Shown here in pieces: positions 1 to 64,000 of a stretch of 64,000 nucleotides of DNA. Every line of letters begins with the position of its first letter. Positions within the stretch are counted from its first letter, which is position 1. Below the pieces are notes generated by a model, which was not told the DNA's origin, searched no databases, and saw nothing but the letters and a program-made list of their open reading frames with translations. The stretch comes from an uncultured bacterium (GTDB lineage Bacteria > Patescibacteriota > Minisyncoccia > Phycocordibacterales > GWA1-40-21), in the NCBI GenBank assembly GCA_963804975.1, contig CAWDSG010000002.1, forward strand, positions 208,991-272,990. Reading direction: 5' to 3'. Both the position numbers and the translations under genes were made by a program.

Positions 1-56
1 TAACTATCATTATTGTTTTTATTAGTTCGTTTATTTTATCTATAACAATCGGTGTA

Positions 57-311
57 ATGGGCGGTTCCTCGCCAATACTTTTGCCGTTTCCTGCGTATAA
101 TGCCGGCTGTAATGAACTAAATTCTGTTTGTGATCCACATTTTATTTTTTCTGGCATTATTCTTTCAGTAATTTTTTGGCTTTTATCTTTTTTCTTGTTG
201 TTAAAATCAAAAGGACTAATATTAAAGATCGTTGCAGCCATTCTTTTAATATTTTTTGCAATTATTATGGTTAATTTATGCAGTTTAAAAGGATTTACTC
301 CATTATATTAA
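57..311 (+). CDS. small hydrophobic membrane protein (hypothetical)
   Basis: 84-aa ORF with two long hydrophobic stretches; no recognisable family. Confidence 0.25.
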   Translation: MGGSSPILLPFPAYNAGCNELNSVCDPHFIFSGIILSVIFWLLSFFLLLKSKGLILKIVAAILLIFFAIIMVNLCSLKGFTPLY

Positions 312-312
312 T

Positions 313-846
313 ATGAAAACTTTCAAAAACCTTGGTTATAGAACCCATAAACCAAAAATATACATCGGCACGGACCATGCAGGTTTTAATATGAAAGAAA
401 AGCTTGTTCCGTTCATAAAAAATCTTGGATATGAAGTTGTGGATTGCGGCGCTTACACGCTTGATCCGAAAGATGATGACCCTATTTACATTGCTCCGGT
501 TGCGAGAGCTGTCGCTTCAAATCCTGAACATATAAAAGGAATAATTCTTGGCGGTTCTGGGCAAGGCGAGGCGATTGTGGCAAATAGATTTCCGAATGTC
601 CGGGCGATAGTTTATTATGGCAAACCGGGAATGTTTTCAAAACTTGATGTCATACGGCTTGGCAGGGAGCACAACGACTCAAATGTTCTTTCGCTTGGCG
701 CAAGATTCTTGGGTTTGCGAAGCGCCAAAAAAGCGATAAAAAAATGGCTTGAAACGCCTTTTTCAAATGCAGCCAGACATATTAGAAGAAATAAAGAAAC
801 AGAAACAGTTTCCCGCGATGTGAGAAATAATATGGAATTCAAATAA
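313..846 (+). CDS. rpiB: ribose-5-phosphate isomerase B (RpiB/LacAB family)
   Basis: KIYIGTDHAGFNMKEKL N-terminus and GIILGGSGQGEAIVANR match RpiB hallmark regions. Confidence 0.85.
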   Translation: MKTFKNLGYRTHKPKIYIGTDHAGFNMKEKLVPFIKNLGYEVVDCGAYTLDPKDDDPIYIAPVARAVASNPEHIKGIILGGSGQGEAIVANRFPNVRAIVYYGKPGMFSKLDVIRLGREHNDSNVLSLGARFLGLRSAKKAIKKWLETPFSNAARHIRRNKETETVSRDVRNNMEFK

Positions 847-847
847 A

Positions 848-958
848 GGCTCGCTCGGCAATGCGATTTTGAGGTACGCATAATTTCCTGCTGGAAATTT
901 GCTCGATACTCGCGCCGCCGCGCTCCGTAGCCCTCAAAATCACATCGCCTCGCTCGCT
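848..958. repeat. hairpin-embedded intergenic repeat, copy A (downstream of rpiB)
   Basis: ~25-bp imperfect inverted arms around a 75-nt core (attttgaggtacgcataatttcctgctggaaatttgctcgatactcgcgccgccgcgctccgtagccctcaaaat). Confidence 0.8.
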
Positions 959-995
959 AACGAAAATGCAAAAATTATTGTGGTATAATTAATTT

Positions 996-1715
996 ATGGC
1001 AGAAGTCATCCCAGCAATAATTCCCGAGTCGTTTGAGGATTTGAGAGAAAAAATGTCTCTTGTGAATGAGCTTGTTCCTGTTGTGCAGGTGGATGTTTGC
1101 GATGGCAAATTTGTCCCGTCAAAGTCCTGGCCTTTTGTAAACGATAAGGGCGATTTTGAGCAGCTCATCAGAGAATCCGAGGGTTTTCCTTTTTGGGAGA
1201 CATTGGATTTTGAAGCGGATTTGATGGTGGCGAATCCTGAAGACGGCATGGCGGAAGATTGGATAAAAGCCGGTGCCAAAAGAATAATTCTGCACGAAGA
1301 ATCATCCGATAAAATCTTGAAATTCGTAAAAAAACTGAGAAAAGAATACGGATATTTCGGCGATTCGGCGATAACGATGGAAATAGGAATCGGAATAAAT
1401 GTTGATACTCCAGATGAAGTTCTTGACGTATATTTGAAAACGGACGAGCTCGGCAGGTCGCTTGCGGATTTTGTGCAATTTATGGGAATCGACAAGATTG
1501 GCTATCAGGGGCAAAGTTTTGATGAAAGAGATTTTGAAAAAATAAGAAATTTGAGGGAAAAATATCCTGAAGCGATTATTTCTGTGGATGGCGGGGTAAA
1601 TCTTGAAAATGCGCCAGATTTGGTAGAAGCCGGAGTAAATCGTCTTGTTTCCGGCTCGGCAATTTATGAAAGCGAGAATATTGAAGAGGCGATAGAGGAG
1701 ATGAAAAATATATAA
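996..1715 (+). CDS. rpe: ribulose-phosphate 3-epimerase-like TIM-barrel protein
   Basis: VQVDVCDGKFVP resembles the Rpe HxDVMDGxFVP metal-binding motif; TATAAT ends about 5 nt before the ATG. Confidence 0.6.
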   Translation: MAEVIPAIIPESFEDLREKMSLVNELVPVVQVDVCDGKFVPSKSWPFVNDKGDFEQLIRESEGFPFWETLDFEADLMVANPEDGMAEDWIKAGAKRIILHEESSDKILKFVKKLRKEYGYFGDSAITMEIGIGINVDTPDEVLDVYLKTDELGRSLADFVQFMGIDKIGYQGQSFDERDFEKIRNLREKYPEAIISVDGGVNLENAPDLVEAGVNRLVSGSAIYESENIEEAIEEMKNI

Positions 1716-1724
1716 AATAAAAAA

Positions 1725-2165
1725 ATGAAAATATACGTTTTGGGAAGCAATAGTTTCGTTAATAAAATGGTTAATTGCAGAGACGAACTTTGCCGTTTGG
1801 GTTATGACGGATGTATTCATCCGGATTATGAAGATCATGTTAAGGGTAAAAAGAGAGCTTTTATTGAAAATTCCTTGCCTGGCGAAAGCGCTGATTTCAA
1901 ACGCGAGCATGATTATATAAGAAGCCATTACAAACATATATTGGAAAGCGACGCTGTTATTATAGTGAATCTGGAAAAGAAAGGCACTAAAAATTATATA
2001 GGTGGAAATTGTTTAATGGAAATGGGAATGGCTTACGTGAATAATAAAAAAATATTTCTTTTGAACGATATACCGGCAGACAGCACATATTTGGATGAAA
2101 TAAAAGCTATGGACCCGATTTGCCTGTATGGAGATCTGAGAAATATAAGCAAATATAAAAATTAA
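1725..2165 (+). CDS. nucleoside 2-deoxyribosyltransferase-like protein
   Basis: 146 aa; flavodoxin-like pattern 'IYVLGS ... GGNCLMEMGMAY' resembles the Nuc_deoxyrib_tr / YtoQ family. Confidence 0.4.
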   Translation: MKIYVLGSNSFVNKMVNCRDELCRLGYDGCIHPDYEDHVKGKKRAFIENSLPGESADFKREHDYIRSHYKHILESDAVIIVNLEKKGTKNYIGGNCLMEMGMAYVNNKKIFLLNDIPADSTYLDEIKAMDPICLYGDLRNISKYKN

Positions 2166-2168
2166 AAA

Positions 2169-2636
2169 ATGGCAAAAATATGCGATCATACAAGCGTCGG
2201 AATGTTTGTCTGGAAAGGAGATAAATTATTATTGATTGAAAGAAAGAAATTTCCTCCGGGGTTTGCCGTTCCAGCAGGCCATGTCGATGAAGATAAAAAT
2301 TTTGAACAAGCGGCAAAGCGCGAATTAAAAGAAGAAGTCGGTCTTGATGCAACAGAGCTGAAATTAATTGCTGAAGGAAGAAAGGAAAATAAATGTCGGC
2401 GTGAGGGCGGCAGTTGGCATTATTGGAAACTTTACAAAAGCGAGACAATAGGCGATATAAAAGGAAATACGGATGAGACAAAACAGGCAGAATGGTATAC
2501 GAAAGAACAAATCAGGAAATTAGCCGAAAAAACCGAGAAATACAGCAAAAAAGAAATTTCTGAGGAAGAATGGACTGAAAATCCAGGGCTTGAACCGGTA
2601 ATGTATGAATGGTTTAAAAAATTAGGTATAATTTAA
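2169..2636 (+). CDS. NUDIX hydrolase
   Basis: Canonical Nudix box AGHVDEDKNFEQAAKRELKEEVGL (Gx5Ex7REUxEExGU). Confidence 0.85.
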   Translation: MAKICDHTSVGMFVWKGDKLLLIERKKFPPGFAVPAGHVDEDKNFEQAAKRELKEEVGLDATELKLIAEGRKENKCRREGGSWHYWKLYKSETIGDIKGNTDETKQAEWYTKEQIRKLAEKTEKYSKKEISEEEWTENPGLEPVMYEWFKKLGII

Positions 2637-2638
2637 AT

Positions 2639-3508
2639 ATGAAAACTCTAAGACAATACATAAAAGAAGCGCAAGATAAAGGGATGGCAGTCGGGCATTT
2701 TAATATTTCAAACCTGGAGATGCTTCACGGCATTTTCAATGCGGCGAAAAAACTGAATCTGCCGGTCATTATCGGCACAGCGGAAGGCGAAAGGGAATTT
2801 ATCGGTGCAAAACAAGCTGTGGCGCTCGTGAAGAGTTTGCGGGAAGAATACAACTATCCGATATACCTAAATGGCGACCATACGCATTCGTTTGAAAGTT
2901 TCAAAAAATGCGTAGATGCCGGATATGATTCAGTCATTATTGACGGTTCTGCTATGCCGTTTGAAGAAAATATAAAAATGACGAAGCAATGCGTGGAATA
3001 CGCCCGAAAAGTCAATCCTGAAATCATCGTGGAAGGCGAAATAGGCTTTATCGGCACGTCGTCAAAAGTATTGGATAAATTGCCGGAAGGAGTGAAAATC
3101 ACCGAAGAATTTTTGACCAAGCCGGAAGAAGCAAAAAGATTTATAAAAGAAACCGGCGTTGATATGCTTGCTCCTGCCGTCGGAAATATCCATGGAATGC
3201 TTGCAAACGGCAAAGAACCGGCGCTTAATATCAAAGTTGTGGGCAATTTGCGAAAAGCAATCGGACAGACCCCGATGGTGCTTCACGGCGCTTCCGGAAA
3301 TACGAAAAAAGATATCCAGGCAGCTATAAAAGCGGGAATGAATATTGTCCATATCTCGACTGAAATCCGCGTGGCTTTCAGGAAAACTCTTGAAGATGAA
3401 TTGAAATCAAAACCGGATGAAGTCGCGCCTTATAAATATATGGACAATGATATCGTCGCAGTGGAAAAGCTCGTGGAAGAAAAAATGAAAATTTTTAATT
3501 TTATGTAA
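2639..3508 (+). CDS. fba: class II fructose-bisphosphate aldolase
   Basis: N-terminus 'AVGHFNISNLEMLHGIFNAA', 'YLNGDHTHSFE' and 'VLHGASG' are class II FBA / tagatose-bisphosphate aldolase signatures. Confidence 0.85.
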   Translation: MKTLRQYIKEAQDKGMAVGHFNISNLEMLHGIFNAAKKLNLPVIIGTAEGEREFIGAKQAVALVKSLREEYNYPIYLNGDHTHSFESFKKCVDAGYDSVIIDGSAMPFEENIKMTKQCVEYARKVNPEIIVEGEIGFIGTSSKVLDKLPEGVKITEEFLTKPEEAKRFIKETGVDMLAPAVGNIHGMLANGKEPALNIKVVGNLRKAIGQTPMVLHGASGNTKKDIQAAIKAGMNIVHISTEIRVAFRKTLEDELKSKPDEVAPYKYMDNDIVAVEKLVEEKMKIFNFM

Positions 3509-3533
3509 AGATTTATTTCTGAATAAAATAAAA

Positions 3534-3568
3534 ATGCTGAGTCGAGAAGCAACTCAGCATTTCGTTTT
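3534..3568. terminator. bidirectional hairpin terminator between fba and the minus-strand membrane gene
   Basis: atgctgagt-cgagaagca-actcagcat followed by a T-rich run. Confidence 0.7.
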
Positions 3569-3575
3569 GGTAACT

Positions 3576-3935
3576 CTAATCTGACATGAATATATCAAGA
3601 CCAGTTTTGTCAGATTTGTTTTTATAGCGGTAGTGATCTATAAGAAGCAATATTATGACTAAAACCAGAAGTAGCCAAATAATAGATATTCCGCAAAAGA
3701 AAGCAGCATTTCCTTGATTTTTGTTAAAATAACTATAGGAGGACCAGAACAAAAAAACAAGAAAAAAATAAATATGAAGAAAAAGTTTTATCCACGCATA
3801 TTTCATACTTTTACTGTATATTCCTTTTGATGGCATCGGAATAAAAAAATTTATCGTAACCAGAATGATGACAGAGAGAGTTATAGTCTGACTTTCTGCA
3901 ATCCATTTTGCGAGTACGAGCATTTTTTCCTCCAA
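3576..3935 (-). CDS. membrane protein (hypothetical)
   Basis: 119 aa, three hydrophobic segments; convergent with fba; shares the terminator hairpin at ~3534-3560. Confidence 0.35.
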   Translation of the reverse strand: MEEKMLVLAKWIAESQTITLSVIILVTINFFIPMPSKGIYSKSMKYAWIKLFLHIYFFLVFLFWSSYSYFNKNQGNAAFFCGISIIWLLLVLVIILLLIDHYRYKNKSDKTGLDIFMSD

Positions 3936-4026
3936 AGAACTAAAATAACGACTTTCTAGATATTATTATAAAAATAGAAATAAGTCAAATTGATTTCTTA
4001 TTGTTTTTATGTATAATAGCAAACCT

Positions 4027-4764
4027 ATGCTTACATTGAATGTAGAAAAAAGAAATCCTAAATCAAGCTTGGGAGAGATCAGAAAAGCGGGCAAAATGCC
4101 GGCGGTTTTTTACGGCAAGAAAGAGAAATCAACTCCTATTTCATTGCCTTTTGCTGCTTTTGAAAAAACACTTGAAGAAGCCGGGGAATCCACAATCCTT
4201 CATCTCAAAGGAGAAGGAATTGATGTTGATGTTCTTATAAACGATGTTGATCTTGATCCGGTTACTGACAAGCCAAGGCATGCGGACTTTTATGCCATTG
4301 AAAAAGACAAGAAATTGGAAGTTAAAATTCCTCTTGAATTTATCGGCGTCGCTCCAGCAGTAAAAGATCTTGGCGGAGTTTTGGTCAAAGTCATGCACGA
4401 AATTGAAATTGAAGCTTTGCCTAAAGATTTACCGCGTTCACTTCTCGTTGATATTTCTACGCTTGCCACTTTTGAAAATGTTGTCAAAGCGGGAGATATA
4501 AAATTGCCGGCTGGCGTCAGTTTGAAAATAAAACCCGAGGATATCGTCGCTTCCGTTTATGAACCTAAAGAAGAAGTCGTGGAAGCTGTTCCGGTTGACC
4601 TTTCGGCTATAGAAGTTGAAAAGAAAGGCAAGGAAGCCAAGGAAGGCGAGGCTGGCGCAGAAACCGCAGCAGCAGGAGAACCGGTCAAAAAAGAGGCAAC
4701 AAAAGAAGCTCCCAAGAAAGAAGAGCCTGTCCGGTCAGGGAAAAAAGAGGAAAAAAAGAAATAA
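4027..4764 (+). CDS. rplY: 50S ribosomal protein L25 / general stress protein Ctc with a long K/E-rich C-terminal tail
   Basis: MLTLNVEKR... and 'AVFYGKK' match L25. The track ORF starts at 4009, but that ATG lies inside the -10 box (TATAAT 4012-4017), so the second ATG (4027) is preferred. The tail contains a 15-nt palindromic element. Confidence 0.8.
   Translation: MLTLNVEKRNPKSSLGEIRKAGKMPAVFYGKKEKSTPISLPFAAFEKTLEEAGESTILHLKGEGIDVDVLINDVDLDPVTDKPRHADFYAIEKDKKLEVKIPLEFIGVAPAVKDLGGVLVKVMHEIEIEALPKDLPRSLLVDISTLATFENVVKAGDIKLPAGVSLKIKPEDIVASVYEPKEEVVEAVPVDLSAIEVEKKGKEAKEGEAGAETAAAGEPVKKEATKEAPKKEEPVRSGKKEEKKK
4726..4740 (+). repeat. 15-nt palindromic variant cctgtccggtcaggg (PVRSGK) in the rplY tail
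   Basis: Matches 37157-37171 at 14 of 15 positions. Confidence 0.6.
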
Positions 4765-4779
4765 CTCGCGAAAGACAGA

Positions 4780-4855
4780 ATTTTCAGAGCACGGATATTT
4801 TTTTGCTAAAAAATTCCTCGTGCTCGCGCCGACGCGCTCGCAAGTCTCTGAAAAT
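4780..4855. repeat. hairpin-embedded intergenic repeat, copy C (downstream of rplY)
   Basis: 10-bp arms attttcagag/ctctgaaaat; the core ...tttgctaaaaaattcctcgtgctcgcgccgacgcgctcgcaag shares ctcgcgccgacgcgctc with copies A and B. Confidence 0.7.
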
Positions 4856-4873
4856 CCTATCTTTCACTCGTTT

Positions 4874-6235
4874 ATGTATATATCTAAAAAAACAATAATT
4901 ATTTTTTCTGCGGTTTTTTTCTTGTTTTCAACGCGTGCTTTTGGGCAGGCATCTGCCAATCCTACAAACCTATCCGGCACTTATCAGGCGGCGCTTCAAG
5001 CAGAGTACAACCAGATAGAATCGGAAATAAAACAGCAGGAAAACATCCTTCAGGATCAACAGTCAAAATCCGATTCGCTTTCAAAAGAAATAGCCACGTT
5101 TGATGCGACAATCAAAGAGTATCAGCTTGAGATCAAGGAAAGGAATATTTCCATACAGGAATTGACAGACCAGATAAACCAGAAGCAAAGCACAATCAAT
5201 GATTTGTCCAGCCAATTTGATGCCGAGAACCAATCACTATCGGCAATTTTGAGAAAAACAAACGAACAGGATTCAAGCACTCTTGCGGAATTTGTCCTTT
5301 CCGGAGAAGATTTGGCTAAATTTTTCAGCGATATCAGCGATTTCAAATCAATAAAATCTGCATTGCAGGATTCTTTCAGCCAGATTACCGACACTAAAGC
5401 GAAAACAGCCGACGAAAAAACGGCGCTTGAAAACCAGAAAGACGACGAAACTTCTCTGCTGAACCTGCAAAAACTCCAGCAGCAAAGAATTCAGGAAGAA
5501 AAAAACCAGGAAAATCAAATTCTGAAAGCATCAAAAGGACTCGAAGCGAATTATGAAGAAATTCTCAAGGAAAAAGCCATGACTGCAACCGAAATACGCA
5601 ATCAGCTTTTCTCGCTTCAAGGTTCAACGGCAATACCTTTTGATAAAGCGGTAGAGTATGCGACTTTTGTCGGGCAAAAAATCGGCATTCGTCCGGCATT
5701 TCTTCTCGGAGTGATTTCGGAAGAATCAAATCTAGGTGAAAATGTCGGCAAAGGCAATTGGCTTATTGATATGAAAGCACCGAGAGATACCGAACCGTTT
5801 TTGGCTATCACGAAAAATCTGGGACTTGATCCCGATCAGCAGCAGGTTTCGAAAAAGGCGTGGTACGGATACGGCGGAGCAATGGGTCCTGCGCAGATTA
5901 TTCCGTCCACATGGGTGATTTACGGTGGATACAGCAAGGATTCAAACGGAGATTGGGTTTATAACGCATCGGATGACCAGATACGGCAGGCGCTCGGTGA
6001 AAATCATTCCTCAAATCCTTGGGACCCGACAGATGCATTCACTGCTTCAGCGATTATTTTGGAAGATGGAGGGGCTGGTCTTCAGACTCCAAAAACAGAA
6101 CGGCTTGCCGCTTTACGCTACTTTGCCGGACGGGCAAATGCAAAAAAAAGAGCATATGCTTTTTATGGCGACGATGTAATGGCGCTTGCGGCGAAATATC
6201 AGGAACAAATCAATATCATTTTGGCAGTAAAATAA
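4874..6235 (+). CDS. secreted coiled-coil protein with C-terminal lytic-transglycosylase-like (SLT) domain
   Basis: Signal peptide (MYISKKTIIIFSAVFFLFSTRAFG), ~250-aa coiled coil, then 'AFLLGVISEESNLG' resembling the SLT catalytic Glu-Ser motif. The track ORF (4616) begins with 86 aa that overlap rplY out of frame and is trimmed. Confidence 0.5.
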   Translation: MYISKKTIIIFSAVFFLFSTRAFGQASANPTNLSGTYQAALQAEYNQIESEIKQQENILQDQQSKSDSLSKEIATFDATIKEYQLEIKERNISIQELTDQINQKQSTINDLSSQFDAENQSLSAILRKTNEQDSSTLAEFVLSGEDLAKFFSDISDFKSIKSALQDSFSQITDTKAKTADEKTALENQKDDETSLLNLQKLQQQRIQEEKNQENQILKASKGLEANYEEILKEKAMTATEIRNQLFSLQGSTAIPFDKAVEYATFVGQKIGIRPAFLLGVISEESNLGENVGKGNWLIDMKAPRDTEPFLAITKNLGLDPDQQQVSKKAWYGYGGAMGPAQIIPSTWVIYGGYSKDSNGDWVYNASDDQIRQALGENHSSNPWDPTDAFTASAIILEDGGAGLQTPKTERLAALRYFAGRANAKKRAYAFYGDDVMALAAKYQEQINIILAVK

Positions 6236-6278
6236 ACAATCTTGCTTTTTCGGCCATTTTTTGCTATTGTTTCTTTCT

Positions 6279-6506
6279 ATGAAAAAAGATATACATCCGA
6301 AGTATTTTAATAAGGCAAAAACGACCTGCGCATGCGGAGCTGCTTATGATTTTGGCTCAACAAAAGATGCAATACACGTGGAAATCTGTGCAAATTGCCA
6401 TCCGGTCTATACCGGCAACGAAAAGGTTCTGGATACTGCGGGAAGAGTTGAAAAGTTCAAAGCAAGAAAAGAAGCGGGAATTAAAAAGGCGAAAAAATCA
6501 AAATAA
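6279..6506 (+). CDS. rpmE: 50S ribosomal protein L31
   Basis: MKKDIHPKY ... CxC ... CANCHPVYTG: L31 with its zinc-ribbon cysteines. Confidence 0.85.
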   Translation: MKKDIHPKYFNKAKTTCACGAAYDFGSTKDAIHVEICANCHPVYTGNEKVLDTAGRVEKFKARKEAGIKKAKKSK

Positions 6507-6514
6507 CAATTTAC

Positions 6515-6611
6515 AAGACCATTCAATTTTGAGGTACGCATAATTTCCTGCTGGAAATTTGCTCGATACTCGCGCCGACGCGCTCCGTAGCCCTCAAAAT
6601 TGAATGGTCTT
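6515..6611. repeat. hairpin-embedded intergenic repeat, copy B (between rpmE and prfA)
   Basis: Perfect 20-bp arms (aagaccattcaattttgagg / cctcaaaattgaatggtctt) around the same 75-nt core as copy A, with 1 mismatch. Confidence 0.85.
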
Positions 6612-6633
6612 GTTTATTTTCAAAAACAATCAT

Positions 6634-7641
6634 ATGCAAGAATTATTAGAAGAATTCAGAAAAAATAAAAAGACGTCATATCTTGCCGAAGAATATTCCC
6701 GGCTTGAGAACGAGGAAGAGTCAATAAAAAAAATGGCTGAAAAAGATCAGGCGATGTTTTCCCTTGCCGAAGAAGAAATAAAAAGCATTTCATCGCAGAA
6801 AGAAAATCTTTTGAAGCAGATGAAAAATATTTTGGCTGGAGGCGAGGAAGAAGAAAAATTTCCGAATGAAGCTGTTATGGAAATTCGCGCCGGAGTTGGC
6901 GGGGAAGAAGCGGCGATTTTTGCCGAGGATTTGGCGAAAATGTACAAAAGATTCTGCGAGCTCAAAGGATGGTCATTTTCAAATGTTTACGAATCAAAAT
7001 CTGCTCTCGGCGGCTACAAGGAAGCGTCATTTGAAATAAAAGGAAAAGAAGTTTACAAAGAATTGAGATTTGAAACCGGAGTTCATAGAGTGCAAAGAGT
7101 TCCAGAGACGGAAAAATCGGGCAGAGTCCATACTTCCACAGCTTCGGTTGCCATATTGCCGATAAGAAAAAAATCAAAAATAGAAATCAAACCCTCGGAT
7201 ATTCAAGTGGAATTTTCACGTTCGGGAGGCGCTGGCGGGCAAAACGTAAACAAAGTTGAGACGGCTGTGAGGATTATTCACATACCTACTGGAATAGACG
7301 TTCGCTCTACCGCCGAAAGAAGCCAATTGAAAAATAAGGAAAAGGCGATGTCTATTTTAAAATCAAAGCTTGAAATGAAACAGGAAGAGGAACATGCCAA
7401 AAAATTTGCTGGCGAGAGAAAAGAGCAGATCGGCACTGCGGACAGGTCCGAAAAAATAAGAACCTACAATGTTTTGCAGGACAGAGTTACGGATCATCGG
7501 GTAAAGCATTCCTGGTACAATATTGAAAATATTTTGGCTGGCGATGGCCTGATTCCGGTTGTTGAATACATCGTAAAAGCGGAGGGAAAACCCCAGGCAG
7601 GTGATTCTGATGAAGATGAAAAAATAATAAAATTACCTTGA
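6634..7641 (+). CDS. prfA: peptide chain release factor 1
   Basis: GGQ motif ([24 protein letters not shown]) and 'RVQRVPETE' (PxT-type tripeptide region). The track start at 6604 lies inside the hairpin of repeat element B, so 6634 is preferred. Confidence 0.8.
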
Positions 7642-7674
7642 TATTTTTAGATATTTTGCTATACTCAAAAACTC

Positions 7675-8385
7675 ATGGCAACCGAAAACAAAACCAAAAA
7701 TAACGAAATTATAGATGCGATGTTCAAAGCAGGTGCTCATTTTGGCTATCAGAAATCCAGAAGAAACGCCTCAATTGCGCCATATATTTTCGGAGCCAAA
7801 AACAAAGTTGAAATAATAGACCTTGAAAAGACGGCTGAACAACTCCAAAAAGCCGAAGATTTCGTCTCAAGTATTGCAAAAATGGGAAAGCAGATCCTTT
7901 TTGTCGGCGGCAAGAATGAAGCAAAAGAATTTATAAAACTTGGTGCGATGTCCACAGACATGCCTTATGTTGCCGGAAGATGGATCGGCGGAGCTCTCAC
8001 GAATGCGCCGGAAATCAAAAAAAGAATCGCAAAATTCGAGGATTTGCAGAAACAGAAAGAAAAAGGCGAACTTGCAAAATATACGAAAAAAGAGCGTCTG
8101 CTTATAGACAGGGAAATTGCCGGCCTTGAAGATATGTTTCTCGGAATCGTCGGAATGAAAGAGCTTCCGAAAGCGGTTTTTGTCATAGATCCTAAAAAAG
8201 AATTCATTGCTGTTGCCGAAGCGAAAAAAATGGGCATACCGGTCATAGCTGTTTTGAATACCGATTGCGATATCAAGGATGTTGATTATCCGATTGTCGC
8301 AAACGATGCCTCCACCGCAAGCATTTTATTTTTTGTTTCCGAAATAGTAAAGGCCTGCAAAGCGGGCAAGGCGGCAAAAGCGTAG
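7675..8385 (+). CDS. rpsB: 30S ribosomal protein S2
   Basis: FKAGAHFGYQKSRRN and 'ILFVGGKNEAKE', 'VFVIDPKKEFIAVAEAKKMGIPVIAV' are S2 hallmarks. Confidence 0.9.
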   Translation: MATENKTKNNEIIDAMFKAGAHFGYQKSRRNASIAPYIFGAKNKVEIIDLEKTAEQLQKAEDFVSSIAKMGKQILFVGGKNEAKEFIKLGAMSTDMPYVAGRWIGGALTNAPEIKKRIAKFEDLQKQKEKGELAKYTKKERLLIDREIAGLEDMFLGIVGMKELPKAVFVIDPKKEFIAVAEAKKMGIPVIAVLNTDCDIKDVDYPIVANDASTASILFFVSEIVKACKAGKAAKA

Positions 8386-8504
8386 AGAAAAAAATTTACT
8401 TGTCCCGTACTAAATTCAGTGCGGAACTGGTATAATTACGTTTGGTAAAGATAAAAAATTCAAAAAATAAAGTCGATTTACAAAATTTAAAATTTAGTAT
8501 TGGG

Positions 8505-9113
8505 ATGGCTATATCAATGGATAAAATCAAAGAATTGCGAGAAAAAACCGGCATTTCCATAATGCAGTGCAGAAAAGCGCTTGAAGATGCCAAAGGGGAT
8601 ATGGATAAAGCCATTGTGCTTTTGCAGAAAAAAGGCGCCGAGGTGGCCGCCAAAAAAGCCGAGAGAACTTTGAAATCCGGAAGAATTGTTTCTTACATCC
8701 ACGGAGGAGGCACCGTAGGCGTACTTCTCGAGCTCTGGAGCGAATCGGATTTTGTTTCCAAGCACGAGGATTTCCAGAAGCTTGCTTATGATATTGCCAT
8801 GCAGATTGCTGCGACAGATCCTAAATATATAAAAAAAGAAGACGTCTCTTTGGAAGAAAGGAATAAAGTGACCGATGCATTTTTGGACGAAGTCAAAGGC
8901 AAGCCGGAAAATATCAGGGGAAAAATCCTTTCAGGGAAGCTCGACGCGTTTTTCAAGGAAAAAATATTGCTTGAACAGGATTTCATAAAAGATCCGAGTA
9001 TTACGGTAAATACCTTGATTCAGAATGCCATCCAGAAATTCGGAGAAAAAATAGAAGTGGGGAGATTTGTCCGGTTCAGTGCGATGAAAAGCGAAATAAA
9101 CGTATGTCAATAA
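8505..9113 (+). CDS. tsf: elongation factor Ts (short form)
   Basis: 'IKELREKTGISIMQCRKALEDAKGDMDKAI' is the EF-Ts UBA-like N-domain; downstream of rpsB as usual; start chosen at an internal ATG. Confidence 0.8.
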   Translation: MAISMDKIKELREKTGISIMQCRKALEDAKGDMDKAIVLLQKKGAEVAAKKAERTLKSGRIVSYIHGGGTVGVLLELWSESDFVSKHEDFQKLAYDIAMQIAATDPKYIKKEDVSLEERNKVTDAFLDEVKGKPENIRGKILSGKLDAFFKEKILLEQDFIKDPSITVNTLIQNAIQKFGEKIEVGRFVRFSAMKSEINVCQ

Positions 9114-9481
9114 TTTTATTTTACATAGCTTTGGTTCTTCTTATCGGCATAATTACAATAAAATATTTCGGCATGCCGATTTTCGGCAATACCGCGCTTT
9201 CCGATATGGTGTCCGAGCATGAGCATAAAATCCATAAAATCGCCAAAGGTGGGAAAAATTTTGCCTCAAAAATCAAATACAAAAACTTTCACAAACTTGT
9301 TGTCATGGTTGCGGATTTTTTAAAAAAAGAATCAATCGCCTTGAAAAGGAGATTTGACAGCCAGCAGCCGAAATTTTTCCTGCAAGTGGAAAAGCCGAGC
9401 GAGAAGCATAAGAATTCGGTGTCTTTCTTCCTGCGAAGCGTGTCGGAACACAAAAAATCTTTGAAAAAAAAAGATTTGTAA
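9104..9481 (+). CDS. membrane-anchored hypothetical protein
   Basis: N-terminal TM helix (ILFYIALVLLIGIITI), basic C-terminus; overlaps the tsf stop by 10 nt. Confidence 0.3.
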   Translation: MSIILFYIALVLLIGIITIKYFGMPIFGNTALSDMVSEHEHKIHKIAKGGKNFASKIKYKNFHKLVVMVADFLKKESIALKRRFDSQQPKFFLQVEKPSEKHKNSVSFFLRSVSEHKKSLKKKDL

Positions 9482-9513
9482 TTTCTATTTTTTTCTGTTA
9501 AATTATCTCTTAA

Positions 9514-9586
9514 GCCACCTTAGCTCAGTTGGTAGAGCAATTGTTTTGTAAACAATAGGTCCCCGGTTCAAGCCCGGGAGGTGGCT
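9514..9586 (+). tRNA. tRNA-Thr (anticodon TGT)
   Basis: Cloverleaf folded by hand: acceptor GCCACCT/AGGTGGC, D-stem GCTC/GAGC, anticodon stem ATTGT/ACAAT, loop TTTGTAA, T-arm CCCGG-TTCAAGC-CCGGG; no encoded CCA. Confidence 0.85.
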
Positions 9587-9635
9587 CAAGTAAAAACATC
9601 TTTGATTTTTGGCCTATTTTCGCTATAATTGGCAA

Positions 9636-10376
9636 ATGCAAGATCAAAATAAAAAAACTATCCACATTCATCCCATAACAAGGGTTATAAACGACATAAA
9701 CAGGATATTTTTTGAAATGGGCTTCACCCTTGCGGATGGTCCCGAACTTGAAACGGAGTACTACAATTTTGACGCACTCAACATTCCAAAAGATCATCCG
9801 GCAAGGGATATGCACGATACTTTTTGGCTGAAAAATAAGCCGGGATTTTTAATGCGCACACATACAAGCTCGATGCAGATTCGCTTTATGGAAAAAAATA
9901 ATCCGCCATTCGGAATTATTTGTCCGGGCAGAGTATTCAGAAACGAGGCGACAGACGCGCGGCATGAAGCGCTTTTTCACCAGGTTGAAGGGCTTTATGT
10001 AGATAAGGATGTTTCTCTTGCGTCTTTAAAATCAGTACTGAACGATTTTTTTGACAGATTTTTTGAAAAAGATGTTGATATAAGATTCAGGCCGAGCTAT
10101 TTTCCTTTTGTCGAGCCCGGAGTCGAAATAGATGTTTCTTGCTTTAAATGCAAAGGGAAAGGAAAGTGCCAGGTTTGCGGAGGTTCCGGATGGCTTGAAG
10201 TCGTGGGTGCCGGCATGGTCCATCCGAAAGTATTGAATGGTGTCGGAATAAACCCGAACGAATGGCGCGGTTTTGCGTTTGGCGTCGGGATAGATCGCCT
10301 TGCCATGCTTAAATACGGCATAGACGATATTCGCCTGTTTTATTCCGGAGATTTGAGATTGGTAAATCAATTTTAA
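9636..10376 (+). CDS. pheS: phenylalanine--tRNA ligase alpha subunit
   Basis: 'HPARDMHDTFWL', 'FRNEATDARHEALFHQVEG', 'GWLEVVGAGMVHP' and 'GFAFGVGIDRLAML' are class II aaRS PheS motifs; contains an extra CxxC...CxxC knuckle; TATAAT 6 nt upstream of the ATG. Confidence 0.9.
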   Translation: MQDQNKKTIHIHPITRVINDINRIFFEMGFTLADGPELETEYYNFDALNIPKDHPARDMHDTFWLKNKPGFLMRTHTSSMQIRFMEKNNPPFGIICPGRVFRNEATDARHEALFHQVEGLYVDKDVSLASLKSVLNDFFDRFFEKDVDIRFRPSYFPFVEPGVEIDVSCFKCKGKGKCQVCGGSGWLEVVGAGMVHPKVLNGVGINPNEWRGFAFGVGIDRLAMLKYGIDDIRLFYSGDLRLVNQF

Positions 10377-10379
10377 TTT

Positions 10380-12308
10380 ATGAAAGTATCTTACAATTGG
10401 CTCAATGAATTTTTAAAAGGAAAGGCGCCCAAACCGGAAAAACTGGCCGATCTTTTGACTATGCATTCAATGGATGTTGAAGGAATAGAAAAAGTCGGCA
10501 GTGATTTTGTCATAGATGCAAAAACCACTCCGAATCTGAATCATTACTGTCTGTGCCATAGAGGAATTGCAAGAGAGATTGCCGCCATAATCAATATTAA
10601 ACCGGAAAAATATTCAAGAATATTCAAGGATTATGAAATATCCGGAACATCAAAAAAACTTTCCGTGGAAATCGCCGATAAGAAACTCTGCAGAAGATAT
10701 ATCGGCAGGGCAGTCGAGAATATAAAAGTTGGCCCATCGCCGGAATGGCTCAGAAAAAAACTTGAGATATTAGGCCAAAGATCAATCAATAATATCGTTG
10801 ACGCCACAAATTTTGTAATGCTTGAAATCGGCCAGCCATTGCATGCTTTTGATGCCGATAAGCTTAGATCAAACAAAATTGTCGTGAAGAATGCTGTTTC
10901 CGGCCAAAAAATAACGACGCTTGATAGGAAAAATGTTGAACTCGATGAAAGTGTCATCCTTATTACCGACGGCCAGAATCCTTTGGCGATTGCCGGCATC
11001 AAAGGCGGAACATATGCCGAACTTGGCGATACGACAACCGATATCGTTCTTGAATCGGCAAATTTTGATCCAATTTTGATAAGAAAAACCGCGCAAAATA
11101 TAAAAATTCAGACGGAAGCATCAAGAAGATATGAAAATGATTTGACGCCGGAACTCTGCTTGGAAGCAATGGATATTCTGACAAAACTTATAGTGGAAAT
11201 CGCCGGCACAAAAGATACGAAAGTCGGTGAAATAGTTGATAATTATCCAAACAAAGCCGAAAAATATAAACTTGGCATCACGGCCGAAGAAGCAAGCGAT
11301 ATTATCGGCGTTAAAATATCCGGCAAAGACATCGAAAAAATTTTTGACAGATTCGGATTTGAATGGAAAAAGGAAGGAGATGAAATTGTCATTGCTGTGC
11401 CCAATGAACGTCTTGATCTTAGGATCAAAGAAGATTTAGCCGAAGAAATAGGAAGGATTTATGGCTATGAAAAAATAAAAGATATTAAAATACCAAAACC
11501 GGAAAAAACTGCCGGAATAGACAAAGGATTTGCATATAAGGAAAAAATCAGAGAAATTTTTTATGATCAAGGTTTTTCGGAAGTGATGAATTATACATTC
11601 AGAGACAGAGGTAATACGGAAATCGCAAATCCTATGTCTCCGGAGAAAAAATTTTTAAGAATGAATCTTACCGACGGCTTGAAAGAGTCGCTAGAATTTA
11701 ATGCCAGATACTCGGAGCTTGTTGATATGCCGCAGATAAGAATTTTTGAATTCGGCCATGTTTTCCCGGAAAGCGGCGAACAGGATAATTTTGCAACCGG
11801 TGTGAAAAATCCTCTCGGTTTGAAAACTCCGAAAGAAAAAGACATTTTGGAGCTGGCAATAAAAGCGCTTTCAGAAAATTTTAGCATTGAATTTCCCAGA
11901 ATAAATAAAGAAGAAAATATCGCCGAATTTGATTTTACAAAAATTCTTGAAAAACTACCCGAACTTAAAGAGTATGATTTATCGGAAATGGGGAATAAAA
12001 ACGCCAAATTCAAGAAGATTTCCCAGTATCCGTATATGATCCGAGATATCGCCGTATTTGTACCGGAAAATATAAAAGCCGAAAAGGTGCTTGAGATAAT
12101 TTTGCAAAATACCGGAGAGCTTATGATAAAAAACCGGCTTTTTGACGTATTCACAAAAAAATTCCCCGATGGTTCCGCAAAAATTTCCTATGCATTTCGT
12201 CTTATATTCCAATCATTTGAAAGAACTTTATCTGATGAAGAAGTCAACGCGATAATGAAAAAAATAGCCGATAAAATGAATAAAAATTCCGGCTGGCAGG
12301 TAAGATAA
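10380..12308 (+). CDS. pheT: phenylalanine--tRNA ligase beta subunit (minimal form)
   Basis: MKVSYNWLNEF N-terminus, B3/B4 and B5 regions; lacks the N-terminal tRNA-binding domain of long PheT (642 aa). Confidence 0.85.
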   Translation: MKVSYNWLNEFLKGKAPKPEKLADLLTMHSMDVEGIEKVGSDFVIDAKTTPNLNHYCLCHRGIAREIAAIINIKPEKYSRIFKDYEISGTSKKLSVEIADKKLCRRYIGRAVENIKVGPSPEWLRKKLEILGQRSINNIVDATNFVMLEIGQPLHAFDADKLRSNKIVVKNAVSGQKITTLDRKNVELDESVILITDGQNPLAIAGIKGGTYAELGDTTTDIVLESANFDPILIRKTAQNIKIQTEASRRYENDLTPELCLEAMDILTKLIVEIAGTKDTKVGEIVDNYPNKAEKYKLGITAEEASDIIGVKISGKDIEKIFDRFGFEWKKEGDEIVIAVPNERLDLRIKEDLAEEIGRIYGYEKIKDIKIPKPEKTAGIDKGFAYKEKIREIFYDQGFSEVMNYTFRDRGNTEIANPMSPEKKFLRMNLTDGLKESLEFNARYSELVDMPQIRIFEFGHVFPESGEQDNFATGVKNPLGLKTPKEKDILELAIKALSENFSIEFPRINKEENIAEFDFTKILEKLPELKEYDLSEMGNKNAKFKKISQYPYMIRDIAVFVPENIKAEKVLEIILQNTGELMIKNRLFDVFTKKFPDGSAKISYAFRLIFQSFERTLSDEEVNAIMKKIADKMNKNSGWQVR

Positions 12309-12314
12309 AAATGT

Positions 12315-12974
12315 ATGGGACAAATTGTAAAAAATCTGCCGAAAAGCGCGTGGAATGAGGTTATTGTTCATGAAAATAATGAGCCAATAATAACTCTGCA
12401 TGAAACAGATAAATTAATTTTTTGGGGAAAATTATCGTCATTTTCTGTAAATGAATATAAGGTAAGAAAAACAATCGCTAATATGCTGTATAAAGTTTCT
12501 GAAATTTTGCCAGAGAAATATAAATTAGTGATTATTGAAGGAGTTCGCTCATTATCAAAACAGAAAAAACAATGGGATGATAAAATTGAAGAATTAAAAA
12601 AATTATATCCTGATTTATCAAAGGAAGAAGTTGAACATAAAGCCGGATTGGAAAACGCGAGGCCAACTCCGCTTGCAAACCATAACTGCGGCGGAGCTGT
12701 TGATGTCGCTTTGGCTTACGTAGACGGTGTGCTTGTTGATATGGGAACATTGCCGCAATCTTCAACGCATGAAAAAGAAAAATTAGAAATGTTTTCTTTG
12801 TTTATAACAGAAAAACAAAAACATAACAGAAAAATTCTTCGCGATGCGATGGTAGAAATCGGCTTTATCTGGTATCCGGGAGAATGGTGGCATTATTGCT
12901 ATGGCGATCGAATGTGGGCCGTGTATTCAGGCAGAACAGAATGCTTTTATGGTCCACTAGAATCTGACAAATAA
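12315..12974 (+). CDS. D-Ala-D-Ala dipeptidase-like M15 metallopeptidase (VanX/DdpX family)
   Basis: Zn-ligand style 'NHNCGGAVDV' (H...D) and the C-terminal 'GEWWHY' motif characteristic of VanX/DdpX. Confidence 0.6.
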   Translation: MGQIVKNLPKSAWNEVIVHENNEPIITLHETDKLIFWGKLSSFSVNEYKVRKTIANMLYKVSEILPEKYKLVIIEGVRSLSKQKKQWDDKIEELKKLYPDLSKEEVEHKAGLENARPTPLANHNCGGAVDVALAYVDGVLVDMGTLPQSSTHEKEKLEMFSLFITEKQKHNRKILRDAMVEIGFIWYPGEWWHYCYGDRMWAVYSGRTECFYGPLESDK

Positions 12975-12982
12975 TAAAAAAA

Positions 12983-13020
12983 TACCAAACCTCTGTAGTG
13001 CATAATGTAGAGGTTTGGTA
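12983..13020. terminator. bidirectional hairpin between the VanX-like gene and the 13042-13254 gene
   Basis: Perfect 12-bp stem taccaaacctct...agaggtttggta. Confidence 0.65.
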
Positions 13021-13041
13021 TATGTTTGGGTATATTGTTTT

Positions 13042-13254
13042 TTAGGAAAGAGCTTGCCAACGACGATGCAACAATTCGCTGATATCTTCCTTTGCGAGCT
13101 CTTTTCCTGCTTTTTGGCTAGCTTCGGTGGTAATCCTCATCAAAGCAATATCTGATATGCCATCTTTGCCTTTTTTGGATTTTTTCGCCCGTTTGATTAA
13201 TCCGTCCAATCTTTCGGTTATAAAACCTTCAACTGTGCCATCCGCTATTGCCAT
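13042..13254 (-). CDS. small helical basic protein (hypothetical)
   Basis: 70 aa, K-rich; convergent with the VanX-like gene and sharing a perfect 12-bp-stem hairpin. Confidence 0.3.
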   Translation of the reverse strand: MAIADGTVEGFITERLDGLIKRAKKSKKGKDGISDIALMRITTEASQKAGKELAKEDISELLHRRWQALS

Positions 13255-13502
13255 ATAATCGGCTCCTTTTTGTCAAAAATTTACCCAGAAAAAAACTGTA
13301 ACATAATATATTTAGCTTTGCAAACATAAAGCAACATTTAATTACACTGGTGCCGTAATGTCTTTTGTTTAGGCCATTTAATCCACATATTAATCGCCAA
13401 TTTTTGTTTCCTTTTATGCTTTAAAAATGCTATAATTCAGGCATAAAAAGCCATCATACCTTCGGTAGATCTGCCATAGGCACGATAAGCTGTTTTAATT
13501 TT

Positions 13503-15593
13503 ATGCCTAAAAACAAGGACAAAGAAGATATAAAGGAATCCGCGGGCGGGCACCATTATGATGCCAGTTCCATTCAGGTTCTTGAGGGCCTGGAGCCGGT
13601 CAGAAAGCGTCCCGGAATGTATATCGGCACCACCGGGCCGGAAGGCCTGCAGCATCTCGTTACGGAGATTTTTGACAATTCGCGCGATGAAGCGATGGGC
13701 GGTTTTTGCGATCATATTGAGATTGCGCTTCTGCCCGGAAATAAAGTGAGAGTGGCCGATAACGGCAGAGGCATTCCGGTTGATATTCATAAACAGACAA
13801 AAGTTTCCGCACTTGAGACGATTATGACTACGCTTCACGCTGGAGGAAAGTTCGGCGGGGAAGAAACGGGATATAAGGTCTCGGGAGGTCTTCACGGCGT
13901 CGGCGCTTCCGTTGTAAACGCTCTTTCCGTTTATATGAAAGCCGTCGTGTATAAGGACGGAGGAATTTATTTTCAGGAATATTCAAAAGGCAAGAAAAAA
14001 GCTACGGTTAAAAAGATCGGGAAAACGGACAAGCACGGCACGATAATCACTTTTGAACCGGATCCGGAAATTTTCAAAGAAGGGATATCTTTTGATTTTG
14101 AGGAAATCATTTCCCATATGAGGCAGCAGGCATATCTTGTTAAGGGTTTGAAAATTTCGATTTTGGACGCAAGGGAATTTTTGGGAAAAATTGATGATGA
14201 AGGAATATTTTATTTTTCGGAGCTTGGGCTTGAAGTTCCTTCCCAATCATTTTGTTTTGAAGGCGGACTTTTGTCGCTTGTAAAATTTTATAATCAATTC
14301 CAAAAGCCGATACACAAGAATATTTTTTATGTCGAGAAGAAAACATTAACCGTAGAGTCCGTGGAAATTTCTTTACAGTATGTTGACGATATTTCATCAA
14401 GAGTTATGGCATTTGCGAACAATATTTACAATCCGGAAGGCGGTATGCATGTCACGGGATTCAAAACGTCGCTTACAAGAAGCCTGAACAACTATGCCAG
14501 AAAAAATAATCTAGTGAAAGAAAACGAAGATAATTTTACCGGCGACGACGCACTTGAGGGTTTGACAGTCGTTATTTCGGTCAAGATCCGCGAACCTCAA
14601 TTTGAAGGGCAGACGAAAGCAAAACTAGGTTCTGTTGAAGCCAGGGGTGCGGTGGAGGAGGTCTTTGGAGAGGCATTTTCGGCCTTTCTTGAAGAAAATC
14701 CGGATGATGCAAGGTCTATAATATCCAAAGTTATTTTGGCCCTGAAAGCCAGAAAAGCGGCAAAGGCGGCAAAGGATTCCATACTCCGAAAGGGCGCTTT
14801 GGAGGGCATGACTTTGCCGGGCAAACTTGCGGATTGCCAGAGCAAAGACGCTTCGGAATCAGAGTTGTTTATCGTGGAGGGAGATTCTGCGGGCGGCACG
14901 GCGAAAATGGGGCGAAACAGAAAAACTCAGGCCATACTTCCGCTCCGGGGAAAAATCTTGAATATTGAAAGGGCGCGGCTTGATAAGATGCTTGATTCGG
15001 AACAGATTAAGAATTTGGTGGTTGCGCTTGGTACGGCAATCGGAGATACATTTGATATTCAGAATTTGAGATACCACAAAATAATAATAGCTACCGATGC
15101 CGATGTTGACGGCGCGCATATCCGCACACTTTTACTGACTTTATTTTACAGATATTTCAGGCCGCTTATCGACGGAGGACACATTTGTATTGCCCAGCCG
15201 CCGCTTTATAAAGTAAAAATCGGAAAAGACACGAATTATTTTTATGATGACAAGGAAAAAGAAGCTTTTTTCAAGAAAGAAAAAATTTCCGATACCGAAG
15301 TTGCTGAAATACCCGAAGAAACTTCCGAAGAAATTTCAACGGGCAAGGAGCCTCTTGAAGCTGGTAAAAAGATTCAAAAAGTTTCCGTACAAAGATATAA
15401 AGGTTTGGGAGAAATGAACGCCGAAGAACTCTGGGAAACGACCATGGATCCTGCGAGAAGAATGATGAAAAGAGTGACTGTGGAAAATGCCGAGAATGCC
15501 GACAAGATTTTTGAAATGCTCATGGGCACTGATGTTCCGGCAAGGAAAGCATTTATTCAATCAAACGCGAAGCTGGCGAATATTGATATTTAA
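13503..15593 (+). CDS. gyrB: DNA gyrase subunit B
   Basis: GHKL ATPase motifs (LHHLVTEIFDNSRDEA, GLHGVGASVVNALS), Toprim 'ELFIVEGDSAGG', 'PLRGKILN'. Confidence 0.95.
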   Translation: MPKNKDKEDIKESAGGHHYDASSIQVLEGLEPVRKRPGMYIGTTGPEGLQHLVTEIFDNSRDEAMGGFCDHIEIALLPGNKVRVADNGRGIPVDIHKQTKVSALETIMTTLHAGGKFGGEETGYKVSGGLHGVGASVVNALSVYMKAVVYKDGGIYFQEYSKGKKKATVKKIGKTDKHGTIITFEPDPEIFKEGISFDFEEIISHMRQQAYLVKGLKISILDAREFLGKIDDEGIFYFSELGLEVPSQSFCFEGGLLSLVKFYNQFQKPIHKNIFYVEKKTLTVESVEISLQYVDDISSRVMAFANNIYNPEGGMHVTGFKTSLTRSLNNYARKNNLVKENEDNFTGDDALEGLTVVISVKIREPQFEGQTKAKLGSVEARGAVEEVFGEAFSAFLEENPDDARSIISKVILALKARKAAKAAKDSILRKGALEGMTLPGKLADCQSKDASESELFIVEGDSAGGTAKMGRNRKTQAILPLRGKILNIERARLDKMLDSEQIKNLVVALGTAIGDTFDIQNLRYHKIIIATDADVDGAHIRTLLLTLFYRYFRPLIDGGHICIAQPPLYKVKIGKDTNYFYDDKEKEAFFKKEKISDTEVAEIPEETSEEISTGKEPLEAGKKIQKVSVQRYKGLGEMNAEELWETTMDPARRMMKRVTVENAENADKIFEMLMGTDVPARKAFIQSNAKLANIDI

Positions 15594-15596
15594 AAA

Positions 15597-15617
15597 CCCC
15601 GAGGTTTAACCTCGGGG
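15597..15617 (+). terminator. intrinsic terminator after gyrB (ccccgaggtttaacctcgggg + T-run)
   Basis: 8-bp GC stem, T-run follows; identical 21-mer at 47259-47279. Confidence 0.8.
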
Positions 15618-15640
15618 TTTTTATCAACAGAGTTTATTTT

Positions 15641-16711
15641 TTAATACACCATAGCGCTACACTGAGTGGTAATCGTTTGTCCGTTTGAAGTGACAGCTAC
15701 ATTTGCGATTTTTTGGCCGGAAATGTAGTAGGTATGGGACACAGTGTTGTTTGTTGAATACAATCCGTCGGTTCCGGTCCAGTTGTAAGAGAAGTATCCA
15801 TTTCCGCCTGTTGCAGAAACAAACCAGTTTATTGTTCCGCCTGGATAAGTTGTCTGCGGATTGGCATAGCAAGTGGCATTGATATTTGTCCACGTATAGA
15901 TTGTGCCGTAGCCAAGCGTTGTTTGGACAGGGTAGACGCTTCCCGAATAATTCACATAGCCGCTGTTTCCGTAATAGCCGTTCGTATAATTCGTGCCTTC
16001 TATATTTATAGGAACTGTCAAAGAATTGTTGAATTTATTTGATTCGGCAACCAAACCCAACGGATCAACGGTTATATAACCTGTATTTATTCCTTGCGCA
16101 ACCGGGCTGTCAAAGCTTCCGGTAAAGACCATTTCATCACCCGGCCTTATTGATTGCTGATACGCCGAATCGTAATTCGGAGTTGTTCTTGAAGGCATGG
16201 TCAATCTGAGCGTCCAAGGGCCTGAAACATTCGTACCGATATTTCTGACTGCGAATTTTATTGCGACAGTATCGTTTGTGCCCGCATAAGGAGTTGCAAC
16301 GAACTGCCCTGAAGAATCAAGAACTCCGGTTCCGATCAAACTGATCGCCAAATCCGGCAAGCCATAATAACTCGGTGTGGCGGGAGCTGCGTATGTGTTG
16401 TATGTGTTATAGGTATTTGATGTTGAAGGCGCGGATGTTTTTGCTCCGCTTGTTGCCGGCTGTTCGGAATTTGCGTTTGTATTTTGTGAATTTGCGGAAG
16501 TTGATGTGGCGGGAATAAGAGTTGACGAAAGCGTGGTGGCTACGAAATTTGATCCGCTTGAAAAAAGAGCCGGAATCAATTTAAACGGTATCCAGATAAA
16601 AAGCGCGATCACGAGAATAATGCCGGCCGCTATGGCTGCCGTTATAAAATGATGTTTTGCAGTCATTGTTGGGACAACGTTGACTGTTTGTGGTGTTGTT
16701 TTGTCAGGCAT
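15641..16711 (-). CDS. membrane-anchored surface protein with CARDB-like and PKD-like domains
   Basis: N-terminal TM helix, S/T/N-rich linker, CARDB-like block (ISLIGTGVLD...NIGTNVSGPWTLRL), C-terminal PKD-like 'FSYNWTGTDG...TVSHTY'. Confidence 0.5.
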   Translation of the reverse strand: MPDKTTPQTVNVVPTMTAKHHFITAAIAAGIILVIALFIWIPFKLIPALFSSGSNFVATTLSSTLIPATSTSANSQNTNANSEQPATSGAKTSAPSTSNTYNTYNTYAAPATPSYYGLPDLAISLIGTGVLDSSGQFVATPYAGTNDTVAIKFAVRNIGTNVSGPWTLRLTMPSRTTPNYDSAYQQSIRPGDEMVFTGSFDSPVAQGINTGYITVDPLGLVAESNKFNNSLTVPINIEGTNYTNGYYGNSGYVNYSGSVYPVQTTLGYGTIYTWTNINATCYANPQTTYPGGTINWFVSATGGNGYFSYNWTGTDGLYSTNNTVSHTYYISGQKIANVAVTSNGQTITTQCSAMVY

Positions 16712-16817
16712 GATAATATTTGATAATAAATTATTAAATTTTTAGACAAAAGCATTATACACTACTTGACTTTTAATGTCAAGCTAGTATTATAAAGTAT
16801 ATAAAAATCGCCAAAAT

Positions 16818-17468
16818 ATGGAGGTAAATAAGGATAAAAACAAAATAGGCGTCAAAGAACTTATCTGGAAACACAAATTCCATTTTTTCCTCGATGTCAT
16901 CGTCATTTTTTTGATTACTTTCGCAATCTTGTACCTTTTTGGCCTGGTACCGAATGAATTCAACAGCACTATCGGCAGATATCCGGATAAAGAATCTGCT
17001 GGCAATCAAATTGGCGAGCTTCCTTTGACTTTGACAGCGCCGGAAGTCGGCATCAATACGGAGGTCTATAATCCGGACAGCACAAGCACGGAAGTTTTGG
17101 ACAGCTATCTTTTGAAAGGGGCGGTGCGATATCCCGGCTCCGGACTCCCGGGCGGAAGCGGAAATATTTTTATTTTCGGGCACAGCACCGGATTTAAAAT
17201 CGTGAATAATCAGGCGTTCAAGACCTTTGTCGGGCTTGATAAATTAAAAACAGGGGATCCGATCTATGTTTTTTCGGCAGGCAATGAATATATGTATAAA
17301 GTGCAATGGGTAAAATTGGAAACTGCCGACCAAGCGCTTGTTGTTTTTAATACGAAAGAAAATCTGCTTACAATTTCAACTTGCGACAGTTTTGGCGCAA
17401 AGGAGGACAGATATGTCGCACAGGCGCAATTTGTAAGCAGAGAACCATTACAGGCAAATACCAAATAA
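16818..17468 (+). CDS. sortase family transpeptidase
   Basis: N-terminal TM anchor, catalytic His 'FIFGHS', and the 'LLTISTCD' TLxTC Cys motif. Confidence 0.7.
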   Translation: MEVNKDKNKIGVKELIWKHKFHFFLDVIVIFLITFAILYLFGLVPNEFNSTIGRYPDKESAGNQIGELPLTLTAPEVGINTEVYNPDSTSTEVLDSYLLKGAVRYPGSGLPGGSGNIFIFGHSTGFKIVNNQAFKTFVGLDKLKTGDPIYVFSAGNEYMYKVQWVKLETADQALVVFNTKENLLTISTCDSFGAKEDRYVAQAQFVSREPLQANTK

Positions 17469-17480
17469 TAATTTTATTTC

Positions 17481-19247
17481 CTATTTCCTATTTTCTTTTT
17501 CTTCTTTTATTTTTTTCAAAAAATCTTCAAGTTTCATCTGGCCGAGCGCTCCGCGGGCGCGCGATTCCACGGAAATCTTTTTCGCCTCAATATCTTTGTC
17601 GCCGATGATGATTGTGTAAGGAATTTTCATATTTTTTGCATCCCTGACTTTTCCGCCCATATTGCCTTCATTCGTATCGCAATCAACTCTGAAGCCGGCA
17701 TTTTTCAATTCCTTTGCAATTTTTTCCGCATGAGAATTGTGATTTTCCCTGACAGGCACAATTTTTATCTGAACGGGCGAAAGCCAAAGAGGAAAGTTGC
17801 CGGCATAGTGTTCTATGAGAAAGCCGACAAATCTTTCATGAGTTCCAAGCGGCGCTCTGTGGATGCAAAGCGGCGTTTCTTCTTTTCCTTCTTTATTTAT
17901 GTAGGTTAAGCCGAATCTTTTCGGCACCGCAAAATCCACCTGGTTTGTAGCGAGCGTGAATTCTCTGCCAATAGCGCTCCAAACCTGAACATCAATTTTC
18001 GGCCCATAAAATGCGGCTTCATTCGGTACTTCTATAAAAGGAATTTTTGAATCAACCAAAACTTTTCTGACCATTTTTTCCGTTTTCTCCCAAAGTTTCG
18101 GCTCGTTTACGAATTTTTCCCCGAGTTTTTTCGGGTTGTGAGTGGAAAATCTCATCACATATTTATCAATGCCGAATATCTTGAAATATTTCAAATACAT
18201 ATCGTTGACCGCTCTGAATTCATCCGCAAATTGTTCCTCAGCGCAATATATGTGAGCATCGTTCATGGAAAGCATCCTGACTCTCATAAGTCCGAAAAGC
18301 TCGCCAGATTTTTCATTCCTATAGCATGTTCCATATTCTGCAAGACGAATAGGCAAATCTTTATAGCTTCTTCTTTCACTGCCAAAAATTTTGTGATGAT
18401 GAGGGCAATTCATTGCCTTCAAGTAGTATTTCACGCCTTCAAGTTCCATTGGCGGATACATACTTTCGGCGTAATATGGCAAATGTCCGCTTGTGATATA
18501 CATTGATTCTTTTGCGATATGAGGAGTTCTGACTCTGACATATCCGCCATCACACTCGGTTTCTTTGGCCAGATTTTCCAGTTCATCAACTATTACCGTG
18601 CCGTTTGGAAGCCAAAGCGGAAGTCCTGGGCCGACATCTTCATCAAACATAAAGATTTTTAATTCTTTGCCAAGTTTTCTGTGGTCTCTTTTTTCCGCTT
18701 CTATCATTTGCTTTTCATAAACATCCAATTCTTCTTTTGTATTAAAAGCCAAACCGTAAATTCTGGTAAGCATTTTATTTTTCTCGTTTCCTTTCCAGTA
18801 TGCGCCGGCGATTCTTTCCAGTTTCCATGCGCTGTTTTTCAAATCGTCGATTTTTTCCACATGAGGTCCGGCGCAAAGATCCGTAAAATTTCCGGAAGTG
18901 TAAATCGTAATGACTTGTCCGTCTTTTGCATATTCTTTTATGAGTTCAAGCTTGTATGGATTTTCGGCAAAAAGTTTTTTTGCATCTTTTTCCGAAATTT
19001 CCGCTTTGTCAAAAGATTTCCACTTTTTCAAAAGTTCCCGCATTTTTTGTCCAATCCTTCCTAGATCCTTGTCGGTGATAGGTGTTGTAAAACCTGCCTG
19101 GCCGGTAGGCAGGTCAAAGTCATAATAAAAGCCGTTGTCTATCGCCGGGCCTGTGGCGATTTTCACGTCCGGATATAATTCCGTAACAGCCGCGCCAAGC
19201 AAATGGGCGAGGGAATGGCGTATTTTGAAAATCTTATTTTCATTCAT
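17481..19247 (-). CDS. thrS: threonine--tRNA ligase (lacks N-terminal TGS domain)
   Basis: 'FKIRHSLAHLLGAAV' zinc/editing-domain start; class II motifs in the catalytic core; C-terminal anticodon-binding domain. The start is ambiguous: TTG at 19274 or ATG at 19247. Carries the in-frame 23-nt element. Confidence 0.9.
   Translation of the reverse strand: MNENKIFKIRHSLAHLLGAAVTELYPDVKIATGPAIDNGFYYDFDLPTGQAGFTTPITDKDLGRIGQKMRELLKKWKSFDKAEISEKDAKKLFAENPYKLELIKEYAKDGQVITIYTSGNFTDLCAGPHVEKIDDLKNSAWKLERIAGAYWKGNEKNKMLTRIYGLAFNTKEELDVYEKQMIEAEKRDHRKLGKELKIFMFDEDVGPGLPLWLPNGTVIVDELENLAKETECDGGYVRVRTPHIAKESMYITSGHLPYYAESMYPPMELEGVKYYLKAMNCPHHHKIFGSERRSYKDLPIRLAEYGTCYRNEKSGELFGLMRVRMLSMNDAHIYCAEEQFADEFRAVNDMYLKYFKIFGIDKYVMRFSTHNPKKLGEKFVNEPKLWEKTEKMVRKVLVDSKIPFIEVPNEAAFYGPKIDVQVWSAIGREFTLATNQVDFAVPKRFGLTYINKEGKEETPLCIHRAPLGTHERFVGFLIEHYAGNFPLWLSPVQIKIVPVRENHNSHAEKIAKELKNAGFRVDCDTNEGNMGGKVRDAKNMKIPYTIIIGDKDIEAKKISVESRARGALGQMKLEDFLKKIKEEKENRK
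19093..19115 (-). repeat. in-frame palindromic 23-nt element (encodes DLPTGQAG) in thrS
   Basis: The plus strand reads cctgcctggccggtaggcaggtc; in gene sense this is gacctgcctaccggccaggcagg. Confidence 0.9.
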
Positions 19248-19379
19248 ATTTTCATTGTAGCAAAAATACGGCAAAAATCTATACCGGCGATTTGACTAAA
19301 ACAGGGAAACTGATAGTATAAAATCTGGATTTCCAAGAGGTCAGAGGCCTCTGAAACTAGTTTTTCAAGGAGTATAGAA

Positions 19380-19607
19380 ATGAAAAGGATAAATAAAAAT
19401 CCGATAGTGCTTTTGGTAACTAATACTGATGTTCTTCGTAAACGCCAAGTCATACGCCGTGTTCTCAATACGCCACCCCATGTTTTAAAAGAGGCAATGC
19501 AACTTAGTTTAACGGTTAAAAATTGCTTCTTTGAGGTGCTGAATGATAAGGTTTTTGCCAAAGAAGAAAAGCTCATAGCTCATATTAAAGCGGCCTTGGA
19601 AGCTTAA
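19380..19607 (+). CDS. hypothetical small protein
   Basis: 75 aa; AAGGAG RBS 8 nt upstream; followed by a bidirectional terminator. Confidence 0.3.
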   Translation: MKRINKNPIVLLVTNTDVLRKRQVIRRVLNTPPHVLKEAMQLSLTVKNCFFEVLNDKVFAKEEKLIAHIKAALEA

Positions 19608-19616
19608 TGATTTTTT

Positions 19617-19650
19617 AAAAACCGCCCAGTTTCAATCGGGCGGTTTTTTA
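19617..19650. terminator. bidirectional terminator between the 19380 ORF and dnaE
   Basis: aaaaaccgcccag-tttcaat-cgggcggtttttt. Confidence 0.75.
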
Positions 19651-22600
19651 CTCCAGCACCTTCAACCTCTCAATAATCAAGCTTGTTTCTCCGTTTCGGT
19701 CGGAAATTTTGCAGACGGCGGCTATGCATTTATCCGTTTCAATCGCACTCCTGAATTGCTCATAGGTTCTCGGAAAAACCACTGCTTCAATCGAGCCGGT
19801 AAAATCGGCAATTTTTATGAAAGCCATCTGCTCGTTGTTTTTTGTCGTTATGACTCTCACATCTTCAATAATTCCGCCGATCGGCTTTCCGTTGTCGATC
19901 TCACTTCTTACATCTTTTGTTTCCTCTTTTATTTTTTTGATATTTATCGGCTGTTTTTCCAAAATCGTCCTGAATTTATCCAAAGGATGTCCGGAAATAT
20001 AAAGTCCGAGCAATTCTTTTTCCCAGGCGAGCCTGTCTTTCATGCTTGCAGCTTCTGCCGGTTCAAGGCGGAAATTTTCATAAACGCCGCCTGCCTGACT
20101 AGTAAGCAGGCCAGAAAAAACTCCGAAAAGCGAATCTTGATTTTGATTTTTATTGCCGACTTCTTTGTTGTATTTGAGCATATTTTCAATATTCGCCAGT
20201 AGCTGGCCTCTTTCTCCAAACCCTGCCTGGCCGGCAGGCAGGTCATCCATCGCGCCGGATTTTATGAGAGCTTCAAGCGAACGTTTATTCAGATTCTTGC
20301 TCACAATCCTTTCAAGGAAATCAGAAAGCGATTTGAATTTGCCCCTGTCCAATCTTTCTCTGATAATCGCTTTGGAAATATCTTCGCCGAAATTCTTGAT
20401 TGTCATAAGGCCGAAGCGGATTTTGTCCCTATTCGGTCCTGTGTCGTGCGGCGAGACCTCGGGAGTTTTTACCACGGTAAAATCGCTGTAGCTTTCGTTT
20501 ACTGACGGAGGCAGGACGGGAATGCCCATCTTTTTGCAGTCCGAAATAAATTCGCCGATTTTTTCCACATCGCCGGAATCGGCGGTGAGGACGGCAGACA
20601 TATAAATGGCAGGGAAATTCGCTTTCATATATGCTGTCTGATATGACACGCGCCCGTAGCTTGCCGCATGAGCTTTGTTGAAACCGTATCCCTGGAAAGG
20701 TTCAAACAAATTCCACAATTCCTCGGCTTTTTTTTGTGTCATCTTTCCGTGTTTTATGCATCCTTCCACGAATTTGATATGCTGCCTGATCATTTCTTCC
20801 GGAATTTTCTTGCCGACGGCTTTTCTGAATTTATCCACTTCGCCCCAAGTGTAGCTGGCAACCTCAATGGCCGTCATAAGCAAATCATCCTGATAAACCA
20901 AGACGCCGAATGTGGTATCCAAATAATCTTTCATTTCTGGATGTAGATATATTGCGGGTTTTTCGCCGTGCTTCCTAGCAATATACTCATAAATGTTGTT
21001 CATCGGGCCCGGACGGTAAAGCGCGACCATTACATTGATATCGTGTATATTTGTCGGCCTCAATTCTTTAAGCGCTTTGGTCATGCCTTGGCCGTTGAGC
21101 TGAAAGACCCCTACGGTTTCTCCGCGTGCAAGCATGGCAAAAGTTTTTTTGTCATCAAGCGGAATTTTTTCTATGTCTATATTTATGTTTTCAATTACTT
21201 TCACGCGATGTACGGCATCGGCAAGGACCGAAAGATTCCTGATCCCCAGAAAATCAAATTTCAAAAGTCCGACGCCGTCTTCTCCGACCGAATCCATATC
21301 GTATTGAGTGATGATTTTATTTCCTTCTTTCTGGTCGTATTGGAGAGGGACATAATTTATAAGCGGTTCCGGAGCTATCACAACTCCGGCGGCATGGACG
21401 CTGATGTGCCTTGCGCACCCTTCGATTTTTTTCGCCATATCCATAATTATTTTTGCATCTTTTTCCTTGTCATATATTTCTTTGAGCTCTGGAACAATTT
21501 CAAGCGCTTTATCTATTGTCATTGGTGAACCTTGAGCCCCAAAAGGTATGAATTTGGCGATTTTGTCGGCAAGCGGCAAAGGATAACCCATAGCGCGAGC
21601 CACATCCCGCACGGCTCCGCGTGCCATCATAGTGCCGAAAGTGCCGATCTGCGCCACATTGTCTTTGCCATATTTTTCCCGCACATAATCAATGACTTCA
21701 TCGCGCCTGTTGTCCGCAAGATCCATGTCGATATCCGGCGCCGAAGGCCTTTCGGGATTCAGAAATCTTTCAAAAGGAAGCTTGTATTCGATCGGGTTGA
21801 CTTTTGTGATGCCGGTAAGATAGGAAACCATGGAGCCGGCTACGGAACCTCTGGTATTTGAAAAAATATTATGCTCAGCCGCATATTTTAAAAGATCGGC
21901 CACAACCAAAAAATATTGAGAATATTTTTTATTCTTGATGACCTCAAGCTCATATTCAAGCCGCTCTATGACTTCTCTCGAATGATGCAGATCTCTTTTG
22001 TCTATTCCTTCGTAAGCGATCCTTTCAAGCTCTTCATCGTAGGAAAGCTCGCTTTCCACGACAAATTTCGGAAAAACCCACGCGGCTTTGCCGAGAACAA
22101 TTTCCAAATTGCACATATCGGCGATTTTTACCGAATTCCCGAGAGCATTCGGTTCATTTTTAAAATATTTTTCCGCCGTCTCTGCCGATATGAATGAAAA
22201 ATTGTCGGTATCCCCGTTTAAATCTCTGTCGGAAAAATCTGAATGCGAATTCACTTGCACAAGCGTATCTCGCGCCGCTTTATCCTCCGGTTTCAGATAA
22301 TAGACATCATGTGCAGCCACAAGCTCAGTATCGGTTTTTTCCGCCAATTTCTTGATTTTTTCTTTGAGCTCAAGCTGGCCTTCTATTTCGGGATGATGCG
22401 TTATTTCCAGAAAAAAATTGTCCTTGCCAAAAACTTTTTTGTACCAATCGACTATTTTTTCCGCTTTTTCACTATCGCCATTTTTTAAAGCAACGGAACT
22501 TTCTCCGGAAAAATGAGGCATAATGCAGACGAGTCCGTCTTTATATTTTTCCATGAGCTCCTTATCGATTCTTGGCTTGTAATAAAAACCTTCAAAAAAT

Positions 22601-22929
22601 GAGAGCGTCACAAGTTTGATGAGATTTTTATAGCCCGCATTATTTTTTGCGAGAAGGATGAGGCGAGTTCTGCGATTATCAATCCCGGTTTGTTTGTCGT
22701 TTCGCGTCCGTGCAGCGATATAAAAGTCCACGCCTATTATCGGCTTGATATCGTTTTTCTTGCAGGCCTGATAAAACTCAATCGTGCCGTACATATTGCC
22801 GGCATCGGTAAGGGCCAAAGCCGGCATTTTAAAATCTTTTGCCGCTTTTACAAGATCGGGAATTTTCGGCAAGGCATTCAAAAGAGAAAAATGGGAATGG
22901 GTGTGCAAATGTACAAATTTGACCGGCAT
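19648..22929 (-). CDS. dnaE: DNA polymerase III alpha subunit
   Basis: PHP domain N-terminus (HLHTHSHFSLLNALPKI), polymerase core and C-terminal OB fold; 1093 aa; carries the in-frame 23-nt element. Confidence 0.95.
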   Translation of the reverse strand: MPVKFVHLHTHSHFSLLNALPKIPDLVKAAKDFKMPALALTDAGNMYGTIEFYQACKKNDIKPIIGVDFYIAARTRNDKQTGIDNRRTRLILLAKNNAGYKNLIKLVTLSFFEGFYYKPRIDKELMEKYKDGLVCIMPHFSGESSVALKNGDSEKAEKIVDWYKKVFGKDNFFLEITHHPEIEGQLELKEKIKKLAEKTDTELVAAHDVYYLKPEDKAARDTLVQVNSHSDFSDRDLNGDTDNFSFISAETAEKYFKNEPNALGNSVKIADMCNLEIVLGKAAWVFPKFVVESELSYDEELERIAYEGIDKRDLHHSREVIERLEYELEVIKNKKYSQYFLVVADLLKYAAEHNIFSNTRGSVAGSMVSYLTGITKVNPIEYKLPFERFLNPERPSAPDIDMDLADNRRDEVIDYVREKYGKDNVAQIGTFGTMMARGAVRDVARAMGYPLPLADKIAKFIPFGAQGSPMTIDKALEIVPELKEIYDKEKDAKIIMDMAKKIEGCARHISVHAAGVVIAPEPLINYVPLQYDQKEGNKIITQYDMDSVGEDGVGLLKFDFLGIRNLSVLADAVHRVKVIENINIDIEKIPLDDKKTFAMLARGETVGVFQLNGQGMTKALKELRPTNIHDINVMVALYRPGPMNNIYEYIARKHGEKPAIYLHPEMKDYLDTTFGVLVYQDDLLMTAIEVASYTWGEVDKFRKAVGKKIPEEMIRQHIKFVEGCIKHGKMTQKKAEELWNLFEPFQGYGFNKAHAASYGRVSYQTAYMKANFPAIYMSAVLTADSGDVEKIGEFISDCKKMGIPVLPPSVNESYSDFTVVKTPEVSPHDTGPNRDKIRFGLMTIKNFGEDISKAIIRERLDRGKFKSLSDFLERIVSKNLNKRSLEALIKSGAMDDLPAGQAGFGERGQLLANIENMLKYNKEVGNKNQNQDSLFGVFSGLLTSQAGGVYENFRLEPAEAASMKDRLAWEKELLGLYISGHPLDKFRTILEKQPINIKKIKEETKDVRSEIDNGKPIGGIIEDVRVITTKNNEQMAFIKIADFTGSIEAVVFPRTYEQFRSAIETDKCIAAVCKISDRNGETSLIIERLKVLE
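20222..20244 (-). repeat. in-frame palindromic 23-nt element (DLPAGQAG) in dnaE
   Basis: The plus strand reads cctgcctggccggcaggcaggtc. Confidence 0.9.
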
Positions 22930-23106
22930 ATTAGTTTAAGTATAACAAAATAAAAAAGAAAAAGTGAATTTTTACAGCTTAAAATAACAACGAAATTATG
23001 AACCTTTTTAATTGACATCAAAATACTAACTGTTTTATAATTATAATAAAAGTCGGCGTTCTTTGAAAAGATACGCTGTTCAATCTGCTGCTTAGAGGAG
23101 CTGAAG

Positions 23107-23568
23107 ATGTTTAATTTTGGATTTGTAATCCAACTCATAGAAAGATTTAATTTTGGCCACAAGGATTTGGAATGGGCACTGAATAGTGTTCTAAATCGCC
23201 ATGCCACCAGAAATGCTTATAGATGCGATGATATGCTTTTATTCGATCATCCCGAGCTTTTAATTATCAATTATGTTAAGAATGGAGGGTTGTTAAATCC
23301 TATTCAAGACAATAAGAAGATAATTTTGGGAGATAACAAGGCAAGTATTGATCTTTTAATTCAAGAAATTATAGCTCTTACTTGTCCTATGAATCGCCAT
23401 GTAACAAAAATTAAATATGATATGTTGAATGAACAAGGCGAAAAATTTTTAGAAGACAACCTGGATTTGTTGATTTGGAATTATTTGGAAACATCCGGGG
23501 CTTCATGGTACAGAGCCGGTGTGGAGGAAGAAGAAAAGAAAAAAGTTTTACGCTTAGAAACGGCGTAG
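23107..23568 (+). CDS. hypothetical protein
   Basis: 153 aa, very AT-rich; no recognisable motif. Confidence 0.3.
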   Translation: MFNFGFVIQLIERFNFGHKDLEWALNSVLNRHATRNAYRCDDMLLFDHPELLIINYVKNGGLLNPIQDNKKIILGDNKASIDLLIQEIIALTCPMNRHVTKIKYDMLNEQGEKFLEDNLDLLIWNYLETSGASWYRAGVEEEEKKKVLRLETA

Positions 23569-23648
23569 GGGAGAAAATAAAGGCGTAAGTGATAACGCGA
23601 TAGTGTTATCGCTTACGCCTATTTTTTTATGATATCATAATCATTAAA

Positions 23649-24281
23649 GTGATTAAAAATAATCCAAAAATTAAATATATCATCGGAATAGATGAGGTTG
23701 GCAGGGGGCCGCTTGCCGGACCGATCGCTTTTTGCGCTTTTAAGATGCCGGTTGATTTCAGCTTCAGGGGATTCGGCAGAATAAAAGATTCTAAAAGATT
23801 AATGCCGGAGAAAAGAAAAGAAATTTTTTGCAAGCTGAAAAAACTGAAAATGAAAAAATTGGTTGATTATGCCGTATGTTTTGAAAGTGCAAAAACCATT
23901 GACCATATAAATATTGCCAAGGCAGGCAGCATTTGCATCAAAAGATCGCTTAAAAAAATAAAAGCGAAACCGTCCGAGTGCATGGTCTTGCTTGACGGCG
24001 GAATAAAAGCGCCGAAAAAATTCAAGAATCAGAAAACGATTATCAGAGGCGATGAGAAAGAGAGGGCGATAGCATTCGCTTCAATCATAGCTAAAGTTTC
24101 AAGGGATGCGCTGATGTGCAGATTGGCAAAAAAATATCCGCAATACCATTTTGAAATCCATAAAGGATACGGCACGAAAATGCACAGGGAATTGATAAAA
24201 AAACACGGCCTTTGCGCCATTCACAGAAGGTCTTTTTGCAAGAATTTTATAATCTTGACAAAAAAGATTAAATGTGTATAA
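23649..24281 (+). CDS. rnhB: ribonuclease HII
   Basis: 'IIGIDEVGRGPLAGPIAF' RNase HII active-site N-terminus. Confidence 0.85.
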   Translation: MIKNNPKIKYIIGIDEVGRGPLAGPIAFCAFKMPVDFSFRGFGRIKDSKRLMPEKRKEIFCKLKKLKMKKLVDYAVCFESAKTIDHINIAKAGSICIKRSLKKIKAKPSECMVLLDGGIKAPKKFKNQKTIIRGDEKERAIAFASIIAKVSRDALMCRLAKKYPQYHFEIHKGYGTKMHRELIKKHGLCAIHRRSFCKNFIILTKKIKCV

Positions 24282-24360
24282 TTAAGAGTAGATGTGTGAA
24301 TCTTCAATAATGATTCATCTAGTTGTTTGATTTTGAAAATCTAATACTGCGAGGACTGGC

Positions 24361-24978
24361 ATGAACCCACTAAAAAATAGCGACGAAAAAAGTCACAATG
24401 TTTTTTTGTTTTTGCCTAAATGGTTTCCTGTTGTCGGCTGGTGTATATTAGCTGTTAAAGAAAAGAGCGAATTTGCACATAAAGCTCCGGGAGGAACAGG
24501 TTTTGATGAACCGCCGTTTGCTACGGCGAGAAGGAAAGGCATCGAAGAAGCAGGTATCTTAATAAAAAAAGCCACAGTATTTTTTAAAGAGGAAATAGAA
24601 GAACACATAAAATATTCTTATTTTATTGAGAGATATAAAATAAGGTCTTCCTTTGTGTATGGTACCGAAATATCGAATGGAAAAGGCATTACGGCTTTCT
24701 GGATGCCGATACGAGAATTTATCGGCAGTGGTTTTCTATGGACACAGAGAGATCCGGTCGATGAATTGATCATTGAGATTTTACCGACAGTAAAAGGTTT
24801 TACCGAAGATTGCGCGGATTTGATTGAAATGATCAAATTAAAACGTATCAGCAGAGAAATCCAACAAGAACCGGAATTGAAAGATAGTTTCAATGCTTTG
24901 TCTTTTCTAACATTTTCTTATCTGAAATGTTTTATCAAAAAGATTTTCAAAAAGTTATATATGGAAATAAGATATTGA
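24361..24978 (+). CDS. hypothetical protein with degenerate NUDIX-like box
   Basis: 'PGGTGFDEPPFATARRKGIEEAGI' fits Gx5Ex7R(K)UxEExGU with the RE-to-RK substitution; TTGACA-17-TATAAT promoter inside the rnhB 3' end. Confidence 0.3.
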   Translation: MNPLKNSDEKSHNVFLFLPKWFPVVGWCILAVKEKSEFAHKAPGGTGFDEPPFATARRKGIEEAGILIKKATVFFKEEIEEHIKYSYFIERYKIRSSFVYGTEISNGKGITAFWMPIREFIGSGFLWTQRDPVDELIIEILPTVKGFTEDCADLIEMIKLKRISREIQQEPELKDSFNALSFLTFSYLKCFIKKIFKKLYMEIRY

Positions 24979-25152
24979 ATTCCGGGGGCTGCACGCGCGG
25001 CTTCCGGATTTTTATTTGTTGAAGGTATACAAACTCTTGACAAATCAAAATAATCATGTAAAATATAAGACAGAAGCATAGTTTTGCATGTAAGAATTTC
25101 TTCCTTGGCACGTCTTTATCAATAGGCGTACTTTGGAAAAGGAGGGTTTGTC

Positions 25153-25653
25153 ATGGATGAAAAAACCAAAAAAACCATTGTATTTGGTATATTACCAAAG
25201 CAATACGCGGACAAGTTGCAAGTGCCAACATGGATTGTTGGAGACGATCTTATGTTTCCACAAGCTTTGCTGAGTTACTATTTGTCCGAGGAACACGATT
25301 CGACCATGCCGAGCGAACTGAGAATCGTCTTTGAAAAACTTGGCTTTGAGATCTCTAAGATTAAAAACGATGTAGTGGTGGTTTATCGCGAAGAAACGGA
25401 AACCTTTGTGTTCATTGGTTACCTTATCAAAGCGGCTCAAGATAAAGAGATTATCGTCAATGGAGAAATGAAAACTGAAGACGGTCTAATCATCAATTAT
25501 TCGTTGCAACCGGTAGACGACCAACTAATGGATAAGTTACCGGAAAATCGTCGGAAGGCGCTTATCAATGCTTTGGAAGAAAGGCGAAAAGAAAACAACG
25601 CTTTTCAGATGCCGGTTTTCAAAAAAATGCGAATTGTAATGGACAAAAAATAA
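25153..25653 (+). CDS. hypothetical protein (possible YceD/DUF177 equivalent by position upstream of rpmF)
   Basis: 166 aa, own TTGACA/TAAAAT promoter and GGAGGG RBS; the assignment is synteny-based only, with no sequence support. Confidence 0.25.
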   Translation: MDEKTKKTIVFGILPKQYADKLQVPTWIVGDDLMFPQALLSYYLSEEHDSTMPSELRIVFEKLGFEISKIKNDVVVVYREETETFVFIGYLIKAAQDKEIIVNGEMKTEDGLIINYSLQPVDDQLMDKLPENRRKALINALEERRKENNAFQMPVFKKMRIVMDKK

Positions 25654-25665
25654 AATTTGCATTTT

Positions 25666-25700
25666 GGGGCCTTGTGTGAAAACACAAGGCCTTTTCTTTT
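25666..25700 (+). terminator. intrinsic terminator upstream of rpmF
   Basis: ggggccttgtgt-gaaaa-cacaaggcc + TTTTCTTTTTT. Confidence 0.8.
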
Positions 25701-25729
25701 TTAAAAAAATAAGCTATACTCTCGGGACT

Positions 25730-25951
25730 ATGGTAAATCGAATGAGGCACAATAGGTCGCAGAGGGGAAGCACGAGATCGCATCATGCGCTTTCGGGAGT
25801 TTCCATTACAAAATGTCCGGATTGCGGGATGCCGGTATCAAGGCACAGAGCTTGCTCAAACTGCGGAAAATACAGAGGAAAAGTAGTTGTAGATTTAGAA
25901 GCAAAAGCAGCAAAGGCAAAAAAGAAAACGGAAAAAAGCAAGAAAAAATAA
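25730..25951 (+). CDS. rpmF: 50S ribosomal protein L32
   Basis: 'RSHHALS...CPDCG...HRACSNCGKYRGK' is the L32 zinc-ribbon; the track ORF (25664) is trimmed to the first ATG after the upstream terminator. Confidence 0.8.
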   Translation: MVNRMRHNRSQRGSTRSHHALSGVSITKCPDCGMPVSRHRACSNCGKYRGKVVVDLEAKAAKAKKKTEKSKKK

Positions 25952-25956
25952 GATTA

Positions 25957-26046
25957 AAAAGGGCGGCATAATAAAAATTTTCTTCTCGGAAAACTCGCTT
26001 CGCTCAGACAGTTCCTCGCAGAAAATTTTTATTATGCCGCCCTTTT
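25957..26046. repeat. hairpin-embedded intergenic element, copy E (downstream of rpmF), a divergent family member
   Basis: Perfect 25-bp arms aaaagggcggcataataaaaatttt/...; GC-rich core cttctcggaaaactcgcttcgctcagacagttcctcgcag. Confidence 0.5.
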
Positions 26047-26113
26047 CTTTTTACGCTTTCTGTTATAGGATACAATCAGCAGTTAAACAAGCCAAAAGTT
26101 ATAATTAAACATT

Positions 26114-27016
26114 ATGTCTAGCAGGCACCTTGCAAGGGGAATAGTTCTACAGACCGCTTTTGAGTGGGATTTTCGAAATCTTAATAGGGACGAAGCTTTG
26201 GAATCCTTAGCCAGAAATATCAAGGAATTCGGCGACGGCGATTCGGAAGAATCTTTTTCGGAAAATCTTCTGAAGGGCGTCATTGATAAGAAAACGGATC
26301 TTGACACTATCATCGTGAAAGCGGCTCCGGACTGGCCGATTGAAAAAATTTCTATTGCGGATAGGAATATTTTGCGCATCGGCCTGTATGAATTACTGTT
26401 TAGTGACAGGAAAGAAGTGCCGGCAAAAGTCGCGATAAACGAAGCCATAGAGCTTGCAAAAGTTTATGGCGGAGAAAAAAGCGGCGGTTTTATTAACGGA
26501 GTTCTCGGTACGATATATAAAGAGCTTGGCGAGCCGGGCAAAGAGGAAACATCGAAAAAGAACAATAGGAATGTTCCATTTGAAAAAATGCCCATCAAAC
26601 GCCTTGCCGGAGCGGTAGTGTACTGTATCAAAGACGATACGATATATTTCGCTTTTGTCCATGATGTTTTTGGACGTTGGACTCTTTCCAAAGATAAAAT
26701 AAAAGAAAATGAAGAATTAAAGGACGGAGCAATAAGAGGGGTAAAAGAAGAAATGGGGATAGACGTTGTAGTTGAAAATGAACTTTCACAAAACGAATAT
26801 GTCGCGAACCATCCGGAAGAGGGCAAGATCAGAAAACAAGTCACTTATTTTCTCGCAAGCGCCGAAATGAAAGATCTGAAACTTGGTGATTCCGGCGGGC
26901 TTGATGACGCGAAATGGTTCAAATTGCAGGATATTCAGAGTCTCAATTTTTATAACGATATTTTGCCTATTATCACAAAGGCAATCACCATAATTTCAGG
27001 CAGGAAGCCAAAATAA
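26114..27016 (+). CDS. nusB: transcription antitermination factor NusB fused to a C-terminal NUDIX hydrolase domain
   Basis: N-terminal NusB helices (ARGIVLQTAFEWDF..., 'ILRIGLYELLF'); the C-terminal half carries the Nudix box 'GAIRGVKEEMGI'. Confidence 0.7.
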   Translation: MSSRHLARGIVLQTAFEWDFRNLNRDEALESLARNIKEFGDGDSEESFSENLLKGVIDKKTDLDTIIVKAAPDWPIEKISIADRNILRIGLYELLFSDRKEVPAKVAINEAIELAKVYGGEKSGGFINGVLGTIYKELGEPGKEETSKKNNRNVPFEKMPIKRLAGAVVYCIKDDTIYFAFVHDVFGRWTLSKDKIKENEELKDGAIRGVKEEMGIDVVVENELSQNEYVANHPEEGKIRKQVTYFLASAEMKDLKLGDSGGLDDAKWFKLQDIQSLNFYNDILPIITKAITIISGRKPK

Positions 27017-27040
27017 AATTTAAAATTATAAAAACAAAGG

Positions 27041-27745
27041 ATGACACAGCCGGATTTCTCAAAATTTGAAAAGACCATAGGAATAAACTTCAAAAACAAA
27101 GATCTTTTGAAGCAGGCATTTACCCATAGATCTTATCTGAATGAGCACAGGGATATTGAGCTTGAACACAACGAAAGATTGGAATTTTTGGGCGATGCCG
27201 TGCTTGAGCTTATCATCACCGAATATCTTTATAATAAATATCCTGACAGCAATGAGGGTGATCTGACTTCATACAGGTCTGCTCTGGTTAATGCAATCAC
27301 CTTATCAGATGCGGCAAGCAAAATAGGCATGAATGATTATCTTTTGCTTTCAAAAGGCGAGGCAAAAGATATGGGCAAAGCCAGGCAGATTATTTTGGCC
27401 AACACCATTGAGGCTCTGATAGGCGCAATATTTCTTGATCAGGGATATGATACGGCGAAATATTTCATTTCAAACAATATTTTTAATCTCATAGAAAAAA
27501 TCATCGCGGAAAAAACATGGCTTGATGCAAAAAGCAAATTTCAAGAGCAGGCGCAGGAACACGAAAGCATCACTCCACTTTATAAAACGCTTAAAGAGGA
27601 AGGGCCGGACCATGACAAAAAGTTTACGGTTGGCGTATATTTGGAAAAGCATAAAGTGGCGGAAGGTGAAGGAAAATCAAAACAAGAGGCCGAGCAAGTT
27701 GCCGCAAGCAATGCGTTAAAAGTCAAAGGATGGCTTGAAGATTAA
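27041..27745 (+). CDS. rnc: ribonuclease III
   Basis: 'ERLEFLGDAVLELIITEYLY' RNase III signature plus C-terminal dsRBD. Confidence 0.9.
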   Translation: MTQPDFSKFEKTIGINFKNKDLLKQAFTHRSYLNEHRDIELEHNERLEFLGDAVLELIITEYLYNKYPDSNEGDLTSYRSALVNAITLSDAASKIGMNDYLLLSKGEAKDMGKARQIILANTIEALIGAIFLDQGYDTAKYFISNNIFNLIEKIIAEKTWLDAKSKFQEQAQEHESITPLYKTLKEEGPDHDKKFTVGVYLEKHKVAEGEGKSKQEAEQVAASNALKVKGWLED

Positions 27746-27756
27746 TTTAAATTATT

Positions 27757-28077
27757 ATGAACCCAGAAAATCCTGATTATGAAAAGATACCGTCATGGTT
27801 AAATACCGAACAAATTGAAATTTTAGAAAAAATAACTAAAATTTTGGATGATTATGCTCAAGATGTGCATGAAAATAAAATACCTCAAGATATTATGATT
27901 GAAAAGTCAAAAAAAGTTGTTGAATTTGGCAACAAATTAAAAAAAGAAGGTTTTTTCCCGAAAAGGTATCTTTTATGGCACAAAGTTAAGCATAGCACAC
28001 CGCACAAAAGTATTAGTGAATTTGACATATCTGATAATAGAATAGAATATTTTATAAGAGATACATTTTCAAAATAA
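27757..28077 (+). CDS. hypothetical protein
   Basis: 106 aa, AT-rich insertion between rnc and the smc-like gene. Confidence 0.3.
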   Translation: MNPENPDYEKIPSWLNTEQIEILEKITKILDDYAQDVHENKIPQDIMIEKSKKVVEFGNKLKKEGFFPKRYLLWHKVKHSTPHKSISEFDISDNRIEYFIRDTFSK

Positions 28078-28110
28078 AATGTGTATAATATATAAATAAA
28101 AACAAATTGT

Positions 28111-28380
28111 ATGGCAAAAATGATGGAAATGGAAAAAGAGAATAGTTTGTCTTTTGAACAGCAAGAAAAGCTCGATAGATTTTTGGAAGAAATAAGACCA
28201 ACTGTTGAAGCTTTCATTTTTGATAGATTAAATGAATCGGATTATTCATACGAAATGGGTCAAATGATAGGGAAATTTAGAGAACAAAATAAGGATATAC
28301 TCATTACACAAATAACCGAACGTAAAAAAGAAATTGAAAATGAAATTGAACAATTGAAGCTGGAGCAATTAAAACTTTAG
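28111..28380 (+). CDS. hypothetical coiled-coil protein
   Basis: 89 aa, heptad-rich, followed by a strong terminator (28423-28458). Confidence 0.3.
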   Translation: MAKMMEMEKENSLSFEQQEKLDRFLEEIRPTVEAFIFDRLNESDYSYEMGQMIGKFREQNKDILITQITERKKEIENEIEQLKLEQLKL

Positions 28381-28422
28381 GATGAAGATGAAAAAATGGC
28401 GTAATCTTTAAAATCAACCGTA

Positions 28423-28462
28423 AAAATGCCGTTTTCCGCTGGCGGAAAACGGCATTTTTTGT
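28423..28462 (+). terminator. intrinsic terminator before the smc-like gene
   Basis: 17-bp stem aaaatgccgttttccgc/gcggaaaacggcatttt. Confidence 0.8.
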
Positions 28463-28491
28463 TAGAATTGTACCTATAAGCGCATAACAGA

Positions 28492-30762
28492 ATGTACCTA
28501 AAAGGCATAGAAATTTCCGGTTTTAAATCATTTGGCAAGAAAAGTTCGCTTGATTTCAGCGCGCCTATTTCTGCGATAGTCGGCCCGAACGGCTCCGGCA
28601 AATCAAATGTAGCCGAAGCTTTTTCTTTTGTGCTTGGCGAGCAGTCCATAAAATCTCTGCGTGGGAAAAAGGCTGAAGATCTTATTTTTAACGGCGGAAA
28701 AGAGGCATCTCGTTCAAACCGCGCTTCCGTAAAGCTCATTCTTAACAATGTCCAAAGAATTCTCAATATAGATTTTGACGAAGTTGCCATTGAGCGCGTG
28801 GTCAATCGCGATTCCACAAGCGAATATATTATAAATGGAAGTCCGGTTCGTCTTAAAGATATCATTGAACTATTATCCGGTGCGCATATCGGAGCTTCAG
28901 GACATCAGATAATTTCCCAGGGCGAGGCGGACAAGGTTCTGAACTCAAATATCCGCGAAAGAAGAGACATGATAGAAGACGCTTTAGGCCTTAAAATTTT
29001 TCAATACAAAAAAGAAGAAAGCGAAAGGAAACTTGAAAAGACGGAAGAAAATATAAAACAAGTTGAATCACTCCGAAGAGAAATCGCTCCGCACATCCGT
29101 TTTCTAAAAAAACAGGTGGAGAAAATAGAGAAAACGTTTGAAATGAAAAACAATTTGACTTCCATGTATCACGAATATTTCAGACGCGAGGAAGAATATA
29201 TAAATTATGAGAAAAAAACGATTGCCGGAGAAAAAGAGCCGCTTTTAAAAACAAAAGAAAAACTCGAAAAAGATTTGGCGGCGGCTAGAGAAACTCTCAA
29301 CAAGTCATCCCTGAAAGACAAAAAAAGCGACGAAGTGATGAAGGTTGAAAGCAAGCTAAAGGATGCGAGATTTTCAAAAGATAATCTGACGAGGAGCATC
29401 GGCCGCATTGAAGGGGAAATTTCCTCGCTTCTTAAAATTCTGAAAAAACAAAACGAGGAAAGCGCAAGTGCCCAGAAAAAAACAGTGGAACTGTCACAGG
29501 TGGAAAATATCGCAAAACAGATAAATCTGGAAATAGACGATGCCTTGGAAAGCTCGGACATTTCAAAAATAAAAGAGATTTTCAAATCCATAAAAAATAT
29601 TTTGAAAGATTTTATTGAAAGGCACAAAGAAAGCGAGAGCAAGGAAGCGGCGAGCGAATTGGAAAATGAGATAAAAACGCTTGAAAGCGAGAAAAAGGGC
29701 TATGAAGTGAAAATAAATGAGGCAAACGAACTTGAAACCAAGCTTTTGGAGGAATATTCCTTTCTTAAAAACGAAATAGAAAAGGAAAAGGATTCCAATA
29801 GAGATGCGGAAAAGACAATGTTTCGGATAGTTGCCGAGCAAAATGATATTCGCGGAAAAATATCTGCACTTGAGAGCAGAGAGGCAAGATTGAGGCACGA
29901 CGAGGAAGAATTTCAGAGAGAACTTCAGGAAGGATCTGTTCTTATCGGCGTTTCGGCCTTGCATTATAAGGATTTCCTGCCTACCGGCCAGGCAGGTTGG
30001 CCTATAGAAGATCGTCAGGTGCAAGAAGACAGAAGGCGAGCGTTGGAAAAAATAAAAATCCGCCTTGAGGACGCGGGAATTTCCGGCAGCGATGAAGTCG
30101 TGAAAGAATACAAGGAAACTACAGAAAGAGACAGTTTTTTGGAGCGCGAGCTTGAAGACCTGATAAAGTCATCGCAATCACTGAAAGATCTGATAACGGA
30201 GCTTGGCGAAAAACTTACGACCGAATTCAAGAACGGCGTTGAAAAAATAAACAAGGAGTTCCAAAGATTTTTCATGGCGATGTTCGGCGGAGGCAACGCT
30301 TCGCTTTCTGTCGTAAAAGAAAAAAAGAAGAAAAAATCCGAAACGGAATTGCCGTCCACTTTAGCTGAAGATGAAAGTGAGGACCTTGAGGAAGAAGAGG
30401 AATTGGAAGAGGGGATTGATATTGAAGTTTCTCTGCCGAGGAAAAAAATAAAAGGGCTGATGATGCTCTCCGGAGGTGAGCGGGCGCTTACATCCATCGC
30501 TCTTCTTTTTGCGATTTCTGCAGTAAATCCGCCTCCGTTTATCGTGCTTGATGAGACGGATGCGGCGCTTGATGAGGCCAACTCAAAAAAATACGGCGAT
30601 ATGATTGCCGAGCTTTCAAAATATTCCCAGCTTATTCTCATTACCCACAACAGGGAAACAATGTCCCGCGCCGGAGTTATCTACGGCGTGACAATGGGTT
30701 CTGATGGCGTTTCGCGGCTCCTTTCAATCCAGTTTGAAGAAGCAGTGCAAGTAGCAAAATAG
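28492..30762 (+). CDS. smc: SMC-like chromosome segregation ATPase (short, reduced hinge)
   Basis: 'MYLKGIEISGFKSFG', Walker A GPNGSGKSN, long coiled coil, C-terminal signature 'LSGGERALTSIALLFA' and D-loop 'FIVLDETDAALD'; 756 aa versus ~1150 typical; the in-frame 23-nt element sits in the mid region. Confidence 0.7.
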   Translation: MYLKGIEISGFKSFGKKSSLDFSAPISAIVGPNGSGKSNVAEAFSFVLGEQSIKSLRGKKAEDLIFNGGKEASRSNRASVKLILNNVQRILNIDFDEVAIERVVNRDSTSEYIINGSPVRLKDIIELLSGAHIGASGHQIISQGEADKVLNSNIRERRDMIEDALGLKIFQYKKEESERKLEKTEENIKQVESLRREIAPHIRFLKKQVEKIEKTFEMKNNLTSMYHEYFRREEEYINYEKKTIAGEKEPLLKTKEKLEKDLAAARETLNKSSLKDKKSDEVMKVESKLKDARFSKDNLTRSIGRIEGEISSLLKILKKQNEESASAQKKTVELSQVENIAKQINLEIDDALESSDISKIKEIFKSIKNILKDFIERHKESESKEAASELENEIKTLESEKKGYEVKINEANELETKLLEEYSFLKNEIEKEKDSNRDAEKTMFRIVAEQNDIRGKISALESREARLRHDEEEFQRELQEGSVLIGVSALHYKDFLPTGQAGWPIEDRQVQEDRRRALEKIKIRLEDAGISGSDEVVKEYKETTERDSFLERELEDLIKSSQSLKDLITELGEKLTTEFKNGVEKINKEFQRFFMAMFGGGNASLSVVKEKKKKKSETELPSTLAEDESEDLEEEEELEEGIDIEVSLPRKKIKGLMMLSGGERALTSIALLFAISAVNPPPFIVLDETDAALDEANSKKYGDMIAELSKYSQLILITHNRETMSRAGVIYGVTMGSDGVSRLLSIQFEEAVQVAK
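29974..29996 (+). repeat. in-frame palindromic element (FLPTGQAG) in the smc-like gene
   Basis: ttcctgcctaccggccaggcagg. Confidence 0.9.
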
Positions 30763-30788
30763 TAATAATTTGTTATAATTATTTTATT

Positions 30789-31451
30789 ATGGAAGGAACG
30801 GAACGACAAAATAATAATGAGCAGATTGTATATGCTGGTTTTTGGATTCGAGCTGGGGCCGCTTTAATTGATGGTTTGATAATTAATATTATAATGGGAA
30901 TTCTAGTTGTTTTATTTACACCTAATGGTTCCCACACATCTATTTTTTACAGCCTCATTCCTCTTTGGATTTATGAAATCGTATTGACATATTATTTTAG
31001 CGCTACATTAGGGAAAATGGCAATGGGTATAAAAGTTGTTTCCAATAATCTTGGCAAAATATCTTTTATCCAAGTTCTTTTAAGAGAAACTATTGGCAAA
31101 TTTCTTTCCAGTGTTCTTTTGATGATTGGTTTTATTATGATTGCGTTTGATGGAAAAAAACAAGGATTGCACGATAAAATTGCTCGATCTTTGGTTATAA
31201 AAGAACCGACGAAAAAAGTTAAAAAATGGATTCTTGTTTTGGCTATTTTGCTAATTTTAGTGCCGTCAATAATAGGTTTTGTTTTAATCGGTGCTGTTAT
31301 GCATGATTTCAATTTAATCAAATCTGGCAGTCAAATATCTTCTTCCACGTCTGCTTTTAGGGTAGTATCAAAAGATAATGGCGAGGTAATTTTTACAACT
31401 AAAATGATGCCATCCTTTTTTGATGAGCTGGCAAAAAAGTTATTAAAATAA
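30789..31451 (+). CDS. RDD family membrane protein
   Basis: 'YAGFWIRAGAALIDGLIINII' RDD-domain N-terminus; three TM segments. Confidence 0.6.
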   Translation: MEGTERQNNNEQIVYAGFWIRAGAALIDGLIINIIMGILVVLFTPNGSHTSIFYSLIPLWIYEIVLTYYFSATLGKMAMGIKVVSNNLGKISFIQVLLRETIGKFLSSVLLMIGFIMIAFDGKKQGLHDKIARSLVIKEPTKKVKKWILVLAILLILVPSIIGFVLIGAVMHDFNLIKSGSQISSSTSAFRVVSKDNGEVIFTTKMMPSFFDELAKKLLK

Positions 31452-31494
31452 AAAAAGCCACGGGATATCATCCAATGGCTTTTGGGAATGTGCT

Positions 31495-31878
31495 TTAAAT
31501 TATAGGAATAAACTTGGCACAATTCTTAGGAAAAACCAAACATCTTCCGTAATGGAAAGCAGCTGGCACGTTTGCTTTCCACCACCCGGCGGCTTTTGAA
31601 TTATTTTTTTGGAGCAACTCCATCGCTCCTTCAGCATTTACTTGATAACCCTTGCCATCCGTGAATTTACCGGAACGAATCTCCCGTGTTGGTAATTTTT
31701 GGTGTTCGAGCACTGGCAATACCAAACCAATCCATGCTTTTCTGACCCACTTCGGGGCTTCACTTGGCGGTGCTGAAATAATTTTAATTCTGCCAATCGG
31801 TTTTTCAGGAATTGGACCGATCTGATGATCCATTGGATCACTTTCCAAATTTCTGTCGCACGAACGACATTTTGCCAT
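31495..31878 (-). CDS. hypothetical protein with N-terminal CxxC pair
   Basis: The internal start MAKCRSCD... has a perfect AGGAGGTGA RBS; the track ORF (to 31941) would overlap the rnr 3' end. Confidence 0.35.
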   Translation of the reverse strand: MAKCRSCDRNLESDPMDHQIGPIPEKPIGRIKIISAPPSEAPKWVRKAWIGLVLPVLEHQKLPTREIRSGKFTDGKGYQVNAEGAMELLQKNNSKAAGWWKANVPAAFHYGRCLVFPKNCAKFIPII

Positions 31879-31933
31879 TTTTCTCACCTCCTTGGAATGA
31901 ACAGCTAAAGTAATCCTAGCAAATAGAAACTTA

Positions 31934-33946
31934 CTATTCAACTACCTCATAATCCATCTGCTTTCTGTCTAGGTCTGCGCTGACAAGCTTGATTTTTACC
32001 TTTTGTCCTAGCGAAAAAGTTCTTTTTGTTTTTTCGCCGACAATGGCGTATTTTTTGGGATTGAAGACATAAAAATCGTCTCCGAGTGAAGAAAGCTTAA
32101 TCATTCCTTCGGCTCTGGTTTGCGTATCTTCCGCATATATGCCCCATTCGGTGACGCCGGTAATAAGTCCGTCAAAAATTTGCCCGACTTTATCCTGCAT
32201 AAATTCCACCTGCTTGTATTTTCTTGCGTCTCGCTCGGCTTCCGAAGCTTTTATTTCTTGGTCGGTGGAATGTTGGCAAGCTTTCTCATAAAAAGCCAGA
32301 TTTTTTTCCTGAACGGAATTTTTTGAAAGAATGTTTCCGAGAATTCTGTGCACCAAAAGGTCCGGATATCTTCTGATAGGCGAGGTGAAGTGCGCGTAAT
32401 ATTCAAACGCAAGTCCGAAATGGCCGATATTTTTTACCGAATAAATCGCTTTGGCCATTGAGCGCACTGCGGCAGTTTTTACCAAAGCTTCCTCCGCCTT
32501 TCCTTCCACTTGAGCGAAAAGCGCCTGCATATCCTTGCCGGTGATGCTTCCGTTTTTGCCGATGATAAGCTCATGCCCCAGTGCTTTTACAAACACCGAA
32601 AGTTCGGTGATCTTTTCTCTGTCCGGAAAATCGTGTATCCTGTACGGAATGGGGAAAAGTTTCCCGGATTTCTTTTCAAATTTATAAACAAACTCGGCGA
32701 CTTCTTTGTTTGCAAGAAGCATAAATTCCTCCACGAGTTTGTGGGTATCAAGCCATTCTTTTTTGTAAATTCTTATCGGTTTGCCGCTCTGGTCAAGCTC
32801 AAAAGCGATCTCTTCCTGCTCAAAATCAATCGCGCCTTTTTGCCATTTTTCTTTTCTCAATATTTTTGCAATTTTGTTTAGAGTATCCAGTTCCTCAAAG
32901 AATCGCCCGGATTTTTGATTGATAATTTCCTGCGCGCTTTCGTATGAAAATCTTTTATCCGATTTGATGACAGTTCTTCCGAACCATTTTGAATGCACTT
33001 TTGCCCACGCATCCATTTCAAATATCGCGGAAAATGTGAGTTTATCTTCATTTTCATTCAAACTGCAGAGATTGTCGGAAAGCTCAAAGGGAAGCATCGG
33101 TATTGTTCTGTCAGGCAAATACACCGAACATCCTCGATTGTAGGCCTCCTTATCAAGTTCACTTCTTTCTTTTACATAATAAGATACATCGGCAATATGA
33201 ATACCGATTTCAAAATTTCCATTTTGAAGTTTTTTGAAAGATATGGCGTCGTCAAAATCTTTTGCGTTTTTCGGGTCAATGGTAAAAGTGAGTGTGTTTC
33301 GCAAATCTTTTCTATTTGCAATTTCTTCTTTTGGAATATTTCTATTTTGTTCAAAAATTACTTTTGATTCTCTGGAAGCACTCTCGGGAAATTCAATATT
33401 AAAACCTTTATCAATGGCAATAGAATTCATTTCCGTGGAGTTTTCGCCCTTTTTTCCAAGAACGGCTATGATTTCTCCTTCGGCAAAATTTTGCATTGGA
33501 ACCCACTTCGTAATTTTTATTTTTACTTTATCTTCGTCTTTTGCACTGCCTATTTTTTCACGTGGAATTTTTACGGACATCTTTAATTTCTTGTCATCTG
33601 GCGCAAAAGCAATTCCTTTTCCTGCCTGGCCGGCAGGCAGGTCTGAAATTAAAACAGTGCCGACAAAATAACTTTTTGCTCTCTCTATAACTCTCACAAC
33701 TTCTCCGCCCGATAATCCGGATTTGCTTTTTCCGTAGATTTTTACTTCAACTTTGTCTCCGGACATCGCGGAGTTCAAATCTCTCGCGGATATTTCAGCC
33801 TCAACATCTCCTTTTTCAGCCAAAAAATAGGCGATATTGCCTCGTATGGATTTTATCGTGCCGATAAATATTTTACTTTTTCCATTTTGTCCGGATTTTT
33901 CGTGGAGATTTTTTCTATCTCTTCTGAATCTTTTATAGTTTTTCAT
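31934..33946 (-). CDS. rnr: ribonuclease R (RNB family 3'-5' exoribonuclease)
   Basis: N-terminal cold-shock/OB, RNB domain ('HIADVSYYV', 'YLPDRTIPMLP'), C-terminal S1; carries the in-frame 23-nt element near the N-terminus. Confidence 0.85.
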   Translation of the reverse strand: MKNYKRFRRDRKNLHEKSGQNGKSKIFIGTIKSIRGNIAYFLAEKGDVEAEISARDLNSAMSGDKVEVKIYGKSKSGLSGGEVVRVIERAKSYFVGTVLISDLPAGQAGKGIAFAPDDKKLKMSVKIPREKIGSAKDEDKVKIKITKWVPMQNFAEGEIIAVLGKKGENSTEMNSIAIDKGFNIEFPESASRESKVIFEQNRNIPKEEIANRKDLRNTLTFTIDPKNAKDFDDAISFKKLQNGNFEIGIHIADVSYYVKERSELDKEAYNRGCSVYLPDRTIPMLPFELSDNLCSLNENEDKLTFSAIFEMDAWAKVHSKWFGRTVIKSDKRFSYESAQEIINQKSGRFFEELDTLNKIAKILRKEKWQKGAIDFEQEEIAFELDQSGKPIRIYKKEWLDTHKLVEEFMLLANKEVAEFVYKFEKKSGKLFPIPYRIHDFPDREKITELSVFVKALGHELIIGKNGSITGKDMQALFAQVEGKAEEALVKTAAVRSMAKAIYSVKNIGHFGLAFEYYAHFTSPIRRYPDLLVHRILGNILSKNSVQEKNLAFYEKACQHSTDQEIKASEAERDARKYKQVEFMQDKVGQIFDGLITGVTEWGIYAEDTQTRAEGMIKLSSLGDDFYVFNPKKYAIVGEKTKRTFSLGQKVKIKLVSADLDRKQMDYEVVE
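33621..33643 (-). repeat. in-frame palindromic 23-nt element (DLPAGQAG) in rnr
   Basis: The plus strand reads cctgcctggccggcaggcaggtc. Confidence 0.9.
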
Positions 33947-34027
33947 TATAAATAAAGTTTAGCACAAAATTATTATATTGGCATTAATCTTGCATATTTG
34001 CGGTTTTTTGCTAGTATGTACGCTACA

Positions 34028-34477
34028 ATGTTAATAATAAGATTACAAAGAAAAGGCAGAGTGCACGAACCGACTTTTCGCATAGTTGTCACCGATTCAA
34101 AATTCGGGGTAAAATCCGGCAAACCTGTCGAGGTTATCGGCTCTTATGATCCAAGAAAAGGAAAAGGCAATAACAGCGTAGATGGAGAAAGAGTGAAATA
34201 CTGGATATCAAAAGGAGCACAAGTTTCCGATACGGTATATAATTTTATGATAGACCAGAAAGTTCTTACAGGGAAAAAGATAAATGTACTTCCCAAGAAT
34301 AAAATAATAAACGCAAAGAAAGCCAAAGACCTGCCTACCGGCCAGGCAGGAGCGGAAGCGGCGGCAAAAGCTTCAAAACCGGATTTGACAAGCTCACCGC
34401 AAGAAAAGCCGGCAAAAGAAATGCCAGCTGCAGAAGCAAAAGTAGAACCGGCTCCAGAACCGGCCGTTGTTCAATAA
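34028..34477 (+). CDS. rpsP: 30S ribosomal protein S16 with C-terminal extension
   Basis: 'MLIIRLQRKGRVHEPTFRIVVTDSK' S16 N-terminus; A/K/E-rich tail hosting the in-frame 23-nt element. Confidence 0.85.
   Translation: MLIIRLQRKGRVHEPTFRIVVTDSKFGVKSGKPVEVIGSYDPRKGKGNNSVDGERVKYWISKGAQVSDTVYNFMIDQKVLTGKKINVLPKNKIINAKKAKDLPTGQAGAEAAAKASKPDLTSSPQEKPAKEMPAAEAKVEPAPEPAVVQ
34328..34350 (+). repeat. in-frame palindromic 23-nt element (DLPTGQAG) in the rpsP tail
   Basis: gacctgcctaccggccaggcagg. Confidence 0.9.
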
Positions 34478-34498
34478 ACCGGCTCACTCGGCAAATGT

Positions 34499-34590
34499 TT
34501 TGAAATGCACGAAAATTTAATGCTTTAAATTTTCTCTGTCCGTCGCCGTCGCTCCTCCCAAGGCATTTAAAAACATCCGCTTCGCTCGCC
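34499..34590. repeat. intergenic GC-rich element, copy F (downstream of rpsP), a divergent family member
   Basis: Arms tttgaaatgc/gcatttaaaa (1 mismatch); the core tctctgtccgtcgccgtcgctcc shares gccgtcgctc with copy D, and the following ccgcttcgctcgcc resembles copy E. Confidence 0.4.
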
Positions 34591-34601
34591 AATTTTCTTA
34601 T

Positions 34602-34629
34602 TTGCCAACTTTTTTCTTTGTGATATTAT
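34602..34629 (+). promoter_or_regulatory. TTGCCA-16-TATTAT promoter upstream of the KH-protein/trmD genes
   Basis: The same -35 flavour outside the island, so this is probably the organism's general housekeeping promoter type. Confidence 0.4.
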
Positions 34630-34705
34630 TCAAAATAGGCAGTATTTTATAAATTATATACCGGTCGAATTACTGCAGATACTAAATCAGAATCATATTA
34701 AAAAA

Positions 34706-35032
34706 ATGTCAGAAAACGATGCAAAATTCCTGGAATTCGTTATAAAGGCTTTGGTTGACAGTCCGGATAAGGTAAAAATCAAGAGGACTGTGGACGAAAT
34801 GGGCGTGTTGCTGACTCTCGTCGTGGATAATGCCGATATGGGCAAAGTCATCGGAAGATCAGGTAATACCGCAAAAGCCATCAGAACGCTTTTGAGAGTT
34901 GTCGGGATGAAGAACAATTCAAGAGTGAATTTGAAAATCGAAGAACCGGAGGGTAGCACAAGAATGGTGCCTGTTTCGAAAGAGCAAGGTTCAAAGACAG
35001 TGGACGAAGCAATGGCAGATTTGAATCTCTAA
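34706..35032 (+). CDS. KH-domain RNA-binding protein (YlqC/UPF0109 family)
   Basis: 'VIGRSGNTAKAIRTLL' GXXG KH loop; canonical position between rpsP and trmD. Confidence 0.75.
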   Translation: MSENDAKFLEFVIKALVDSPDKVKIKRTVDEMGVLLTLVVDNADMGKVIGRSGNTAKAIRTLLRVVGMKNNSRVNLKIEEPEGSTRMVPVSKEQGSKTVDEAMADLNL

Positions 35033-35123
35033 ATAGAAAATTGGTTTTAAAAAAGGCGCTCCGACCAAAAGTCGGAGTGCCTTTTGATTTGTATTTTTAA
35101 GTTTTTTGTTTTAATCTAACCAT

Positions 35124-35792
35124 ATGAATTTTCATATTATCACATTATTTCCGGAATCTTTCAGTTCGTATTTAAACGAGTCAATTTTGGCGAGGGCGAT
35201 AAGAGAGAAAAAAATCAAAGTAAATTTTTACAATCCTCGTGATTTTGCAAAAATTACAAAAGTTCAAAAAGCCAAAAGCAAGCCGTATAAAAGAGTGGAT
35301 GATATTCCGTATGGCGGCGGCCCAGGTATGGTGATGCAGGCTGAGCCGGTAGTGAAAGCCATTGAAAAAGCGGTTAAAAAAAGCAAAAAAGCAAAGACGA
35401 AAATAATCTTTTTATCGCCAGCTGGCAAGCAGTTTGATACTGCCTATGCGAAGTCGGTTGCGAATAAATATACCGACATAATTATTATTTCCGGAAGATA
35501 TGAGGGGATAGACGAGCGAGTAAATAAAATTTTTAAAACAGAAAAAATTACTGTCGGACCGTTTGTACTTACCGGCGGTGAACTTCCAGCTATGATCATA
35601 ATGGATTGTATTTCGCGCCAAGTAAAAGGAGTCCTAGGTAATAAAAGCTCGCTTGAAGAAGAGCGGATTTCAAGCAGTGAAGTTTACACTCGCCCGGAAG
35701 TTCTCATATATAAAAGCAAAAAATATAGCGTGCCGAAAGTCCTGCTTTCCGGAAATCATAAATTGATTGATGTATGGAGAAAAGATAAATAG
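35124..35792 (+). CDS. trmD: tRNA (guanine37-N1)-methyltransferase
   Basis: 'FHIITLFPESF', 'YGGGPGMVMQAEPV', 'GRYEGIDERV' are TrmD SPOUT motifs. Confidence 0.9.
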   Translation: MNFHIITLFPESFSSYLNESILARAIREKKIKVNFYNPRDFAKITKVQKAKSKPYKRVDDIPYGGGPGMVMQAEPVVKAIEKAVKKSKKAKTKIIFLSPAGKQFDTAYAKSVANKYTDIIIISGRYEGIDERVNKIFKTEKITVGPFVLTGGELPAMIIMDCISRQVKGVLGNKSSLEEERISSSEVYTRPEVLIYKSKKYSVPKVLLSGNHKLIDVWRKDK

Positions 35793-35812
35793 AAAATGCT
35801 ACAATCATTTCC

Positions 35813-37501
35813 ATGACCCAAAAGGAAGCGATGGAAATTTTAAAGATGGGATACAACTGCTACGTTACCGGCGCGGCAGGTTCAGGCAAAACGCATCTTT
35901 TGAATGAGTATGTGAAATTTTTAAAAAACAAAGGTGTTGAAGTTGGTGTTACGGCTTCCACCGGCATTGCAGCTACTCACATGGGAGGAATGACAATTCA
36001 TTCGTGGTCTGGACTTGGAATTGCCGATACTCTTACGGAATACGATTTGGAAGAATTGGAAACGAAAAAATATTTGCAGGACAGATTGAAAAGTACCCAA
36101 GTGCTCATTATTGATGAAATTTCAATGCTTCATCATTATCGCTTTGATCTTGTGGAAAGAATCGCAAGACACTTGAAAAGAAATAGCTTGCCGTTTGGCG
36201 GAATGCAGATTATTCTTTGCGGCGATTTTTTCCAGCTTCCGCCGGTTTCTCGTGCGGGCGATTTGGAATCGTTTTTCTCATACAAATCCGAGACATGGAA
36301 AAAACTTAATCTAAAAATTTGTTATTTGGAAGAGCAGTACAGGCACAAAGACGACAAAATTTTGAAAGTCCTGAACGAAATCAGAAAAAACTGTGTGAGC
36401 GAAGAATCTCTATTTCATTTAAAATCGTGTTTTGACAGGAATTTAACTGACGAAATTTATCCGACAAAACTTCATACGCATAATATTGACGTTGATTCAA
36501 TAAACGATGCTGAATTGAATAAATTGCCTGGGCAAATATATGTTTTTAATATGGAAAGCAAAGGCAGGAGGCCTCTCGTGGACGCGCTCAAAAAAAGCTG
36601 TCTTGCACCGGACATGCTTCGCTTGAAAAAAGGAGCAAGAGTGATGTTTGTGAAAAATAATTTTGATGAAGGATATGCAAATGGCACTCTTGGCAAAGTA
36701 ATTGAATGTTCATCAATGGGGCCGAAAATTATGCTTGCTTCCGGAAAAATAATCGTGCCGGAAAAAGTTTCCTGGGTGGTGGAAGAAGAGGGAAAAAGAA
36801 AAGCGATGATAGAACAATATCCGCTCCGGCTTGCTTGGGCTATTACAGTGCATAAAAGCCAAGGGATGAGCTTGGAAGCCGCGGAAATTGATTTATCAAA
36901 ATCTTTTGAAAAAGGAATGGGCTATGTGGCGCTTTCCCGTGTCCGCGAGCTTTCAGGACTCCGGCTTCTTGGTTTGAACAAAAATGCTCTTGAAGTCAGA
37001 GGCGATATTTTGGAATTTGATGAGGATTTGAGGGAAATGTCGGCGGAAGATAAAAAGTGGCTTTATTCTCTTGATGATAAAGAAGTGAAAGATAAGCAGG
37101 AGAAATTTTTGAAAAAAATTTCGCCTATTGATGGTACACCTGCAAAGAAAAATAAACCTGCCCGGTCAGGGAAGAACCGAATTTCTCTGGTGGAGCAGAC
37201 AAAAAATATGTTAAAAGAGGGAATGGGGCTGAAAGAAATTTTAAATATCAGGGGTGTGACTATCGGTACGATACTTGATCACATAGAAAAAATTTTGGAA
37301 AAAGAGCCGAATTTTGACATCAATCATTTGAAAAAGGAAGTGCCGCCGGGAAAATTCAAAAAAGCTTACATGGCTTTCAGAGAACTTTACGGAGTAAACC
37401 GAGATTTTCTTCTGGCTCCCGTGAAAAACAAGCTCGGCGACGGAATTTCTTACGAAGAACTTCGTATTGTCAGATTGTTCGTGAAAAACGCCATTTCATA
37501 A
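35813..37501 (+). CDS. Pif1/RecD-family ATP-dependent DNA helicase
   Basis: Walker A 'VTGAAGSGKTHLL', 'LIIDEISML', 'GDFFQLPPV' and 'AITVHKSQGMSLE' are Pif1 motifs; the C-terminal linker contains the 15-nt element. Confidence 0.75.
   Translation: MTQKEAMEILKMGYNCYVTGAAGSGKTHLLNEYVKFLKNKGVEVGVTASTGIAATHMGGMTIHSWSGLGIADTLTEYDLEELETKKYLQDRLKSTQVLIIDEISMLHHYRFDLVERIARHLKRNSLPFGGMQIILCGDFFQLPPVSRAGDLESFFSYKSETWKKLNLKICYLEEQYRHKDDKILKVLNEIRKNCVSEESLFHLKSCFDRNLTDEIYPTKLHTHNIDVDSINDAELNKLPGQIYVFNMESKGRRPLVDALKKSCLAPDMLRLKKGARVMFVKNNFDEGYANGTLGKVIECSSMGPKIMLASGKIIVPEKVSWVVEEEGKRKAMIEQYPLRLAWAITVHKSQGMSLEAAEIDLSKSFEKGMGYVALSRVRELSGLRLLGLNKNALEVRGDILEFDEDLREMSAEDKKWLYSLDDKEVKDKQEKFLKKISPIDGTPAKKNKPARSGKNRISLVEQTKNMLKEGMGLKEILNIRGVTIGTILDHIEKILEKEPNFDINHLKKEVPPGKFKKAYMAFRELYGVNRDFLLAPVKNKLGDGISYEELRIVRLFVKNAIS
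37157..37171 (+). repeat. 15-nt palindromic variant cctgcccggtcaggg (PARSGK) in the Pif1 helicase linker
   Basis: Matches 4726-4740 at 14 of 15 positions. Confidence 0.6.
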
Positions 37502-37634
37502 ATGTATTTGACAATTTCTTTCTTTCGTGTATACTTGCTCTAATTAAGAAGTATCTTGGTTATGTTAGAGATTAGTCGTCTTTTCGTTTCAAAAGGGTCT
37601 TAAGGTTTATTAAGTGCGGGTAATTATTTTTAGG

Positions 37635-37901
37635 ATGAAGAAATTATACGTTGGTGGTGTTTCTTACAACACTACAGAGGATGGTTTAAGAGTTGCTTTT
37701 TCAAAAGCAGGAGAGGTCGCGTCAGTAGCTATTATCACGGATAAAATGACCGGGAGATCAAAAGGATTCGGTTTCGTCGAAATGGCTTCGGAAGCAGACG
37801 CAAAGGCCGCCATAGAAATGTGGAATGGCAAAGAGCTTGACGGCAGAAAATTGACCGTCAACGAAGCAAGACCAAAAGAAGAGAGACCTTCAAGATACTA
37901 A
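37635..37901 (+). CDS. RRM-type RNA-binding protein
   Basis: RNP-2 'LYVGGV' and RNP-1 'KGFGFVEM'; GC-clamp hairpin terminator downstream. Confidence 0.8.
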   Translation: MKKLYVGGVSYNTTEDGLRVAFSKAGEVASVAIITDKMTGRSKGFGFVEMASEADAKAAIEMWNGKELDGRKLTVNEARPKEERPSRY

Positions 37902-37926
37902 TTTAATTTTTAAATTAAATCTGAAA

Positions 37927-37958
37927 AAAGAGGCGCGCCCGGAGGGCGCGCCTCTTTC
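37927..37958 (+). terminator. GC-clamp hairpin after the RRM gene
   Basis: aaagaggcgcgccc-ggag-gggcgcgcctcttt. Confidence 0.8.
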
Positions 37959-37961
37959 ATT

Positions 37962-38732
37962 GTGTGGTATAATCTTTTTGTGAAAAACAAACTGATTTTT
38001 TTGGATACCGAAACGACCGGCAATGAAATCGGCAAAGACCGCCTTTGTCAAATTTGTTTTGAAACGGAAAAAGGGATAGAGACGTGCTATTTCAAACCGC
38101 CATTGCCGGTATCAGTAAAATCCACAAGCATTACTCATATCACAAATAAGATGCTTGCCGATAAAGAAAAGTTTTTAAACAGCAAGATGGCGAAAGAATT
38201 AAAAACTATTTTGAAAAACGGAATACTGGTTGCCCATAATGCAAAATTTGATATTGCCATGCTCGAAGCAGAGGGACTTTCCGTTCCAAAATTCATTTGT
38301 ACCTTGCGTGTCGCGAGATTTTTGGATAAGGAAAATAAAATTCCGGAATATGGCTTGCAGTATTTGCGGTATTACCTTGATCTTGATGTGGAAGCTCACG
38401 CACATAATGCCGAGGATGATGTAAAGGTATTACATGCGCTTTTCGAACGGCTTTTGGCGAAAATAAAAGACCCCAGTGAAGTAAAAAATTCAAAACTTCA
38501 CGGGGCAGGAGAAACTGGAAATGAAGATAAAGCTATTGAAAAAATGATTGAAATTTCTAAAAATCCTTCTTTGTTTGTAAAATTTAATTTTGGCAAATAC
38601 AAAGATCAGGTAATTGAAGATGTTTTAAAATCAGACAGAAGATACCTTGAATGGCTTCTTGGCGAGAAGCTTAAAAATGATGCTAACGATGAGGACTGGA
38701 TTTACACTCTGCAATATTATCTGGATAAATAA
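37962..38732 (+). CDS. DEDDh 3'-5' exonuclease (DnaQ / Pol III epsilon-like) with extra C-terminal domain
   Basis: Exo I 'LIFLDTETTG', Exo II 'VAHNAKFDIAML', Exo III 'HNAEDDV'. Confidence 0.75.
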   Translation: MWYNLFVKNKLIFLDTETTGNEIGKDRLCQICFETEKGIETCYFKPPLPVSVKSTSITHITNKMLADKEKFLNSKMAKELKTILKNGILVAHNAKFDIAMLEAEGLSVPKFICTLRVARFLDKENKIPEYGLQYLRYYLDLDVEAHAHNAEDDVKVLHALFERLLAKIKDPSEVKNSKLHGAGETGNEDKAIEKMIEISKNPSLFVKFNFGKYKDQVIEDVLKSDRRYLEWLLGEKLKNDANDEDWIYTLQYYLDK

Positions 38733-38739
38733 TCATAAA

Positions 38740-39216
38740 ATGGAACCGATTGTTATAAAAGAAAAAAGCATATTCAAGATTTTCAGGATAGGAATTTTCC
38801 TGAAAGGCATCAGTACGATAGTAGAAATATCCGGCGGACTCATAATCCTTTTGGTCAGCAAGGTATATCTGATAACTTTTGTCCTCAATCTCCTGCAATC
38901 TGAACTTTCGGACGACCCGAAAGATTTTGTGGCGAATTTTATCGTCAATTCTGCCGCGGCATATTACGTAAGTTCGCAATATTTTTTCGGATTTTATCTT
39001 CTGGTCCACGGCCTCATTAAAATCGTCCTGATTATTGCGCTTTTGAAAAATAAATTATGGGCGTATCCAGCCGCAATAACGGTTTTTTCCCTGTTCATAT
39101 TATACGAATTATATCGATTTTATTTCACCCATTCTCCATGGATTTTAGCCATTATTATTTTTGATGTTATTGTTATTCTGCTTGCTATTCATGAATACCG
39201 CGTAAGAAAAAAATGA
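38740..39216 (+). CDS. integral membrane protein (hypothetical)
   Basis: 4 TM helices; the track ORF (38647) overlaps the exonuclease out of frame, so it is trimmed to the in-frame ATG at 38740. Confidence 0.35.
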   Translation: MEPIVIKEKSIFKIFRIGIFLKGISTIVEISGGLIILLVSKVYLITFVLNLLQSELSDDPKDFVANFIVNSAAAYYVSSQYFFGFYLLVHGLIKIVLIIALLKNKLWAYPAAITVFSLFILYELYRFYFTHSPWILAIIIFDVIVILLAIHEYRVRKK

Positions 39217-39265
39217 TATAATATAAACCAAAGAAAGGTCGTTTATATAATACAATTTTATTATA

Positions 39266-39481
39266 ATGATAAAACTAAATTGGTTGGATTGGCTCGCTCT
39301 TATTCTCGTTATTATTGGAGGCTTGAATTGGGGTTTGGTGGCTTTGAATTTCAATCTTGTTGATGCGGTTTTTGGAACAGGTTCAGCCCTTTCGACGATC
39401 ATCTACGGCTTGGTGGGATTATCGGCTATATATGTCATTTTCTTGGTGAAAAAAATGACAAAATCGGCTCCAGCGATGTAA
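39266..39481 (+). CDS. DUF378-family small membrane protein
   Basis: 'LIIGGLNWGLV...IYGLVGLSAIY' two-helix DUF378 pattern. Confidence 0.55.
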   Translation: MIKLNWLDWLALILVIIGGLNWGLVALNFNLVDAVFGTGSALSTIIYGLVGLSAIYVIFLVKKMTKSAPAM

Positions 39482-39503
39482 AATTTTCACTTCCGTTGAA
39501 ATA

Positions 39504-39538
39504 AAAGCCGCTCGGCGAAAGTTGAGCGGCTTTTATTA
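39504..39538 (+). terminator. intrinsic terminator after the DUF378 gene
   Basis: aaaagccgctc...gagcggctttt + T-run. Confidence 0.75.
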
Positions 39539-39559
39539 AAATTGTGTATAATAATGGAA

Positions 39560-41431
39560 ATGAAAAAATTCTCCAAATTTAAATATTCGGATATAATATT
39601 GCTTATCTTATTGCTGATCGCTTTACCTGCCAGTTATCTCAATTATCCGATTGAAAAGTTTTTTCTGATTGCTTTATCAATCGTAGCAACATTGCCGGTT
39701 GTTGTGAGCGCATTCAAATCGATACTGAATAAAAAATTATCAATAGATCTTCTCGCAAGTGTTGCTTTGATTTTTTCTATTTTGGCGCATCAGTGGATAT
39801 CCGCAGTATTTATCAACCTTATGCTTACGTTTTCCAGAATATTCCTTTCATACAACGAAGCAAGGGCGAGAAAAAATATAGAAAAACTGCTTAAATTCAA
39901 GCCGAAAAAAATCAAAATAAAAAAAACTGACGGAAGCGTTGTTGAAATAAATCCAAAGGATGTAAAAGTCGGGGATCTTGTGGTCGTTGATTTGGGAGAA
40001 AGAGTTCCTGTTGATGGTTTTGTCATATCCGGACAAGCTTCATTGGACGAATCGTCTATAACCGGGGAATCAATCCCTGTTTCAAAAGCGAAAAGCGATA
40101 AAGTTTTTAGTTCCACACTTATTTCAAGCGGAAATCTTTTGGTAAAAGCGGAAAAAATCGGCAGCGAAACAACGCTTGAAAAAATTATCAAGCTTGTGGA
40201 AGAAGCTCAGATAGACAAGCCGGATATTCATACCACGGCGGAAAAATTCACAATGTGGTATCTCATAATTATTTTTTTCGGCTCAATAATCGCTCTTTTA
40301 ATCAGTAAAGATATTGCATTCGTACTCGCTATCATGCTTGTCGTTTGCGCCGATGACGTAGCTGTGGCAGTGCCGCTGACATTCCTTTCGGCAATCAGCT
40401 ACTCGGCCAAAATCGGCGTTATCGTAAAAGGCGCAAGTTTTTTGGAAGCAATCAAGGATGTCAAAGTTATTTTTGTGGATAAAACAGGCACGCTTACCAA
40501 AGGCAAATTGAAGGTTGAAAATTTTGTATGCGAATCGCTGGATAAGGCAAAAATATTGAAATACAGCGGAATACTGGCTGCTTTATCCGATCATCCGATA
40601 TCAAAAGCAATAGCGTATTATGTCGGATGCAATAAAGGAAAAGGAATCTGTACGGAAACTCCGGATCATTTTCAGGAATTAAGCGGGAAGGGAATTACGG
40701 GAAATTTTTCCAAGGACACATTTACTTTCGGCAAACTCTCGTATCTTATTGAGCTTGGATTGAAAATCAAACCGGAAACGCAAAATGAAATTTTAGCCGA
40801 GCAGAATCGCGGCTATAATACGACCGTTGTATCTCTCAACAATGAATTCAAAGGATATTTTGTGGTTGCCGATGAAATTAAAATTGATATCAAAGACGAT
40901 GTGGCGGGACTTAAAGAACTTGGGGTCAAAAGGATTATTATGCTGACCGGAGACAACGAAAATGTTGCAAAAAGAATCGCGAAAATGCTCGGGCTTACGG
41001 AATATCATTCCGGACTGCTTCCGGATCAAAAACTGGCTTTCATCAAAAAAACGCTCAGCGATAAATATAAAACGATGATGGTCGGCGACGGCATAAACGA
41101 TGCGGCGGCGCTTTCTTTAGCGGACGTCGGTGTGGCGATGGGCGCTATCGGCTACGATGTGACGATAGAATCTGCGGATGTCATACTGATGAAAGATGAT
41201 TTTTCCAAGATTCCCGACTTAATCCGGCTTTCGCAGTACGTCATGAGGATTTCGCGGGAGGATTTTTTCATCTGGGGCGCGACGAATATCGTCGGTTTGT
41301 TCCTTGTATTCGCCAATATCCTAAAACCAACAGGAGCTGCGGCGTATAATTTCCTGACGGATTTTGTACCGCTTTTCAATTCCACAAGAATTTTCAAGAT
41401 GTACTTCAGGAGAACCTACTCTAAAAAATAA
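39560..41431 (+). CDS. P-type cation-transporting ATPase
   Basis: Phosphorylation motif 'DKTGTLTKG', 'TGDN', hinge 'MVGDGINDAAAL'; TM6 has 'CADD' rather than a CPC/CPH metal motif; start chosen after the TGn-TATAAT box. Confidence 0.8.
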   Translation: MKKFSKFKYSDIILLILLLIALPASYLNYPIEKFFLIALSIVATLPVVVSAFKSILNKKLSIDLLASVALIFSILAHQWISAVFINLMLTFSRIFLSYNEARARKNIEKLLKFKPKKIKIKKTDGSVVEINPKDVKVGDLVVVDLGERVPVDGFVISGQASLDESSITGESIPVSKAKSDKVFSSTLISSGNLLVKAEKIGSETTLEKIIKLVEEAQIDKPDIHTTAEKFTMWYLIIIFFGSIIALLISKDIAFVLAIMLVVCADDVAVAVPLTFLSAISYSAKIGVIVKGASFLEAIKDVKVIFVDKTGTLTKGKLKVENFVCESLDKAKILKYSGILAALSDHPISKAIAYYVGCNKGKGICTETPDHFQELSGKGITGNFSKDTFTFGKLSYLIELGLKIKPETQNEILAEQNRGYNTTVVSLNNEFKGYFVVADEIKIDIKDDVAGLKELGVKRIIMLTGDNENVAKRIAKMLGLTEYHSGLLPDQKLAFIKKTLSDKYKTMMVGDGINDAAALSLADVGVAMGAIGYDVTIESADVILMKDDFSKIPDLIRLSQYVMRISREDFFIWGATNIVGLFLVFANILKPTGAAAYNFLTDFVPLFNSTRIFKMYFRRTYSKK

Positions 41432-41504
41432 AATAAAAAATTTTCGTAATCTTACTTCACATTTTTATCTGGCGTTTGTCAAATATTTGTGATATAATTC
41501 CAGT

Positions 41505-42611
41505 ATGAAATTACCGGCGAAAAACAAAATCAAAATATCCGTTTTATTGCTTGCGTTATTGCCGATTTTCCTATTTTTTAATATTTCTGTCGCTAAAGCC
41601 GATGTATTTTCGGAAATGACTTCCGGAGTTGCGACTTTTGTGCATTTTGTTGTTCAAGCTTTTTCCGAATTGAAAAATAAACAGACAGTATCTACGGGAC
41701 AGGCAATATCGTCAAACTTGGGTATTTTTTCCATTTTCTCCATTCCCGGTTTCCTTATGCCGAATTTCAATAATCTGAATATCGCATCAGGCACATCATA
41801 CGATTTTTCCGTCAATTTTTCTTCAAATAATAATTCTTCCGTTTTTACCACAAACACCACGACTGCGATAAATACCCCTGTGGCAATGACAACAGAAACA
41901 CAGACAACGATTCTTCCAGGCGGACTTTCGGGAAGCACTGCTCCAAACGGCGTTAGTTTGAATGACAGCCAGATTATGTATTGGACAAATATTGAAAGAA
42001 ATGACAACGGCGGGCTTTCGGCACTAAGCGAAAATAATATTTTGGATAAAATTGCCGCTATCCGCGTGGAAGATATGTTCGCAAAACAATATTTTGATCA
42101 CTACTCTCCGAGTGGCGACAATGTCTCGAAAGAAGCCGATGCGAACGGCTATTCATACATCACAATCGGCGAAAATATCGCGGAAGGCAATTTTGGCAGT
42201 TCGCGGGATCTTGTAACGGCATGGATGAATAGTCCCGGACACAGGGCGAATATTTTAAACACCAGCTATACGGAAATCGGCGTGGCGGCAGAGCAGGGAA
42301 TGTATCAGGGAAACGAGGTCTGGATATCCTCGGAAGTATTCGGCAAACCGCTTTCAAATTGTCCAGGCCCGGACGTTTCAATCAAACAGCAAATATCGGC
42401 TGATCAGGCCAAAGCGACAAATTTAAACACGGAGCTTGCGTCCGCAAAAGCAAAGCTTACAGAAGATAGCTCTGATTCAAGCGCATATAATGCGGAAGCG
42501 ACGATTTATAACAATTTGGCCAACCAATACAACAATCTTGTCGCTGAAATGAAAACTCTGGCGAGCCAGTATAATCAGCAAGTTGCGGCGTTTAATGCTT
42601 GTATTAAATAA
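41505..42611 (+). CDS. secreted CAP/SCP/PR-1-like domain protein with C-terminal coiled coil
   Basis: Signal peptide; 'AWMNSPGHRANIL...YTEIGVA' CAP signature. Confidence 0.6.
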   Translation: MKLPAKNKIKISVLLLALLPIFLFFNISVAKADVFSEMTSGVATFVHFVVQAFSELKNKQTVSTGQAISSNLGIFSIFSIPGFLMPNFNNLNIASGTSYDFSVNFSSNNNSSVFTTNTTTAINTPVAMTTETQTTILPGGLSGSTAPNGVSLNDSQIMYWTNIERNDNGGLSALSENNILDKIAAIRVEDMFAKQYFDHYSPSGDNVSKEADANGYSYITIGENIAEGNFGSSRDLVTAWMNSPGHRANILNTSYTEIGVAAEQGMYQGNEVWISSEVFGKPLSNCPGPDVSIKQQISADQAKATNLNTELASAKAKLTEDSSDSSAYNAEATIYNNLANQYNNLVAEMKTLASQYNQQVAAFNACIK

Positions 42612-42619
42612 AATTTTTT

Positions 42620-43153
42620 ATGACGCTCACTACTCACGCCATTGTCGGTGCAGCTATTACAAATCTCGTGCCGGCAAATCCGGAGCTTGGCTTTGCTTTG
42701 GCTTTTGCCAGCCATTATTTGTCGGATATAATACCTCACGCCGAACTTGTGCCGGAAGATTCAATAATTGAAAAATCAGAGGCCGGCAATTCGTTTGATA
42801 AAAATAATCTTAAATCGGTATTTCATGATGCAAAATCTTCATTCGGCTTTTTGCTTATCGGGCTTGATTTTATCATAGCGGTAATTTTATGCATGATTAT
42901 TTTTGCAAGAGACGAAAAAACTCTTTTTTTGACAATTCTCGGCATAATCGGCGGGTTATTGCCGGATTTCCTGCAATTTTTGTATTACAAAATCAGAAAA
43001 GGGCCGTTTATATTTTTCCAAAAGATCCATCATTTTTTCCATTCTTTGGGAGAACCTGTCCAGTCAGGAAATATGAAAGAAACTGCTTTTGCATATTTAT
43101 CGCCGATAATTCTGCCGGTATTATTTATTGCGATCTATTTTTTGGTTAAATAG
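42620..43153 (+). CDS. membrane-bound metal-dependent hydrolase-like protein (DUF457/YdjM-like)
   Basis: 'MTLTTHAIVGAAI' N-terminus typical of DUF457; several TM helices. Confidence 0.35.
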   Translation: MTLTTHAIVGAAITNLVPANPELGFALAFASHYLSDIIPHAELVPEDSIIEKSEAGNSFDKNNLKSVFHDAKSSFGFLLIGLDFIIAVILCMIIFARDEKTLFLTILGIIGGLLPDFLQFLYYKIRKGPFIFFQKIHHFFHSLGEPVQSGNMKETAFAYLSPIILPVLFIAIYFLVK

Positions 43154-43862
43154 ATAAAGATTCCAAAAAAGTTTTCAATTCTTCGCCTTCTATTTTTCTG
43201 AATTGCCCGGGTTTCAGATTGCCAAGGTGAATATTCATAACACGGATTCTTTTAAGCGATTCTATCGGCAGGGAAAAAGCATCGCACATTCTTCTTATCT
43301 GGTGTTTTTTGCCTTCGGAAAGAGTAATTGTAAAAACGCGTTCGTTTATATATTTTGTCTTGCAGGGTTTGGTGGAAATATCTCCTTCAAGATTCATTCC
43401 GCGTTCCATTACCCGAAGCTGATGCTGTTTTATCGACGTGCGGGTTTTCACCATGTATTCTTTGTCGTGGTCATATTCAGGATTTAAAAGTTTATCGGTA
43501 ATTCTTCCGTTGTTTGTGAGTAATATCAAACCTTCTGAATCTTTATCCAATCTGCCGATAGGGAACACGCCTTTGATATTGACCGCATCGGCGACATCTT
43601 TTTCGCCAATTTTCTGCTTGTTTGTTATCAGGCCTCTCGGCTTATAGTAAGCATAATAGGAAAAATCTTTCTTGATTTTATCTTTTACTTCCACTTTATC
43701 TTCTGCTTTGACTTTATCTCCAAGAACAGCTTTTCTACCACTAATAAAAACTTTGCCAGATTCAATCACTTTGTCGGCATTTCTTCTTGATAAGCTGTAC
43801 TTGTCGGCTAAATATTTATTTATTCTGATTTGCCCGTCTTTCATATCTGATGAATATACCAT
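43146..43862 (-). CDS. RsuA/RluB-family pseudouridine synthase
   Basis: S4 domain (RINKYLADKYSLSRRNADKVI) and catalytic 'IGRLDKDSEGLILLTNNG'. Confidence 0.8.
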   Translation of the reverse strand: MVYSSDMKDGQIRINKYLADKYSLSRRNADKVIESGKVFISGRKAVLGDKVKAEDKVEVKDKIKKDFSYYAYYKPRGLITNKQKIGEKDVADAVNIKGVFPIGRLDKDSEGLILLTNNGRITDKLLNPEYDHDKEYMVKTRTSIKQHQLRVMERGMNLEGDISTKPCKTKYINERVFTITLSEGKKHQIRRMCDAFSLPIESLKRIRVMNIHLGNLKPGQFRKIEGEELKTFLESLSI

Positions 43863-43891
43863 TAATGATAATAATTTAAAATTATGCTAAT

Positions 43892-44518
43892 ATGTTTCTC
43901 GTTATGCATGAAGTGTACGTCATCAATTCAATCGAGCAATTTTCCTACGTAGCCATATTTGCTTTTGCGCTTTTTGCCGGTTATCTTATTCCTGTTCCGG
44001 AAGAAATCATCCTGCTTATCAGCGGCTATATGGCCAGCGAATATTTCATACGGCTTACACCGGCTATTTTTATCGTAATCATCGCTTTTATAATCGGAGA
44101 CAACATTCTTTATCGCCTGACGCTTAAAAACAACAAACATGTGACAAAACTGATCCATGAGGTGCTATCTATGAAAATCATAACCAAAAACGAAGCGCTT
44201 CTTGAAAAACATATAAATACTACGATTTTTCTCACCAGATTTGTGCCGTTTTTGAGGTTCGTAGGCCCTGTTTTTGCCGGATATACGAAGACAAAAGAAA
44301 AGACATTTATGCTTTTTAATACGCTGGCAATCGTCATTTACGCGCCTTTTGTCATGTGGCTGGGATATTTTTTCCATAACGATTTTACTCTGATTGTAAA
44401 TGATATAGGCAGAGTGAGACACACCGCAGTTATTTTTGTCTGGATTATTATCGGCCTTATTATCACCAGAATTGTGGATTATTTATTTAAGAAAGATGAG
44501 GAAGCAAATGGGAAGTAG
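43892..44518 (+). CDS. DedA/VTT-family membrane protein
   Basis: 'LIPVPEEIILLISGY' DedA signature. Confidence 0.7.
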   Translation: MFLVMHEVYVINSIEQFSYVAIFAFALFAGYLIPVPEEIILLISGYMASEYFIRLTPAIFIVIIAFIIGDNILYRLTLKNNKHVTKLIHEVLSMKIITKNEALLEKHINTTIFLTRFVPFLRFVGPVFAGYTKTKEKTFMLFNTLAIVIYAPFVMWLGYFFHNDFTLIVNDIGRVRHTAVIFVWIIIGLIITRIVDYLFKKDEEANGK

Positions 44519-44524
44519 CGGTAC

Positions 44525-44638
44525 GCAAATGGCGAGGCGCTTCACCGAAAAAGCACGGATATTTTTCTGCTGAAAAATTCCTCGAGCTTGCGCCGTCGCT
44601 CTCGCTAGGCTTTTTCAATGAAGCGCCTCGCCATTTGC
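44525..44638. repeat. hairpin-embedded intergenic repeat, copy D (between convergent dedA and LOG genes)
   Basis: Perfect 20-bp arms gcaaatggcgaggcgcttca/tgaagcgcctcgccatttgc; the core gcacggatatttttctgctgaaaaattcctcgagcttgcgccgtcgctc is ~85% identical to the core of copy C. Confidence 0.75.
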
Positions 44639-44645
44639 TTTTATT

Positions 44646-45353
44646 TTATTCCTGCCTGTACGGGGCTTTTCTGATGATATCAATGATTTCATCCTCGGAA
44701 TCCACTATTTTATAGATGCTCATGTCTTCTTCGCCAATCGTGCTGTTTTCCATGAAAAGTTTTTGTTTTATCACTTTCATAAACGGCATCCAGAATTCGC
44801 TGCCCACGAGTATGACGGGAGTTCTCTGTATTTTTTTTGTCTGGATTGAAGTGACAAGCGAAAACAGTTCATCAAAAGTGCCGAACCCGCCCGGGTAATA
44901 AACGTACGCTTCGGCGGAAAAAAACATGATTGTCTGCCTGTCAAAAAAATATTGGAAATTTGCCATTTCGGTCAGATATGAATTTATAATCTGCTCTTTT
45001 GGAAGCTTGATTGTAAATCCTATGGATACGCCTTTTGCTTCATACGCGCCTTTATTCGCTGCTTCCATGATTCCCGGGCCGCCTCCGGTAACTACCGCAT
45101 ATTTGAGTTCTTTGACAATTTTTCCTGCCAGAGATTCTGCATGTTTGTAATAAACGCTTCCTGGTTTAAAACGGGCAGAGCCGAGAATGCTTACGGATCT
45201 CGGATATTTTTTTATCAAGGAGTAGCCCTTATCAAGCTCCGCAAGGGCGATTTTTTCCCTATTTTTGATTACGCGCTCCATCTGCTTTACGGTAATAGGC
45301 CCGGCCTCAATATGGTTATCGGTGATGATTTCTTGATCTTTTTTTGACTTCAT
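44646..45353 (-). CDS. LOG-family protein (TIGR00730 Rossmann fold)
   Basis: 'VVTGGGPGIMEAANKGA' and 'YYPGGFGTFDELF' (PGGxGTxxE) motifs. Confidence 0.8.
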   Translation of the reverse strand: MKSKKDQEIITDNHIEAGPITVKQMERVIKNREKIALAELDKGYSLIKKYPRSVSILGSARFKPGSVYYKHAESLAGKIVKELKYAVVTGGGPGIMEAANKGAYEAKGVSIGFTIKLPKEQIINSYLTEMANFQYFFDRQTIMFFSAEAYVYYPGGFGTFDELFSLVTSIQTKKIQRTPVILVGSEFWMPFMKVIKQKLFMENSTIGEEDMSIYKIVDSEDEIIDIIRKAPYRQE

Positions 45354-45465
45354 AAATTTAGTAAATAAATTTTAACATACTTTGCCTGCAAAAAACAGGT
45401 ATTGGCATTATTTTGATATCTGGTATAATTTGTATATATTATAAGTTTAAGAATTTAACAAATAT

Positions 45466-45957
45466 ATGGATAAAAAAACAACAATAGCTGTCGTGGCCGG
45501 AATCGTGATCGTACTCATTTTGTTTGGCGGTCAGAGTTTGATCAGCGGTTTGTTTACCAGTTCAAATGCGAATAATACAAATACTCAAGCCGCAAACAAC
45601 GGTACGAGTACTCAAAATGCAAACATGCAAAATCCAACGCAATTACAAATACAGGATGTCACTGTCGGCACGGGGACCGAAGCTGTTGCCGGAAAACAAA
45701 TAACGGTGAATTATACCGGCACCCTCCAGGACGGAACAAAATTTGACAGTTCATATGATGCAGGAAAGCCGTTCACTTTTACGCTTGGAGCAGGACAGGT
45801 TATTAAAGGATGGGATACTGGCGTAGTGGGAATGAAAGTCGGAGGAAAAAGAATCCTTGTAATTCCTGCAGAACTTGCATACGGAAATCAAGCAGTTGGT
45901 TCAATTCCGGCAAATTCAACTTTGATTTTCCAGATAGAATTACTGAGTGTAAAATAA
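45466..45957 (+). CDS. membrane-anchored FKBP-type peptidyl-prolyl isomerase
   Basis: 'YTGTLQDGTKFDSS', 'GAGQVIKGWDTGVVGMKVGGKR...IPAELAYG' FKBP core. Confidence 0.85.
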   Translation: MDKKTTIAVVAGIVIVLILFGGQSLISGLFTSSNANNTNTQAANNGTSTQNANMQNPTQLQIQDVTVGTGTEAVAGKQITVNYTGTLQDGTKFDSSYDAGKPFTFTLGAGQVIKGWDTGVVGMKVGGKRILVIPAELAYGNQAVGSIPANSTLIFQIELLSVK

Positions 45958-45978
45958 AAGTTCGCTCGTTTAAATAAC

Positions 45979-46006
45979 AAAACCGCCAAATGGCGGTTTT
46001 GTTTTT
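45979..46006 (+). terminator. intrinsic terminator after the FKBP gene
   Basis: aaaaccgcca-aa-tggcggtttt + gtttttg. Confidence 0.8.
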
Positions 46007-46021
46007 GTATGCTATATTATT

Positions 46022-47245
46022 TTGGTGAATTCAATCAATTTTAAAATAGAAAAAAAGCTGGAAGGAAAGCTCGGCAGGGCGGGGATTTTGGAAACACCGC
46101 ACGGCTCTATTGAGACGCCGGCTTTTGTCGTAGTTGGCACAAAAGCTACCGTTAAATCGCTAAATCCGGAGCAGGTGAGAGACGCAGGTGTCCAAGCCAT
46201 TCTTGCAAACACATATCACTTGTATCTTCAGCCAGGCGATGAATCGGTCAAAAAAATGGGTGGGCTTCACAAAATGATGAATTGGAATGGACCTATAATG
46301 ACCGACTCCGGAGGTTTTCAGGTTTTTTCTCTTGGCGCCGCTTATGGAAAAGGAATTTCAAAAATTCTGCAAATTACCAATCCGTCGCTTTTGATTCCGG
46401 AGAGGTTTGACGATTCTGATGCACCACGGCTTGCAAAAATAGGGCAGGATGGCGTTTCTTTCACGTCCCATCTTGACGGTTCGGTTCATTATATTACTCC
46501 GGAAAAATCCATAGAGATTCAGCACAATCTGGGTGCGGATATTATTTTTGCTTTTGATGAATGCACTTCACCGTCGGAAGATTTAAAATATCAGGAAGAA
46601 GCACTTGAAAGAACCCACAGTTGGGCAAAAAGATCTCTTATGGAGCATAATAAACTGAATAAAAAAAATAAAGTTGCCTTATTCGGAATAGTGCAAGGAG
46701 GCAGGAAAGAAAAGCTTAGGAAAAAATCTGCAAAAATCATTTCCGAAATGGAGGTGGATGGAAAAAAGTTTGACGGATTCGGCATCGGCGGTTCGTTTGC
46801 AAAAGAAGATATGTCCACGGCGGTAAAATGGGTAAATGGAGTTTTGCCGCCCGATAAGCCGAGGCATCTTCTCGGTATCGGCGAGCCGGAAGATTTGTTT
46901 ATGGGAATTGAAAACGGAATAGACCTTTTTGACTGCGTCCTGCCCACACGGCTTGGCAGAAATGGAACTTTATATACAAAAAATGGCAAAATTCACATAA
47001 TGAATTCGGAATACAGAGGAGATTTAGCGCCAGTTGAAAAAGATTGCGAATGCTATACCTGCGAGAATTATTCAAAAGCTTATCTGGCGCATCTTTTCCA
47101 CGGAAAAGAAATGCTCGGTGGTACGCTTGCATCAATTCACAATATTTATTTTATTGTGAATCTGGTAAAAAAAATCCGCCAGTCCATTTTTGACGGCAAT
47201 TTTGATGAATTTAAAAAAGAGTTTTTGAAAAATTATAAGAAATAA
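46022..47245 (+). CDS. tgt: queuine tRNA-ribosyltransferase
   Basis: 'ILANTYHLYL', 'TDSGGFQVFSL', zinc site 'CECYTCENYSKAYLAHL'. Confidence 0.9.
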   Translation: MVNSINFKIEKKLEGKLGRAGILETPHGSIETPAFVVVGTKATVKSLNPEQVRDAGVQAILANTYHLYLQPGDESVKKMGGLHKMMNWNGPIMTDSGGFQVFSLGAAYGKGISKILQITNPSLLIPERFDDSDAPRLAKIGQDGVSFTSHLDGSVHYITPEKSIEIQHNLGADIIFAFDECTSPSEDLKYQEEALERTHSWAKRSLMEHNKLNKKNKVALFGIVQGGRKEKLRKKSAKIISEMEVDGKKFDGFGIGGSFAKEDMSTAVKWVNGVLPPDKPRHLLGIGEPEDLFMGIENGIDLFDCVLPTRLGRNGTLYTKNGKIHIMNSEYRGDLAPVEKDCECYTCENYSKAYLAHLFHGKEMLGGTLASIHNIYFIVNLVKKIRQSIFDGNFDEFKKEFLKNYKK

Positions 47246-47258
47246 ACCTCAAAACAAA

Positions 47259-47279
47259 CCCCGAGGTTTAACCTCGGGG
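47259..47279 (+). terminator. intrinsic terminator after tgt, identical hairpin to 15597-15617
   Basis: ccccgaggtttaacctcgggg. Confidence 0.75.
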
Positions 47280-47355
47280 GAATTGTCAACAATTAAAAAT
47301 AAAAAAACCGGCTTGCAAATGGCGCAGGCCGGTAATTACATAAAAGACGAAAGTT

Positions 47356-47484
47356 TTAATCGTTGCGGAATACTTTTTCTCCAGCTTTTCCGATTTTAAC
47401 TGCACTGGATTCTTCAAAACGATTTGCTTTTTTTCGCTTCTTACTGATCAACAATTTCATTTTTTTGGTTTTTCCTTTTTTCAT
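47356..47484 (-). CDS. 42-aa lysine-rich peptide, translationally coupled (TGATG) to the upstream ORF
   Basis: Not in the ORF track (<60 aa): MKKGKTKKMKLLISKKRKKANRFEESSAVKIGKAGEKVFRND; its ATG overlaps the stop of the 47484-47696 ORF. Confidence 0.2.
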   Translation of the reverse strand: MKKGKTKKMKLLISKKRKKANRFEESSAVKIGKAGEKVFRND

Positions 47485-47696
47485 CACTTTCTCCTTTTCT
47501 TTTTTGGCTTTCGTCTTTCTAAAATAATCTTTACCTCAGCCAAACGTTTTCTCGCAGCTTCAAAAATACTTGGTTTGTTGTTAAGAAGTTGCTGAAGTGT
47601 TGATGTGAACATAAACGAACTCTGACTTATTCTCATCTGGTTATTACCATGGCAAAAATTTTTGGCCAATTTTAGCATTTCCAAATTCATTGACAT
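47484..47696 (-). CDS. hypothetical small protein
   Basis: 70 aa; AAAGGAG RBS; TTGACT-17-TAATCT promoter shared with the next module. Confidence 0.3.
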   Translation of the reverse strand: MSMNLEMLKLAKNFCHGNNQMRISQSSFMFTSTLQQLLNNKPSIFEAARKRLAEVKIILERRKPKKKRRK

Positions 47697-47818
47697 GAAT
47701 TTTTCTCCTTTTCTAAGAACTTGTTTCTATTGAAAGATTACATAAAAAAGCAAGTAAAGTCAATAAAAAAACCACAATTCTAAAATACAAATTGTGGTTT
47801 TAGGAAACGAAAAAACGA

Positions 47819-48136
47819 TTATTTTTTTTGTCTGATTGCAAGTAAATAATTTACGTAAACTCTGAAGACTCTTGTAACAGAGTTTCCACGGAGAATACAG
47901 ATAACCAGTTTAATCTTCGCCATGTCTTCCTTTGGCGGAAGAAGATTTCTTTTTTGAAGATCAAGCAAAACCTTAATATCAACTTTCGTTAGTGTGTCCG
48001 GAACATCCGACGGCTCAAATATTTCTTGAAGACGACCCAAGTCAGTATTGGTAAACCCATAATCACTCCCATATTTTTTCAGGATCTGATTTTGAGTTTT
48101 TTCCTCTGTCTTCCCCCCATCTCTTCTTTTTGCCAT
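47819..48136 (-). CDS. hypothetical small protein
   Basis: 105 aa; GGGAGG RBS; TTGACT-17-TAGTAT promoter (minus strand, 48180-48210); palindromic terminator at ~47763-47795. Confidence 0.3.
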   Translation of the reverse strand: MAKRRDGGKTEEKTQNQILKKYGSDYGFTNTDLGRLQEIFEPSDVPDTLTKVDIKVLLDLQKRNLLPPKEDMAKIKLVICILRGNSVTRVFRVYVNYLLAIRQKK

Positions 48137-48216
48137 ACATCCTCCCTTTTCAATTTTTCAACTCAACTTGATTTCCGAGGTAGAATACTACATAATAAAG
48201 CAAATAAAGTCAAGAT

Positions 48217-50265
48217 ATGAGCAAATTCAAGATAAAAGCAGAATATAAGCCGGCGGGAGATCAGCCACAGGCCATAAACGAGCTTGTGGATGGCATAGAA
48301 GCGGGTCTGAATAAGCAGACCCTTTTTGGCGTTACCGGAAGCGGGAAAACTTTCACCATCGCAAATGTCATAGAAAAAACTCAAAAGCCGACGCTTGTCA
48401 TTGCTCACAACAAAACTCTCGCTGCCCAGCTCGCCCAAGAATACAAAGAATTTTTCCCCGACAACGCCGTGCATTATTTCGTTTCGTATTACGACTACTA
48501 TCAGCCGGAGGCCTATATGCCGATCACGGACACTTATATTGAAAAAGAAGCGATGATAAATGAGGAGATCGACCGCCTTCGCCACGCTTCCACGCAGGCA
48601 TTGCTGACAAGAAAGGATGTGATCATTGTTGCCTCGGTTTCCTGCATTTACGGCTTGGGTTCTCCGGAAGATTATGAAAAGGTAAATATCAAACTCAATA
48701 TCGGCGACAAAACCACACGGCAGGATTTGATTAAAAAACTTATAAATGTTCATTTTAAAAGGACAAACTCGGACATTACCGCTGGCTCGTTCCGCGCAAT
48801 CGGCAATGCTATTGAAGTGATGCCGGTAAATGAAAAAATTCTCATTAGAATTGACCTCGCGGATGACCAGATAAAAAATATCTCGCGGATTGATTCGGTT
48901 TCAAGAAAGCTCGTGAAAGACAGTTTGAAATCAGTTTTCATTTTTCCGGCAAAACATTTTATTACGGATAAGGACCAGCAAAAGCGGGCGATAGCGAGCA
49001 TAAAAATTGAGCTTGAAGAGCAATTGAAAAAGCTGAAAAAGGAAGGCAGGCTTCTTGAAGCGGAAAGATTGCGAAGAAGAACCGCGCACGACTTGTCGCT
49101 CATAAGAGAAGTTGGTTATTGCAACGGCATTGAAAATTATTCAAGGCATTTTTCGGGGAAAGTTGCAGGAGAACCGCCGGATACCTTGCTTTCATATTTT
49201 CCAAAAGATTTTCTGACAGTAATAGACGAATCGCATGTCACGGTTTCGCAGATAAGAGGAATGTATGCCGGCGATGCTTCCAGAAAAAAGACACTTATTG
49301 ATTATGGTTTCAGATTGCCGTCTGCAAAAGACAACAGACCGCTCAAGTTTGAAGAATTTGAAAAGAAAGTCGGACAGACGATTTACACTTCCGCTACGCC
49401 GGGAGATTATGAAAGAGAAAATTCCAAGAAGATTGTGGAACAGATTATCAGGCCGACGGGTTTGATAGACCCGGTTATGGATATAAAACCGATTACCGAG
49501 GTAAAAGGTCGTAATAAATCGCAGGTTTATGATTTTATTGATGAAGCGCTGAAAGTTATAAAAAATGGGGGAAGAGTGATAGCAACAACGCTTACAAAAA
49601 AGATGGCGGAAGATTTGAGCGAATATCTGAAAGACCTGCCTACCGGCCAGGCAGGGAAAGGTAAAATCAAAGCGGAATATTTGCACAGCGAAATAAAAAC
49701 GATAGACAGAATAGATATTTTGACGAATTTCCGCAAAGGCAAATTTGATTGTATTGTCGGCGTGAACCTTTTGAGAGAGGGTTTGGATTTGCCGGAAGTG
49801 GAGTTTATCGGAATTCTTGATGCGGACAAGGAAGGATTTTTGCGTTCAGACACTTCGCTGATACAGACCATCGGCAGAGCTGCGAGAAATATTGCAGGCC
49901 GAGTGGTGCTTTATGCAGACCGAATTACCGGCTCAATTGAAAGGGCAGTGGATGAGACAAATAGACGAAGGGAAAAACAGATTGCTTACAACACAAAGCA
50001 TGGCATTACTCCAAAAACGATCGTCAAAAAGATCCACGATATTACCGAGCATATGCGAAGCGACCACGACAGAGCTGTTGCCGAACTTGTCAAAATTGAC
50101 GAGCAAATGGCAGAAAAAAGTCCCGCAAAATTGATTAAGCAAAAAGAAATTCAAATGAACGCCGCTGTGAAAATCCTGGATTTCGAATCCGCCGCGATTT
50201 TAAGGGATGAAATAGCAATATTAAAGAAACGACCAGAAACCAAACCTACAAAAGTAACAATCTAA
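48217..50265 (+). CDS. uvrB: excinuclease ABC subunit B
   Basis: 'GDQPQAINELVDG', Walker A 'GVTGSGKTFT', beta-hairpin, C-terminal UVR domain 'AAILRDEIAILKK'; in-frame 23-nt element at 49633-49655. Confidence 0.95.
   Translation: MSKFKIKAEYKPAGDQPQAINELVDGIEAGLNKQTLFGVTGSGKTFTIANVIEKTQKPTLVIAHNKTLAAQLAQEYKEFFPDNAVHYFVSYYDYYQPEAYMPITDTYIEKEAMINEEIDRLRHASTQALLTRKDVIIVASVSCIYGLGSPEDYEKVNIKLNIGDKTTRQDLIKKLINVHFKRTNSDITAGSFRAIGNAIEVMPVNEKILIRIDLADDQIKNISRIDSVSRKLVKDSLKSVFIFPAKHFITDKDQQKRAIASIKIELEEQLKKLKKEGRLLEAERLRRRTAHDLSLIREVGYCNGIENYSRHFSGKVAGEPPDTLLSYFPKDFLTVIDESHVTVSQIRGMYAGDASRKKTLIDYGFRLPSAKDNRPLKFEEFEKKVGQTIYTSATPGDYERENSKKIVEQIIRPTGLIDPVMDIKPITEVKGRNKSQVYDFIDEALKVIKNGGRVIATTLTKKMAEDLSEYLKDLPTGQAGKGKIKAEYLHSEIKTIDRIDILTNFRKGKFDCIVGVNLLREGLDLPEVEFIGILDADKEGFLRSDTSLIQTIGRAARNIAGRVVLYADRITGSIERAVDETNRRREKQIAYNTKHGITPKTIVKKIHDITEHMRSDHDRAVAELVKIDEQMAEKSPAKLIKQKEIQMNAAVKILDFESAAILRDEIAILKKRPETKPTKVTI
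49633..49655 (+). repeat. in-frame palindromic 23-nt element (DLPTGQAG) in uvrB
   Basis: gacctgcctaccggccaggcagg. Confidence 0.9.
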
Positions 50266-50344
50266 TTGAAGTTGTTTGTACTGTGGATAACTAAGTGTTG
50301 CAAAAAAGGGTATAATAGGCACGTAAAAGGATCTGAATTTTTTC

Positions 50345-50373
50345 TTGCTAATTAAAAATATTTGTGTTATAAT
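50345..50373 (+). promoter_or_regulatory. sigma70-type promoter TTGCTA-17-TATAAT abutting the Panacea gene ATG (leaderless-type)
   Basis: The -10 box ends 6 nt before the ATG at 50380; no SD. Confidence 0.55.
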
Positions 50374-50379
50374 CAAGGC

Positions 50380-50922
50380 ATGAAAATACCCATCACAAAA
50401 CTTAAGGCAATATTGTTGTATTTTTATACTTATACAGATTCACGACTTCTTGGAAAAGTGAAGTTAATGAAACTGTTTTATTTTCTTGATTTTACTCACA
50501 TAAAAAAATATGGTGTTCCTGTAACATTTGATACTTATGTAAAATTGGAACACGGACCAATACCTTCCACAATAAAAAACCTTATCGATACTGCAGATGA
50601 TGATATTGATAACTCATTCTTATCAGATACAATTTCTATTGAAATGTCTGAAGAAAATAAAATGCACCGTATTGTTGGATCAAGAAAATTCAATGACAAA
50701 GATAGCAAATTATTCTCTGAAAATGAATTAAAAATTCTTCAGGAAGTATGTTTACGATTTGGAGATAAAAATACAGGATATATTGAAAAAGCTTCTCATG
50801 AAGAAGCTCCTTGGAAATTATCAAACATGTTTGATAATATTTCTTATTCTTTGGCGGCAAAAGATACTGATAGTTTGATTTCAGAAGAACAAATAAAATT
50901 TTTTGAAGAAATAACAAAATAA
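50380..50922 (+). CDS. Panacea-domain (DUF4065, SocA-like) antitoxin-type protein
   Basis: 'KLMKLFYFLDFTHIKKYGVPVTFDTYVKLEHGPIPSTI' matches the DUF4065/Panacea core. The track uses TTG at 50362; the first ATG is 50380, directly after TTGCTA-17-TATAAT. Confidence 0.65.
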   Translation: MKIPITKLKAILLYFYTYTDSRLLGKVKLMKLFYFLDFTHIKKYGVPVTFDTYVKLEHGPIPSTIKNLIDTADDDIDNSFLSDTISIEMSEENKMHRIVGSRKFNDKDSKLFSENELKILQEVCLRFGDKNTGYIEKASHEEAPWKLSNMFDNISYSLAAKDTDSLISEEQIKFFEEITK

Positions 50923-50926
50923 TTCA

Positions 50927-51316
50927 ATGGATGGAACTCTTGTAACATTTGGAGACGTTTTTAGATACAACGAAGAATTTTATGTTTATTTAGCATTAAA
51001 CGCAGATGCGGGTATATTATATGCTGCAAGAATATTAAATGAAGGTCAAACCAAGGCGTTTGATAAGATGAGTATTAAAAGTAAGATTGACGATGAAAAA
51101 AACTTGACCTTTTGTTATGTTATGCTCAAAACGGAAAATTTTAAAAATAGAGCGGCTCATTTTTATCAAAATGAACATGAAAGTTCAAATATCTATATAG
51201 AAAAATTTTGTTCACTTGATAAAGAAGATTTAATAAAGATAAAAGCCCAGGTAATGGATAGTAAGGCAATATCTCAAAACTTGAAAGATGCAGTCAAAGA
51301 TATTACTCTGTCATAA
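50927..51316 (+). CDS. hypothetical protein, candidate toxin partner of the Panacea gene
   Basis: 129 aa, starts 4 nt after the Panacea stop, no recognisable domain. Confidence 0.35.
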   Translation: MDGTLVTFGDVFRYNEEFYVYLALNADAGILYAARILNEGQTKAFDKMSIKSKIDDEKNLTFCYVMLKTENFKNRAAHFYQNEHESSNIYIEKFCSLDKEDLIKIKAQVMDSKAISQNLKDAVKDITLS

Positions 51317-51365
51317 CTATAAATGGTAAGGTTGAACTTTGCCATTTATAATAATTTTGATTTAT

Positions 51366-51397
51366 TTGCCAAACTTTAAAACTAAGAATAGTATAAT
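51366..51397 (+). promoter_or_regulatory. TTGCCA-17-TAGTAT(AAT) promoter of module 51405
   Basis: Conserved 'atttgccaaa' -35 context. Confidence 0.5.
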
Positions 51398-51404
51398 TTA
51401 ACAT

Positions 51405-51956
51405 ATGTATATATCAACTTGGATCATTATAATTATAGTTATTGTTGGAATATATTTTTACCGTAAATCCAAAAAGCAAAATAAGAGTATATCAGAAAAT
51501 CAATTGCTAACCGCTGATGAAATGTGGGTACGAGCAGAAGTATATATGGAAAGAGTAATGAGAAAAAGTCCTAATATAGAAAAATATCTGCAAGATGAAA
51601 GAGATATGGTAAAAGCTATGGAAAGAGACATGGTACGCCTTCGGGAACGTTTTAAACATGATCCAAAAAAACAACTTGAGATTGCACAAGGTTGGATGGA
51701 TTATTCTCATGCAGTAGAAAGGATAAAATTTTCTAGAGAGTTATTAGATGTTGATATGGAACATAATGCTTATGATTCGCATGATGAACGAACTAAGGAA
51801 GCGTGGATTACTATACCAGAAATTGCAAAACGAGTTGAAAATATACTTGGAAAAGATTCGAGTTCTAAGTTAGTGCATGACAGGCTTTATAGAAATGCAG
51901 AAGCTACAGGAGAGGTTGTTACTGATTTTGTTCTTAAAAATAAAAATAAATCTTAA
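51405..51956 (+). CDS. membrane-anchored hypothetical protein
   Basis: N-terminal TM (WIIIIIVIVGIYFY), charged helical remainder; own TTGCCA-17-TAGTAT promoter abutting the ATG. Confidence 0.3.
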   Translation: MYISTWIIIIIVIVGIYFYRKSKKQNKSISENQLLTADEMWVRAEVYMERVMRKSPNIEKYLQDERDMVKAMERDMVRLRERFKHDPKKQLEIAQGWMDYSHAVERIKFSRELLDVDMEHNAYDSHDERTKEAWITIPEIAKRVENILGKDSSSKLVHDRLYRNAEATGEVVTDFVLKNKNKS

Positions 51957-52006
51957 GAAATTTTGATATCATTGTTGATTTCAGCAATTTTAATTAATTT
52001 CCCAAT

Positions 52007-52042
52007 CTCCAAAACCAAAATAAAAGAAAATCCCACGAAAAC
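52007..52042 (+). repeat. 36-nt direct repeat, left copy (ctccaaaaccaaaataaaagaaaatcccacgaaaac)
   Basis: About 33 of 36 identical to 52674-52709; flanks the two-gene module 52133-52614. Confidence 0.75.
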
Positions 52043-52058
52043 CGTGCGGTTTTTTTAT

Positions 52059-52087
52059 TTGCCAAAAATACAAACTCGGCGTAGTAT
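52059..52087 (+). promoter_or_regulatory. TTGCCA-17-TAGTAT promoter of module 52133
   Basis: tttatttgccaaaaatacaaactcggcgtagtat. Confidence 0.5.
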
Positions 52088-52132
52088 TTAAGATAGAAGT
52101 AAATTGACTAAATCCGATTCAAGGAGATAGCG

Positions 52133-52381
52133 ATGAAAAAAACATTTAAGAGATTATGGTTGCATGTTTTATTAATCGGCAAGACGTTGAACACTAGTGG
52201 AATCATTTGTTTCTTCAGGCTAAGACACAAGTTTGATCCGATTGAAGTTGAAGCTCATTATTTGCATGCCAAATGTTATCTATGCAAAAAAAAGCTTTAT
52301 TACGCCAAATCTTCCAACGAGTATAAAAACTTGTTGGAAGAAAATTCGCGATTCTTGAAAACGAAAGGAATGGAATCATGA
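52133..52381 (+). CDS. hypothetical small protein (module gene 1)
   Basis: 82 aa; AAGGAG RBS; its stop overlaps the next gene's start (ATGA). Confidence 0.3.
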   Translation: MKKTFKRLWLHVLLIGKTLNTSGIICFFRLRHKFDPIEVEAHYLHAKCYLCKKKLYYAKSSNEYKNLLEENSRFLKTKGMES

Positions 52382-52614
52382 AAAAAGTTGAATTGACATT
52401 TATGGTCGTCCCCGAGTTTTTGAAAAGCCATTGTTTCATCAAAGATCCGGTCAAGATCAAGATCATTGATCCAGGAGCCATTTTTCTTACAGGCATTCTC
52501 GGCGAAAGCGGAAGAAAAATGGTGAAGGCGGGCATTCCATTTTATTTCAAACGGAAGCTTGCCGAACATTTGATCAATAAAGGAATCGCGGTACGAATAC
52601 CAAGCAGGAAATAA
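52378..52614 (+). CDS. hypothetical small protein (module gene 2)
   Basis: 78 aa, translationally coupled to the upstream gene. Confidence 0.3.
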   Translation: MKKVELTFMVVPEFLKSHCFIKDPVKIKIIDPGAIFLTGILGESGRKMVKAGIPFYFKRKLAEHLINKGIAVRIPSRK

Positions 52615-52673
52615 TATCGCATTTCCAACAAAAGCACACGACCTTCTGGTACGGTGCTTTTTTATTTGCTAAC

Positions 52674-52709
52674 CTCCAAAACCAAAATAAACGAAAACCC
52701 CACAAAAAC
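52674..52709 (+). repeat. 36-nt direct repeat, right copy (ctccaaaaccaaaataaacgaaaaccccacaaaaac)
   Basis: See the left copy. Confidence 0.75.
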
Positions 52710-52710
52710 T

Positions 52711-52932
52711 CTAAGGTCTTCGTGGGGATTTTTTTCTTCTTGGCTTGGTTCCCAAACAGCACAAACCAGTCCTTATCTTTTTTGAATGAATCGGATGTTC
52801 TGTTTCAAATCCGCATTCAGGACACGGATGGCCGCGATAAGGTTTGAATGTTCGCGCCTTTACAGATGCGGCATGACCAGTAGACCCATTTAAATTAAAA
52901 AGCAATTCTTCTTTTATAGTTTTAAGTTTCAT
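52711..52932 (-). CDS. hypothetical small protein with zinc-ribbon-like CPECG motif
   Basis: 73 aa; AAAGGAG RBS on the minus strand; 'HPCPECGFETEHPIH...CC'. Confidence 0.25.
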   Translation of the reverse strand: MKLKTIKEELLFNLNGSTGHAASVKARTFKPYRGHPCPECGFETEHPIHSKKIRTGLCCLGTKPRRKKSPRRP

Positions 52933-53000
52933 GGCAAACTCCTTTCGTTTTCAATCTATTTTCAGTATAAACAAATAATAATATTTGTCTAGATTTAAAT

Positions 53001-53028
53001 TTGCCAAAATCCAAAATAGGTGTAATAT
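53001..53028 (+). promoter_or_regulatory. TTGCCA-16-TAATAT promoter of module 53109
   Basis: aaatttgccaaaatccaaaataggtgtaatat. Confidence 0.45.
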
Positions 53029-53108
53029 CCAATCAGAAGCAAAAATCGATAAACCGGAGAAGTTGAGTCATCAGCGCAATCTAAAATTCTTTTGAAAAGG
53101 AGAAAACA

Positions 53109-53771
53109 GTGAAAAAATTGTTCGCCGTCGTCGTTTTGTTTTTAGTCGTTGTTTCAAATGTTTCGGCAGGAAGCAGTGAATTTAAAGTAGGAATCGGACC
53201 GGAAATAAACTGGACGAACGTTCCTATCACCTCTGATCCGACAATTGGAAACGTGGTTTTGGGAAATCCTGCGATAGGGGAGAATATTTTTTTACAGTAC
53301 AGGCCGAAATATCTTTTCGGAACAATCGCCGTGAAAGCCGAAGCGAGCATGTTCGGAAAACAGGACTTTGCCTCGGAGAACCTGAGCGTGTCGGGAAGCG
53401 AAACGACAAGCTCATGTGGCTTTATTTTGAAAGTTTATCCTCCGGTCAAAGGACATATTGAACCGTATGGCGGAATCGGCGCCGATTATGTCAGCGTTAT
53501 AGGCGGATATTCTCGCCCGACAACCCAGACGATAAATATTTACGGCCAATCGGTTGATATTCCGACGATGACCACGACAGCGGTTTGTCTCGGATCATGG
53601 ATACCCAAAGCAGAGGTTGGCGCGGATATATCCATTATCGATGATCATTTCTCAATATATATAGAAGGATTTGATATGTTTTTAAATGAAATGAAAGGCG
53701 GCGAAGCCGATAATCTTGCAAAGAAAGCCAGCAGTATCGGATTATCGGTAGGAGGAGCCATATCGTTTTAA
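53109..53771 (+). CDS. secreted beta-rich protein resembling an 8-strand outer-membrane beta-barrel (OmpW/OMP_b-brl-like)
   Basis: GTG start after AGGAG; signal peptide ...VSA/GS; alternating hydrophobic dyads; C-terminal '...GLSVGGAISF' ending in Phe, as in OMP beta-signal. Confidence 0.4.
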   Translation: MKKLFAVVVLFLVVVSNVSAGSSEFKVGIGPEINWTNVPITSDPTIGNVVLGNPAIGENIFLQYRPKYLFGTIAVKAEASMFGKQDFASENLSVSGSETTSSCGFILKVYPPVKGHIEPYGGIGADYVSVIGGYSRPTTQTINIYGQSVDIPTMTTTAVCLGSWIPKAEVGADISIIDDHFSIYIEGFDMFLNEMKGGEADNLAKKASSIGLSVGGAISF

Positions 53772-53837
53772 TTAAAAAGATATATTAAAATTAAAAACCC
53801 GTTTCAAAGAAAAGAAACGGGTTTTTTATTGCAAAAT

Positions 53838-53886
53838 TTGCCAAAACTCTTATTTTCTTGACTTTACTAAATATTAATGATACTAT
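53838..53886 (+). promoter_or_regulatory. promoter region of module 53925 (TTGCCA context; TTGACT-17-TACTAT)
   Basis: aaatttgccaaaactcttattttcttgactttactaaatattaatgatactat. Confidence 0.4.
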
Positions 53887-53924
53887 TGCTTTAGAGTAAA
53901 ACATCCGCCACGAGGGAGGATCAC

Positions 53925-54371
53925 ATGTTATCTGATAAATCAAATAAGATTGATTTGTCTGAGGAAATTATGTGTGCATTGATATTTGCAAGAAGCATAA
54001 TACGGAAATTTTTTGGCCGAAACATTGTCTTTAAACAAGCGACTATTTATCAAGAAAACAAAGAGGTTGATAGGTATGAAGTCGAAATCAAAACGGTAAT
54101 AAAAACTGAAGATAGCTGCAACCCATTTCTCTTTGGAGTTGTATTTGGTTTTACGCTTGCCGGCACGAATGGCTTTTCGCCTGAACCAAATGGCGAAGTA
54201 GCAATGCGGTTGGTGTACGGTATGGGGAAAAAGGATGAAGACCTTTCTTTCGTTTATAATCAAGGAGGGTTTAATTTCTCCGACAACACACGAAAACTTT
54301 TGAATGAACTACGCGCAAAGATAGGTTTACCAGAAATAGATTTGCCGGAATTCATTCAAAACCCATCTTGA
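53925..54371 (+). CDS. hypothetical protein
   Basis: 148 aa; GGGAGG RBS; own promoter and terminator. Confidence 0.3.
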   Translation: MLSDKSNKIDLSEEIMCALIFARSIIRKFFGRNIVFKQATIYQENKEVDRYEVEIKTVIKTEDSCNPFLFGVVFGFTLAGTNGFSPEPNGEVAMRLVYGMGKKDEDLSFVYNQGGFNFSDNTRKLLNELRAKIGLPEIDLPEFIQNPS

Positions 54372-54434
54372 TAAATATCGACAACGCCCACGAAAAGCCC
54401 AGTGCTTCTCGCGGGCTTTTTGTTTGTAAAATAT

Positions 54435-54463
54435 TTGCCAAATTTATAAACTAAGAGTAATAT
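54435..54463 (+). promoter_or_regulatory. TTGCCA-17-TAATAT promoter of uvrA
   Basis: atatttgccaaatttataaactaagagtaatat. Confidence 0.5.
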
Positions 54464-54513
54464 GCTCGTACATAACCCTATGGGGCAAACCCGAGGGTAA
54501 TTTGGCTTTATAT

Positions 54514-57204
54514 ATGAAAACAACATTTAACGAAAAGTCACCAAAAATCATTGTAAAAGGGGCGAGAACTCACAATCTTAAGAATATTACTGTTGAGATG
54601 CCTCGCAATAAGATGATCGCCATTACAGGGATTTCCGGCTCAGGGAAGTCGTCTTTTGCATTTGACACTATTTTTGCCGAAGGCCAGAGGCGATATGTTG
54701 AATCGCTTTCTTCTTATGCAAGGCAATTTTTGCATCAGATGCAGAAGCCGGATGTGGACGAAATAGTCGGGCTTTCGCCTGCAATTTCAATAGACCAAAA
54801 ATCCCGTTCAAACAATCCTCGTTCAACCGTGGCGACTATCACGGAAATTTACGATTATTTGAGAATTTTATATGCAAGAATCGGCAAACCGCACTGCCTT
54901 GTCTGCGGACGCGAAATTAAAAAACTTTCAAAAGAGGAAATTTTGGAAACAATTATTCATACTGTTACGCATATCAAATCTCCGCAGAAATCCAAAGAAG
55001 TGCTCGGGGTGAAAGTAACAAGCGACCCCGGTGAAGTAAAAAACGCACTACTTCACGGGGCAAGCAAGATCAGAATTTTTTCTCCGGTTGTTGTCGGCAG
55101 AAAAGGGGAGTACTACCAGCTTCTTTACGATTTGATAGAAAAGGGCTATGAATACGTAAAAATAGACGGCGAGCTTAAAAAGCTCCGCAACCAGATAATT
55201 CTCGCCAAAAACAAAAAGCACGATATTGATGTGCTTGTTGATGAATTTTACATAAGCGAGTTTATTTTGACAAAAACTGGCACAAGCAAGGCAGTTGAAG
55301 CGGATAGGCAAAGATTTGAAAATGTAAAAACCCGACTTTCAGACGCGGTGGAAAAAGCCATTGAGGAATCAAAAGGGCTTTTGAAAATTGAAACGCCTGA
55401 AGACCTGCCTACCGGCCAGGCAGGAACCAAAATGATCTCCGTTAAATTTATGTGCCCTTACGATGGCTATTCATATCCAGAAATAGAACCGCGGCTTTTT
55501 TCATTCAATTCGCCATATGGCGCATGTCTAACTTGCCACGGCCTCGGCACAAAAGATTTTTGGACTGACGAACCTTGCGAAACGTGTCATGGCAAGAGAT
55601 TGCGAGAAGAAGCGCTGCATGTACTTATTGGAGATATAAATATCGTGGAATATACCGCTAAATCAATCGGAGATGCGAAAAATTTTATGGAAAATCTGAA
55701 ATTGACCGAGCTTGAACAGGAAATTTCCCGGGTAATTCTGAAAGAAATTGACTCACGGCTCCAATTTATGATGGATGTCGGCATTGAATATCTTTCGCTT
55801 GATAGACGGGCAAATACTCTTTCAAACGGCGAAGCGCAAAGAATCCGCCTTGCTTCGCAGCTCGGCTCCGGCCTTGTCGGCGCTCTTTATGTGCTGGATG
55901 AACCGACAATCGGCTTGCATCAGAGAGACAACGACAAGCTTATAAAAACATTGATAAATCTGCGCGATCTGGGAAATACGATTCTTGTGGTTGAACACGA
56001 CGAAGATACGATGTTTGCTTCGGATTATATCGTTGATATCGGTCCCGGTGCCGGAGTGCACGGAGGAAAAGTCGTTGTTTCCGGATATATGGACGAGCTT
56101 TTGACCGCGAAAGAAAATAAATCCGGTTCAATCACGCTTGATTATCTTCGCGGTGATATGAAAATTGAAATGCCGAAAAAAAGACGCGATCAAGACAAGG
56201 GAAAAATAAAAGTGCGAGGCGGAAAAATTTTCAATATAAAAAATATGAATGTTGAAGTGCCGCTTGGAAAATTTGTGACTATCACGGGAGTGTCCGGCTC
56301 GGGAAAGTCATCTCTGGTATATGAGATTTTGCACAAAAACCTGCGGGCACGGCTTGAAAGAAAATTTCGCAACGCAAATACTTACAATTGCGAGTCATTT
56401 GCCGGCTCGGAATATGTTTCAAGGACGATTATGATAGACCAGTCGCCGATAGGAAGGACTCCTCGTTCAAATCCGGCAACTTATATCGGTGCGTGGACTT
56501 TTATCCGCGATATGTTTGCTATGACGGCGATGGCGCGAGAAAGAGGCTGGGGAGCAAACAGATTTTCATTTAACGTAAAAGGCGGAAGATGCGAAGCATG
56601 CCAAGGAAACGGAACGATTGAAGTGGAAATGCACTTTTTGCCGACGATTTATGTGCCGTGCGACATTTGCCATGGAAAAAGATTTACCAAGGAGACATTG
56701 GAAGTGAAATACAAAGGGAAAAATGTCCATCAAGTGCTTGAAATGACTGCAGAGGAAGCTTTGGAATTTTTTGCCGATTTGCCGGCGGTTTACGACAGGT
56801 TGAAATGCGTGAATGAAGTCGGACTTGGATATTTGAAACTCGGGCAATCTGCCACGACGCTTTCCGGCGGAGAAGCGCAGAGAGTGAAAATCGCTTCGGA
56901 ACTTTACAGGCCGGATTTGCACAAGACAATTTATTTTTTGGACGAGCCGACAATCGGGCTTCATTACGAAGATGTAAAAAAACTTATTGAAATTTTACAG
57001 AAGCTTGTTGATAACGGAAATACTGTCGTAGTTATTGAGCACAATATGGATCTGATAAAAAATTCCGATTATGTGATAGATATCGGGCCGGAAGGCGGAG
57101 ACAGGGGCGGGGAAATTGTCGCCAAAGGGACGCCGGAGAGTGTAGCGGAAAATGAAAAGAGTTATACTGGTAAATATTTGAAGAGAATTTTGAAGAGAAA
57201 ATAG
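54514..57204 (+). CDS. uvrA: excinuclease ABC subunit A
   Basis: '[14 protein letters not shown]', two ABC modules (GISGSGKSS..., GVSGSGKSS...), zinc fingers; the track start TTG at 54502, and the ATG at 54514 aligns with the canonical UvrA N-terminus; in-frame 23-nt element at 55402-55424. Confidence 0.95.
55402..55424 (+). repeat. in-frame palindromic 23-nt element (DLPTGQAG) in uvrA
   Basis: gacctgcctaccggccaggcagg. Confidence 0.9.
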
Positions 57205-57208
57205 GAAA

Positions 57209-58426
57209 ATGAACAGTCAATATCTGAAAAAAATAAAATTGCCTAACAGTCCGGGAATATACATCTTTAAAAAAGATAGGCGAATTCTTTATATTGGAAA
57301 AGCGACATTGCTTAAAGACAGAGTGAGAAGCTATTTTGCTAATGATTTGATTACGACTCGCGGACCTGTAATCGTTGACATGGTTTTTAAGGCAAACAAA
57401 ATTGATTTTATAAAAACCGATTCCGTGCTTGAAGCCCTGATACTTGAGAGCAATCTGATAAAAAAGTATCAGCCAAAATACAATACAATTGATAAGGATG
57501 ATAGAAGCTATAACTATGCGGTGATTACAAAAGAAGATTTTCCGAGAGTTTTAGTTATCCGCGGAAAAGAATCGTTTGGCGGGAAAAGGTTCAACCTTGA
57601 GGAGCCAAAACTTTCAAAAATTTTCGGGCCTTTTGTTAACGGAACACAGCTCAAAGAAGCATTAAAAATTATCCGCAAAATTTTCCCATTTATTGATAAT
57701 TATTCGGAAAAGAAAACCGGATACAAATTTTACAGGGAAATCGGACTTGCGCCGGAAGTCGGCAGTGCCGAAGCGAAAAAAGATTATGAAAAAACGATCA
57801 GGAATATAAAACTGTTTTTTGAAGGTAAAAAAACAAGCATTATTAAAAACCTGAAAGGAGAAATGAAAGGCCTTGCCAAAAATCAGGAATTTGAAAAAGC
57901 CGATAAGGCGAAAAGAACCATTTTTGCTTTAAATCATATCCAAGATATTGCATTACTTAAAGACGAAAGTAAAAAGTTTGATATTGAAAACGGATTTCGC
58001 ATTGAAGCGTATGATGTGGCGCATACGAGCGGGACAAATACGGTTGGAGTTATGACGGTGATTGAAAACAGGAAAATAAACAAGAATGAATACAGAAAGT
58101 TCAAGATAAACAACAGCATTCGGAATGATATTGCCGCTCTTGAAGAAATATTAGAAAGACGGCTTAAACACACGGAATGGAAATTCCCGGATATAATCGT
58201 AGTTGACGGGGGAATCGCGCAGAAAAATATCGCTGAAAAAATCATAAGAAAATCCGGTCTGAAAATTGATGTGATAGCTGTCATAAAAAACGAAGCACAT
58301 AAACCAAAAAATATTCAGGGGAAATCAGATATTTTGGATAAATACAAAAACGAAATTATTCTTGCAAACAGCGAAGCGCACAGGTTCGCGATAAGTTATC
58401 ACAGAAATATCAGGGATAAATTTTAG
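57209..58426 (+). CDS. uvrC: excinuclease ABC subunit C lacking the C-terminal (HhH)2 domain
   Basis: GIY-YIG ('PGIYIFKK...ILYIGKA'), UVR motif, RNase-H-like endonuclease region ('AYDVAHTSGTN', 'IVVDGGIAQ'); ends before the helix-hairpin-helix pair. Confidence 0.75.
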   Translation: MNSQYLKKIKLPNSPGIYIFKKDRRILYIGKATLLKDRVRSYFANDLITTRGPVIVDMVFKANKIDFIKTDSVLEALILESNLIKKYQPKYNTIDKDDRSYNYAVITKEDFPRVLVIRGKESFGGKRFNLEEPKLSKIFGPFVNGTQLKEALKIIRKIFPFIDNYSEKKTGYKFYREIGLAPEVGSAEAKKDYEKTIRNIKLFFEGKKTSIIKNLKGEMKGLAKNQEFEKADKAKRTIFALNHIQDIALLKDESKKFDIENGFRIEAYDVAHTSGTNTVGVMTVIENRKINKNEYRKFKINNSIRNDIAALEEILERRLKHTEWKFPDIIVVDGGIAQKNIAEKIIRKSGLKIDVIAVIKNEAHKPKNIQGKSDILDKYKNEIILANSEAHRFAISYHRNIRDKF

Positions 58427-58491
58427 ATATTGACAAATTTTCATATTTTTGATATAAAGATAATAGAATTAAAAAACCACGGAGGTGGAAA

Positions 58492-58713
58492 ATGAAAATA
58501 TATGTTTTAAACGGGATAGTCACAATCGCAATCGGATTGGGTGAAAAAAATCGTTTGATCATGGACCATTTTTGTTTCATCCATTTGTCTGCCCATAAAG
58601 AACCACCAAAAGAATGTGTTGTTGTCTGTGCTGAGGGAAATTTTTCAATGAAAGTCCGCTTGGTAGGTTTGGTTCGGGGCAGTACCTCAACATGGAAATA
58701 TGCACCTTGTTGA
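58492..58713 (+). CDS. hypothetical small protein
   Basis: 73 aa; GGAGGTGG RBS; TTGACA-17-TATAAA promoter; terminator at ~58720-58760. Confidence 0.3.
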   Translation: MKIYVLNGIVTIAIGLGEKNRLIMDHFCFIHLSAHKEPPKECVVVCAEGNFSMKVRLVGLVRGSTSTWKYAPC

Positions 58714-58887
58714 GATTGATTCAGCGGTACCCGCCGGGCGAAAATGTCCGGCGGTTTTTTTATCATTTATTCTTACTGATAAAGAAGCAATTAAATCAGT
58801 TTGACAAAAAAATATTTTAACGTATTATAAAATAAATTGTTGTTTTAATTTTTTCTTTTGTCATAATCTCTGCGGAAAGGGGGAGGC

Positions 58888-59187
58888 ATGATCTGTTCAG
58901 ATTCAGATTGCAAATTCGAAGAGGGTTTGGACAAATGCGCCAAATGCGTTGAGTACGAATTGTTTTTAATGATTCATTCCATACCGGAGAGCGAGTTTCA
59001 GATATTATTTAACGCCAGTGATCATAGCAATTCAAACAGCGATGATATATATACGGCCATAACAAAGATACTTATTGATGGAGCAAAGCGTATGAAAAAA
59101 TCTCTTCCTGAAACAATAAGGAGAATTAAATCAGAAGGAACCCTGGGTTCTATTTTGGAAAATGAACTTAAAAAGAATCGGAGGTGA
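58888..59187 (+). CDS. hypothetical small cysteine-containing protein
   Basis: 99 aa; GGGGGAGG RBS; 'CSDSDCKFEEGLDKCAKC' N-terminus. Confidence 0.3.
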   Translation: MICSDSDCKFEEGLDKCAKCVEYELFLMIHSIPESEFQILFNASDHSNSNSDDIYTAITKILIDGAKRMKKSLPETIRRIKSEGTLGSILENELKKNRR

Positions 59188-59251
59188 AAACGCCGTCAGA
59201 ATCATGGCGGCTTTTACTTTTTTATATTTTTATAAATGATATAATTTAGGA

Positions 59252-60220
59252 ATGCACAGAATCAAAGTTGCGGTGCTGCGGGGCGGACCAAGCTCAGAAA
59301 GCGAAATTTCCTGGAAGACAGGGAAGAATGTTTTGAATAATCTGCCGGACAAATATATTCCGACGGATGTTTTTATTTCAAAAAAAGGAGAATGGCTGGT
59401 GGAAGGCGCCAAGGTTTCTCCGCAGAAGATTTTTCAAAGCAATGATGTTGTTTTCAACGCGCTTCACGGAGAATATGGCGAGGACGGCAAACTTCAGCAA
59501 TTGCTTGACTATTCTCAAATTAAATACACTGGTTCAGGCGCACTTGCCTCGGCGCTTGCTATGAACAAGCTGATGGCAAAAGAGATTTTCAAGACCGCCG
59601 AAATGAAAACACCGGTCTTCAATGTCCTTAAAAAAGGAGAAATCACCCGCGACATAGCGCATAAACTTTTTAAAACTTTTCCCATGCCGGCCATAATAAA
59701 ACCGAACGGAAGCGGTTCGTCTTTCGGAGTATCGCTTGTGAAAACTTTGAAAGATATAATTCCGGCGATAGATAAAGCATTTAAATATGCTGATGTTGCA
59801 CTGATAGAAGAATTTATTCCGGGAAAAGAAGCGACCTGCGGAGTGGTGGAAAAATTCAAAGGAAAGAAATTATATCCTTTGCTGCCGATTGAGATTGTTG
59901 CGCAGAAAGGAAACGATTTTTTTGATTTTGGCGCGAAATATTCCGGCAAATCGAAAGAAATCTGTCCGGGAAATTTTTCCAAAAAAGAAAGCGAGATGAT
60001 ACAAAATATGGCAATAAAGGCGCACGAAGTGCTTGGTTTGAGGCATTATTCAAGATCTGATTTTATCGTCAATTCAAAAAGGGGAGTGTATATCCTTGAA
60101 ACGAATACTTTACCTGGACTGACAAATGAATCTCTGCTGCCGAAATCTTTGGAAGCCATCGGATGCACATTGCCGCAATTTCTGGATCATATTCTGACGC
60201 TGGCGCTTGAGAAGAAATAA
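59252..60220 (+). CDS. ddl: D-alanine--D-alanine ligase
   Basis: 'KVAVLRGGPSSESEIS', ATP-grasp core 'IIKPNGSGSSFGV', 'EICPG'. Confidence 0.9.
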   Translation: MHRIKVAVLRGGPSSESEISWKTGKNVLNNLPDKYIPTDVFISKKGEWLVEGAKVSPQKIFQSNDVVFNALHGEYGEDGKLQQLLDYSQIKYTGSGALASALAMNKLMAKEIFKTAEMKTPVFNVLKKGEITRDIAHKLFKTFPMPAIIKPNGSGSSFGVSLVKTLKDIIPAIDKAFKYADVALIEEFIPGKEATCGVVEKFKGKKLYPLLPIEIVAQKGNDFFDFGAKYSGKSKEICPGNFSKKESEMIQNMAIKAHEVLGLRHYSRSDFIVNSKRGVYILETNTLPGLTNESLLPKSLEAIGCTLPQFLDHILTLALEKK

Positions 60221-60260
60221 TTTGGAAAAACCTAGATAATATGTTATTCTGCCTCCTCAA

Positions 60261-60334
60261 GGGCCCGTAGTTCATCTGGCTAGAACGCCTCATTTGCAAT
60301 GAGGAGGTAAGCGGTTCAAGTCCGCTCGGGTCCA
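60261..60334 (+). tRNA. tRNA-Ala (anticodon TGC)
   Basis: Cloverleaf folded by hand: acceptor GGGCCCG/CGGGTCC with the G3:U70 AlaRS identity pair, anticodon loop TTTGCAA, T-arm AGCGG-TTCAAGT-CCGCT; the D-arm is atypical. Confidence 0.6.
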
Positions 60335-60451
60335 CTACGACTTTACAATAAATAGATTTTATTCTAATATGAAAAACAGATCGGTTTCAGTCAAATACTG
60401 GGCCGGTTCTTTGTTAAATAAGCTTTAAAATTCAAAAAAGGGCGGTGCCTA

Positions 60452-62434
60452 ATGGGAAAGACAGCTTTTCAAAAAATTATCGACTCGCATCTCTTGAGGA
60501 CACTGCCTGATGGCAGGATGGTTCTAAGGTTGGATTGGGTCTGGGGTCATGAGATTACGACTCCGAACGCAATTCTTGATGTGAAAGAGCGTGGTTGTGA
60601 TGTGGTTTTCAATCCGAACAGGGTGAAGACCATGATTGATCATGTAAACCCAGCAAAAGATAAACTTTCAGCGGTCCAGGGCAAATTACTTCGTGATTGG
60701 AGCAGGGAACACAACATTGAATTTCTCGAAGTCGGAAGAAACGGCGTCTGTCATGCCATCATTCCTGAAAAGGGATGGATTCTTCCGGGCCAGATCGGAA
60801 TCATGGGCGATAGCCATACTTGTACGCACGGCGCTTTCTGCGCCTTCACGGCAGGTGTCGGAACGACTGAACAAGAGATCGGCGTCATAACCGGCCTCTG
60901 GGTCTGTCCTCCGCAAAAGGTTATCCGAGTGAACTTTACTGGCAATTTGCCGCCAAATGTTTTCTCGAAAGATCTTATCCTCTATCTCATCAACAAGATC
61001 GGAGTCAATGGCGCGACGAACGCAGTGCTCGAATTCGGCGGTCCAGTCATCGAGAAGATGAGCATTCAAGCTCGTATGACCATGACCAACATGGCTGTCG
61101 AAGCCGGTGCAACCTCGGGAATGATGATGGTGGACGAAAGGACCATCACTTTTCCGGCGTATCGGGCTCTTTGCGACGAATATCGCAAGAAAGAAAAGTA
61201 CTACAACCACAAAGATTTGAGTGATCTTGTTGCCGCCCAATGGAATAGCGATTCTGACGCGGTCTATGACCAAGTCATCGACATCGATGTTTCTAATATG
61301 ATTCCGGTTGTGACCGACGGCTATTCTCCCGGTGATGTGAAGAAGGTATCAGAACTTACCGGAAAAAAAGTCAACCAGGTCTATATCGGTTCCTGCACGA
61401 ACGGCAGAATCGAGGATTTGCAGATTGTTGCCGAGATTTTCTCAAGGATGAAACGAAAAGTGGCGGACAGTGTCCGTTGCATCATCGTTCCCGCTACGCG
61501 ACATATATTCGAGATGGCACTCAAGGAAGGCCTCATTGCGGAGTTTGTCCAGGCCGGCTGTTATGTAAGCGGTCCAACTTGCGGAGCATGCCTCGGCATG
61601 AGTTGCGGGGTAATTGCTCCGGGAGAAGTTTGCGTTTCGACGACGAATCGCAATTTTCCCGGACGCATGGGCAAAGATGGGATGGTGCATCTGGTATCTC
61701 CAGCAACCGCGGCAATGACTGCGATTGAAGGATGTATTACGGAAGCAACGCCTGTTTTTTGCGGGGAAATTCTTGGGGATTATTCCGTACCATCCTTTGA
61801 TACCAATGAAACCGATGATAGGACGACTGATTGGAAGGATGTTTCATTTACTCCGCCAGTCTATAAGGACCTGCTCGAAAAGATCAGCGCCGGTAAGAAA
61901 AAAGATTTTTCCGGCGCAACAACCTTTTTGCCGGTGTCCAACGTAGACACCGACCAGATCATTCCAGCCAGGCACTTAACCGAAACCGACAAGGTTGAAC
62001 TCGGGAAACATTGTCTCGAGGACGTTCCAACCATTTCGGCTGAGGAAAGATCGAACCTCGGTTCGATTTTAGTGGCCGGAGAAAACTTTGGTTGCGGTTC
62101 GTCTCGTGAACACGCCCCTTGGGCGCTTGAAGCTGCTGGTATTCGGTGCGTCATTGCCCCGAGTTTCGCCCGCATCTTCGAGAACAATATGTTCGTGAAC
62201 GGATTGTTGTGCATCACTCTTCCGAAGGAGATCGTGCAGAAAATCTTCGATTCGAAAACGGGTCACATTGAGATCAACTGGGAGGAAGGTCTCGTCAAAT
62301 GGGGCAGTTCGGAGAATGAAGAAGCTAAGTTCATTCTTTCCGACTACCAGAAGGACTTGATCCGCGCCGGTGGAAGCTTGGGCGTAAGTTTGAAGTTTGC
62401 CGCCGAACTTCAAGAAGAAGGAAAACTGCAATAA
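60452..62434 (+). CDS. aconitase-superfamily hydro-lyase, fused large (LeuC-like) and small (LeuD-like) subunits
   Basis: Fe-S ligand motifs 'GSCTNGRIEDL' and 'CGACLGM', C-terminal swivel domain 'GENFGCGSSREHAPWAL'; the coding region is visibly GC-richer than the rest of the window. Confidence 0.8.
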   Translation: MGKTAFQKIIDSHLLRTLPDGRMVLRLDWVWGHEITTPNAILDVKERGCDVVFNPNRVKTMIDHVNPAKDKLSAVQGKLLRDWSREHNIEFLEVGRNGVCHAIIPEKGWILPGQIGIMGDSHTCTHGAFCAFTAGVGTTEQEIGVITGLWVCPPQKVIRVNFTGNLPPNVFSKDLILYLINKIGVNGATNAVLEFGGPVIEKMSIQARMTMTNMAVEAGATSGMMMVDERTITFPAYRALCDEYRKKEKYYNHKDLSDLVAAQWNSDSDAVYDQVIDIDVSNMIPVVTDGYSPGDVKKVSELTGKKVNQVYIGSCTNGRIEDLQIVAEIFSRMKRKVADSVRCIIVPATRHIFEMALKEGLIAEFVQAGCYVSGPTCGACLGMSCGVIAPGEVCVSTTNRNFPGRMGKDGMVHLVSPATAAMTAIEGCITEATPVFCGEILGDYSVPSFDTNETDDRTTDWKDVSFTPPVYKDLLEKISAGKKKDFSGATTFLPVSNVDTDQIIPARHLTETDKVELGKHCLEDVPTISAEERSNLGSILVAGENFGCGSSREHAPWALEAAGIRCVIAPSFARIFENNMFVNGLLCITLPKEIVQKIFDSKTGHIEINWEEGLVKWGSSENEEAKFILSDYQKDLIRAGGSLGVSLKFAAELQEEGKLQ

Positions 62435-62452
62435 AGCTTTTTAATCAGTACA

Positions 62453-62528
62453 GCGCCGCCCCTTAAAAAAGGACGGCGTTTTTTTATTAATAAAAAAACG
62501 CCGTCTCCGTTTCCGAAGGCGGCGTTTA
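62453..62528. terminator. pair of GC hairpins forming convergent terminators between the LeuCD-like and LeuB-like genes
   Basis: cgccgcccc..ggacggcg+T7 and A7+cgccgtctccgtttccgaaggcggcg. Confidence 0.65.
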
Positions 62529-62537
62529 TCCTCAACT

Positions 62538-63695
62538 TCACATAAAGGAACGGATTTTCTTTCCCATCTCGACAGTTCCGAGAAGCTTGTTCGCCTCAAA
62601 TTTGCCGGCGACCAAATCCGCAGTCCGGAAACCTTCCTCAAGAGTTGTCGAGACAGCTTGCTCAATCGCGTTCGCACCCTTGACCGCGCCAATATGCCGG
62701 AGCATCATCGCGCCAGTTAAAATGCGCCCGATCGGATTGGCTTTATCCAAACCTTTTAGGGTCGGGGCAGTGCCGGCGCCGCTTTCAAACATAGCGTCTC
62801 CAGTATCAGGATTGACGGCAGAACTGCACATCAGACCCATACTGCCGAAAATCTGGGCTGCTCCGTCCGAAACGATATCGCCGTGTTCGTTTCCGCATAT
62901 GATGACTCCATGGAGCAATTCCGGTTTGCACAAAAGCGCATTCGCGGAATCAACATACTGATGCCCAATGAATTTCACCTGCGGAAATTCTTCTTTTGCG
63001 ATTCGCGTAACGATTTTCCTCCAGAATTCGTAACGCGCCATCACATTGGCCTTGTCCACGGAAATTACCGGTAGTTCCGCCGTAACAGCATATTTAAATG
63101 CCGCTCTGACATACTTCTCGATCGTTGCCTTGCGGTAGTAGGCGATGTCCGAGACGATCTCTTCATTTCCCGTGACATCTTTCTTCATCATCATACCGAT
63201 TATCTTGCGAGTTTCCTCCGGAACATCATGAAAAAGATCGGCATTTCCGTAGTAGCTGTCCTCAAGCAAAAAACGAAGCCAGATTTGTCGGATGATCTTG
63301 TCCGGGATCAGTTCCGGTTTCAGCGCTGAGAGATGCTTGAGCTCAGGATACCAAATCAAGGGACGGAAGTTTTGCAACAATCCCATTCCTTTCCTGATCC
63401 TAAGCAAACTGCGAGGTTCCGGTTTCATTTCCGGTTCAATCTCGCCGATAGTATCGTCATATTTTGGATCTCCTACGCCGCCCGAGTAAAGTATCCCAAG
63501 CTCGGCGGCTTTTTCGTACGACTCGTCAGGGCAAGTATCGCTATACTTTTGGTAAGCGTTCCAACCCATCGGCGTATCCACGAATTCGACGTAGATGCCG
63601 TCCATTTCTGCCGCCTCAATTACAAGAGGACAAGCGACATCCATCATTTCCGGACCGGCACCATCTCCTCTTGCCAAAGCAATAAACTTTTTCAT
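62538..63695 (-). CDS. isopropylmalate/isocitrate/homoisocitrate dehydrogenase family protein
   Basis: 'IALARGDGAGPEMM' N-terminus and the beta-decarboxylating dehydrogenase fold motifs ('NEHGDIVSDGAAQIFGSMGL'); GGA-rich RBS; GC-rich. Confidence 0.8.
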   Translation of the reverse strand: MKKFIALARGDGAGPEMMDVACPLVIEAAEMDGIYVEFVDTPMGWNAYQKYSDTCPDESYEKAAELGILYSGGVGDPKYDDTIGEIEPEMKPEPRSLLRIRKGMGLLQNFRPLIWYPELKHLSALKPELIPDKIIRQIWLRFLLEDSYYGNADLFHDVPEETRKIIGMMMKKDVTGNEEIVSDIAYYRKATIEKYVRAAFKYAVTAELPVISVDKANVMARYEFWRKIVTRIAKEEFPQVKFIGHQYVDSANALLCKPELLHGVIICGNEHGDIVSDGAAQIFGSMGLMCSSAVNPDTGDAMFESGAGTAPTLKGLDKANPIGRILTGAMMLRHIGAVKGANAIEQAVSTTLEEGFRTADLVAGKFEANKLLGTVEMGKKIRSFM

Positions 63696-63819
63696 TTCCT
63701 TTTCCTTTCATTCATTTTTAATGAGCTAAAATTTCTTTACTTTTAAACTTTGTTCTAGGATTAAACTACAAAATAATAAGTAAATTGTCAATCCGCAACA
63801 GTGCGGATTTTAATGCTTG

Positions 63820-63892
63820 TGGACCGCACCGGGATCGAACCGGTCGCCTCATCCATGCCATGGATGCGCTCTACCAAATGAGCTAGCGGCCC
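63820..63892 (-). tRNA. tRNA-Ala (anticodon GGC)
   Basis: Reverse complement folds as acceptor GGGCCGC/GCGGTCC (G3:U70), D-arm TAGCTCATTTGGTAGAGC, anticodon loop ATGGCAT, T-arm ACCGG-TTCGATC-CCGGT. Confidence 0.8.
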
Positions 63893-64000
63893 CTTAATAA
63901 CCCGCCAAGTATATTATAAAAATAATTAAAAATCAAAAAAATAGAATTAAAACTTTTTTTGTGTTATAAATTATATGTTGAAGGCGGGGCGATTAGCTCA

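Follow-up and report, generated by a model that had tools for sequence, protein, structure and literature searches.

Apex-conserved hairpin elements in Patescibacteria: a probable family of palindromic-element-like insertions and a second family of the same design

Introduction

Rickettsia palindromic elements (RPEs) have copies that are alike over their whole length. Several other systems are directed to hairpins: REP loops receive IS1397/ISKpn1 and some IS110-family members, and class C group II introns insert after terminators. Integron attC sites carry RYYYAAC and GTTRRRY core sites at their ends around a variable centre. The AAV inverted terminal repeat (ITR) is a T-shaped hairpin composed of a long stem and two small internal hairpins, with GAGC-type repeats in the stem forming the binding element of the HUH Rep protein.

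RPEs are hairpin repeats of ~100-150 bp without a transposase, found in reduced genomes both between genes and as in-frame insertions in housekeeping genes, while some classical MITEs lie near terminators or are nested in one another (PMC10969869). Mitochondrial GC clusters, double-hairpin elements and repetitive hairpin-forming elements are small mobile hairpins in compact genomes (PMC2800124).

Six Loci and Two Families

The window, the whole 64,000-nucleotide (64-kb) stretch of uncultured bacterial DNA analysed here, contains six gene-end loci, A to F, which an earlier note had described as a single family of GC-rich cores set in terminator hairpins. All six are present where it had placed them (Table 1). 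They are exceptional long inverted repeats with centres of about 55 nt (arm spacing 54-57 nt in A to D), and by inverted-repeat length E, D, B and C rank as the top four of the window, with A twelfth. The cores of A and B, which belong to one subtype, are a 75-mer (866-940 and 6526-6600) with one difference (74/75 identical), and those of C and D, of a second subtype, have 60 nt in common at 87% identity. The arms of D are 30 nt long and 93% complementary. The motif CTCGCGCCGACGCGCTC, at up to 3 mismatches, occurs 5 times in the window against 0.08 expected, four of these being in A to D. Flanking genes are rpiB/rpe, those for L25, L31, L32 and S16/KH, and the DedA/LOG pair, the neighbours of D being assigned by Pfam.

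A covariance model (R1) trained on 80 copies gives scores of 84-99 bits for A, B, C and D and of 48.7 bits (E=4e-12) for F, which lies outside the training set. Against the same model E reaches 12 bits (E=0.5), on par with ordinary terminators, and because of this score it is not a member of the main family. The claim of one core family thus stands for A, B, C, D and F, which form one family, but not for E, which belongs to a different one. The proposed relationship between the two is based on common design rather than alignment. The core of element C is of the commonest subtype.

An Rfam 15 scan of the window returned only three tRNAs above the gathering threshold and matched no element; permissive scans of C and A gave only generic microRNA-precursor hairpins, far under threshold, and a scan of E-type loci matched nothing. 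Text searches of the literature found no description of the main hairpin family, and this repeat in Patescibacteria is previously undescribed.

Table 1. Coordinates of the hairpin elements and associated features in the window.
Feature	Position	Strand	Details
Element A, full length	848..957	minus	Covariance model 859-944, 84.4 bits, E=6e-23
Element A, three-way-junction core	about 875-931	minus
Element A, closing-helix termini (GC/GA type)			GGCTCGCTCGGC ... GCCTCGCTCGC; variable stem between termini and core
Extended -10-like motif TGGTATAAT	981..989	plus	Read from sequence; putative promoter
Element C, after L25	4763..4872	minus	Covariance model 4774-4858, 99.2 bits, E=2e-27; inverted repeat I4
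Element B, between L31 and prfA	6508..6618	minus	Covariance model 6519-6604, 85.1 bits; inverted repeat I3
Ancestral rpmF terminator stem, left half, now enclosing E	25956..25967	plus	Homologous to L122-L124 terminator stems
Element E proper, second family	25968..26035	minus	Main-family model, 12 bits
Element E, own arms and apex	apex 25991-26009		Arms ATAATAAAAATTTTCT / AGAAAATTTTTATTAT; apex AAACTCGCTTCGCTCAGAC
Ancestral rpmF terminator stem, right half and T-tract	26036..26052	plus	GCCGCCCTTTTCTTTTT matches GCCGCTCTTTTCTTTT and similar in relatives
Element F, diverged member after S16	34481..34590	minus	Covariance model 34492-34576, 48.7 bits, E=4e-12
Element F, termini			GGCTCACTCGGC ... 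GCTTCGCTCGCC; outer arms resemble those of A
Element D, between convergent DedA-like/LOG genes	44525..44638	minus	Covariance model 44538-44622, 86.8 bits; inverted repeat I2

Fold of the Core and Strand Asymmetry

The main-family core is a three-way junction of ~57 nt, where a variable long stem (14-59 bp, median 27) meets two hairpins, a GC one bordered by tandem G·A pairs and an AU one carrying an AGCA loop. Across 80 distinct copies, paired cells amount to 90.4% against 71.9% in shuffles, with slid controls at 33-55%. The covariance check suggested in the earlier note bore the fold out, with 490 double-change cells against 160 expected and 0 of 500 shuffles as high. The AU hairpin (P3) is 99.4% paired, with compensatory changes in 7 of its 10 pairs. 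Covariation backing for the three-way junction is strong.

The fold is better, and is maintained, on the G-rich strand (minus in the window), irrespective of host gene orientation and of which strand the host transcribes. This strand is the more stable at six of six loci with RNA and DNA parameters alike; for element A the minus-strand fold has -55.7 against -43 kcal/mol (RNA) and -28.9 against -22.7 (DNA), and for element C -49.3 against -34.2 kcal/mol. Mismatches are asymmetric as well, with 131 A·C, which read G·U or G·T from the folding strand, versus 38 G·T. The bias is equal in every gene-orientation class and stands at 16:1 where the mRNA is the non-folding strand.

A retroelement, in which the folding strand would be transcribed, its three-way junction recognised by a reverse transcriptase and the transcript copied back to DNA, would fit the G·U-type wobbles and tandem G·A helices typical of RNA structure, as well as the strand energy gap, which is larger with RNA than with DNA parameters. 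However, neither tandem G·A pairs nor G·T wobbles are peculiar to RNA, both being stable in DNA, the copies have no conserved promoter and those within genes lack the space for it, a reverse transcriptase gene was not seen beside any copy, and neither poly-A nor another hallmark of retroposition was seen, which makes this reading highly improbable.

Arms, Termini and Mosaics

The architecture of conserved centre and variable arms is real, and the elements behave as insertions. The arms had been described as different at every locus, which holds for the outer arms, varying from copy to copy, but not for the inner ~10-12 bp, which are semi-conserved (U-tract...GAG / CUC...A-tract), nor for A and F, which have their outer arms in common. 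A CTCGC-like motif is also present on both outer ends in 14 of 113 copies, against 0.3 expected. These conserved ends form a direct repeat, CTCGC...CTCGC, which yields a G·A helix on one strand, and full-length copies terminate in a short GC/GA/GC helix.

Between orthologous copies the core is 96-98% identical, a figure inflated because copies were retrieved via a 26-base core pattern, while identity is 53-79% in the arms and 58-74% in flanking coding DNA; compensatory substitution alters the arms. Element A is a mosaic, joining the core of B to arms like those of F. Three copies in one MAG (L017, L041 and L080) have the entire hairpin in common, their arms being alike over ~30 bp and their flanks different. 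Flip/flop inversion, with the apex turned round against the inner stem, was not observed.

Distribution and Gene Contexts

More than 115 main-family matches were found, every one in MAGs of the ultra-small Patescibacteria (CPR), with about 22 further, diverged copies flanking the same loci; viral contigs yielded none. Density is uneven: the window has 5 copies in its 64 kb, and 128 kb of relatives yield copies at site B alone. Gene contexts are (+,+) in 30 cases, (-,+) in 16, (+,-) in 13 and (-,-) in 11. A T-rich tract (at least 6 T within the next 10 nt) follows 13 of 79 intergenic copies (16%), against a background of 7.7%.

About 25% of copies (26/105) lie within open reading frames, in both orientations. 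In-frame hosts include TsaD, PheT, UvrD/PcrA, ArgS, GlmM-like and IscS-like proteins, RsmE, MiaA and a DNA glycosylase, and the open frames suggest that these copies are translated, with HGYFSAEKFLVLAPSRSQ and LGSATARARGIFQQKNIR as recurring peptides. The TsaD linker is a hotspot, with an insert in about 85% of 120 CPR TsaDs, and TsaD proteins that are 90-98% identical elsewhere differ in insert state. The insert lies between native ERK and FS(F/L) codons, whose DNA forms reverse complements (GAAAGAAAA / TTTTCTTTC). Landing sites comprise intergenic spacers, terminator apexes and in-frame, surface-tolerant linkers of essential proteins.

These contexts bear on whether the element is a cis-acting structured RNA, such as a terminator, a 3'-end stabiliser, an RNase III site or a protein-binding 3' UTR element. 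All six copies in the window lie 3' of genes, four of them after ribosomal-protein genes, T-tracts are kept after B, D and E, the covariation is strong, and (+,+) contexts exceed (-,-) ones by 30 to 11. The position immediately 3' of genes, claimed for all copies, holds in the window but not across the family, given the quarter of copies in open reading frames and the sixteen between divergent genes. In addition, the strand favoured in the window is antisense to the upstream gene, the wobble bias persists where the mRNA is the other strand, orthologous sites of relatives are without copies, and T-tracts are infrequent. A cis-acting RNA is very unlikely overall, and the earlier alternative of a structured RNA in terminators loses support, since it is the usually antisense strand that folds better, whatever the gene orientation.

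With regard to GC skew, the non-folding strand is the G-rich strand of the locus in 81 of 111 copies, and orientation tracks local GC skew (48 vs 15, p=4e-5). This bias is opposite to the IS200/IS605 lagging-template prediction and inseparable from gene orientation.

Orthologous Sites in Relatives

Orthologous sites have gained and lost copies, and copies have been replaced. Site A, the one clean filled/empty comparison, reads TAA-N-ATG in four relatives, element-free and hairpin-free; in the window TAA precedes the element and TAAC follows it, then 34 more nt. Because the site is without a hairpin in these relatives, the arms of A arrived with the element. The 34-38 extra nt separating A from the rpe start codon (996) harbor TGGTATAAT and are missing in 4 of 4 relatives, where the rpiB-rpe gap is 1-2 nt. 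No clear target-site duplication was found, a possible TAA at site A being the sole candidate.

Site B is in one of four states among relatives, occupied by the same element, by a different subtype or by a member of another family, or else by a plain terminator. L119 holds an orthologous copy with the same arms; L121, L120 and L118 have other elements or a plain terminator, and the L121 copy has no stem in common with the terminator that it replaced. The outermost ~6 bp of B (CAAGACC/GGTCTTG) and of C (AAAGAC/ATCTTT) resemble plain terminators of L118, which is weak evidence because the likeness is confined to those pairs. Ordinary terminators in the window and relatives are short hairpins. 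Sites E and F of L122-L124 contain no copy that the covariance model recognises. Plain rpmF terminators in these three relatives (AAAGAGCGGCGCC-GTAG-GGCGCCGCTCTTTTCTTTT and similar) match the outer stem and T-tract at E, so that E has the appearance of a 68-nt hairpin set seamlessly into the terminator apex. Element F occupies the plain-terminator position of relatives, and its stem differs from theirs.

The proposal that small elements enter the loops of existing terminators consequently fits E and is plausible for B and C, but fails for A and the in-gene copies; it is not supported at F, where the terminator position is occupied and the terminator stem is not in common. The pairing of filled and empty hairpins sought in the earlier note is seen for E over the plain rpmF terminator, whereas site A is empty without a hairpin. 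A dedicated loop-targeting element, with a ~75-nt core transposing into hairpin loops and all arms of host origin, is quite unlikely. It would account for the seamless position of E, the outermost pairs of B and C, the reverse-complementary codons flanking the TsaD hotspot and the different elements that take the site B spot in different relatives. It would not account for site A, for F and the L121 copy, which lack the stems of the terminators replaced, for inner arms and outer termini that are conserved element parts, for identical ~30-bp arms in different flanks within one MAG, or for T-tracts after only 16% of intergenic copies.

The E Family

The E apex 19-mer caps locus-specific hairpins in more than 120 metagenome contigs and recurs in Ralstonia megaplasmids, and the E family is far more widespread than the main family, being present in many bacterial phyla. 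On the folding strand, tandem G·A pairs flank a GCGAAGC mini-hairpin in the apex. No gene recurred as a neighbour of E-type loci.

Both families could be viewed as host-beneficial DNA signals, the core with its GAGC-type motifs, folded or duplex, serving as binding site for a conserved protein of the cell (one acting in priming, replication, recombination or DNA uptake, for example) and spreading by gene conversion, not transposition. We regard this as unlikely: we know of no protein that binds the core, copies are dispensable, being missing at the same sites in close relatives, their density is low and uneven, and insertions in essential proteins are hard to square with a positional signal. 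In its favour, the core hardly varies even between distant lineages, orientation goes with local GC skew, the fold is strand-specific and independent of transcription, and the E-type apex is identical across contigs of 27-71% GC. That apex, moreover, includes GCGAAGC, which has been reported as a DNA mini-hairpin motif of primase and ssDNA initiation sites (PMC13037366).

Proposed Mechanism

We hold with moderate confidence that A, B, C, D and F belong to one family of non-coding, non-autonomous insertion elements, about 85-115 nt per unit and found throughout Patescibacteria, and E to a second family of the same design. The best reading is an RPE-like element recognised as a folded single strand, probably DNA rather than RNA, by a putative enzyme. 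Each element is a hairpin with a conserved apex module, a three-way junction in the main family and a GCGAAGC mini-hairpin closed by tandem G·A in the E family, and a long stem free to vary while pairing is retained. The apical module would be the recognition site of the trans-acting enzyme. No autonomous partner (transposase, reverse transcriptase or other) was found in the 64-kb window and the 8-kb flanks of other loci. Cores may be copied between resident hairpins via gene conversion or template switching, giving mosaics such as A, and terminator-embedded copies such as E may persist because an insertion at the apex spares both stem and T-tract of the terminator. A core so highly conserved between distant lineages is not what selfish DNA usually shows, and a host function could be behind it instead.

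It is conceivable, if rather doubtful, that both families form one ancient, bacteria-wide class of apex-conserved hairpins whose short G·A-clamped GC mini-hairpin, lying on one DNA strand, is the substrate of a putative ssDNA transaction. Such a transaction would insert at the apex of a hairpin or cruciform, or else exchange apexes by templating. If the class exists, the process would write 60-110-nt structured inserts into terminators and essential proteins, and much of the variation in protein length and linkers in Patescibacteria would stem from it.

Comparison with Known Systems

Several known classes do not fit. Intrinsic terminators, with a small loop on a short GC-rich stem and a T/U tract directly behind it in the transcribed strand, do not accommodate stems of 14-59 bp around a ~57-nt junction with a T-tract in 13/79. 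MITEs, as defined by conserved terminal inverted repeats, do not fit outer arms that vary per copy and ends that are a direct repeat, REP/REPIN-RAYT systems do not fit a conserved apex on a variable stem, and integron attC sites do not fit CTCGC-type direct-repeat ends, a conserved centre and ribosomal or housekeeping hosts rather than cassettes.

MITEs (Correia, ERIC, BOX/RUP/SPRITE) are likewise non-autonomous, multi-copy and capable of stable stem-loops, but have IS-derived terminal inverted repeats and target-site duplications where the main family ends in CTCGC...CTCGC, and we know of no parent IS for it. REP/REPIN sequences, which are mobilised by RAYT (IS200/IS605-type Y1 HUH transposases), are also intergenic hairpins, often at gene ends, and recognition in the form of folded ssDNA of one strand would explain the strand asymmetry of the main family. 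Their stem is conserved and their loop variable, however, the reverse of the main family, which is also found in genes and is oriented to GC skew in the opposite sense from the IS608 model; no GTAG-type motif was seen, nor a RAYT gene in the 64-kb window and 8-kb flanks. Hairpin-targeting IS and introns have in common the preference for existing hairpins, as at E and possibly B, C and the TsaD linker, but are autonomous and protein-coding, whereas here the unit is a ~70-110-nt hairpin and a hairpin target is not obligatory (site A).

The main family resembles the AAV ITR in being a T-shaped three-way hairpin with GAGC-type stem repeats, a likeness to be taken as a lead only, as it involves no sequence homology, no Rep gene here and a bacterial chromosome. 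Mitochondrial hairpin elements invade intergenic regions and coding genes as the main family does, but are organellar, with unrelated sequences and no conserved three-way-junction apex (PMC2800124). The RPEs are similar in that the main family is also a small, transposase-free hairpin of reduced genomes that lies in spacers as well as in-frame in housekeeping genes unrelated to one another, to which it would add a conserved peptide. It differs from them in that only the ~57-nt apex, inner stem and short termini are conserved, in spanning a superphylum rather than a genus, and in its strand-specific wobble bias.

Six loci and two families

All six hairpin loci (A to F) that an earlier note had picked out are present where it placed them, and Pfam agrees with the gene neighbours that it named, namely rpiB/rpe, L25, L31, L32, S16/KH and DedA(VTT)/LOG. 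The cores of A and B, described there as near-identical, carry a single difference across a 75-mer, and those of C and D, put at about 85% identity, reach 87% over 60 nt. Among the longest inverted repeats of the window E, D, B and C take the first four places and A the twelfth. A-D have 54-57 nt between their arms; ordinary terminators elsewhere in the window are short hairpins with loops of 1-14 nt. The GC-rich motif occurs 5 times in the window (up to 3 mismatches) against 0.08 expected. As most window genes lie on the + strand, the single orientation shared by the window copies is weak evidence alone.

The proposal that all six loci form one family holds for five of them. A covariance model was built from a structural alignment of 80 copies, with A, B, C and D in the training set and F outside it. 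Its scores (see table) unite A, B, C, D and F in what is here termed the main family and exclude E, which is level with plain terminators; the model finds no further main-family copy in the window. Rfam returned nothing for main-family or E-type loci at either gathering or permissive thresholds. A hammerhead- or twister-like core was rejected, inspection giving no match to CUGANGA...GAAA.

Coordinates of hairpin elements and neighbouring features (window positions, or positions in fetched loci where an L number is given)
Feature	Position (strand)	Covariance model or remark
A	848-957	84 bits; training set
B	6508-6618	85 bits; training set
C	4763-4872	99 bits; training set
D	44525-44638	87 bits; training set
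E	25968-26035	12 bits, E=0.5
F	34481-34590	48.7 bits, E=4e-12; outside training set
Extra nucleotides, A to rpe start codon	958-995	
Extended -10-like motif	981-989	TGGTATAAT
453-residue protein	4874-6235	
(GA)CCTGCCTACCGGCCAGGCAGG insert	19093-19113 (-)	
(GA)CCTGCCTACCGGCCAGGCAGG insert	20222-20242 (-)	
(GA)CCTGCCTACCGGCCAGGCAGG insert	20086-20113 (-)	diverged
(GA)CCTGCCTACCGGCCAGGCAGG insert	29976-29996 (+)	
(GA)CCTGCCTACCGGCCAGGCAGG insert	33621-33641 (-)	
(GA)CCTGCCTACCGGCCAGGCAGG insert	34330-34350 (+)	
(GA)CCTGCCTACCGGCCAGGCAGG insert	49635-49655 (+)	
(GA)CCTGCCTACCGGCCAGGCAGG insert	55404-55424 (+)	
Main-family pair, opposite orientation	L014:1220-1466	
Main-family trio	L100:4492-6582	
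Main-family pair, same orientation	L009:3276-4666	
Other small hairpin	L002:623-728	
Other small hairpin	L058:893-993	
Other small hairpin	L079:624-725	
Other small hairpin	L107:2294-2402	
Other small hairpin	L044:3762-3853	
Other small hairpin	L088:4555-4674	
Other small hairpin	L088:5299-5398	
E-type hairpin, Ralstonia p56D2	L245:1140-1290	
E-type hairpin, Ralstonia p56D2	L245:1690-1850	

A conserved, strand-specific fold

Folding of both strands gives the more stable structure on the minus strand at 6 of the 6 window loci, with RNA and DNA parameters alike; with RNA parameters the minus and plus strands reach -55.7 versus -43 kcal/mol for A, -49.3 versus -34.2 for C and -38.5 versus -25.3 for F. 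The main-family minus strand forms a three-way junction in which P1 is a long stem, P2 a GC hairpin (GAGCGC-GNCG-GCGCGAG) whose tandem G·A pairs adjoin the stem, and P3 an AU hairpin with an AGCA loop. The CTCGCTCG "direct repeats" bordering A and F become GC/GA/GC/GA helices on this strand.

This structure is conserved with covariation. When the written structure is applied to the 80 distinct aligned copies, 90.4% of cells are paired, against 71.9% in shuffled alignments and 33-55% with slid partners, and doubly changed cells number 490 against 160 expected. The closing pair of P3 occurs as C-G, U-A, G-C and A-U, and the outer P2 pair switches between U-A (40) and A-U (31). P1 is semi-conserved in its inner 10-12 bp, where U-tract...GAG pairs with CUC...A-tract. 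At the outer ends, a CTCGC-like motif stands in direct orientation on both sides in 14 of 113 copies (0.3 expected), its reverse complement being at background level, and yields a GC/GA/GC closing helix on the folding strand. Arms and cores combine in different ways: A has its core and inner stem in common with B and its outer arms in common with F, and one MAG holds three copies with entire ~30-bp arms in common and differing flanks.

The arms of 113 main-family copies contain 2859 Watson-Crick pairs, 131 A·C mismatches, which read as G·U or G·T on the folding strand, and 38 G·T; per copy, A·C exceeds G·T in 66 and the opposite holds in 12. Mutation bias or transcription might be proposed as the source of this asymmetry, and was rejected because the same bias appears in every gene-orientation class. 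The A·C to G·T ratio is 16:1 in in-gene copies with the non-folding strand in the mRNA and 22:5 in those of opposite orientation, and 29:14 and 14:3 in intergenic copies with + and - neighbour genes, respectively. The wobble bias is thus independent of the host gene, and pairing is kept on the G-rich strand of the element rather than on the transcribed strand. This strand-specific fold, independent of transcription, argues against a role within mRNA and suggests single-stranded DNA or a transcript specific to the element. Orientation shows a bias as well, with respect to locus GC skew (81 versus 30, replication and gene direction not being separable here; 48 versus 15 where |skew| > 0.05, p=4e-5).

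Distribution and gene context

Copies were ascertained by a degenerate core pattern in one scan of GTDB representative genomes. Among the more than 115 matches listed every one lies in a Patescibacteria (CPR) MAG, with labels including Paceibacteria, Nomurabacteria, Moranbacteria, Yonathbacteria, Vogelbacteria and "Saccharibacteria"-labelled assemblies. A near-invariant core contrasts with a stem that is unlike in each copy. The element occurs about once per 13-30 kb in the genomes sampled, and additional diverged copies, some adjoining one another, about once per 33 kb flanking ascertained loci. No phage carriage was found in IMG/VR. Clusters include two copies of opposite orientation 75 nt apart, three inside 2 kb, and two of the same orientation 1.2 kb apart with a gene-sized stretch between. 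Other small CPR hairpin families (see table) consist of a GA-flanked GC hairpin and a second hairpin with an AGCN-like loop, their cores being unlike that of the main family.

Intergenic contexts are (+,+) in 30 cases, (-,+) in 16, (+,-) in 13 and (-,-) in 11, and a T-rich tract follows 13 of 79 intergenic copies. About one quarter (26/105) lie inside uninterrupted open reading frames, gene calls in the fetched loci being ORF-based, and occupy them in both orientations. Two reading frames prevail, sense HGYFSAEKFLVLAPSRSQ and antisense LGSATARARGIFQQKNIR, with the predicted peptides HGYFSAEKFLVLAPSR and LGSATARARGIFQQK. The inserts contribute recurring predicted peptides of ~20-35 residues. 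Among the hosts are PheT, TsaD, UvrD/PcrA, ArgS, phosphohexomutase, cysteine desulfurase, RsmE, MiaA and a DNA glycosylase, the PheT insert being orthologous across at least 5 genomes. Between orthologous copies identity is 96-98% in the core, a value inflated because the core pattern was used to find the copies, 53-79% in the arms and 58-74% in neighbouring coding DNA; compensatory substitutions account for the arm change.

Eight large window ORFs (ThrRS-like, DnaE twice, SMC, RNase R, the S16 C-terminus, UvrB-like and UvrA-like) contain a second and very small hairpin insert, (GA)CCTGCCTACCGGCCAGGCAGG. This insert is on the sense strand in every case, translates to (D)LPTGQAG where the frame was checked, and is absent from orthologous genes in 128 kb of relatives.

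The TsaD linker from YPGGP.IS.LAE to PRPM is an insertion hotspot. A search with one TsaD gave 120 CPR proteins, ~85% of which carry an insert of ~25 residues at this linker, with several related core types in both orientations. In TsaDs 90-98% identical elsewhere, the linker may be filled, empty or hold a truncated insert. In the DNA of one "empty" allele, remnants of the core persist along with a small hairpin of its own, so short hairpins remain after deletion. One TsaD pair (P0001/P0003), with GCAAGATTTTTCTTT common to the 3' arm and the "empty" allele, raised the idea that arms arise by inverted duplication of the target flank. This was rejected as a general explanation, since the allele, with its core remnants, is probably a deletion derivative and A has arms that bear no relation to its flanks. 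Rapid turnover through repeated independent insertions was rejected in part, several "different" inserts resembling one another as if by divergence or frame shift; separate events are still needed to account for the opposite orientations and the empty forms.

Orthologous sites in relatives

Relatives syntenic with the window (PrfA 84-88% and SMC 78-80% identical) show filled, empty and replaced states at orthologous intergenic regions, and thus gain, loss and replacement of the element. At site A the rpiB-rpe gap is 1-2 nt (TAA-N-ATG) in 4 of 4 relatives; A is therefore an insertion of ~148 nt that carried its own arms. The 34-38 extra nt that follow A are absent from relatives and include an extended -10-like motif, a candidate for a new promoter that may have come with the insertion.

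Site B holds a different structure in each relative: an orthologous copy with the arms of B and a P2 that has decayed (L119, 64 bits), a copy of the other core subtype whose arms differ and whose termini are GGCTCGC...GCTCGCC (L121, 94 bits), a third kind of element with two AU hairpins (L120), and a plain terminator with only CAAGACC/GGTCTTG in common with the window arms (L118). At site C, L118 has a plain terminator with only AAAGAC in common; in the remaining three, where gene order is different, the spacer measures 10 nt. The L25-L31 interval of the window encodes a 453-residue protein without a Pfam match; this interval is only 10 nt in three relatives and in L118 holds a homologue together with two pilin-like (N_methyl/Laminin_G_3) genes.

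At site E, three relatives have plain terminators, homologous in outer stem and T-tract to the outer stem of E; E proper is therefore a 68-nt hairpin seated seamlessly in the apex of an ancestral terminator. Site F is occupied in relatives by plain terminators at the exact position, with no stem in common, and the model finds no main-family copy in 67 kb of the relatives compared at E and F (L122-L124). The earlier idea of insertion into terminator loops explains E and perhaps B and C, and fails for A, F and the in-gene copies.

E-type hairpins

The apex of E carries the 19-mer AAACTCGCTTCGCTCAGAC, which occurs in more than 120 metagenome contigs among the matches listed. The contigs span 27-71% GC, with gut, marine and soil among their sources; one locus adjoins Bacteroidetes FopS sRNAs. 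In every listed contig the 19-mer tops a locus-specific long hairpin (median aligned arm 45 nt), and no neighbouring gene common to these loci was found. Wobble asymmetry is as in the main family (137 versus 68 overall, 48 versus 15 by locus). Read on the folding strand, this apex is GUCUGAGCGAAGCGAGUUU, in which tandem G·A pairs clamp GCGAAGC; the main-family P2 follows the same plan. A review describes GCGAAGC as a DNA mini-hairpin of unusual stability that occurs at primase and ssDNA initiation sites (PMC13037366).

A 28-31-nt E apex is found again in 130 Ralstonia megaplasmid records, with as many as 10 occurrences in a record. Ralstonia wenshanensis p56D2 has two E-type hairpins in inverted orientation either side of tandem gttcagaacctcaaag repeats, an unannotated array between glgX and glgB. 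With E-type apices in such different bacteria, the inverted-MITE design extends beyond CPR.

Significance and comparison with known systems

Patescibacteria have tiny, streamlined genomes thought to be poor in repetitive DNA. Structured inserts are nevertheless found superphylum-wide in this supposedly repeat-poor group, even within essential enzymes, and affect gene calling, protein-family alignments and structure prediction; they are also usable as insertion/deletion markers between close relatives. Text searches, in which subscription journals are thinly covered, gave no prior description of CPR repeats, palindromic elements or the core sequences.

The combination of a near-invariant apex, stems that covary freely and a fold specific to one strand provides a defined substrate with which to seek the moving or copying enzyme. 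Such a putative enzyme would recognise the apex as a folded single-stranded nucleic acid, DNA being favoured. Cores might be exchanged between resident hairpins, and insertions at an apex would survive because the terminator is spared.

The main family fits a non-autonomous insertion element in the manner of the Rickettsia palindromic elements, which lie both in intergenic regions and in-frame within genes (PMC10969869). The main-family element differs from these in its conserved apex and free stem. The inverted terminal repeat of AAV is a T-shaped hairpin whose GAGC-type repeats form the binding element of an HUH Rep protein. The T-shaped main-family hairpin, with GAGC-type repeats of its own, recalls this structure, a likeness that serves as a lead only.

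Follow-up and report, generated by a model that had tools for sequence, protein, structure and literature searches.

Rickettsia palindromic elements (RPEs), reportedly described by Ogata et al. in 2000, are said to be translated as extra surface segments of their host proteins, with no transposase identified. They are understood to be ~100–150 bp long, to occur only in Rickettsia and to have no known autonomous partner. The SDR4-6 elements of heterocystous cyanobacteria, reportedly presented by Elhai et al. in 2008 as 'Very small mobile repeated elements', are said to be mobile, hairpin-forming repeats of 21–27 nt, chiefly non-coding, often nested in other repeats and with no known mobilizer; neither a codon-phase rule nor nuclease-coding relatives are known to have been reported for them. 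The AT-rich genomes of yeast mitochondria carry GC clusters, short mobile palindromes rich in GC that occasionally lie in frame in coding genes. These organellar elements are 30–50 bp long, of other sequence classes, often found at a TAG target and not known to have nuclease-coding relatives.

RPEs are mentioned in PMC1779305, and the SDR work of Elhai et al. 2008 is cited in PMC3116915. REP/REPIN elements are short, GC-rich, non-autonomous hairpins that lack target duplications and are thought to be mobilized in trans by a domesticated enzyme, the Y1-type RAYT (PMC3116915, PMC3733652). MITEs keep nothing conserved of a larger coding element but its termini, form size series through internal deletion, and appear as bursts of identical copies with insertion polymorphism (PMC3184786). 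Inteins and in-frame homing endonucleases are selfish nuclease ORFs in conserved host genes, present or absent between close homologues. Finally, Dunin-Horkawicz et al. 2006 (PMC1564403) noted an Slx1-like GIY-YIG domain 'recently inserted' in the HsdR protein MCA0838; that paper described no repeats, miniature derivatives or mobility model.

We analyzed a 64,000-nt stretch of DNA (the window) from a Paceibacterota genome that carries a 21-nt element of this general kind. The analogy in principle to RPEs, drawn in the original prediction for this DNA, holds, but the element is only 21 bp, is identical across many phyla, and has termini, codon phase and target in common with nuclease-coding modules. 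It falls in the size class of SDR4-6, from which it differs in sequence and taxa. REPs, unlike this element, lie outside genes, bear a GTAG/CGTC tag, usually form doublets, are species- or genus-specific and adjoin a RAYT gene. In contrast to MITEs, there is no target-site duplication, family members of 18–33 nt are far below the usual MITE size, and the putative parent is a GIY-YIG nuclease in the host frame rather than a DDE transposase. The full modules resemble inteins, but have no protein-splicing domain, stay in the protein, and are flanked by GC-rich terminal inverted repeats whose translation supplies linkers. We found no description of the 21-nt element in the literature.

Identification of the element

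The 23-mer GACCTGCCTRCCGGCCAGGCAGG was found seven times in the window, at the predicted positions, six times exactly and once, in smc, with TT in place of GA. No match occurred in any of 100 dinucleotide-preserving shuffles, so essentially none is expected by chance. The leading GA opens a host Asp or Glu codon that is also present in orthologues. A GAN codon of this kind is interrupted by six of the seven intact copies, so GA is host sequence; the element, delimited by comparing window copies with orthologues, is the 21-nt GC-rich palindrome CCTGCCTRCCGGCCAGGCAGG rather than the 23–24-nt unit originally predicted. GA instead reflects a target-site preference (GA-starting codon before 6 of 7 copies; p = 3e-5). 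The variable position N is only ever A or G in copies across phyla, and five of the seven intact window copies are A variants. The predicted hairpin was confirmed, with a 7–8-bp stem and calculated dG values of -7.1 to -9.5 kcal/mol (DNA) and -11.7 to -14.5 kcal/mol (RNA). No Rfam family was found for the element.

Host proteins were assigned by Pfam as ThrS, DnaE, SMC, RNase R, S16, UvrB and UvrA, all of which act on nucleic acids. All seven intact copies read (D/F)LP(T/A)GQAG, in sense and in frame with the host ORF. The original prediction was right about these seven copies and about their single orientation and frame; its count rises by one with a mutated copy in dnaE.

Insertion sites in the window

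Compared to close orthologues, all eight sites are clean 21-nt insertions between codon positions 2 and 3, without target duplication; the alignments give the exact 7-codon gap expected of a clean indel at every site. In thrS, an A variant (19093..19113, minus strand) encodes LPTGQAG between FYYDFD and F in a GAT codon, and eleven related loci have an exact 7-residue gap. The intact dnaE copy, a G variant (20222..20242, minus strand; LPAGQAG), lies in the C-terminal HhH/OB linker region in a GAG codon, changing Glu to Asp; the corresponding sequence in >20 related loci is GAMDE-------FGERG. Another G variant (33621..33641, minus strand; LPAGQAG) occupies a GAA codon of rnr, between the OB and CSD2 domains of RNase R, where relatives have a 7-residue gap (ISQ-------KG). 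The remaining intact copies are A variants on the plus strand encoding LPTGQAG. The smc copy (29976..29996) lies between DF and WP in a TTT codon, in a variable coiled-coil/hinge loop where relatives read KDFWPT...; BLAST misplaced this gap, and the DNA itself reads TT[C...GG]T TGG CCT. In rpsP (34330..34350; GAA codon), the insert is in the C-terminal tail, which in the relative L138 reads NKAKE-------AEE. The uvrA copy (55404..55424; GAA codon) corresponds to an exact 7-residue gap in relatives L205 and L206. In uvrB (49635..49655; GAG codon), the insert falls between a helix (residues 461–472) and a strand (486–489); the site is without insert in 117 of 120 orthologues, most of which read LKE-KG-VKAE. 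As anticipated for a peptide in a surface loop, the UvrB insert is coil in an AlphaFold2 model, with pLDDT <50 at residues 478–481.

The eighth copy, also in dnaE (20090..20110, minus strand), has decayed to CCTGCTTACTAGTCAGGCAGG, encoding LLTSQAG in a GGC codon. It is four GC>AT transitions away from the A-variant consensus; in L128, the closest relative, the site reads FDG-------GATENF, an exact gap of seven residues. In the control for this search, shuffles at ≤6 mismatches gave 0–3 matches each; at ≤4 mismatches we estimate, rather than compute, an expectation of ~0. The loop has taken three of these four mutations, and the remaining one retains a G-U pair in RNA. This placement is a weak hint of stem constraint (p ~0.1).

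Across ~725 kb of syntenic DNA from ~80 related Paceibacterota, we found no copies of the element at ≤3 mismatches, in contrast to seven identical copies in the 64 kb here. The lack of copies in relatives indicates a recent burst in the source lineage. We conclude that a 21-bp palindromic insertion element has multiplied recently in this genome. Each copy is read in the host frame by the ribosome and adds a flexible LP(T/A)GQAG to a tolerant loop or tail.

Distribution, frame and orientation

The exact 21-mer occurs in >117 loci or genomes of many phyla, including Bacteroidota, Patescibacteria, Omnitrophota, Planctomycetota and Acidobacteriota. Carriers include the cultured isolates Sphingobacterium micropteri, Terrimonas sp. 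R1, Algoriphagus oliviformis, Subsaximicrobium wynnwilliamsii and Allomuricauda sp. CP2A, and orthologous genes of two Ferruginibacter species have the 21-mer in common. About half of the copies elsewhere lie in bona fide genes, in either orientation, with FtsW, GyrA, GyrB, PheT, LpxB, LpxK and HsdM among the in-frame hosts; about half are non-coding, and non-coding copies are nested within other repeats. The proposal of a tiny mobile palindromic element translated in frame is borne out by this scatter, together with the clean insertions and the lack of copies in relatives. Given the non-coding half, the element is not specific to genes or to essential ones. Within the window, no copy is intergenic, but this carries no weight because 89% of the window is coding (P(8/8 in CDS) = 0.41).

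If all six frame/orientation classes were equally likely, seven copies would fall into a single class with a probability of ~2e-5 (calculated by hand). Elsewhere, 34 of 46 coding copies from AT-rich loci share phase 3 (p = 2e-8). The A variant is sense 9 times and never antisense, and the G variant is sense 6 times and antisense 19 times. Antisense, the A variant reads as a TAG stop, which explains the uniform sense orientation in the window. The original prediction offered two causes for this uniformity. Selection on the translated product is supported; strand-specific insertion is not, since copies elsewhere occur in both orientations and mostly in one codon phase. GA is 2–3 times commoner at codon positions 1–2. 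We suggest that this abundance biases the frame of insertions, and that purifying selection adds to the effect, this phase being the sole one to give a stop-free Pro/Gly-rich linker; together these would account for the uniformity. The copies would have no host function and would decay through AT-biased mutation.

Relationship to GIY-YIG modules

Modules of ~300 nt carry an ORF for a GIY-YIG nuclease of the Slx1/UPF0213 type (PDB matches: 1ywl, 1zg2, SLX1) that has no stop codon and lies in frame inside a host protein. The termini CCTGCCTG(C)... and ...(G)CAGGCAGG are common to the 21-mer, its 18–33-nt relatives and these modules, as are the codon phase and a purine-purine (GA) 5' target; the center between them varies from 0 to ~15 nt. 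In modules, the termini encode the linkers LPAPRPG... and ...RTRQAG. Nearly all of the best 150 matches of an exhaustive profile search are modules lying inside long host proteins, bounded in all cases by (D)LPAP...RQAG. HsdS accounts for 68 of 103 hosts, the remainder being diverse. Immediately ahead of the module stands D in 49%, G in 19%, N in 9% and S in 8% (that is, GA > GG > AA), matching the bias of the minis.

Three full modules at the DNA level, including those of a Paceibacterota UvrB (AA[C CTGCCTGCGCCGCGG...CGCGGCAGGCAGG]T) and a Bacteroidales HsdM (GA[C CTGCCGGCGCC...GGCAGGCAGG]T), have the first and last bases and the phase of the 21-mer, and no duplication. Identity of the 21-mer to the three sequenced module ends covers only the outer 8–9 nt per side. 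Intermediates also exist. Another Paceibacterota UvrB has an 18-nt perfect palindrome, CCTGCCTGC joined to GCAGGCAGG (LPAQAG), after GA; forms of 30 and 33 nt occur as well, including one that lies in phase 3 within a gene adjoining a full module; and deletion derivatives occur in tandem with full-length modules. One UvrB codon is occupied by a full module or by 15–18-nt minis, depending on lineage. The centers of minis are highly diverse, with only the termini fixed. Taken together, sequence and context make a fairly strong case that the 21-mer is kin to the modules.

We therefore consider it probable, though well short of certain, that the 21-mer is the minimal non-autonomous member of a family that includes the GIY-YIG modules and is moved by a module-type nuclease. 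The nuclease would be supplied in trans and recognize the palindrome of the termini, probably after its extrusion into a hairpin or cruciform of the sort suited to an Slx1-type enzyme, moving mini-elements as a transposase moves MITEs; in the largest members, its ORF is read as part of the host protein, in which it forms an inserted domain. Several points count against this explanation, among them the short stretch of identity to the module ends and the scarcity of GIY-YIG genes described below. GIY-YIG enzymes are hydrolytic nucleases, and we know of none that catalyzes transposition. Perfect 21/21 identity across phyla goes beyond the demonstrated steps.

Alternative explanations

The lack of target duplication and insertion 3' of a short motif fit HUH/Y1 chemistry (IS200/IS605, RAYT) just as well. 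Like the 21-mer, IS200/IS605 and REP/REPIN elements form hairpins, cause no duplication and insert 3' of a short motif (PMC3116915). The 21-mer could accordingly be an independent micro-element with another mover, of this or some other type, and the GIY-YIG ORFs nested cargo or homing genes. The diverse centers between fixed termini and the nesting of non-coding copies in other repeats are in keeping with this, as is the rarity of GIY-YIG genes nearby: we found none within the window, and of the 117 loci of 8 kb that carry the 21-mer, only 2 had one, both ordinary stand-alone ORFs. The tag and extragenic location of REPs (PMC3733652) are, however, unlike the 21-mer, and one machinery is the more economical account of common termini, phase, GA/RR target and UvrB codon, so we give a separate mover a distinctly smaller chance. 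We think it improbable that each 21-mer is a scar left by a full module through precise excision or replication slippage across the paired terminal repeats. Such a process would suit the UvrB codon that holds short LPAQAG/GLPGQ inserts in some lineages and the full module P0059 in another, the 18-mer made of two joined 9-nt termini, and deletion derivatives such as LPAPQPGKW joined to LEGEIKAGRTRQAG. But it would require eight independent full insertions followed by eight identical deletions in one lineage, and the relatives' 725 kb has neither modules nor scars at these sites. Moreover, the 21-mer center (RCCGGCC) differs from the junction of the sequenced module ends, and the identical 21-mer, A variant included, recurs in many phyla.

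A host function appears very improbable, whether as a peptide tag, as a cis mRNA hairpin (pausing, stability or RNase site) or as a signal for DNA uptake, recombination or nicking, several of which were alternatives in the original prediction and are now disfavored. Although the uniform frame and orientation, the stable RNA hairpin, the nucleic acid-related hosts and the retained stem of the decayed copy are all compatible with one, close relatives lack the element at all eight sites, one copy is decaying, and copies elsewhere lie in both orientations, half of them non-coding, with unrelated enzymes as hosts. The missing Rfam family and the placement of inserts in disordered loops or tails (UvrB model) point the same way. 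Finally, an identical short GC-rich sequence in many unrelated metagenome assemblies could suggest an assembly or sequencing product such as an adapter or chimera. We regard the chance of this as negligible: the reading frame is always preserved inside conserved genes, mutated copies and size variants exist, and the 21-mer is found in isolate genomes and in both Ferruginibacter orthologues.

Copies of the palindrome in the window

The sequence GACCTGCCTRCCGGCCAGGCAGG was found seven times in the window, with six exact copies and one, in smc, carrying TT instead of GA; it had no match in 100 dinucleotide-preserving shuffles. The search placed the seven copies where the original prediction had them, and translation on the strand of each open reading frame gave (D/F)LP(T/A)GQAG at 7/7 copies, in line with the single frame and sense orientation claimed for them. 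By Pfam, the hosts are ThrS, DnaE, an SMC protein, RNase R, ribosomal protein S16, UvrB and UvrA. Five of the seven copies are the A variant (LPTGQAG, rather than the LPAGQAG of the G variant). Folding bears out the proposed hairpin, with a predicted stem of 7 bp for the A variant and 8 bp for the G variant (dG −7.1 and −9.5 kcal/mol as DNA, −11.7 and −14.5 kcal/mol as RNA). Because the window is only ~39–40% G+C, the element is conspicuous in sequence, and its reported GC contrast with the host genes stands. Rfam 15 at the gathering threshold gave no family at the element, its matches in the window being three tRNAs only.

A repeat finder returned an eighth, 68%-identical copy that was absent from the original list, CCTGCTTACTAGTCAGGCAGG, at 20090–20110 (−) in dnaE. 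Relative to the A variant it has four substitutions, every one a GC>AT transition; three are in the loop and the fourth preserves a G-U pair in RNA. This decayed copy encodes LLTSQAG in the phase and orientation of the others, and its site is an exact 7-codon gap in the closest relative. The earlier statement that all copies are coding holds (8/8 in CDS) but is unremarkable at a coding density of 89% (P = 0.41).

The insertion is exactly 21 nt

In an alignment of 120 UvrB orthologues, 117 have no insert at the element's site, most reading LKE-KG-VKAE, while the window uvrB DNA reads GA[C CTG CCT ACC GGC CAG GCA GG]G. The 21 nt therefore split a Glu codon after its second base, turning Glu into Asp plus a new Gly. 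The relatives of the window's UvrB are Paceibacterota, of the candidate phyla radiation, and the comparison set comprised 80 syntenic loci from related metagenomic Paceibacterota (725 kb). Relatives show an exact 7-residue gap in ThrS (FYYDFD|F), DnaE (GAMDE|FGERG), RNase R (ISQ|KG) and S16 (KAKE|AE), and a 7-residue gap in UvrA was seen in two further loci. For SMC the gap was misplaced by BLAST; the DNA reads TT[C...GG]T TGG CCT against DFWP in relatives. A clean 7-codon insertion was thus found at all seven host sites. This length, with the D/E codon belonging to the host, rules out the 23–24-nt element including GA that was first described. Absence of the motif from 117/120 UvrB orthologues and from all related loci likewise rules out an ancient conserved motif, the reading under which the original prediction would have fallen. 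Elsewhere in the window, LPTRLG in Tgt (46940) and LPDG (60503) resemble the peptide but are native conserved motifs.

The suggested target-site preference was evident. The split host codons are GAT, GAG, GAA, GAA, GAG, GAA and TTT; 13% of codons start with GA, and a GA codon is present at 6/7 intact copies (p = 3e-5). Across the eight window copies, all inserted at codon position 2|3, the 5' dinucleotide is GA six times, GG once and TT once. No target-site duplication was detected at the window copies or at full modules (~300-nt inserts encoding a GIY-YIG nuclease inside host proteins), and comparison with the reconstructed empty sites gives a net gain of exactly 21 nt. These data show that the 21 nt enter at RR| (mostly GA|N), without duplication and in a manner compatible with read-through. 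On the question of whether the peptide always occupies a surface loop, the UvrB insert was modelled, at low model confidence, as a coil flanked by a helix and a strand, and the other window inserts are located in tails or variable loops.

No copy of the element was present in the 725 kb of related loci, even with three mismatches allowed. Set beside seven identical copies here, this points to a recent rise in this lineage and later decay: the seven copies are a recent burst, with copies then decaying.

The 21-mer across phyla

When one genome per species was scanned, CCTGCCTNCCGGCCAGGCAGG was present in at least 117 loci, where N was only A or G; the chance expectation is ~1 match (estimated from ~20 specified bases in a 596-Gb collection). 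Among the matches listed, carriers are Bacteroidota (most), many Patescibacteria lineages, Omnitrophota, Planctomycetota, Acidobacteriota, Ignavibacteria, Gammaproteobacteria, Nitrospirae and others. In several genomes there are between two and four loci, and one insertion is common to two Ferruginibacter species by descent. Five of the carriers are cultured isolates (Sphingobacterium micropteri DN00404, Terrimonas sp. R1, Algoriphagus oliviformis H41, Subsaximicrobium wynnwilliamsii and Allomuricauda sp. CP2A), so an assembly artefact is ruled out.

In AT-rich loci among the matches listed, 46/93 copies lie within ORFs of at least 150 aa, and 34 of these 46 share the codon phase of the window, in either orientation (p = 2e-8). 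Together with the zero shuffle matches, this bias rules out chance or low complexity. Conserved hosts include FtsW, GyrB, GyrA, PheT, transketolase, LpxB, LpxK, a GlmU-like protein, MurF, HsdM, UDP-glucose dehydrogenase and others. The phase rule of the original prediction therefore extends to copies elsewhere, but its orientation and coding rules do not, as both orientations occur and about half of the copies are outside CDS. Among the matches listed, the base at −1 is a purine in 78% of the 21-mers.

The two variants differ in orientation. Read in sense, the insert gives LP(T/A)GQAG; read in antisense, it gives LPGRQAG. The A variant was never antisense in the window's phase among the matches listed, since it would there read TAG, while coding copies of the G variant in that set were antisense 19 times and sense 6 times. 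Strand-specific (transcription-coupled) insertion, offered earlier as a possible cause, is ruled out by these G variants. The uniform sense orientation in the window instead follows from 5/7 copies being A variants, viable only in sense.

Non-coding copies are often nested in larger genome-specific repeats. Such repeats, present at least three times per genome, were seen in one Bacteroidales MAG (L070, L087, L109), in one Acidobacteriota MAG (L031, L035, L104) and in loci L012, L086 and L096; one example reads GAACATCGAATGTCGAA[21-mer]CGCTGAAGAT...TTCGACATTCGGCGTTC. The 21-mer was therefore carried along by, or inserted into, other repeats. Genomes bearing the 21-mer also have 20-nt variants without one C, namely the perfect palindrome CCTGCCTGCCGGCAGGCAGG ~150 nt upstream of the 21-mer in L109, and CCTGCCTGCCGGTAGGCAGG in L018, L039, L070 and L103. 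These 20-nt variants are apparently in non-coding or frame-incompatible contexts, and genes seem to exclude any length not divisible by three. Viral contigs gave 10 matches to the 21-mer and 25 to the 18-mer, mostly on GC-rich contigs where frames are uninformative, which is weak evidence for phage as a vector.

GIY-YIG modules share the termini of the 21-mer

A UvrB orthologue of 782 aa (P0059) contains a whole GIY-YIG domain in frame, bounded by LPAPRPG...RTRQAG. The module DNA reads AA[C CTGCCTGCGCCGCGGCCGG ...~270 nt... CCGGACGCGGCAGGCAGG]T, with first and last bases and codon phase identical to those of the 21-mer, imperfect terminal inverted repeats and no duplication. Two further modules read alike, one in a Bacteroidales HsdM-like gene and one adjoining a DNA methylase gene. 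The phase falls between codon positions 2 and 3 in 3/3 full modules with DNA, with termini reading LP... and ...QAG. The inverted termini CCTGCCTG(C) / (G)CAGGCAGG are common to the window 21-mers, to the modules of L118, L121 and L122 and to 18-, 30- and 33-nt minis, which are short relatives of the 21-mer. The sole ORF of full modules encodes a GIY-YIG nuclease (Pfam PF01541), which belongs to the UPF0213/COG2827 and SLX1 type (PDB 1ywl, 1zg2, 4xlg). A model of the module only, of modest confidence, has a GIY-YIG beta-beta-alpha-beta-alpha-alpha core and unstructured termini.

Searching 1.8 billion cluster representatives with a module profile gave 23,962 matches, of which 159 have E < 1e-30 and thousands have E < 1e-10. 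Nearly all of the best 150 of the 23,962 are long proteins (200–1100 aa) with an internal module of ~100 residues, and the module boundaries read (D)LPAP(R/Q)PG and (T/A)RQAG. Type I restriction specificity subunits, split at a conserved ...PQDPND|EPAS... site, make up 68/103 long hosts; the remainder include HsdR, HsdM, trigger factor, TatD, QueC, ArgRS, TrmD, a pseudouridine synthase, and NUDIX and SET proteins. The residue preceding the module is D (49%), G (19%), N (9%) or S (8%), and the first three imply GA > GG > AA on the 5' side of the module, a bias shared with the minis.

It should also be noted that several modules (P0122, P0124, P0127 and others) are publicly annotated as separate "GIY-YIG nuclease family proteins" of ~127 aa. 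As the DNA shows modules in frame within interrupted host genes (e.g. HsdM in L121), this is a systematic gene-calling error. An RVT_1 reverse-transcriptase gene (332 aa; L118 1910–2908) lies directly upstream of the module-bearing UvrB gene and is kept in three independent assemblies.

UvrB has two insertion hot spots in Paceibacterota, KN|GGRV and LKE|KG, with inserts differing by lineage (P0101, P0108, P0045, P0029, P0109, P0077). The short inserts are GC-rich, and one lineage carries a full GIY-YIG module at a hot spot. These short inserts are GLPGQ, GLPAQA, AHSTGSGQ, PSTKLRAG and HTTQAG; some may belong to other element families or represent decayed copies.

A size series from minis to modules

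UvrB of another Paceibacterota has, after GA, an 18-nt perfect palindrome, CCTGCCTGC|GCAGGCAGG (LPAQAG), which amounts to two 9-nt module termini joined, and UvrB of a third has a 15-nt form (GLPGQ). Forms of 19, 20, 22–27, 30 and 33 nt in the fetched loci share termini and differ in their centres, as expected if an enzyme recognises the termini alone. The 33-nt mini (LPAAQGTAQAG) is in phase in a gene adjoining a full module, both on the L122 contig. Module-bearing proteins also hold LPAPPSEATRQAG, LPAEASAQAG and RPAPQAG, and a 23-residue internal-deletion derivative stands in tandem with a full module copy.

A local GIY-YIG gene as partner of the 21-mer was rejected: there is none in the 64-kb window, and the two found near 21-mers among the at least 117 loci listed are stand-alone and unrelated. 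The only close pairing among the matches listed is in Candidatus Komeilibacteria (L099 5244–5802), where ~100 nt separate an exact 21-mer from a UPF0213-type GIY-YIG gene that stands alone, beside a tRNA-like sequence.

Relation to known elements and possible mechanism

We rate the 21-mer as a small in-frame palindromic mobile element. The likeness to Rickettsia palindromic elements noted in the original prediction holds, since both are in-frame, translated palindromic insertions in ORFs. However, those elements are consensus families of ~100–150 bp (RPE-1 to -8) in Rickettsia genomes, while the present element is 21 nt in a Paceibacterota host, a comparison made on length and host. Cyanobacterial small dispersed repeats are of similar size. 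The element differs from both in sequence, distribution, phase rule and nuclease-coding relatives. As in MITEs, terminal inverted repeats are common to the element and a coding parent, but target-site duplication is absent, as is a parent transposase (DDE or similar). DUS, USS and Chi-like signals are dense and conserved in related genomes, in contrast to the lack of copies in 725 kb of relatives here. Inteins have a Hint/splicing domain with Cys/Ser/Thr junctions, whereas the element is 7 residues and full modules match GIY-YIG only. No description of the element came up in full-text searches of the literature, whether for its exact DNA and peptide strings or for the idea itself. One GIY-YIG insertion, in an HsdR, has been noted (PMC1564403).

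The most far-reaching proposal, to which we give rather less than even odds, is a new class of mobile DNA: a GIY-YIG (Slx1/UPF0213-like) gene without its own start or stop, inserted in frame and translated as a host-protein domain, its terminal inverted repeats serving as linker codons, that mobilises itself and 18–33-nt minis across phyla. We infer that the module nuclease, acting in trans, would recognise the palindromic termini and mobilise the element. Slx1-type enzymes cut branched and stem-loop DNA. The phase bias arises partly because GA is commonest at codon positions 1–2 (13%, against 4.5% at 2–3 and 7% at 3–1) and partly from selection: evolution has shaped the termini to code for a Pro/Gly linker in a single phase, because a full module must be translated within the host protein.

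The element may instead be moved by another enzyme, such as a Y1/RAYT-type transposase, as a hairpin, lack of duplication and insertion 3' of a motif would fit it. REP/REPIN-RAYT elements themselves, however, are extragenic, whereas the element is in CDS in 8/8 window copies and about half of those elsewhere (among the matches listed); they also carry a GTAG/CGTC tag, while the element is flanked by GA and N, with no tag in 116 copies among the matches listed. The 21-mers are unlikely to be scars of excised full modules, which would require the same product to arise eight times in a single lineage, with relatives empty at those sites. Retention for a host function finds a weak hint in the RNA stem kept by the decayed dnaE copy, but is argued against by recent arrival and decay, absence in relatives, occurrence in both orientations and non-coding copies.

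If this far-reaching proposal is correct, the 21-mer would be a 21-bp self-propagating genetic unit that alters essential proteins without breaking them, lowering the minimum size for mobile DNA with minis as the smallest transposable elements known, and offering a route by which conserved proteins gain loops and linkers. Identical copies from Patescibacteria to Bacteroidota and Planctomycetota would imply a broad-host-range mobilising activity. The full module would be a widespread selfish gene with a new life-style, expressed by riding inside a host protein, most often a type I restriction specificity subunit, and GIY-YIG would join the short list of transposition/homing enzymes acting on repeat-bounded DNA. 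Such an enzyme could serve as a hairpin- or palindrome-directed DNA tool. The inserts also disturb orthologue alignments and gene calls, and flag permissive insertion sites in UvrB, ThrS, DnaE, GyrA/B and others.

Other repeats in the window

A second, unrelated family of intergenic repeats (~60–105 nt, GC-rich core (G)CTCGCGCCGNCGCGCTC(GC)) has copies at 836–940 and 6496–6600, at 4788–4847 and 44552–44611, and in L205 (3946, 5470, 6920), and is common to another Paceibacterota genome. One type has inverted ends, ATTTTGAGG...CCCTCAAAAT, and looks MITE-like. Rfam gave no match to the family, and folding yields weak to moderate z-scores (−0.2 to −2.9; −2.88 for the 6496–6600 copy). Near-identical terminator-like hairpins, AAACCCCGAGGTTTAACCTCGGGG, stand downstream of different genes at 15594–15629 and 47256–47291 (and 19620–19655), and a 27-nt perfect GC palindrome, AGAGGCGCGCCCGGAGGGCGCGCCTCT, lies at 37929–37955. 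Repeated AT-rich blocks (TTTATTTGCCAAA...TATAAT-like) precede several genes (51361–51405, 52054–52087 and 54430–54474; 41463–41515 and 50338–50390) and are probably shared promoter or leader modules.

Follow-up and report, generated by a model that had tools for sequence, protein, structure and literature searches.

Organization of the nusB::nudix locus

The window analysed here, a stretch of DNA of 64,000 nucleotides, carries a complete nusB::nudix fusion gene at positions 26114–27016 of the forward strand, which in both the list of open reading frames (ORFs) and the translation forms one unbroken frame of 300 codons (300 amino acids, plus the stop). Pfam placed NusB at residues 7–136 (E 3e-32) and NUDIX at residues 187–282 (E 2.6e-9) of the encoded protein, the latter model (PF00293) scoring 37.6 bits against a gathering cut-off of 21.1. 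From the N-terminus onwards, the protein is composed of a NusB domain (aa 1–143; 26114–26542, +), a variable linker predicted to be disordered (aa 144–160; 26543–26593, +) and a Nudix-fold domain of the NUDT2/Ap4A-hydrolase type (aa 161–297; 26594–27004, +), the last identified by PF00293, sequence matches and Foldseek.

The gene for ribosomal protein L32, rpmF (25730–25951, +; inside ORF 25664–25951, with a translation starting MVNRMRHNRSQRGSTRSHHALS), lies upstream of the fusion. Between rpmF and nusB we found a long hairpin followed by a U-tract (25957–26046, +), an inverted repeat whose 35-nt arms are 91% complementary and whose RNA fold reaches −43.4 kcal/mol (z −8.2). Stable hairpins occupy the equivalent position in many relatives, and the element probably either terminates rpmF transcription or is a processing site at which a nusB::nudix-rnc unit begins. 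The RNase III gene rnc (27041–27745, +; Pfam Ribonuclease_3 plus dsrm) follows 25 nt 3' of the fusion, with which it is probably co-transcribed, and an RNase R gene is found farther along, which makes this an RNA-processing neighbourhood. An Rfam scan of the window returned three tRNAs only, with no rRNA operon, rRNA leader or BoxA, and no second NusB-like ORF was detected within the 64 kb.

The fusion is old and clade-wide

A relative of the fusion is encoded in at least 183 species-level genomes of Patescibacteria/Paceibacteria, and it is full length in nearly all of the 80 best loci of these 183 genomes. After clustering at 90% identity, PF01029 and PF00293 were found together in all 120 clusters (72–90% identity); at 50% identity, both domains were present in 60 of the best 150 clusters, with the fusion at full length in about 45 clusters. 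The gene order is nearly always rnhB…rpmF–nusB::nudix–rnc…smc, even at 31–36% identity: rpmF homologues (Pfam Ribosomal_L32p in the relatives) lie upstream in 75 of the 80 loci, and rnc adjoins the fusion in 75 of the 80, also in distant members. The first-pass annotation of this DNA had proposed a NusB fused to a NUDIX domain and had suggested that the architecture of NusB homologues be examined in related genomes; that comparison bears the proposal out, and the NusB–Nudix fusion is a real, very old and clade-wide feature of the small-genome Paceibacteria.

The sole candidate for a natural split between nusB and nudix, i.e., for Rosetta-stone evidence, came from one relative (P0144/L084) and was rejected, since the apparent separation is an in-frame TAA at the codon of the conserved Tyr135 and hence no true split. 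Most of the other seemingly stand-alone or partial matches turned out to be fragments or remote enzymes of the canonical type; P0157, one of these matches, lies in a phage-like region. The same in-frame stop between the domains is also the only observation that could have pointed to an artefact, that is, a frameshift or a chimeric assembly uniting two separate genes, which the first-pass annotation had named as a possible flaw; because the ORF runs on without a break and the full-length architecture, homologous linker included, recurs in hundreds of assemblies that different studies produced independently, we rejected this explanation as having a negligible chance of being right.

The N-terminal half is an orthodox NusB

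NusB is the BoxA-binding antitermination factor of rRNA transcription and one of the simplest and most conserved transcription factors. The N-terminal 143 residues of the fusion are a bona fide member of this family, and the domain is complete, as had been noted from the sequence: the TIGR01951 nusB equivalog model scored 121.7 bits (cut-off 88.35), whilst models for RsmB matched this half far below their cut-offs. The AlphaFold2 (AF2) model places the seven NusB helices within residues 2–138, with pLDDT mostly above 90, and Foldseek matched this half to the NusB structure 1eyv (TMt 0.84); by sequence, it also matches the NusB structures of Thermotoga maritima, Aquifex aeolicus and Escherichia coli.

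In an alignment to 2jr0/3r2c, the residues F126, K122 and D83 correspond to F122, K118 and E81 of A. aeolicus NusB, which contact BoxA (PMC3177189), and F126 and D83 show little or no variation across the family. The fusion thus shares with the NusB proteins of E. coli, A. aeolicus, T. maritima and M. tuberculosis an all-helical fold and has kept K122, D83 and the aromatic residue that stacks on U8 of BoxA (F126, equivalent to A. aeolicus F122). The domain terminates in an invariant motif, Y135-K-E-x-G-E-P-G-K143, which marks the boundary between NusB and Nudix. Known NusB proteins are single-domain and span ~130–150 aa, whereas here the chain continues through the GEPGK motif and the linker into a Nudix domain of 140 aa. 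We know of no characterised multidomain NusB in which an accessory domain binds nucleotides, and full-text literature searches that paired NusB with Nudix or with Patescibacteria found nothing relevant among the papers listed. A review of the Nudix clan likewise makes no mention of NusB (PMC5389931).

The C-terminal half has a predicted Nudix fold of the Ap4A-hydrolase type

The AF2 model of the whole fusion shows both folds (mean pLDDT 91.6), with domain 161–297 modelled at high confidence. With a pTM of 0.65 and a disordered linker (pLDDT <50 at residues 142–151), the model does not suggest that the two domains pack against each other in a fixed way. The linker differs in sequence and length among homologues, and in the window comparisons its dN exceeded that of either domain, which was not so for the pairs L001–L004 and L002–L003. 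A Foldseek search with the two-domain model gave 555 matches at E ≤ 0.001. Nearly everything at the head of the list was a Nudix enzyme, and NusB (1eyv) appeared too; no PDB chain spanned both parts.

The top match of the Nudix half was the A. aeolicus Ap4A hydrolase 3i7u (TMt 0.88–0.90), and the further best matches were MutT1/Rv2985, CT771, Ndx1 and the Ap4A hydrolases of Caenorhabditis elegans (1ktg) and human (3u53); CT771 and Ndx1 were also recovered as sequence matches. Judged from the predicted structure and these sequence matches, the Nudix half falls within the structural clade of the Ap4A hydrolases. The NCBIfam RppH model (NF001936) scored 12.5 bits on the fusion, far under its cut-off of 118, and among the top 50 structural neighbours RppH was missing and NudC was weak. 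A relative from this Nudix subfamily occurs joined to RNase E/G (P0248), and the Nudix domains there are themselves degenerate.

The catalytic motif is eroded

The Nudix box of the window protein (aa 194–216; 26693–26761, +; D-KIKEN-E-ELKDGAI-R-G-V-K-E-E-M-G-I) falls on a predicted Nudix helix (residues 202–214 in the AF2 model) and is degenerate. Set against the consensus GX5EX7REUXEEXGU, it reads D194-x5-E200-x7-R208-G209-V-K-E212-E213-M-G215-I, and thus retains E200, R208, E212, E213 and G215 but has Asp194 in place of the first glycine and Gly209 in place of the glutamate of the ‘RE’ pair. The box had been described as canonical in the first-pass annotation, which these two substitutions contradict. 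The 13 nearest relatives of the window protein carry the additional change E213K (EE to EK). In terms of the C. elegans Ap4A hydrolase, the equivalent of E52 is G209 and those of E55 and E56 are present in the window protein, the E56 equivalent being lysine in the same 13 relatives.

We counted box and pocket residues over 44 representatives of the family, de-replicated at <60% identity. Position 209 is glutamate in nine of them and otherwise V (12), K (10), I (6), A (5), G (1) or T (1). E212 is retained in 25, E213 in 40, and E200 is E or D in 36 of the 44; all four acidic box residues are intact in eight representatives, and at least one is missing in 36. On a rough neighbour-joining tree, canonical boxes occur in stand-alone relatives and basal fusions and the losses are scattered. 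The first-pass annotation had also foreseen that the catalytic glutamates might be absent, and this applies in part: the ‘RE’ glutamate is gone, the sister proteins have EK and most representatives lack an acidic residue, whilst E200, E212 and E213 of the window protein are still there.

Substitutions of this kind are costly in other Nudix proteins. The equivalent RE-to-RI change in a NUDT9-type Nudix leaves ~1% of kcat with KM unchanged (PMC6461439); the E-to-I/F-to-L mutant of the anemone NUDT9-H domain keeps its KM at ~1% kcat (PMC6461439, PMC4974056); NUDT9 bearing RILGEE or REFGKK is inactive, and human TRPM2, with an RILRQE box, binds ADPR and does not hydrolyse it (PMC6461439, PMC4974056). 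In NUDT9-type enzymes, equivalent substitutions either eliminate activity or diminish kcat by a factor of 100 to 1000, and on this precedent the loss of the first glutamate would be expected to lower kcat at least 100-fold (PMC6461439). Going by its box residues, hydrolysis is probably strongly impaired in the lineage of the window protein (G194D and E209G, and in the sister genomes also E213K). The conservation of E213 and E200 nevertheless argues that metal binding still matters, which would leave room for residual catalysis or for catalysis with an alternative base, and the catalytic base is known to differ among Nudix enzymes (PMC4974056). Where the box has stayed canonical although synonymous divergence is saturated, the lineages concerned probably still depend on hydrolysis.

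The putative nucleotide pocket is retained under purifying selection

The residues K193, Y229, K241, Y280 and D282 of the window protein align, by hmmalign and on sequence only, with K42, Y82, K89, F128 and E130 of the human Ap4A hydrolase, and the pocket residues also align with K36, Y76, K83 and Y121 of the C. elegans enzyme. In the human protein, K42 and Y82 contact the sulphate/phosphate of the P1 site, Y82 and F128 stack on adenine and E130 contacts adenine; human K89 makes no contact with the P1 sulphate, but its counterpart in Plasmodium falciparum, Lys94, does (PMC4734340). Over the 44 representatives, K193 is kept in 43, Y/F229 in 42, K/R241 in 40, Y280 in 43 and D282 in 36, and retention is equal in members with degenerate and with canonical boxes. 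Some of these putative binding residues could instead be held for the stability of the fold. Purifying selection on the Nudix domain persists in the degenerate clade, where its dN/dS is 0.064–0.068 as compared with 0.066 for NusB.

Possible roles of the fused Nudix domain

In its sequence features, the Nudix half looks more like an add-on that binds a ligand or an RNA end than like an active hydrolase. The explanation that we prefer, and hold with about as much confidence as doubt, is a NusB equipped with a conserved Nudix module that binds nucleotides or 5' ends, in which hydrolysis is dispensable and has repeatedly been lost. The C-terminal domain would have been derived anciently from an enzyme of the NUDT2/Ap4A-hydrolase type and would hang, on a flexible linker of ~20 residues, directly behind NusB helix α7, the helix expected to hold the 3' part of BoxA beside NusE/S10. 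Selection appears to have acted constantly on the nucleotide site (the presumed phosphate-binding lysines and adenine-stacking tyrosines) and not on the glutamates of the catalytic box, so that the conserved job would most likely be the binding of an adenine-nucleotide polyphosphate at the antitermination complex. The ligand may be a free dinucleoside polyphosphate or an ATP-like molecule; another candidate is the pre-rRNA itself, bound during its synthesis by a 5' end that is (poly)phosphorylated or capped. On this view hydrolysis is an optional extra, kept by some lineages and lost time and again by others.

A more specific version of this binding model can be put forward, although we regard it as tentative and less likely than not. 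Such a NusB would be gated by its ligand or would tether a 5' end: it could bind a dinucleoside-polyphosphate or ATP-type signal, or clamp the (poly)phosphorylated or capped 5' end of the nascent pre-rRNA near BoxA, and thereby couple antitermination and the leader–trailer processing by RNase III to nucleotide status, with catalysis as a dispensable ‘reset’, on the pattern of invertebrate as against vertebrate TRPM2.

The first-pass annotation had instead pictured an active pyrophosphohydrolase at the antitermination complex. The placement agrees with a Nudix domain tethered right after the BoxA-contacting α7, and it is the activity that the eroded box calls into question. Spelled out, this would be an RNA 5'-end pyrophosphohydrolase or decapper delivered by NusB, which would convert ppp-, Np4- or NAD-capped pre-rRNA ends to monophosphate whilst tethered at BoxA and so feed their processing. 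The retained E200, R208, E212, E213 and G215, the near-constancy of E213 in the family and the perfect boxes of a subset of members are in line with it, as are the RNA-processing neighbours (rnc adjacent and RNase R farther on), the RNase E/G fusion of P0248 and a structural clade that includes Dcp2 and NUDT2, a trimmer of ppp-RNA (PMC8616924). However, the ‘RE’ glutamate is missing in the window protein and in 35 of the 44 representatives, the 13 nearest relatives have E213K, the corresponding NUDT9-type changes cut or kill activity, the RppH score is far under its cut-off and the Nudix domains of P0248 are degenerate too, which together make an active decapper rather unlikely.

The dispensability of the catalytic residues, the strong purifying selection on the domain and the invariant YKExGEPGK motif at the domain boundary would also suit a docking or structural module that works independently of any ligand, either helping to hold the antitermination complex together, the part played by SuhB in E. 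coli, or binding to RNase III, S10 or RNA polymerase, for example. There are precedents for Nudix domains that lack enzyme activity and serve in protein interactions (PMC5389931), and the stability of the E. coli rrnTAC needs SuhB, which boosts processing by RNase III (bioRxiv 10.64898/2026.03.17.712431). The best-kept residues are, however, those equivalent to the phosphate and adenine binders of Ap4A hydrolases, along with two from the metal site, E213 and E200, none of which a pure surface would need, and the pTM and disordered linker show no sign of a fixed intramolecular interface; a docking role of this kind is therefore quite unlikely. We consider it very unlikely that the fusion is uncoupled, i.e., that in a streamlined genome a housekeeping Ap4A/NTP hydrolase simply came to be translated along with NusB, playing no part at the antitermination complex: CPR genomes are very compact (contigs of 0.6–0.7 Mb) and stand-alone relatives with canonical boxes exist, but a housekeeping hydrolase would retain its catalytic box, which most members do not, and the fusion has been stable over very deep divergence, the only apparent break being the L084 stop codon.

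If the binding model is right, a clade-wide fusion that keeps its pocket and sheds its catalysis would point to an input that has gone unrecognised in how the Paceibacteria, a very large, uncultured and genome-reduced lineage, transcribe and process their rRNA. A ligand-gated NusB would do so in bacteria in which much of the customary regulatory apparatus is missing. In practical terms, many entries named plainly ‘transcription antitermination factor NusB’ conceal a second domain, and the default annotation of the fused Nudix as an active hydrolase is unwarranted.

Comparison with known systems

The fused domain shares with NUDT2-type Ap4A/ApnA hydrolases (A. aeolicus aq_158 (3i7u), Chlamydia trachomatis CT771, Thermus thermophilus Ndx1, the C. 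elegans and human enzymes and the Nudix domain of mycobacterial MutT1/Rv2985) a W-T-x-x-K-G motif, the putative phosphate-binding lysines and two aromatic residues predicted to stack on adenine. It is unlike them in that the box is mostly degenerate in the family and the Nudix is never free-standing in this genomic context. RppH and NudC have the Nudix fold in common with the fusion, and the first-pass annotation had drawn a conceptual connection to RNA 5' ends, but their boxes are intact and that of the fusion is eroded.

A Nudix domain inside a multidomain regulator is also found in NrtR, whose Nudix domain was among the Foldseek matches of the fusion, and in vertebrate TRPM2 (NUDT9-H). The box glutamates are lost both in TRPM2 (RILRQE) and in the family (R-[GKVIA]-x-K-[EDK]-E), and ligand binding, which TRPM2 has kept, would be kept here as well. 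Just as invertebrate forms of TRPM2 retain catalysis, some lineages of the fusion have a canonical box. The differences are that the present domain is of the NUDT2-like subfamily and not a NUDT9/ADPR pyrophosphatase, and that its partner is NusB rather than a channel or a wHTH domain. Non-catalytic Nudix domains typically occur within multidomain proteins that bind small molecules (PMC5389931), and the fusion, if it binds a ligand as proposed, would add a bacterial case to the small set of Nudix pseudo-enzyme sensors.

The 16S rRNA methyltransferase RsmB/Sun offers a parallel in architecture, with an RNA-binding module of NusB fold that precedes a domain of enzyme fold working on rRNA, although in the fusion the N-terminal half is a true NusB equivalog and the C-terminal domain is a Nudix rather than a SAM methyltransferase. 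A more speculative analogy may be drawn with SuhB, an architectural component of the E. coli rrnTAC that has an inositol monophosphatase fold and promotes RNase III processing, and which likewise brings an enzyme fold to the NusB complex; unlike the fused Nudix, SuhB is a separate protein, and its fold is unrelated.

The other two Nudix genes of the window

The window contains two further genes that the first-pass annotation had linked to the fusion as a set of three nearby Nudix genes. The stand-alone NUDIX gene at 2169–2636 (Nudix155) is real (Pfam NUDIX E 1.3e-21). The proposed degenerate Nudix-like protein at 24361–24978 (ORF205) falls below threshold on its own score (E 0.045), and our search for its homologues returned only the identical protein; all three members of its small family nevertheless match Pfam NUDIX (best E 8.4e-7), so that a divergent Nudix-like protein is plausible on the strength of these profile matches. 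We rejected the idea that the three genes form a functional cluster or are paralogues: similarity to the fused Nudix domain is undetectable for ORF205 and only 24% identity for Nudix155, and among the 80 loci homologues of ORF205 are present in two and those of Nudix155 in none. Nudix155 is located within a block of sugar-phosphate genes (rpiB-rpe-…-fba).

Architecture and distribution of the NusB–Nudix fusion

The ORF at 26114–27016 (+ strand) encodes an orthodox NusB to which a largely pseudo-enzymatic Nudix domain of the NUDT2 type has been added. Its 300 codons run without interruption in the window translation, and Pfam places a NusB domain at aa 7–136 (E 3e-32) and a NUDIX domain at aa 187–282 (E 2.6e-9; 37.6 bits, gathering score 21.1). 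The protein also clears the threshold of TIGR01951, the NCBIfam equivalog for NusB (121.7 bits; cut-off 88.35), which together with the Pfam match bears out the complete N-terminal NusB domain described in the first-pass annotation, while the NCBIfam RsmB and RppH models score far under their own thresholds. An AlphaFold2 model computed from 36 diverse homologues (mean pLDDT 91.6) comprises seven NusB helices (aa 2–138), a low-confidence stretch with pLDDT <50 (aa 142–151) and a Nudix alpha/beta/alpha domain (aa 161–297), and its pTM of 0.65 suggests two well-defined domains joined by a flexible tether. A Foldseek search of the PDB returned no solved chain covering both halves together.

The fusion is common in public databases and carries only a NusB annotation there. 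A protein search returned 120 clusters at 72–90% identity, all of ~298–305 aa and all carrying PF01029 and PF00293, and the named ones are called only “transcription antitermination factor NusB” and belong to Candidatus Paceibacterota or Minisyncoccia. When each GTDB species was represented by one genome, 183 genomes encoded a relative; the best 80 of these are essentially all full length (57–88% identity) and represent Taylor-, Yonath-, Nomura- and Zambryskibacteria, Parcubacteria and Paceibacterota MAGs that many studies generated independently. Using the Nudix half alone as query, an exhaustive HMMER scan retrieved 664 clusters (50% identity) at E < 1e-3, and NusB was also present in 60 of the best 150 of these (~45 full length, 287–358 aa), within which Nudix-domain identity falls to about 26–31%. 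The gene order rnhB … rpmF – nusB::nudix – rnc … smc is kept in about 75 of the 80 loci, in a closed 0.68-Mb relative and in the most divergent members examined, so that the suggested survey of NusB homologues across related genomes recovered both the fusion and its context repeatedly. As far as sampled, the fusion is confined to Paceibacteria/Patescibacteria, and full-text literature searches for NusB with Nudix, or NusB with Patescibacteria, returned nothing relevant among the papers listed. The frameshift or assembly artefact that had been considered as a refutation is excluded, as the ORF is continuous, full-length relatives occur in many independent assemblies and no genuine split exists among them.

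The sole apparent split, at locus L084:542–1459 of one relative (GCA_013565675.1, contig JACCDV010735530.1), consists of a 133-aa nusB followed by a 141-aa nudix with the rpmF–nusB–nudix–rnc order intact. We rejected it as a separate gene pair because the pieces are divided by one in-frame TAA at the codon of the invariant Tyr135 (…GVLGAV*KELGEPRK…); this TAA may stem from a sequencing error, mark a pseudogene or act as a read-through site.

The NusB half retains its RNA-binding residues

The NusB half aligns end to end with the NusB structures of T. maritima, A. aeolicus, M. tuberculosis and E. coli, and no further NusB-like ORF was found within the 64-kb window. In the A. aeolicus NusB-NusE-BoxA structure, BoxA RNA is contacted by F122 (which stacks on U8), K118 and E81 (PMC3177189). 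These contact residues are retained as F126, K122 and D83, respectively, and throughout the family F126 and D83 vary little or not at all. Helix alpha7, which carries F126, continues directly into an invariant Y-K-E-x-G-E-P-G-K and then the linker, thus the Nudix domain hangs off the BoxA/NusE side of NusB. The G-E-P-G-K (aa 139–143, window 26528–26542), located with the preceding Y-K-E at the end of alpha7, is invariant in the 81 closer homologues and the majority form in distant ones. Despite this conservation AlphaFold2 places it on the border of the disordered linker; it could serve for docking or as a hinge.

An eroded Nudix box on an intact nucleotide pocket

By sequence, the best PDB matches of the Nudix half are C. 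trachomatis CT771, which the references of PMC5526541 give as an asymmetric Ap4A hydrolase, and T. thermophilus Ndx1. By structure, the top Foldseek match is the A. aeolicus Ap4A hydrolase 3i7u (TMt 0.88–0.90), followed by the Nudix domain of MutT1/Rv2985 (a mycobacterial diadenosine polyphosphatase), CT771, Ndx1 and the C. elegans and human Ap4A hydrolases, with Dcp2, NudC and the non-catalytic NrtR domain ranking lower.

The box had been described as canonical, which did not hold on alignment: against GX5EX7REUXEEXGU, the window reads D194-x5-E200-x7-R208-G209-V-K-E212-E213-M-G215-I, and so lacks the first Gly (D194) and the Glu of “RE” (G209; E52 in C. elegans Ap4A hydrolase). The absence of catalytic glutamates that had been named as a refutation therefore holds in part, for the “RE” Glu, while E200, E212 and E213 are present. 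The window's nearest relatives (13 of 234 full-length fusions tallied) all read DERGEK and have E213K in addition; slightly more distant relatives, at 72–83% identity, are canonical for the most part, so the changes are derived. A complete box occurs in only 100 of the 234 fusions. When the set was thinned to 44 representatives sharing under 60% identity in the Nudix domain, only 8 held all four acidic box residues: Glu occupies position 209 in 9 of the 44 (otherwise V 12, K 10, I 6, A 5, G 1, T 1), 25 retain E212, 40 retain E213 and 33 have E200 (Asp in 3 more), and several lineages show no recognisable box (e.g., “KRVIKDKLAA”, “FKIMKEKFEI”). In a rough NJ tree, drawn without support values, canonical forms neighbour canonical relatives of the stand-alone type or fall in a few clades, and degenerate forms are scattered, a pattern that fits an active ancestor followed by repeated loss. 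One canonical-box stand-alone protein among the closest relatives of the fused domain (P0157, L083:5001–5453) sits among integrase, DNA methylase and Phage_rep_O-like genes, that is, in a phage or mobile-element context.

The sequences of C. elegans (1KT9/1KTG) and human NUDT2 were aligned to the family HMM, and the mapping is one of sequence alignment only. K193 corresponds to C. elegans K36 and human K42, K241 to K83 and K89, and Y280 to Y121 and F128; Y229 matches human Y82 (hmmalign is ambiguous and gives no C. elegans residue, Y76 being assigned by eye), and D282 matches human E130 with none in C. elegans. In the human enzyme a sulphate in the P1 phosphate site is contacted by K42 and Y82, and the aromatics Y82 and F128 stack against adenine, whose amino group E130 contacts; K89 does not engage the P1-site sulphate, though its P. 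falciparum counterpart Lys94 does (PMC4734340). Of the 44 representatives, 43 retain K193, 42 Y/F229, 40 K/R241, 43 Y280 and 36 D282, with equal figures in the canonical and degenerate subsets. In the degenerate-box clade (the window and loci L001 and L004, 83–89% amino-acid identity), Nudix-domain dN/dS is 0.064–0.068 where dS is unsaturated, compared with 0.066 for the NusB domain, which indicates that the domain is held by selection and is not decaying.

A proposed role in binding rather than turnover

The catalytic glutamates are eroded, the nucleotide pocket is intact and purifying selection is strong, a combination that points to a conserved role in binding and not in turnover. We give an about even chance to the window protein being the organism's NusB with a predicted nucleotide-binding or RNA-5'-end-binding module, and we infer both the consequence of binding and the ligand, which would be an adenine polyphosphate, either a free molecule (Ap4A or ATP-like) or the 5' end of nascent pre-rRNA, (poly)phosphorylated or capped. 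The erosion pattern places a concrete, testable hypothesis atop a solid fusion.

An active 5'-end pyrophosphohydrolase or decapping enzyme is the likeliest of the alternatives and still an unlikely one in view of the eroded box; E200, R208, E212 and E213 are present in the window, E213 is 91% conserved, canonical-box members exist, the catalytic base varies among Nudix enzymes and NUDT2 can trim ppp-RNA (PMC8616924). A docking domain that works independently of any ligand seems less probable again, since it does not account for conservation falling exactly on the phosphate and adenine ligands. An uncoupled housekeeping hydrolase is improbable, as the eroded box and the lack of true splits both contradict it.

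For nucleotide binding by a box-eroded Nudix domain, TRPM2/NUDT9-H offers a close precedent: NUDT9 with a RILGEE or REFGKK box is inactive, E-to-I/F-to-L in sea-anemone NUDT9-H keeps KM with about 1% of kcat (about 0.1% for EE-to-KK), and human TRPM2 (RILRQE) binds but does not hydrolyse ADP-ribose, while its invertebrate orthologues are still enzymes (PMC6461439, PMC4974056). Non-catalytic Nudix domains typically reside in multidomain proteins and bind small molecules or other domains, according to a review of the clan that does not mention NusB (PMC5389931). Same-subfamily domains, again with degenerate boxes, are fused to RNase E/G and other nucleic-acid proteins among the relatives. The RNase E/G protein (P0248, L085:5001–8225; 1074 aa) combines S1, RNase_E_G and thioredoxin-like domains with two tandem C-terminal Nudix domains, both with degenerate boxes (…HAIKNDLGL… and …RTVKGELGL…), and is a second case of a pseudo-Nudix module on an RNA-processing protein. 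Three further relatives from the Nudix-half scan (P0239, P0193 and P0212) have other unusual candidate architectures, either real or chimeric gene calls: a 1219-aa protein with a weak HEPN match, a STAND NTPase (NB-ARC) and TPR repeats before NusB and NUDIX, a 577-aa protein in which an N-terminal extension with a weak CSD match precedes NusB and NUDIX, and a 379-aa protein with Sigma70_r4, DnaA-C HTH and NUDIX.

Genomic surroundings

The rnc gene starts 25 nt downstream of nusB::nudix, a conserved position. In E. coli, the stably assembled rRNA antitermination complex (rrnTAC), of which NusB is a component, bridges the rRNA 5' and 3' ends and boosts co-transcriptional RNase III cleavage, and its final stabiliser, SuhB, is itself an enzyme-fold protein (bioRxiv 10.64898/2026.03.17.712431; PMC10250234); the rnc adjacency is a suggestive context for the proposed binding role. 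Between rpmF and nusB::nudix lies an inverted repeat (25957–26046, + strand) with 35-nt arms that are 91% complementary, forming about 27 contiguous bp (−43.4 kcal/mol, z −8.2) and followed by CUUUUCUUUUU. Stable hairpins occupy the same position in many relatives. This hairpin is probably the rpmF terminator, and it is long enough for an RNase III substrate just upstream of the nusB::nudix–rnc unit, recalling the autoregulatory leader of E. coli rnc.

Two further genes had been grouped with the fusion as three NUDIX-type proteins within 25 kb. The stand-alone gene (2169–2636) is confirmed as a genuine Nudix protein with REx2EE intact; it shares only 24% identity with the fused domain, and no homologue lies near the fusion in the 80 related loci. 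It is separated by 3–4-nt gaps from its neighbours in a tightly packed block (313–3508) of rpiB (313–846), rpe (996–1715), a 146-aa ORF without known function (1725–2165) and, behind the nudix gene, a class-II fructose-bisphosphate aldolase gene (fba, 2639–3508), which suggests a metabolite substrate (sugar-nucleotide or ADP-ribose-type) and not an RNA role. The degenerate Nudix-like box proposed in the 205-aa ORF at 24361–24978 held in part: alone the ORF stays under the Pfam NUDIX threshold (E 0.045), while all three members of its tiny family match (best E 8.4e-7), and its motif GGTGFDEPPFATARRKGIEEAGI fits the box except for K at the “RE” Glu and Gly at the U position after it. This ORF shows no detectable resemblance to the fused Nudix domain. 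Apart from its occurrence in only 2 of the 80 loci it is an orphan among 5.8 billion database proteins, and it lies in a slot between rnhB and rpmF whose content varies across relatives and which in the window holds one other lineage-restricted ORF (25153–25653, 166 aa, no family match). With neither a detectable signal of shared ancestry nor shared synteny, the proximity of the three genes represents a coincidence of location and not a system.
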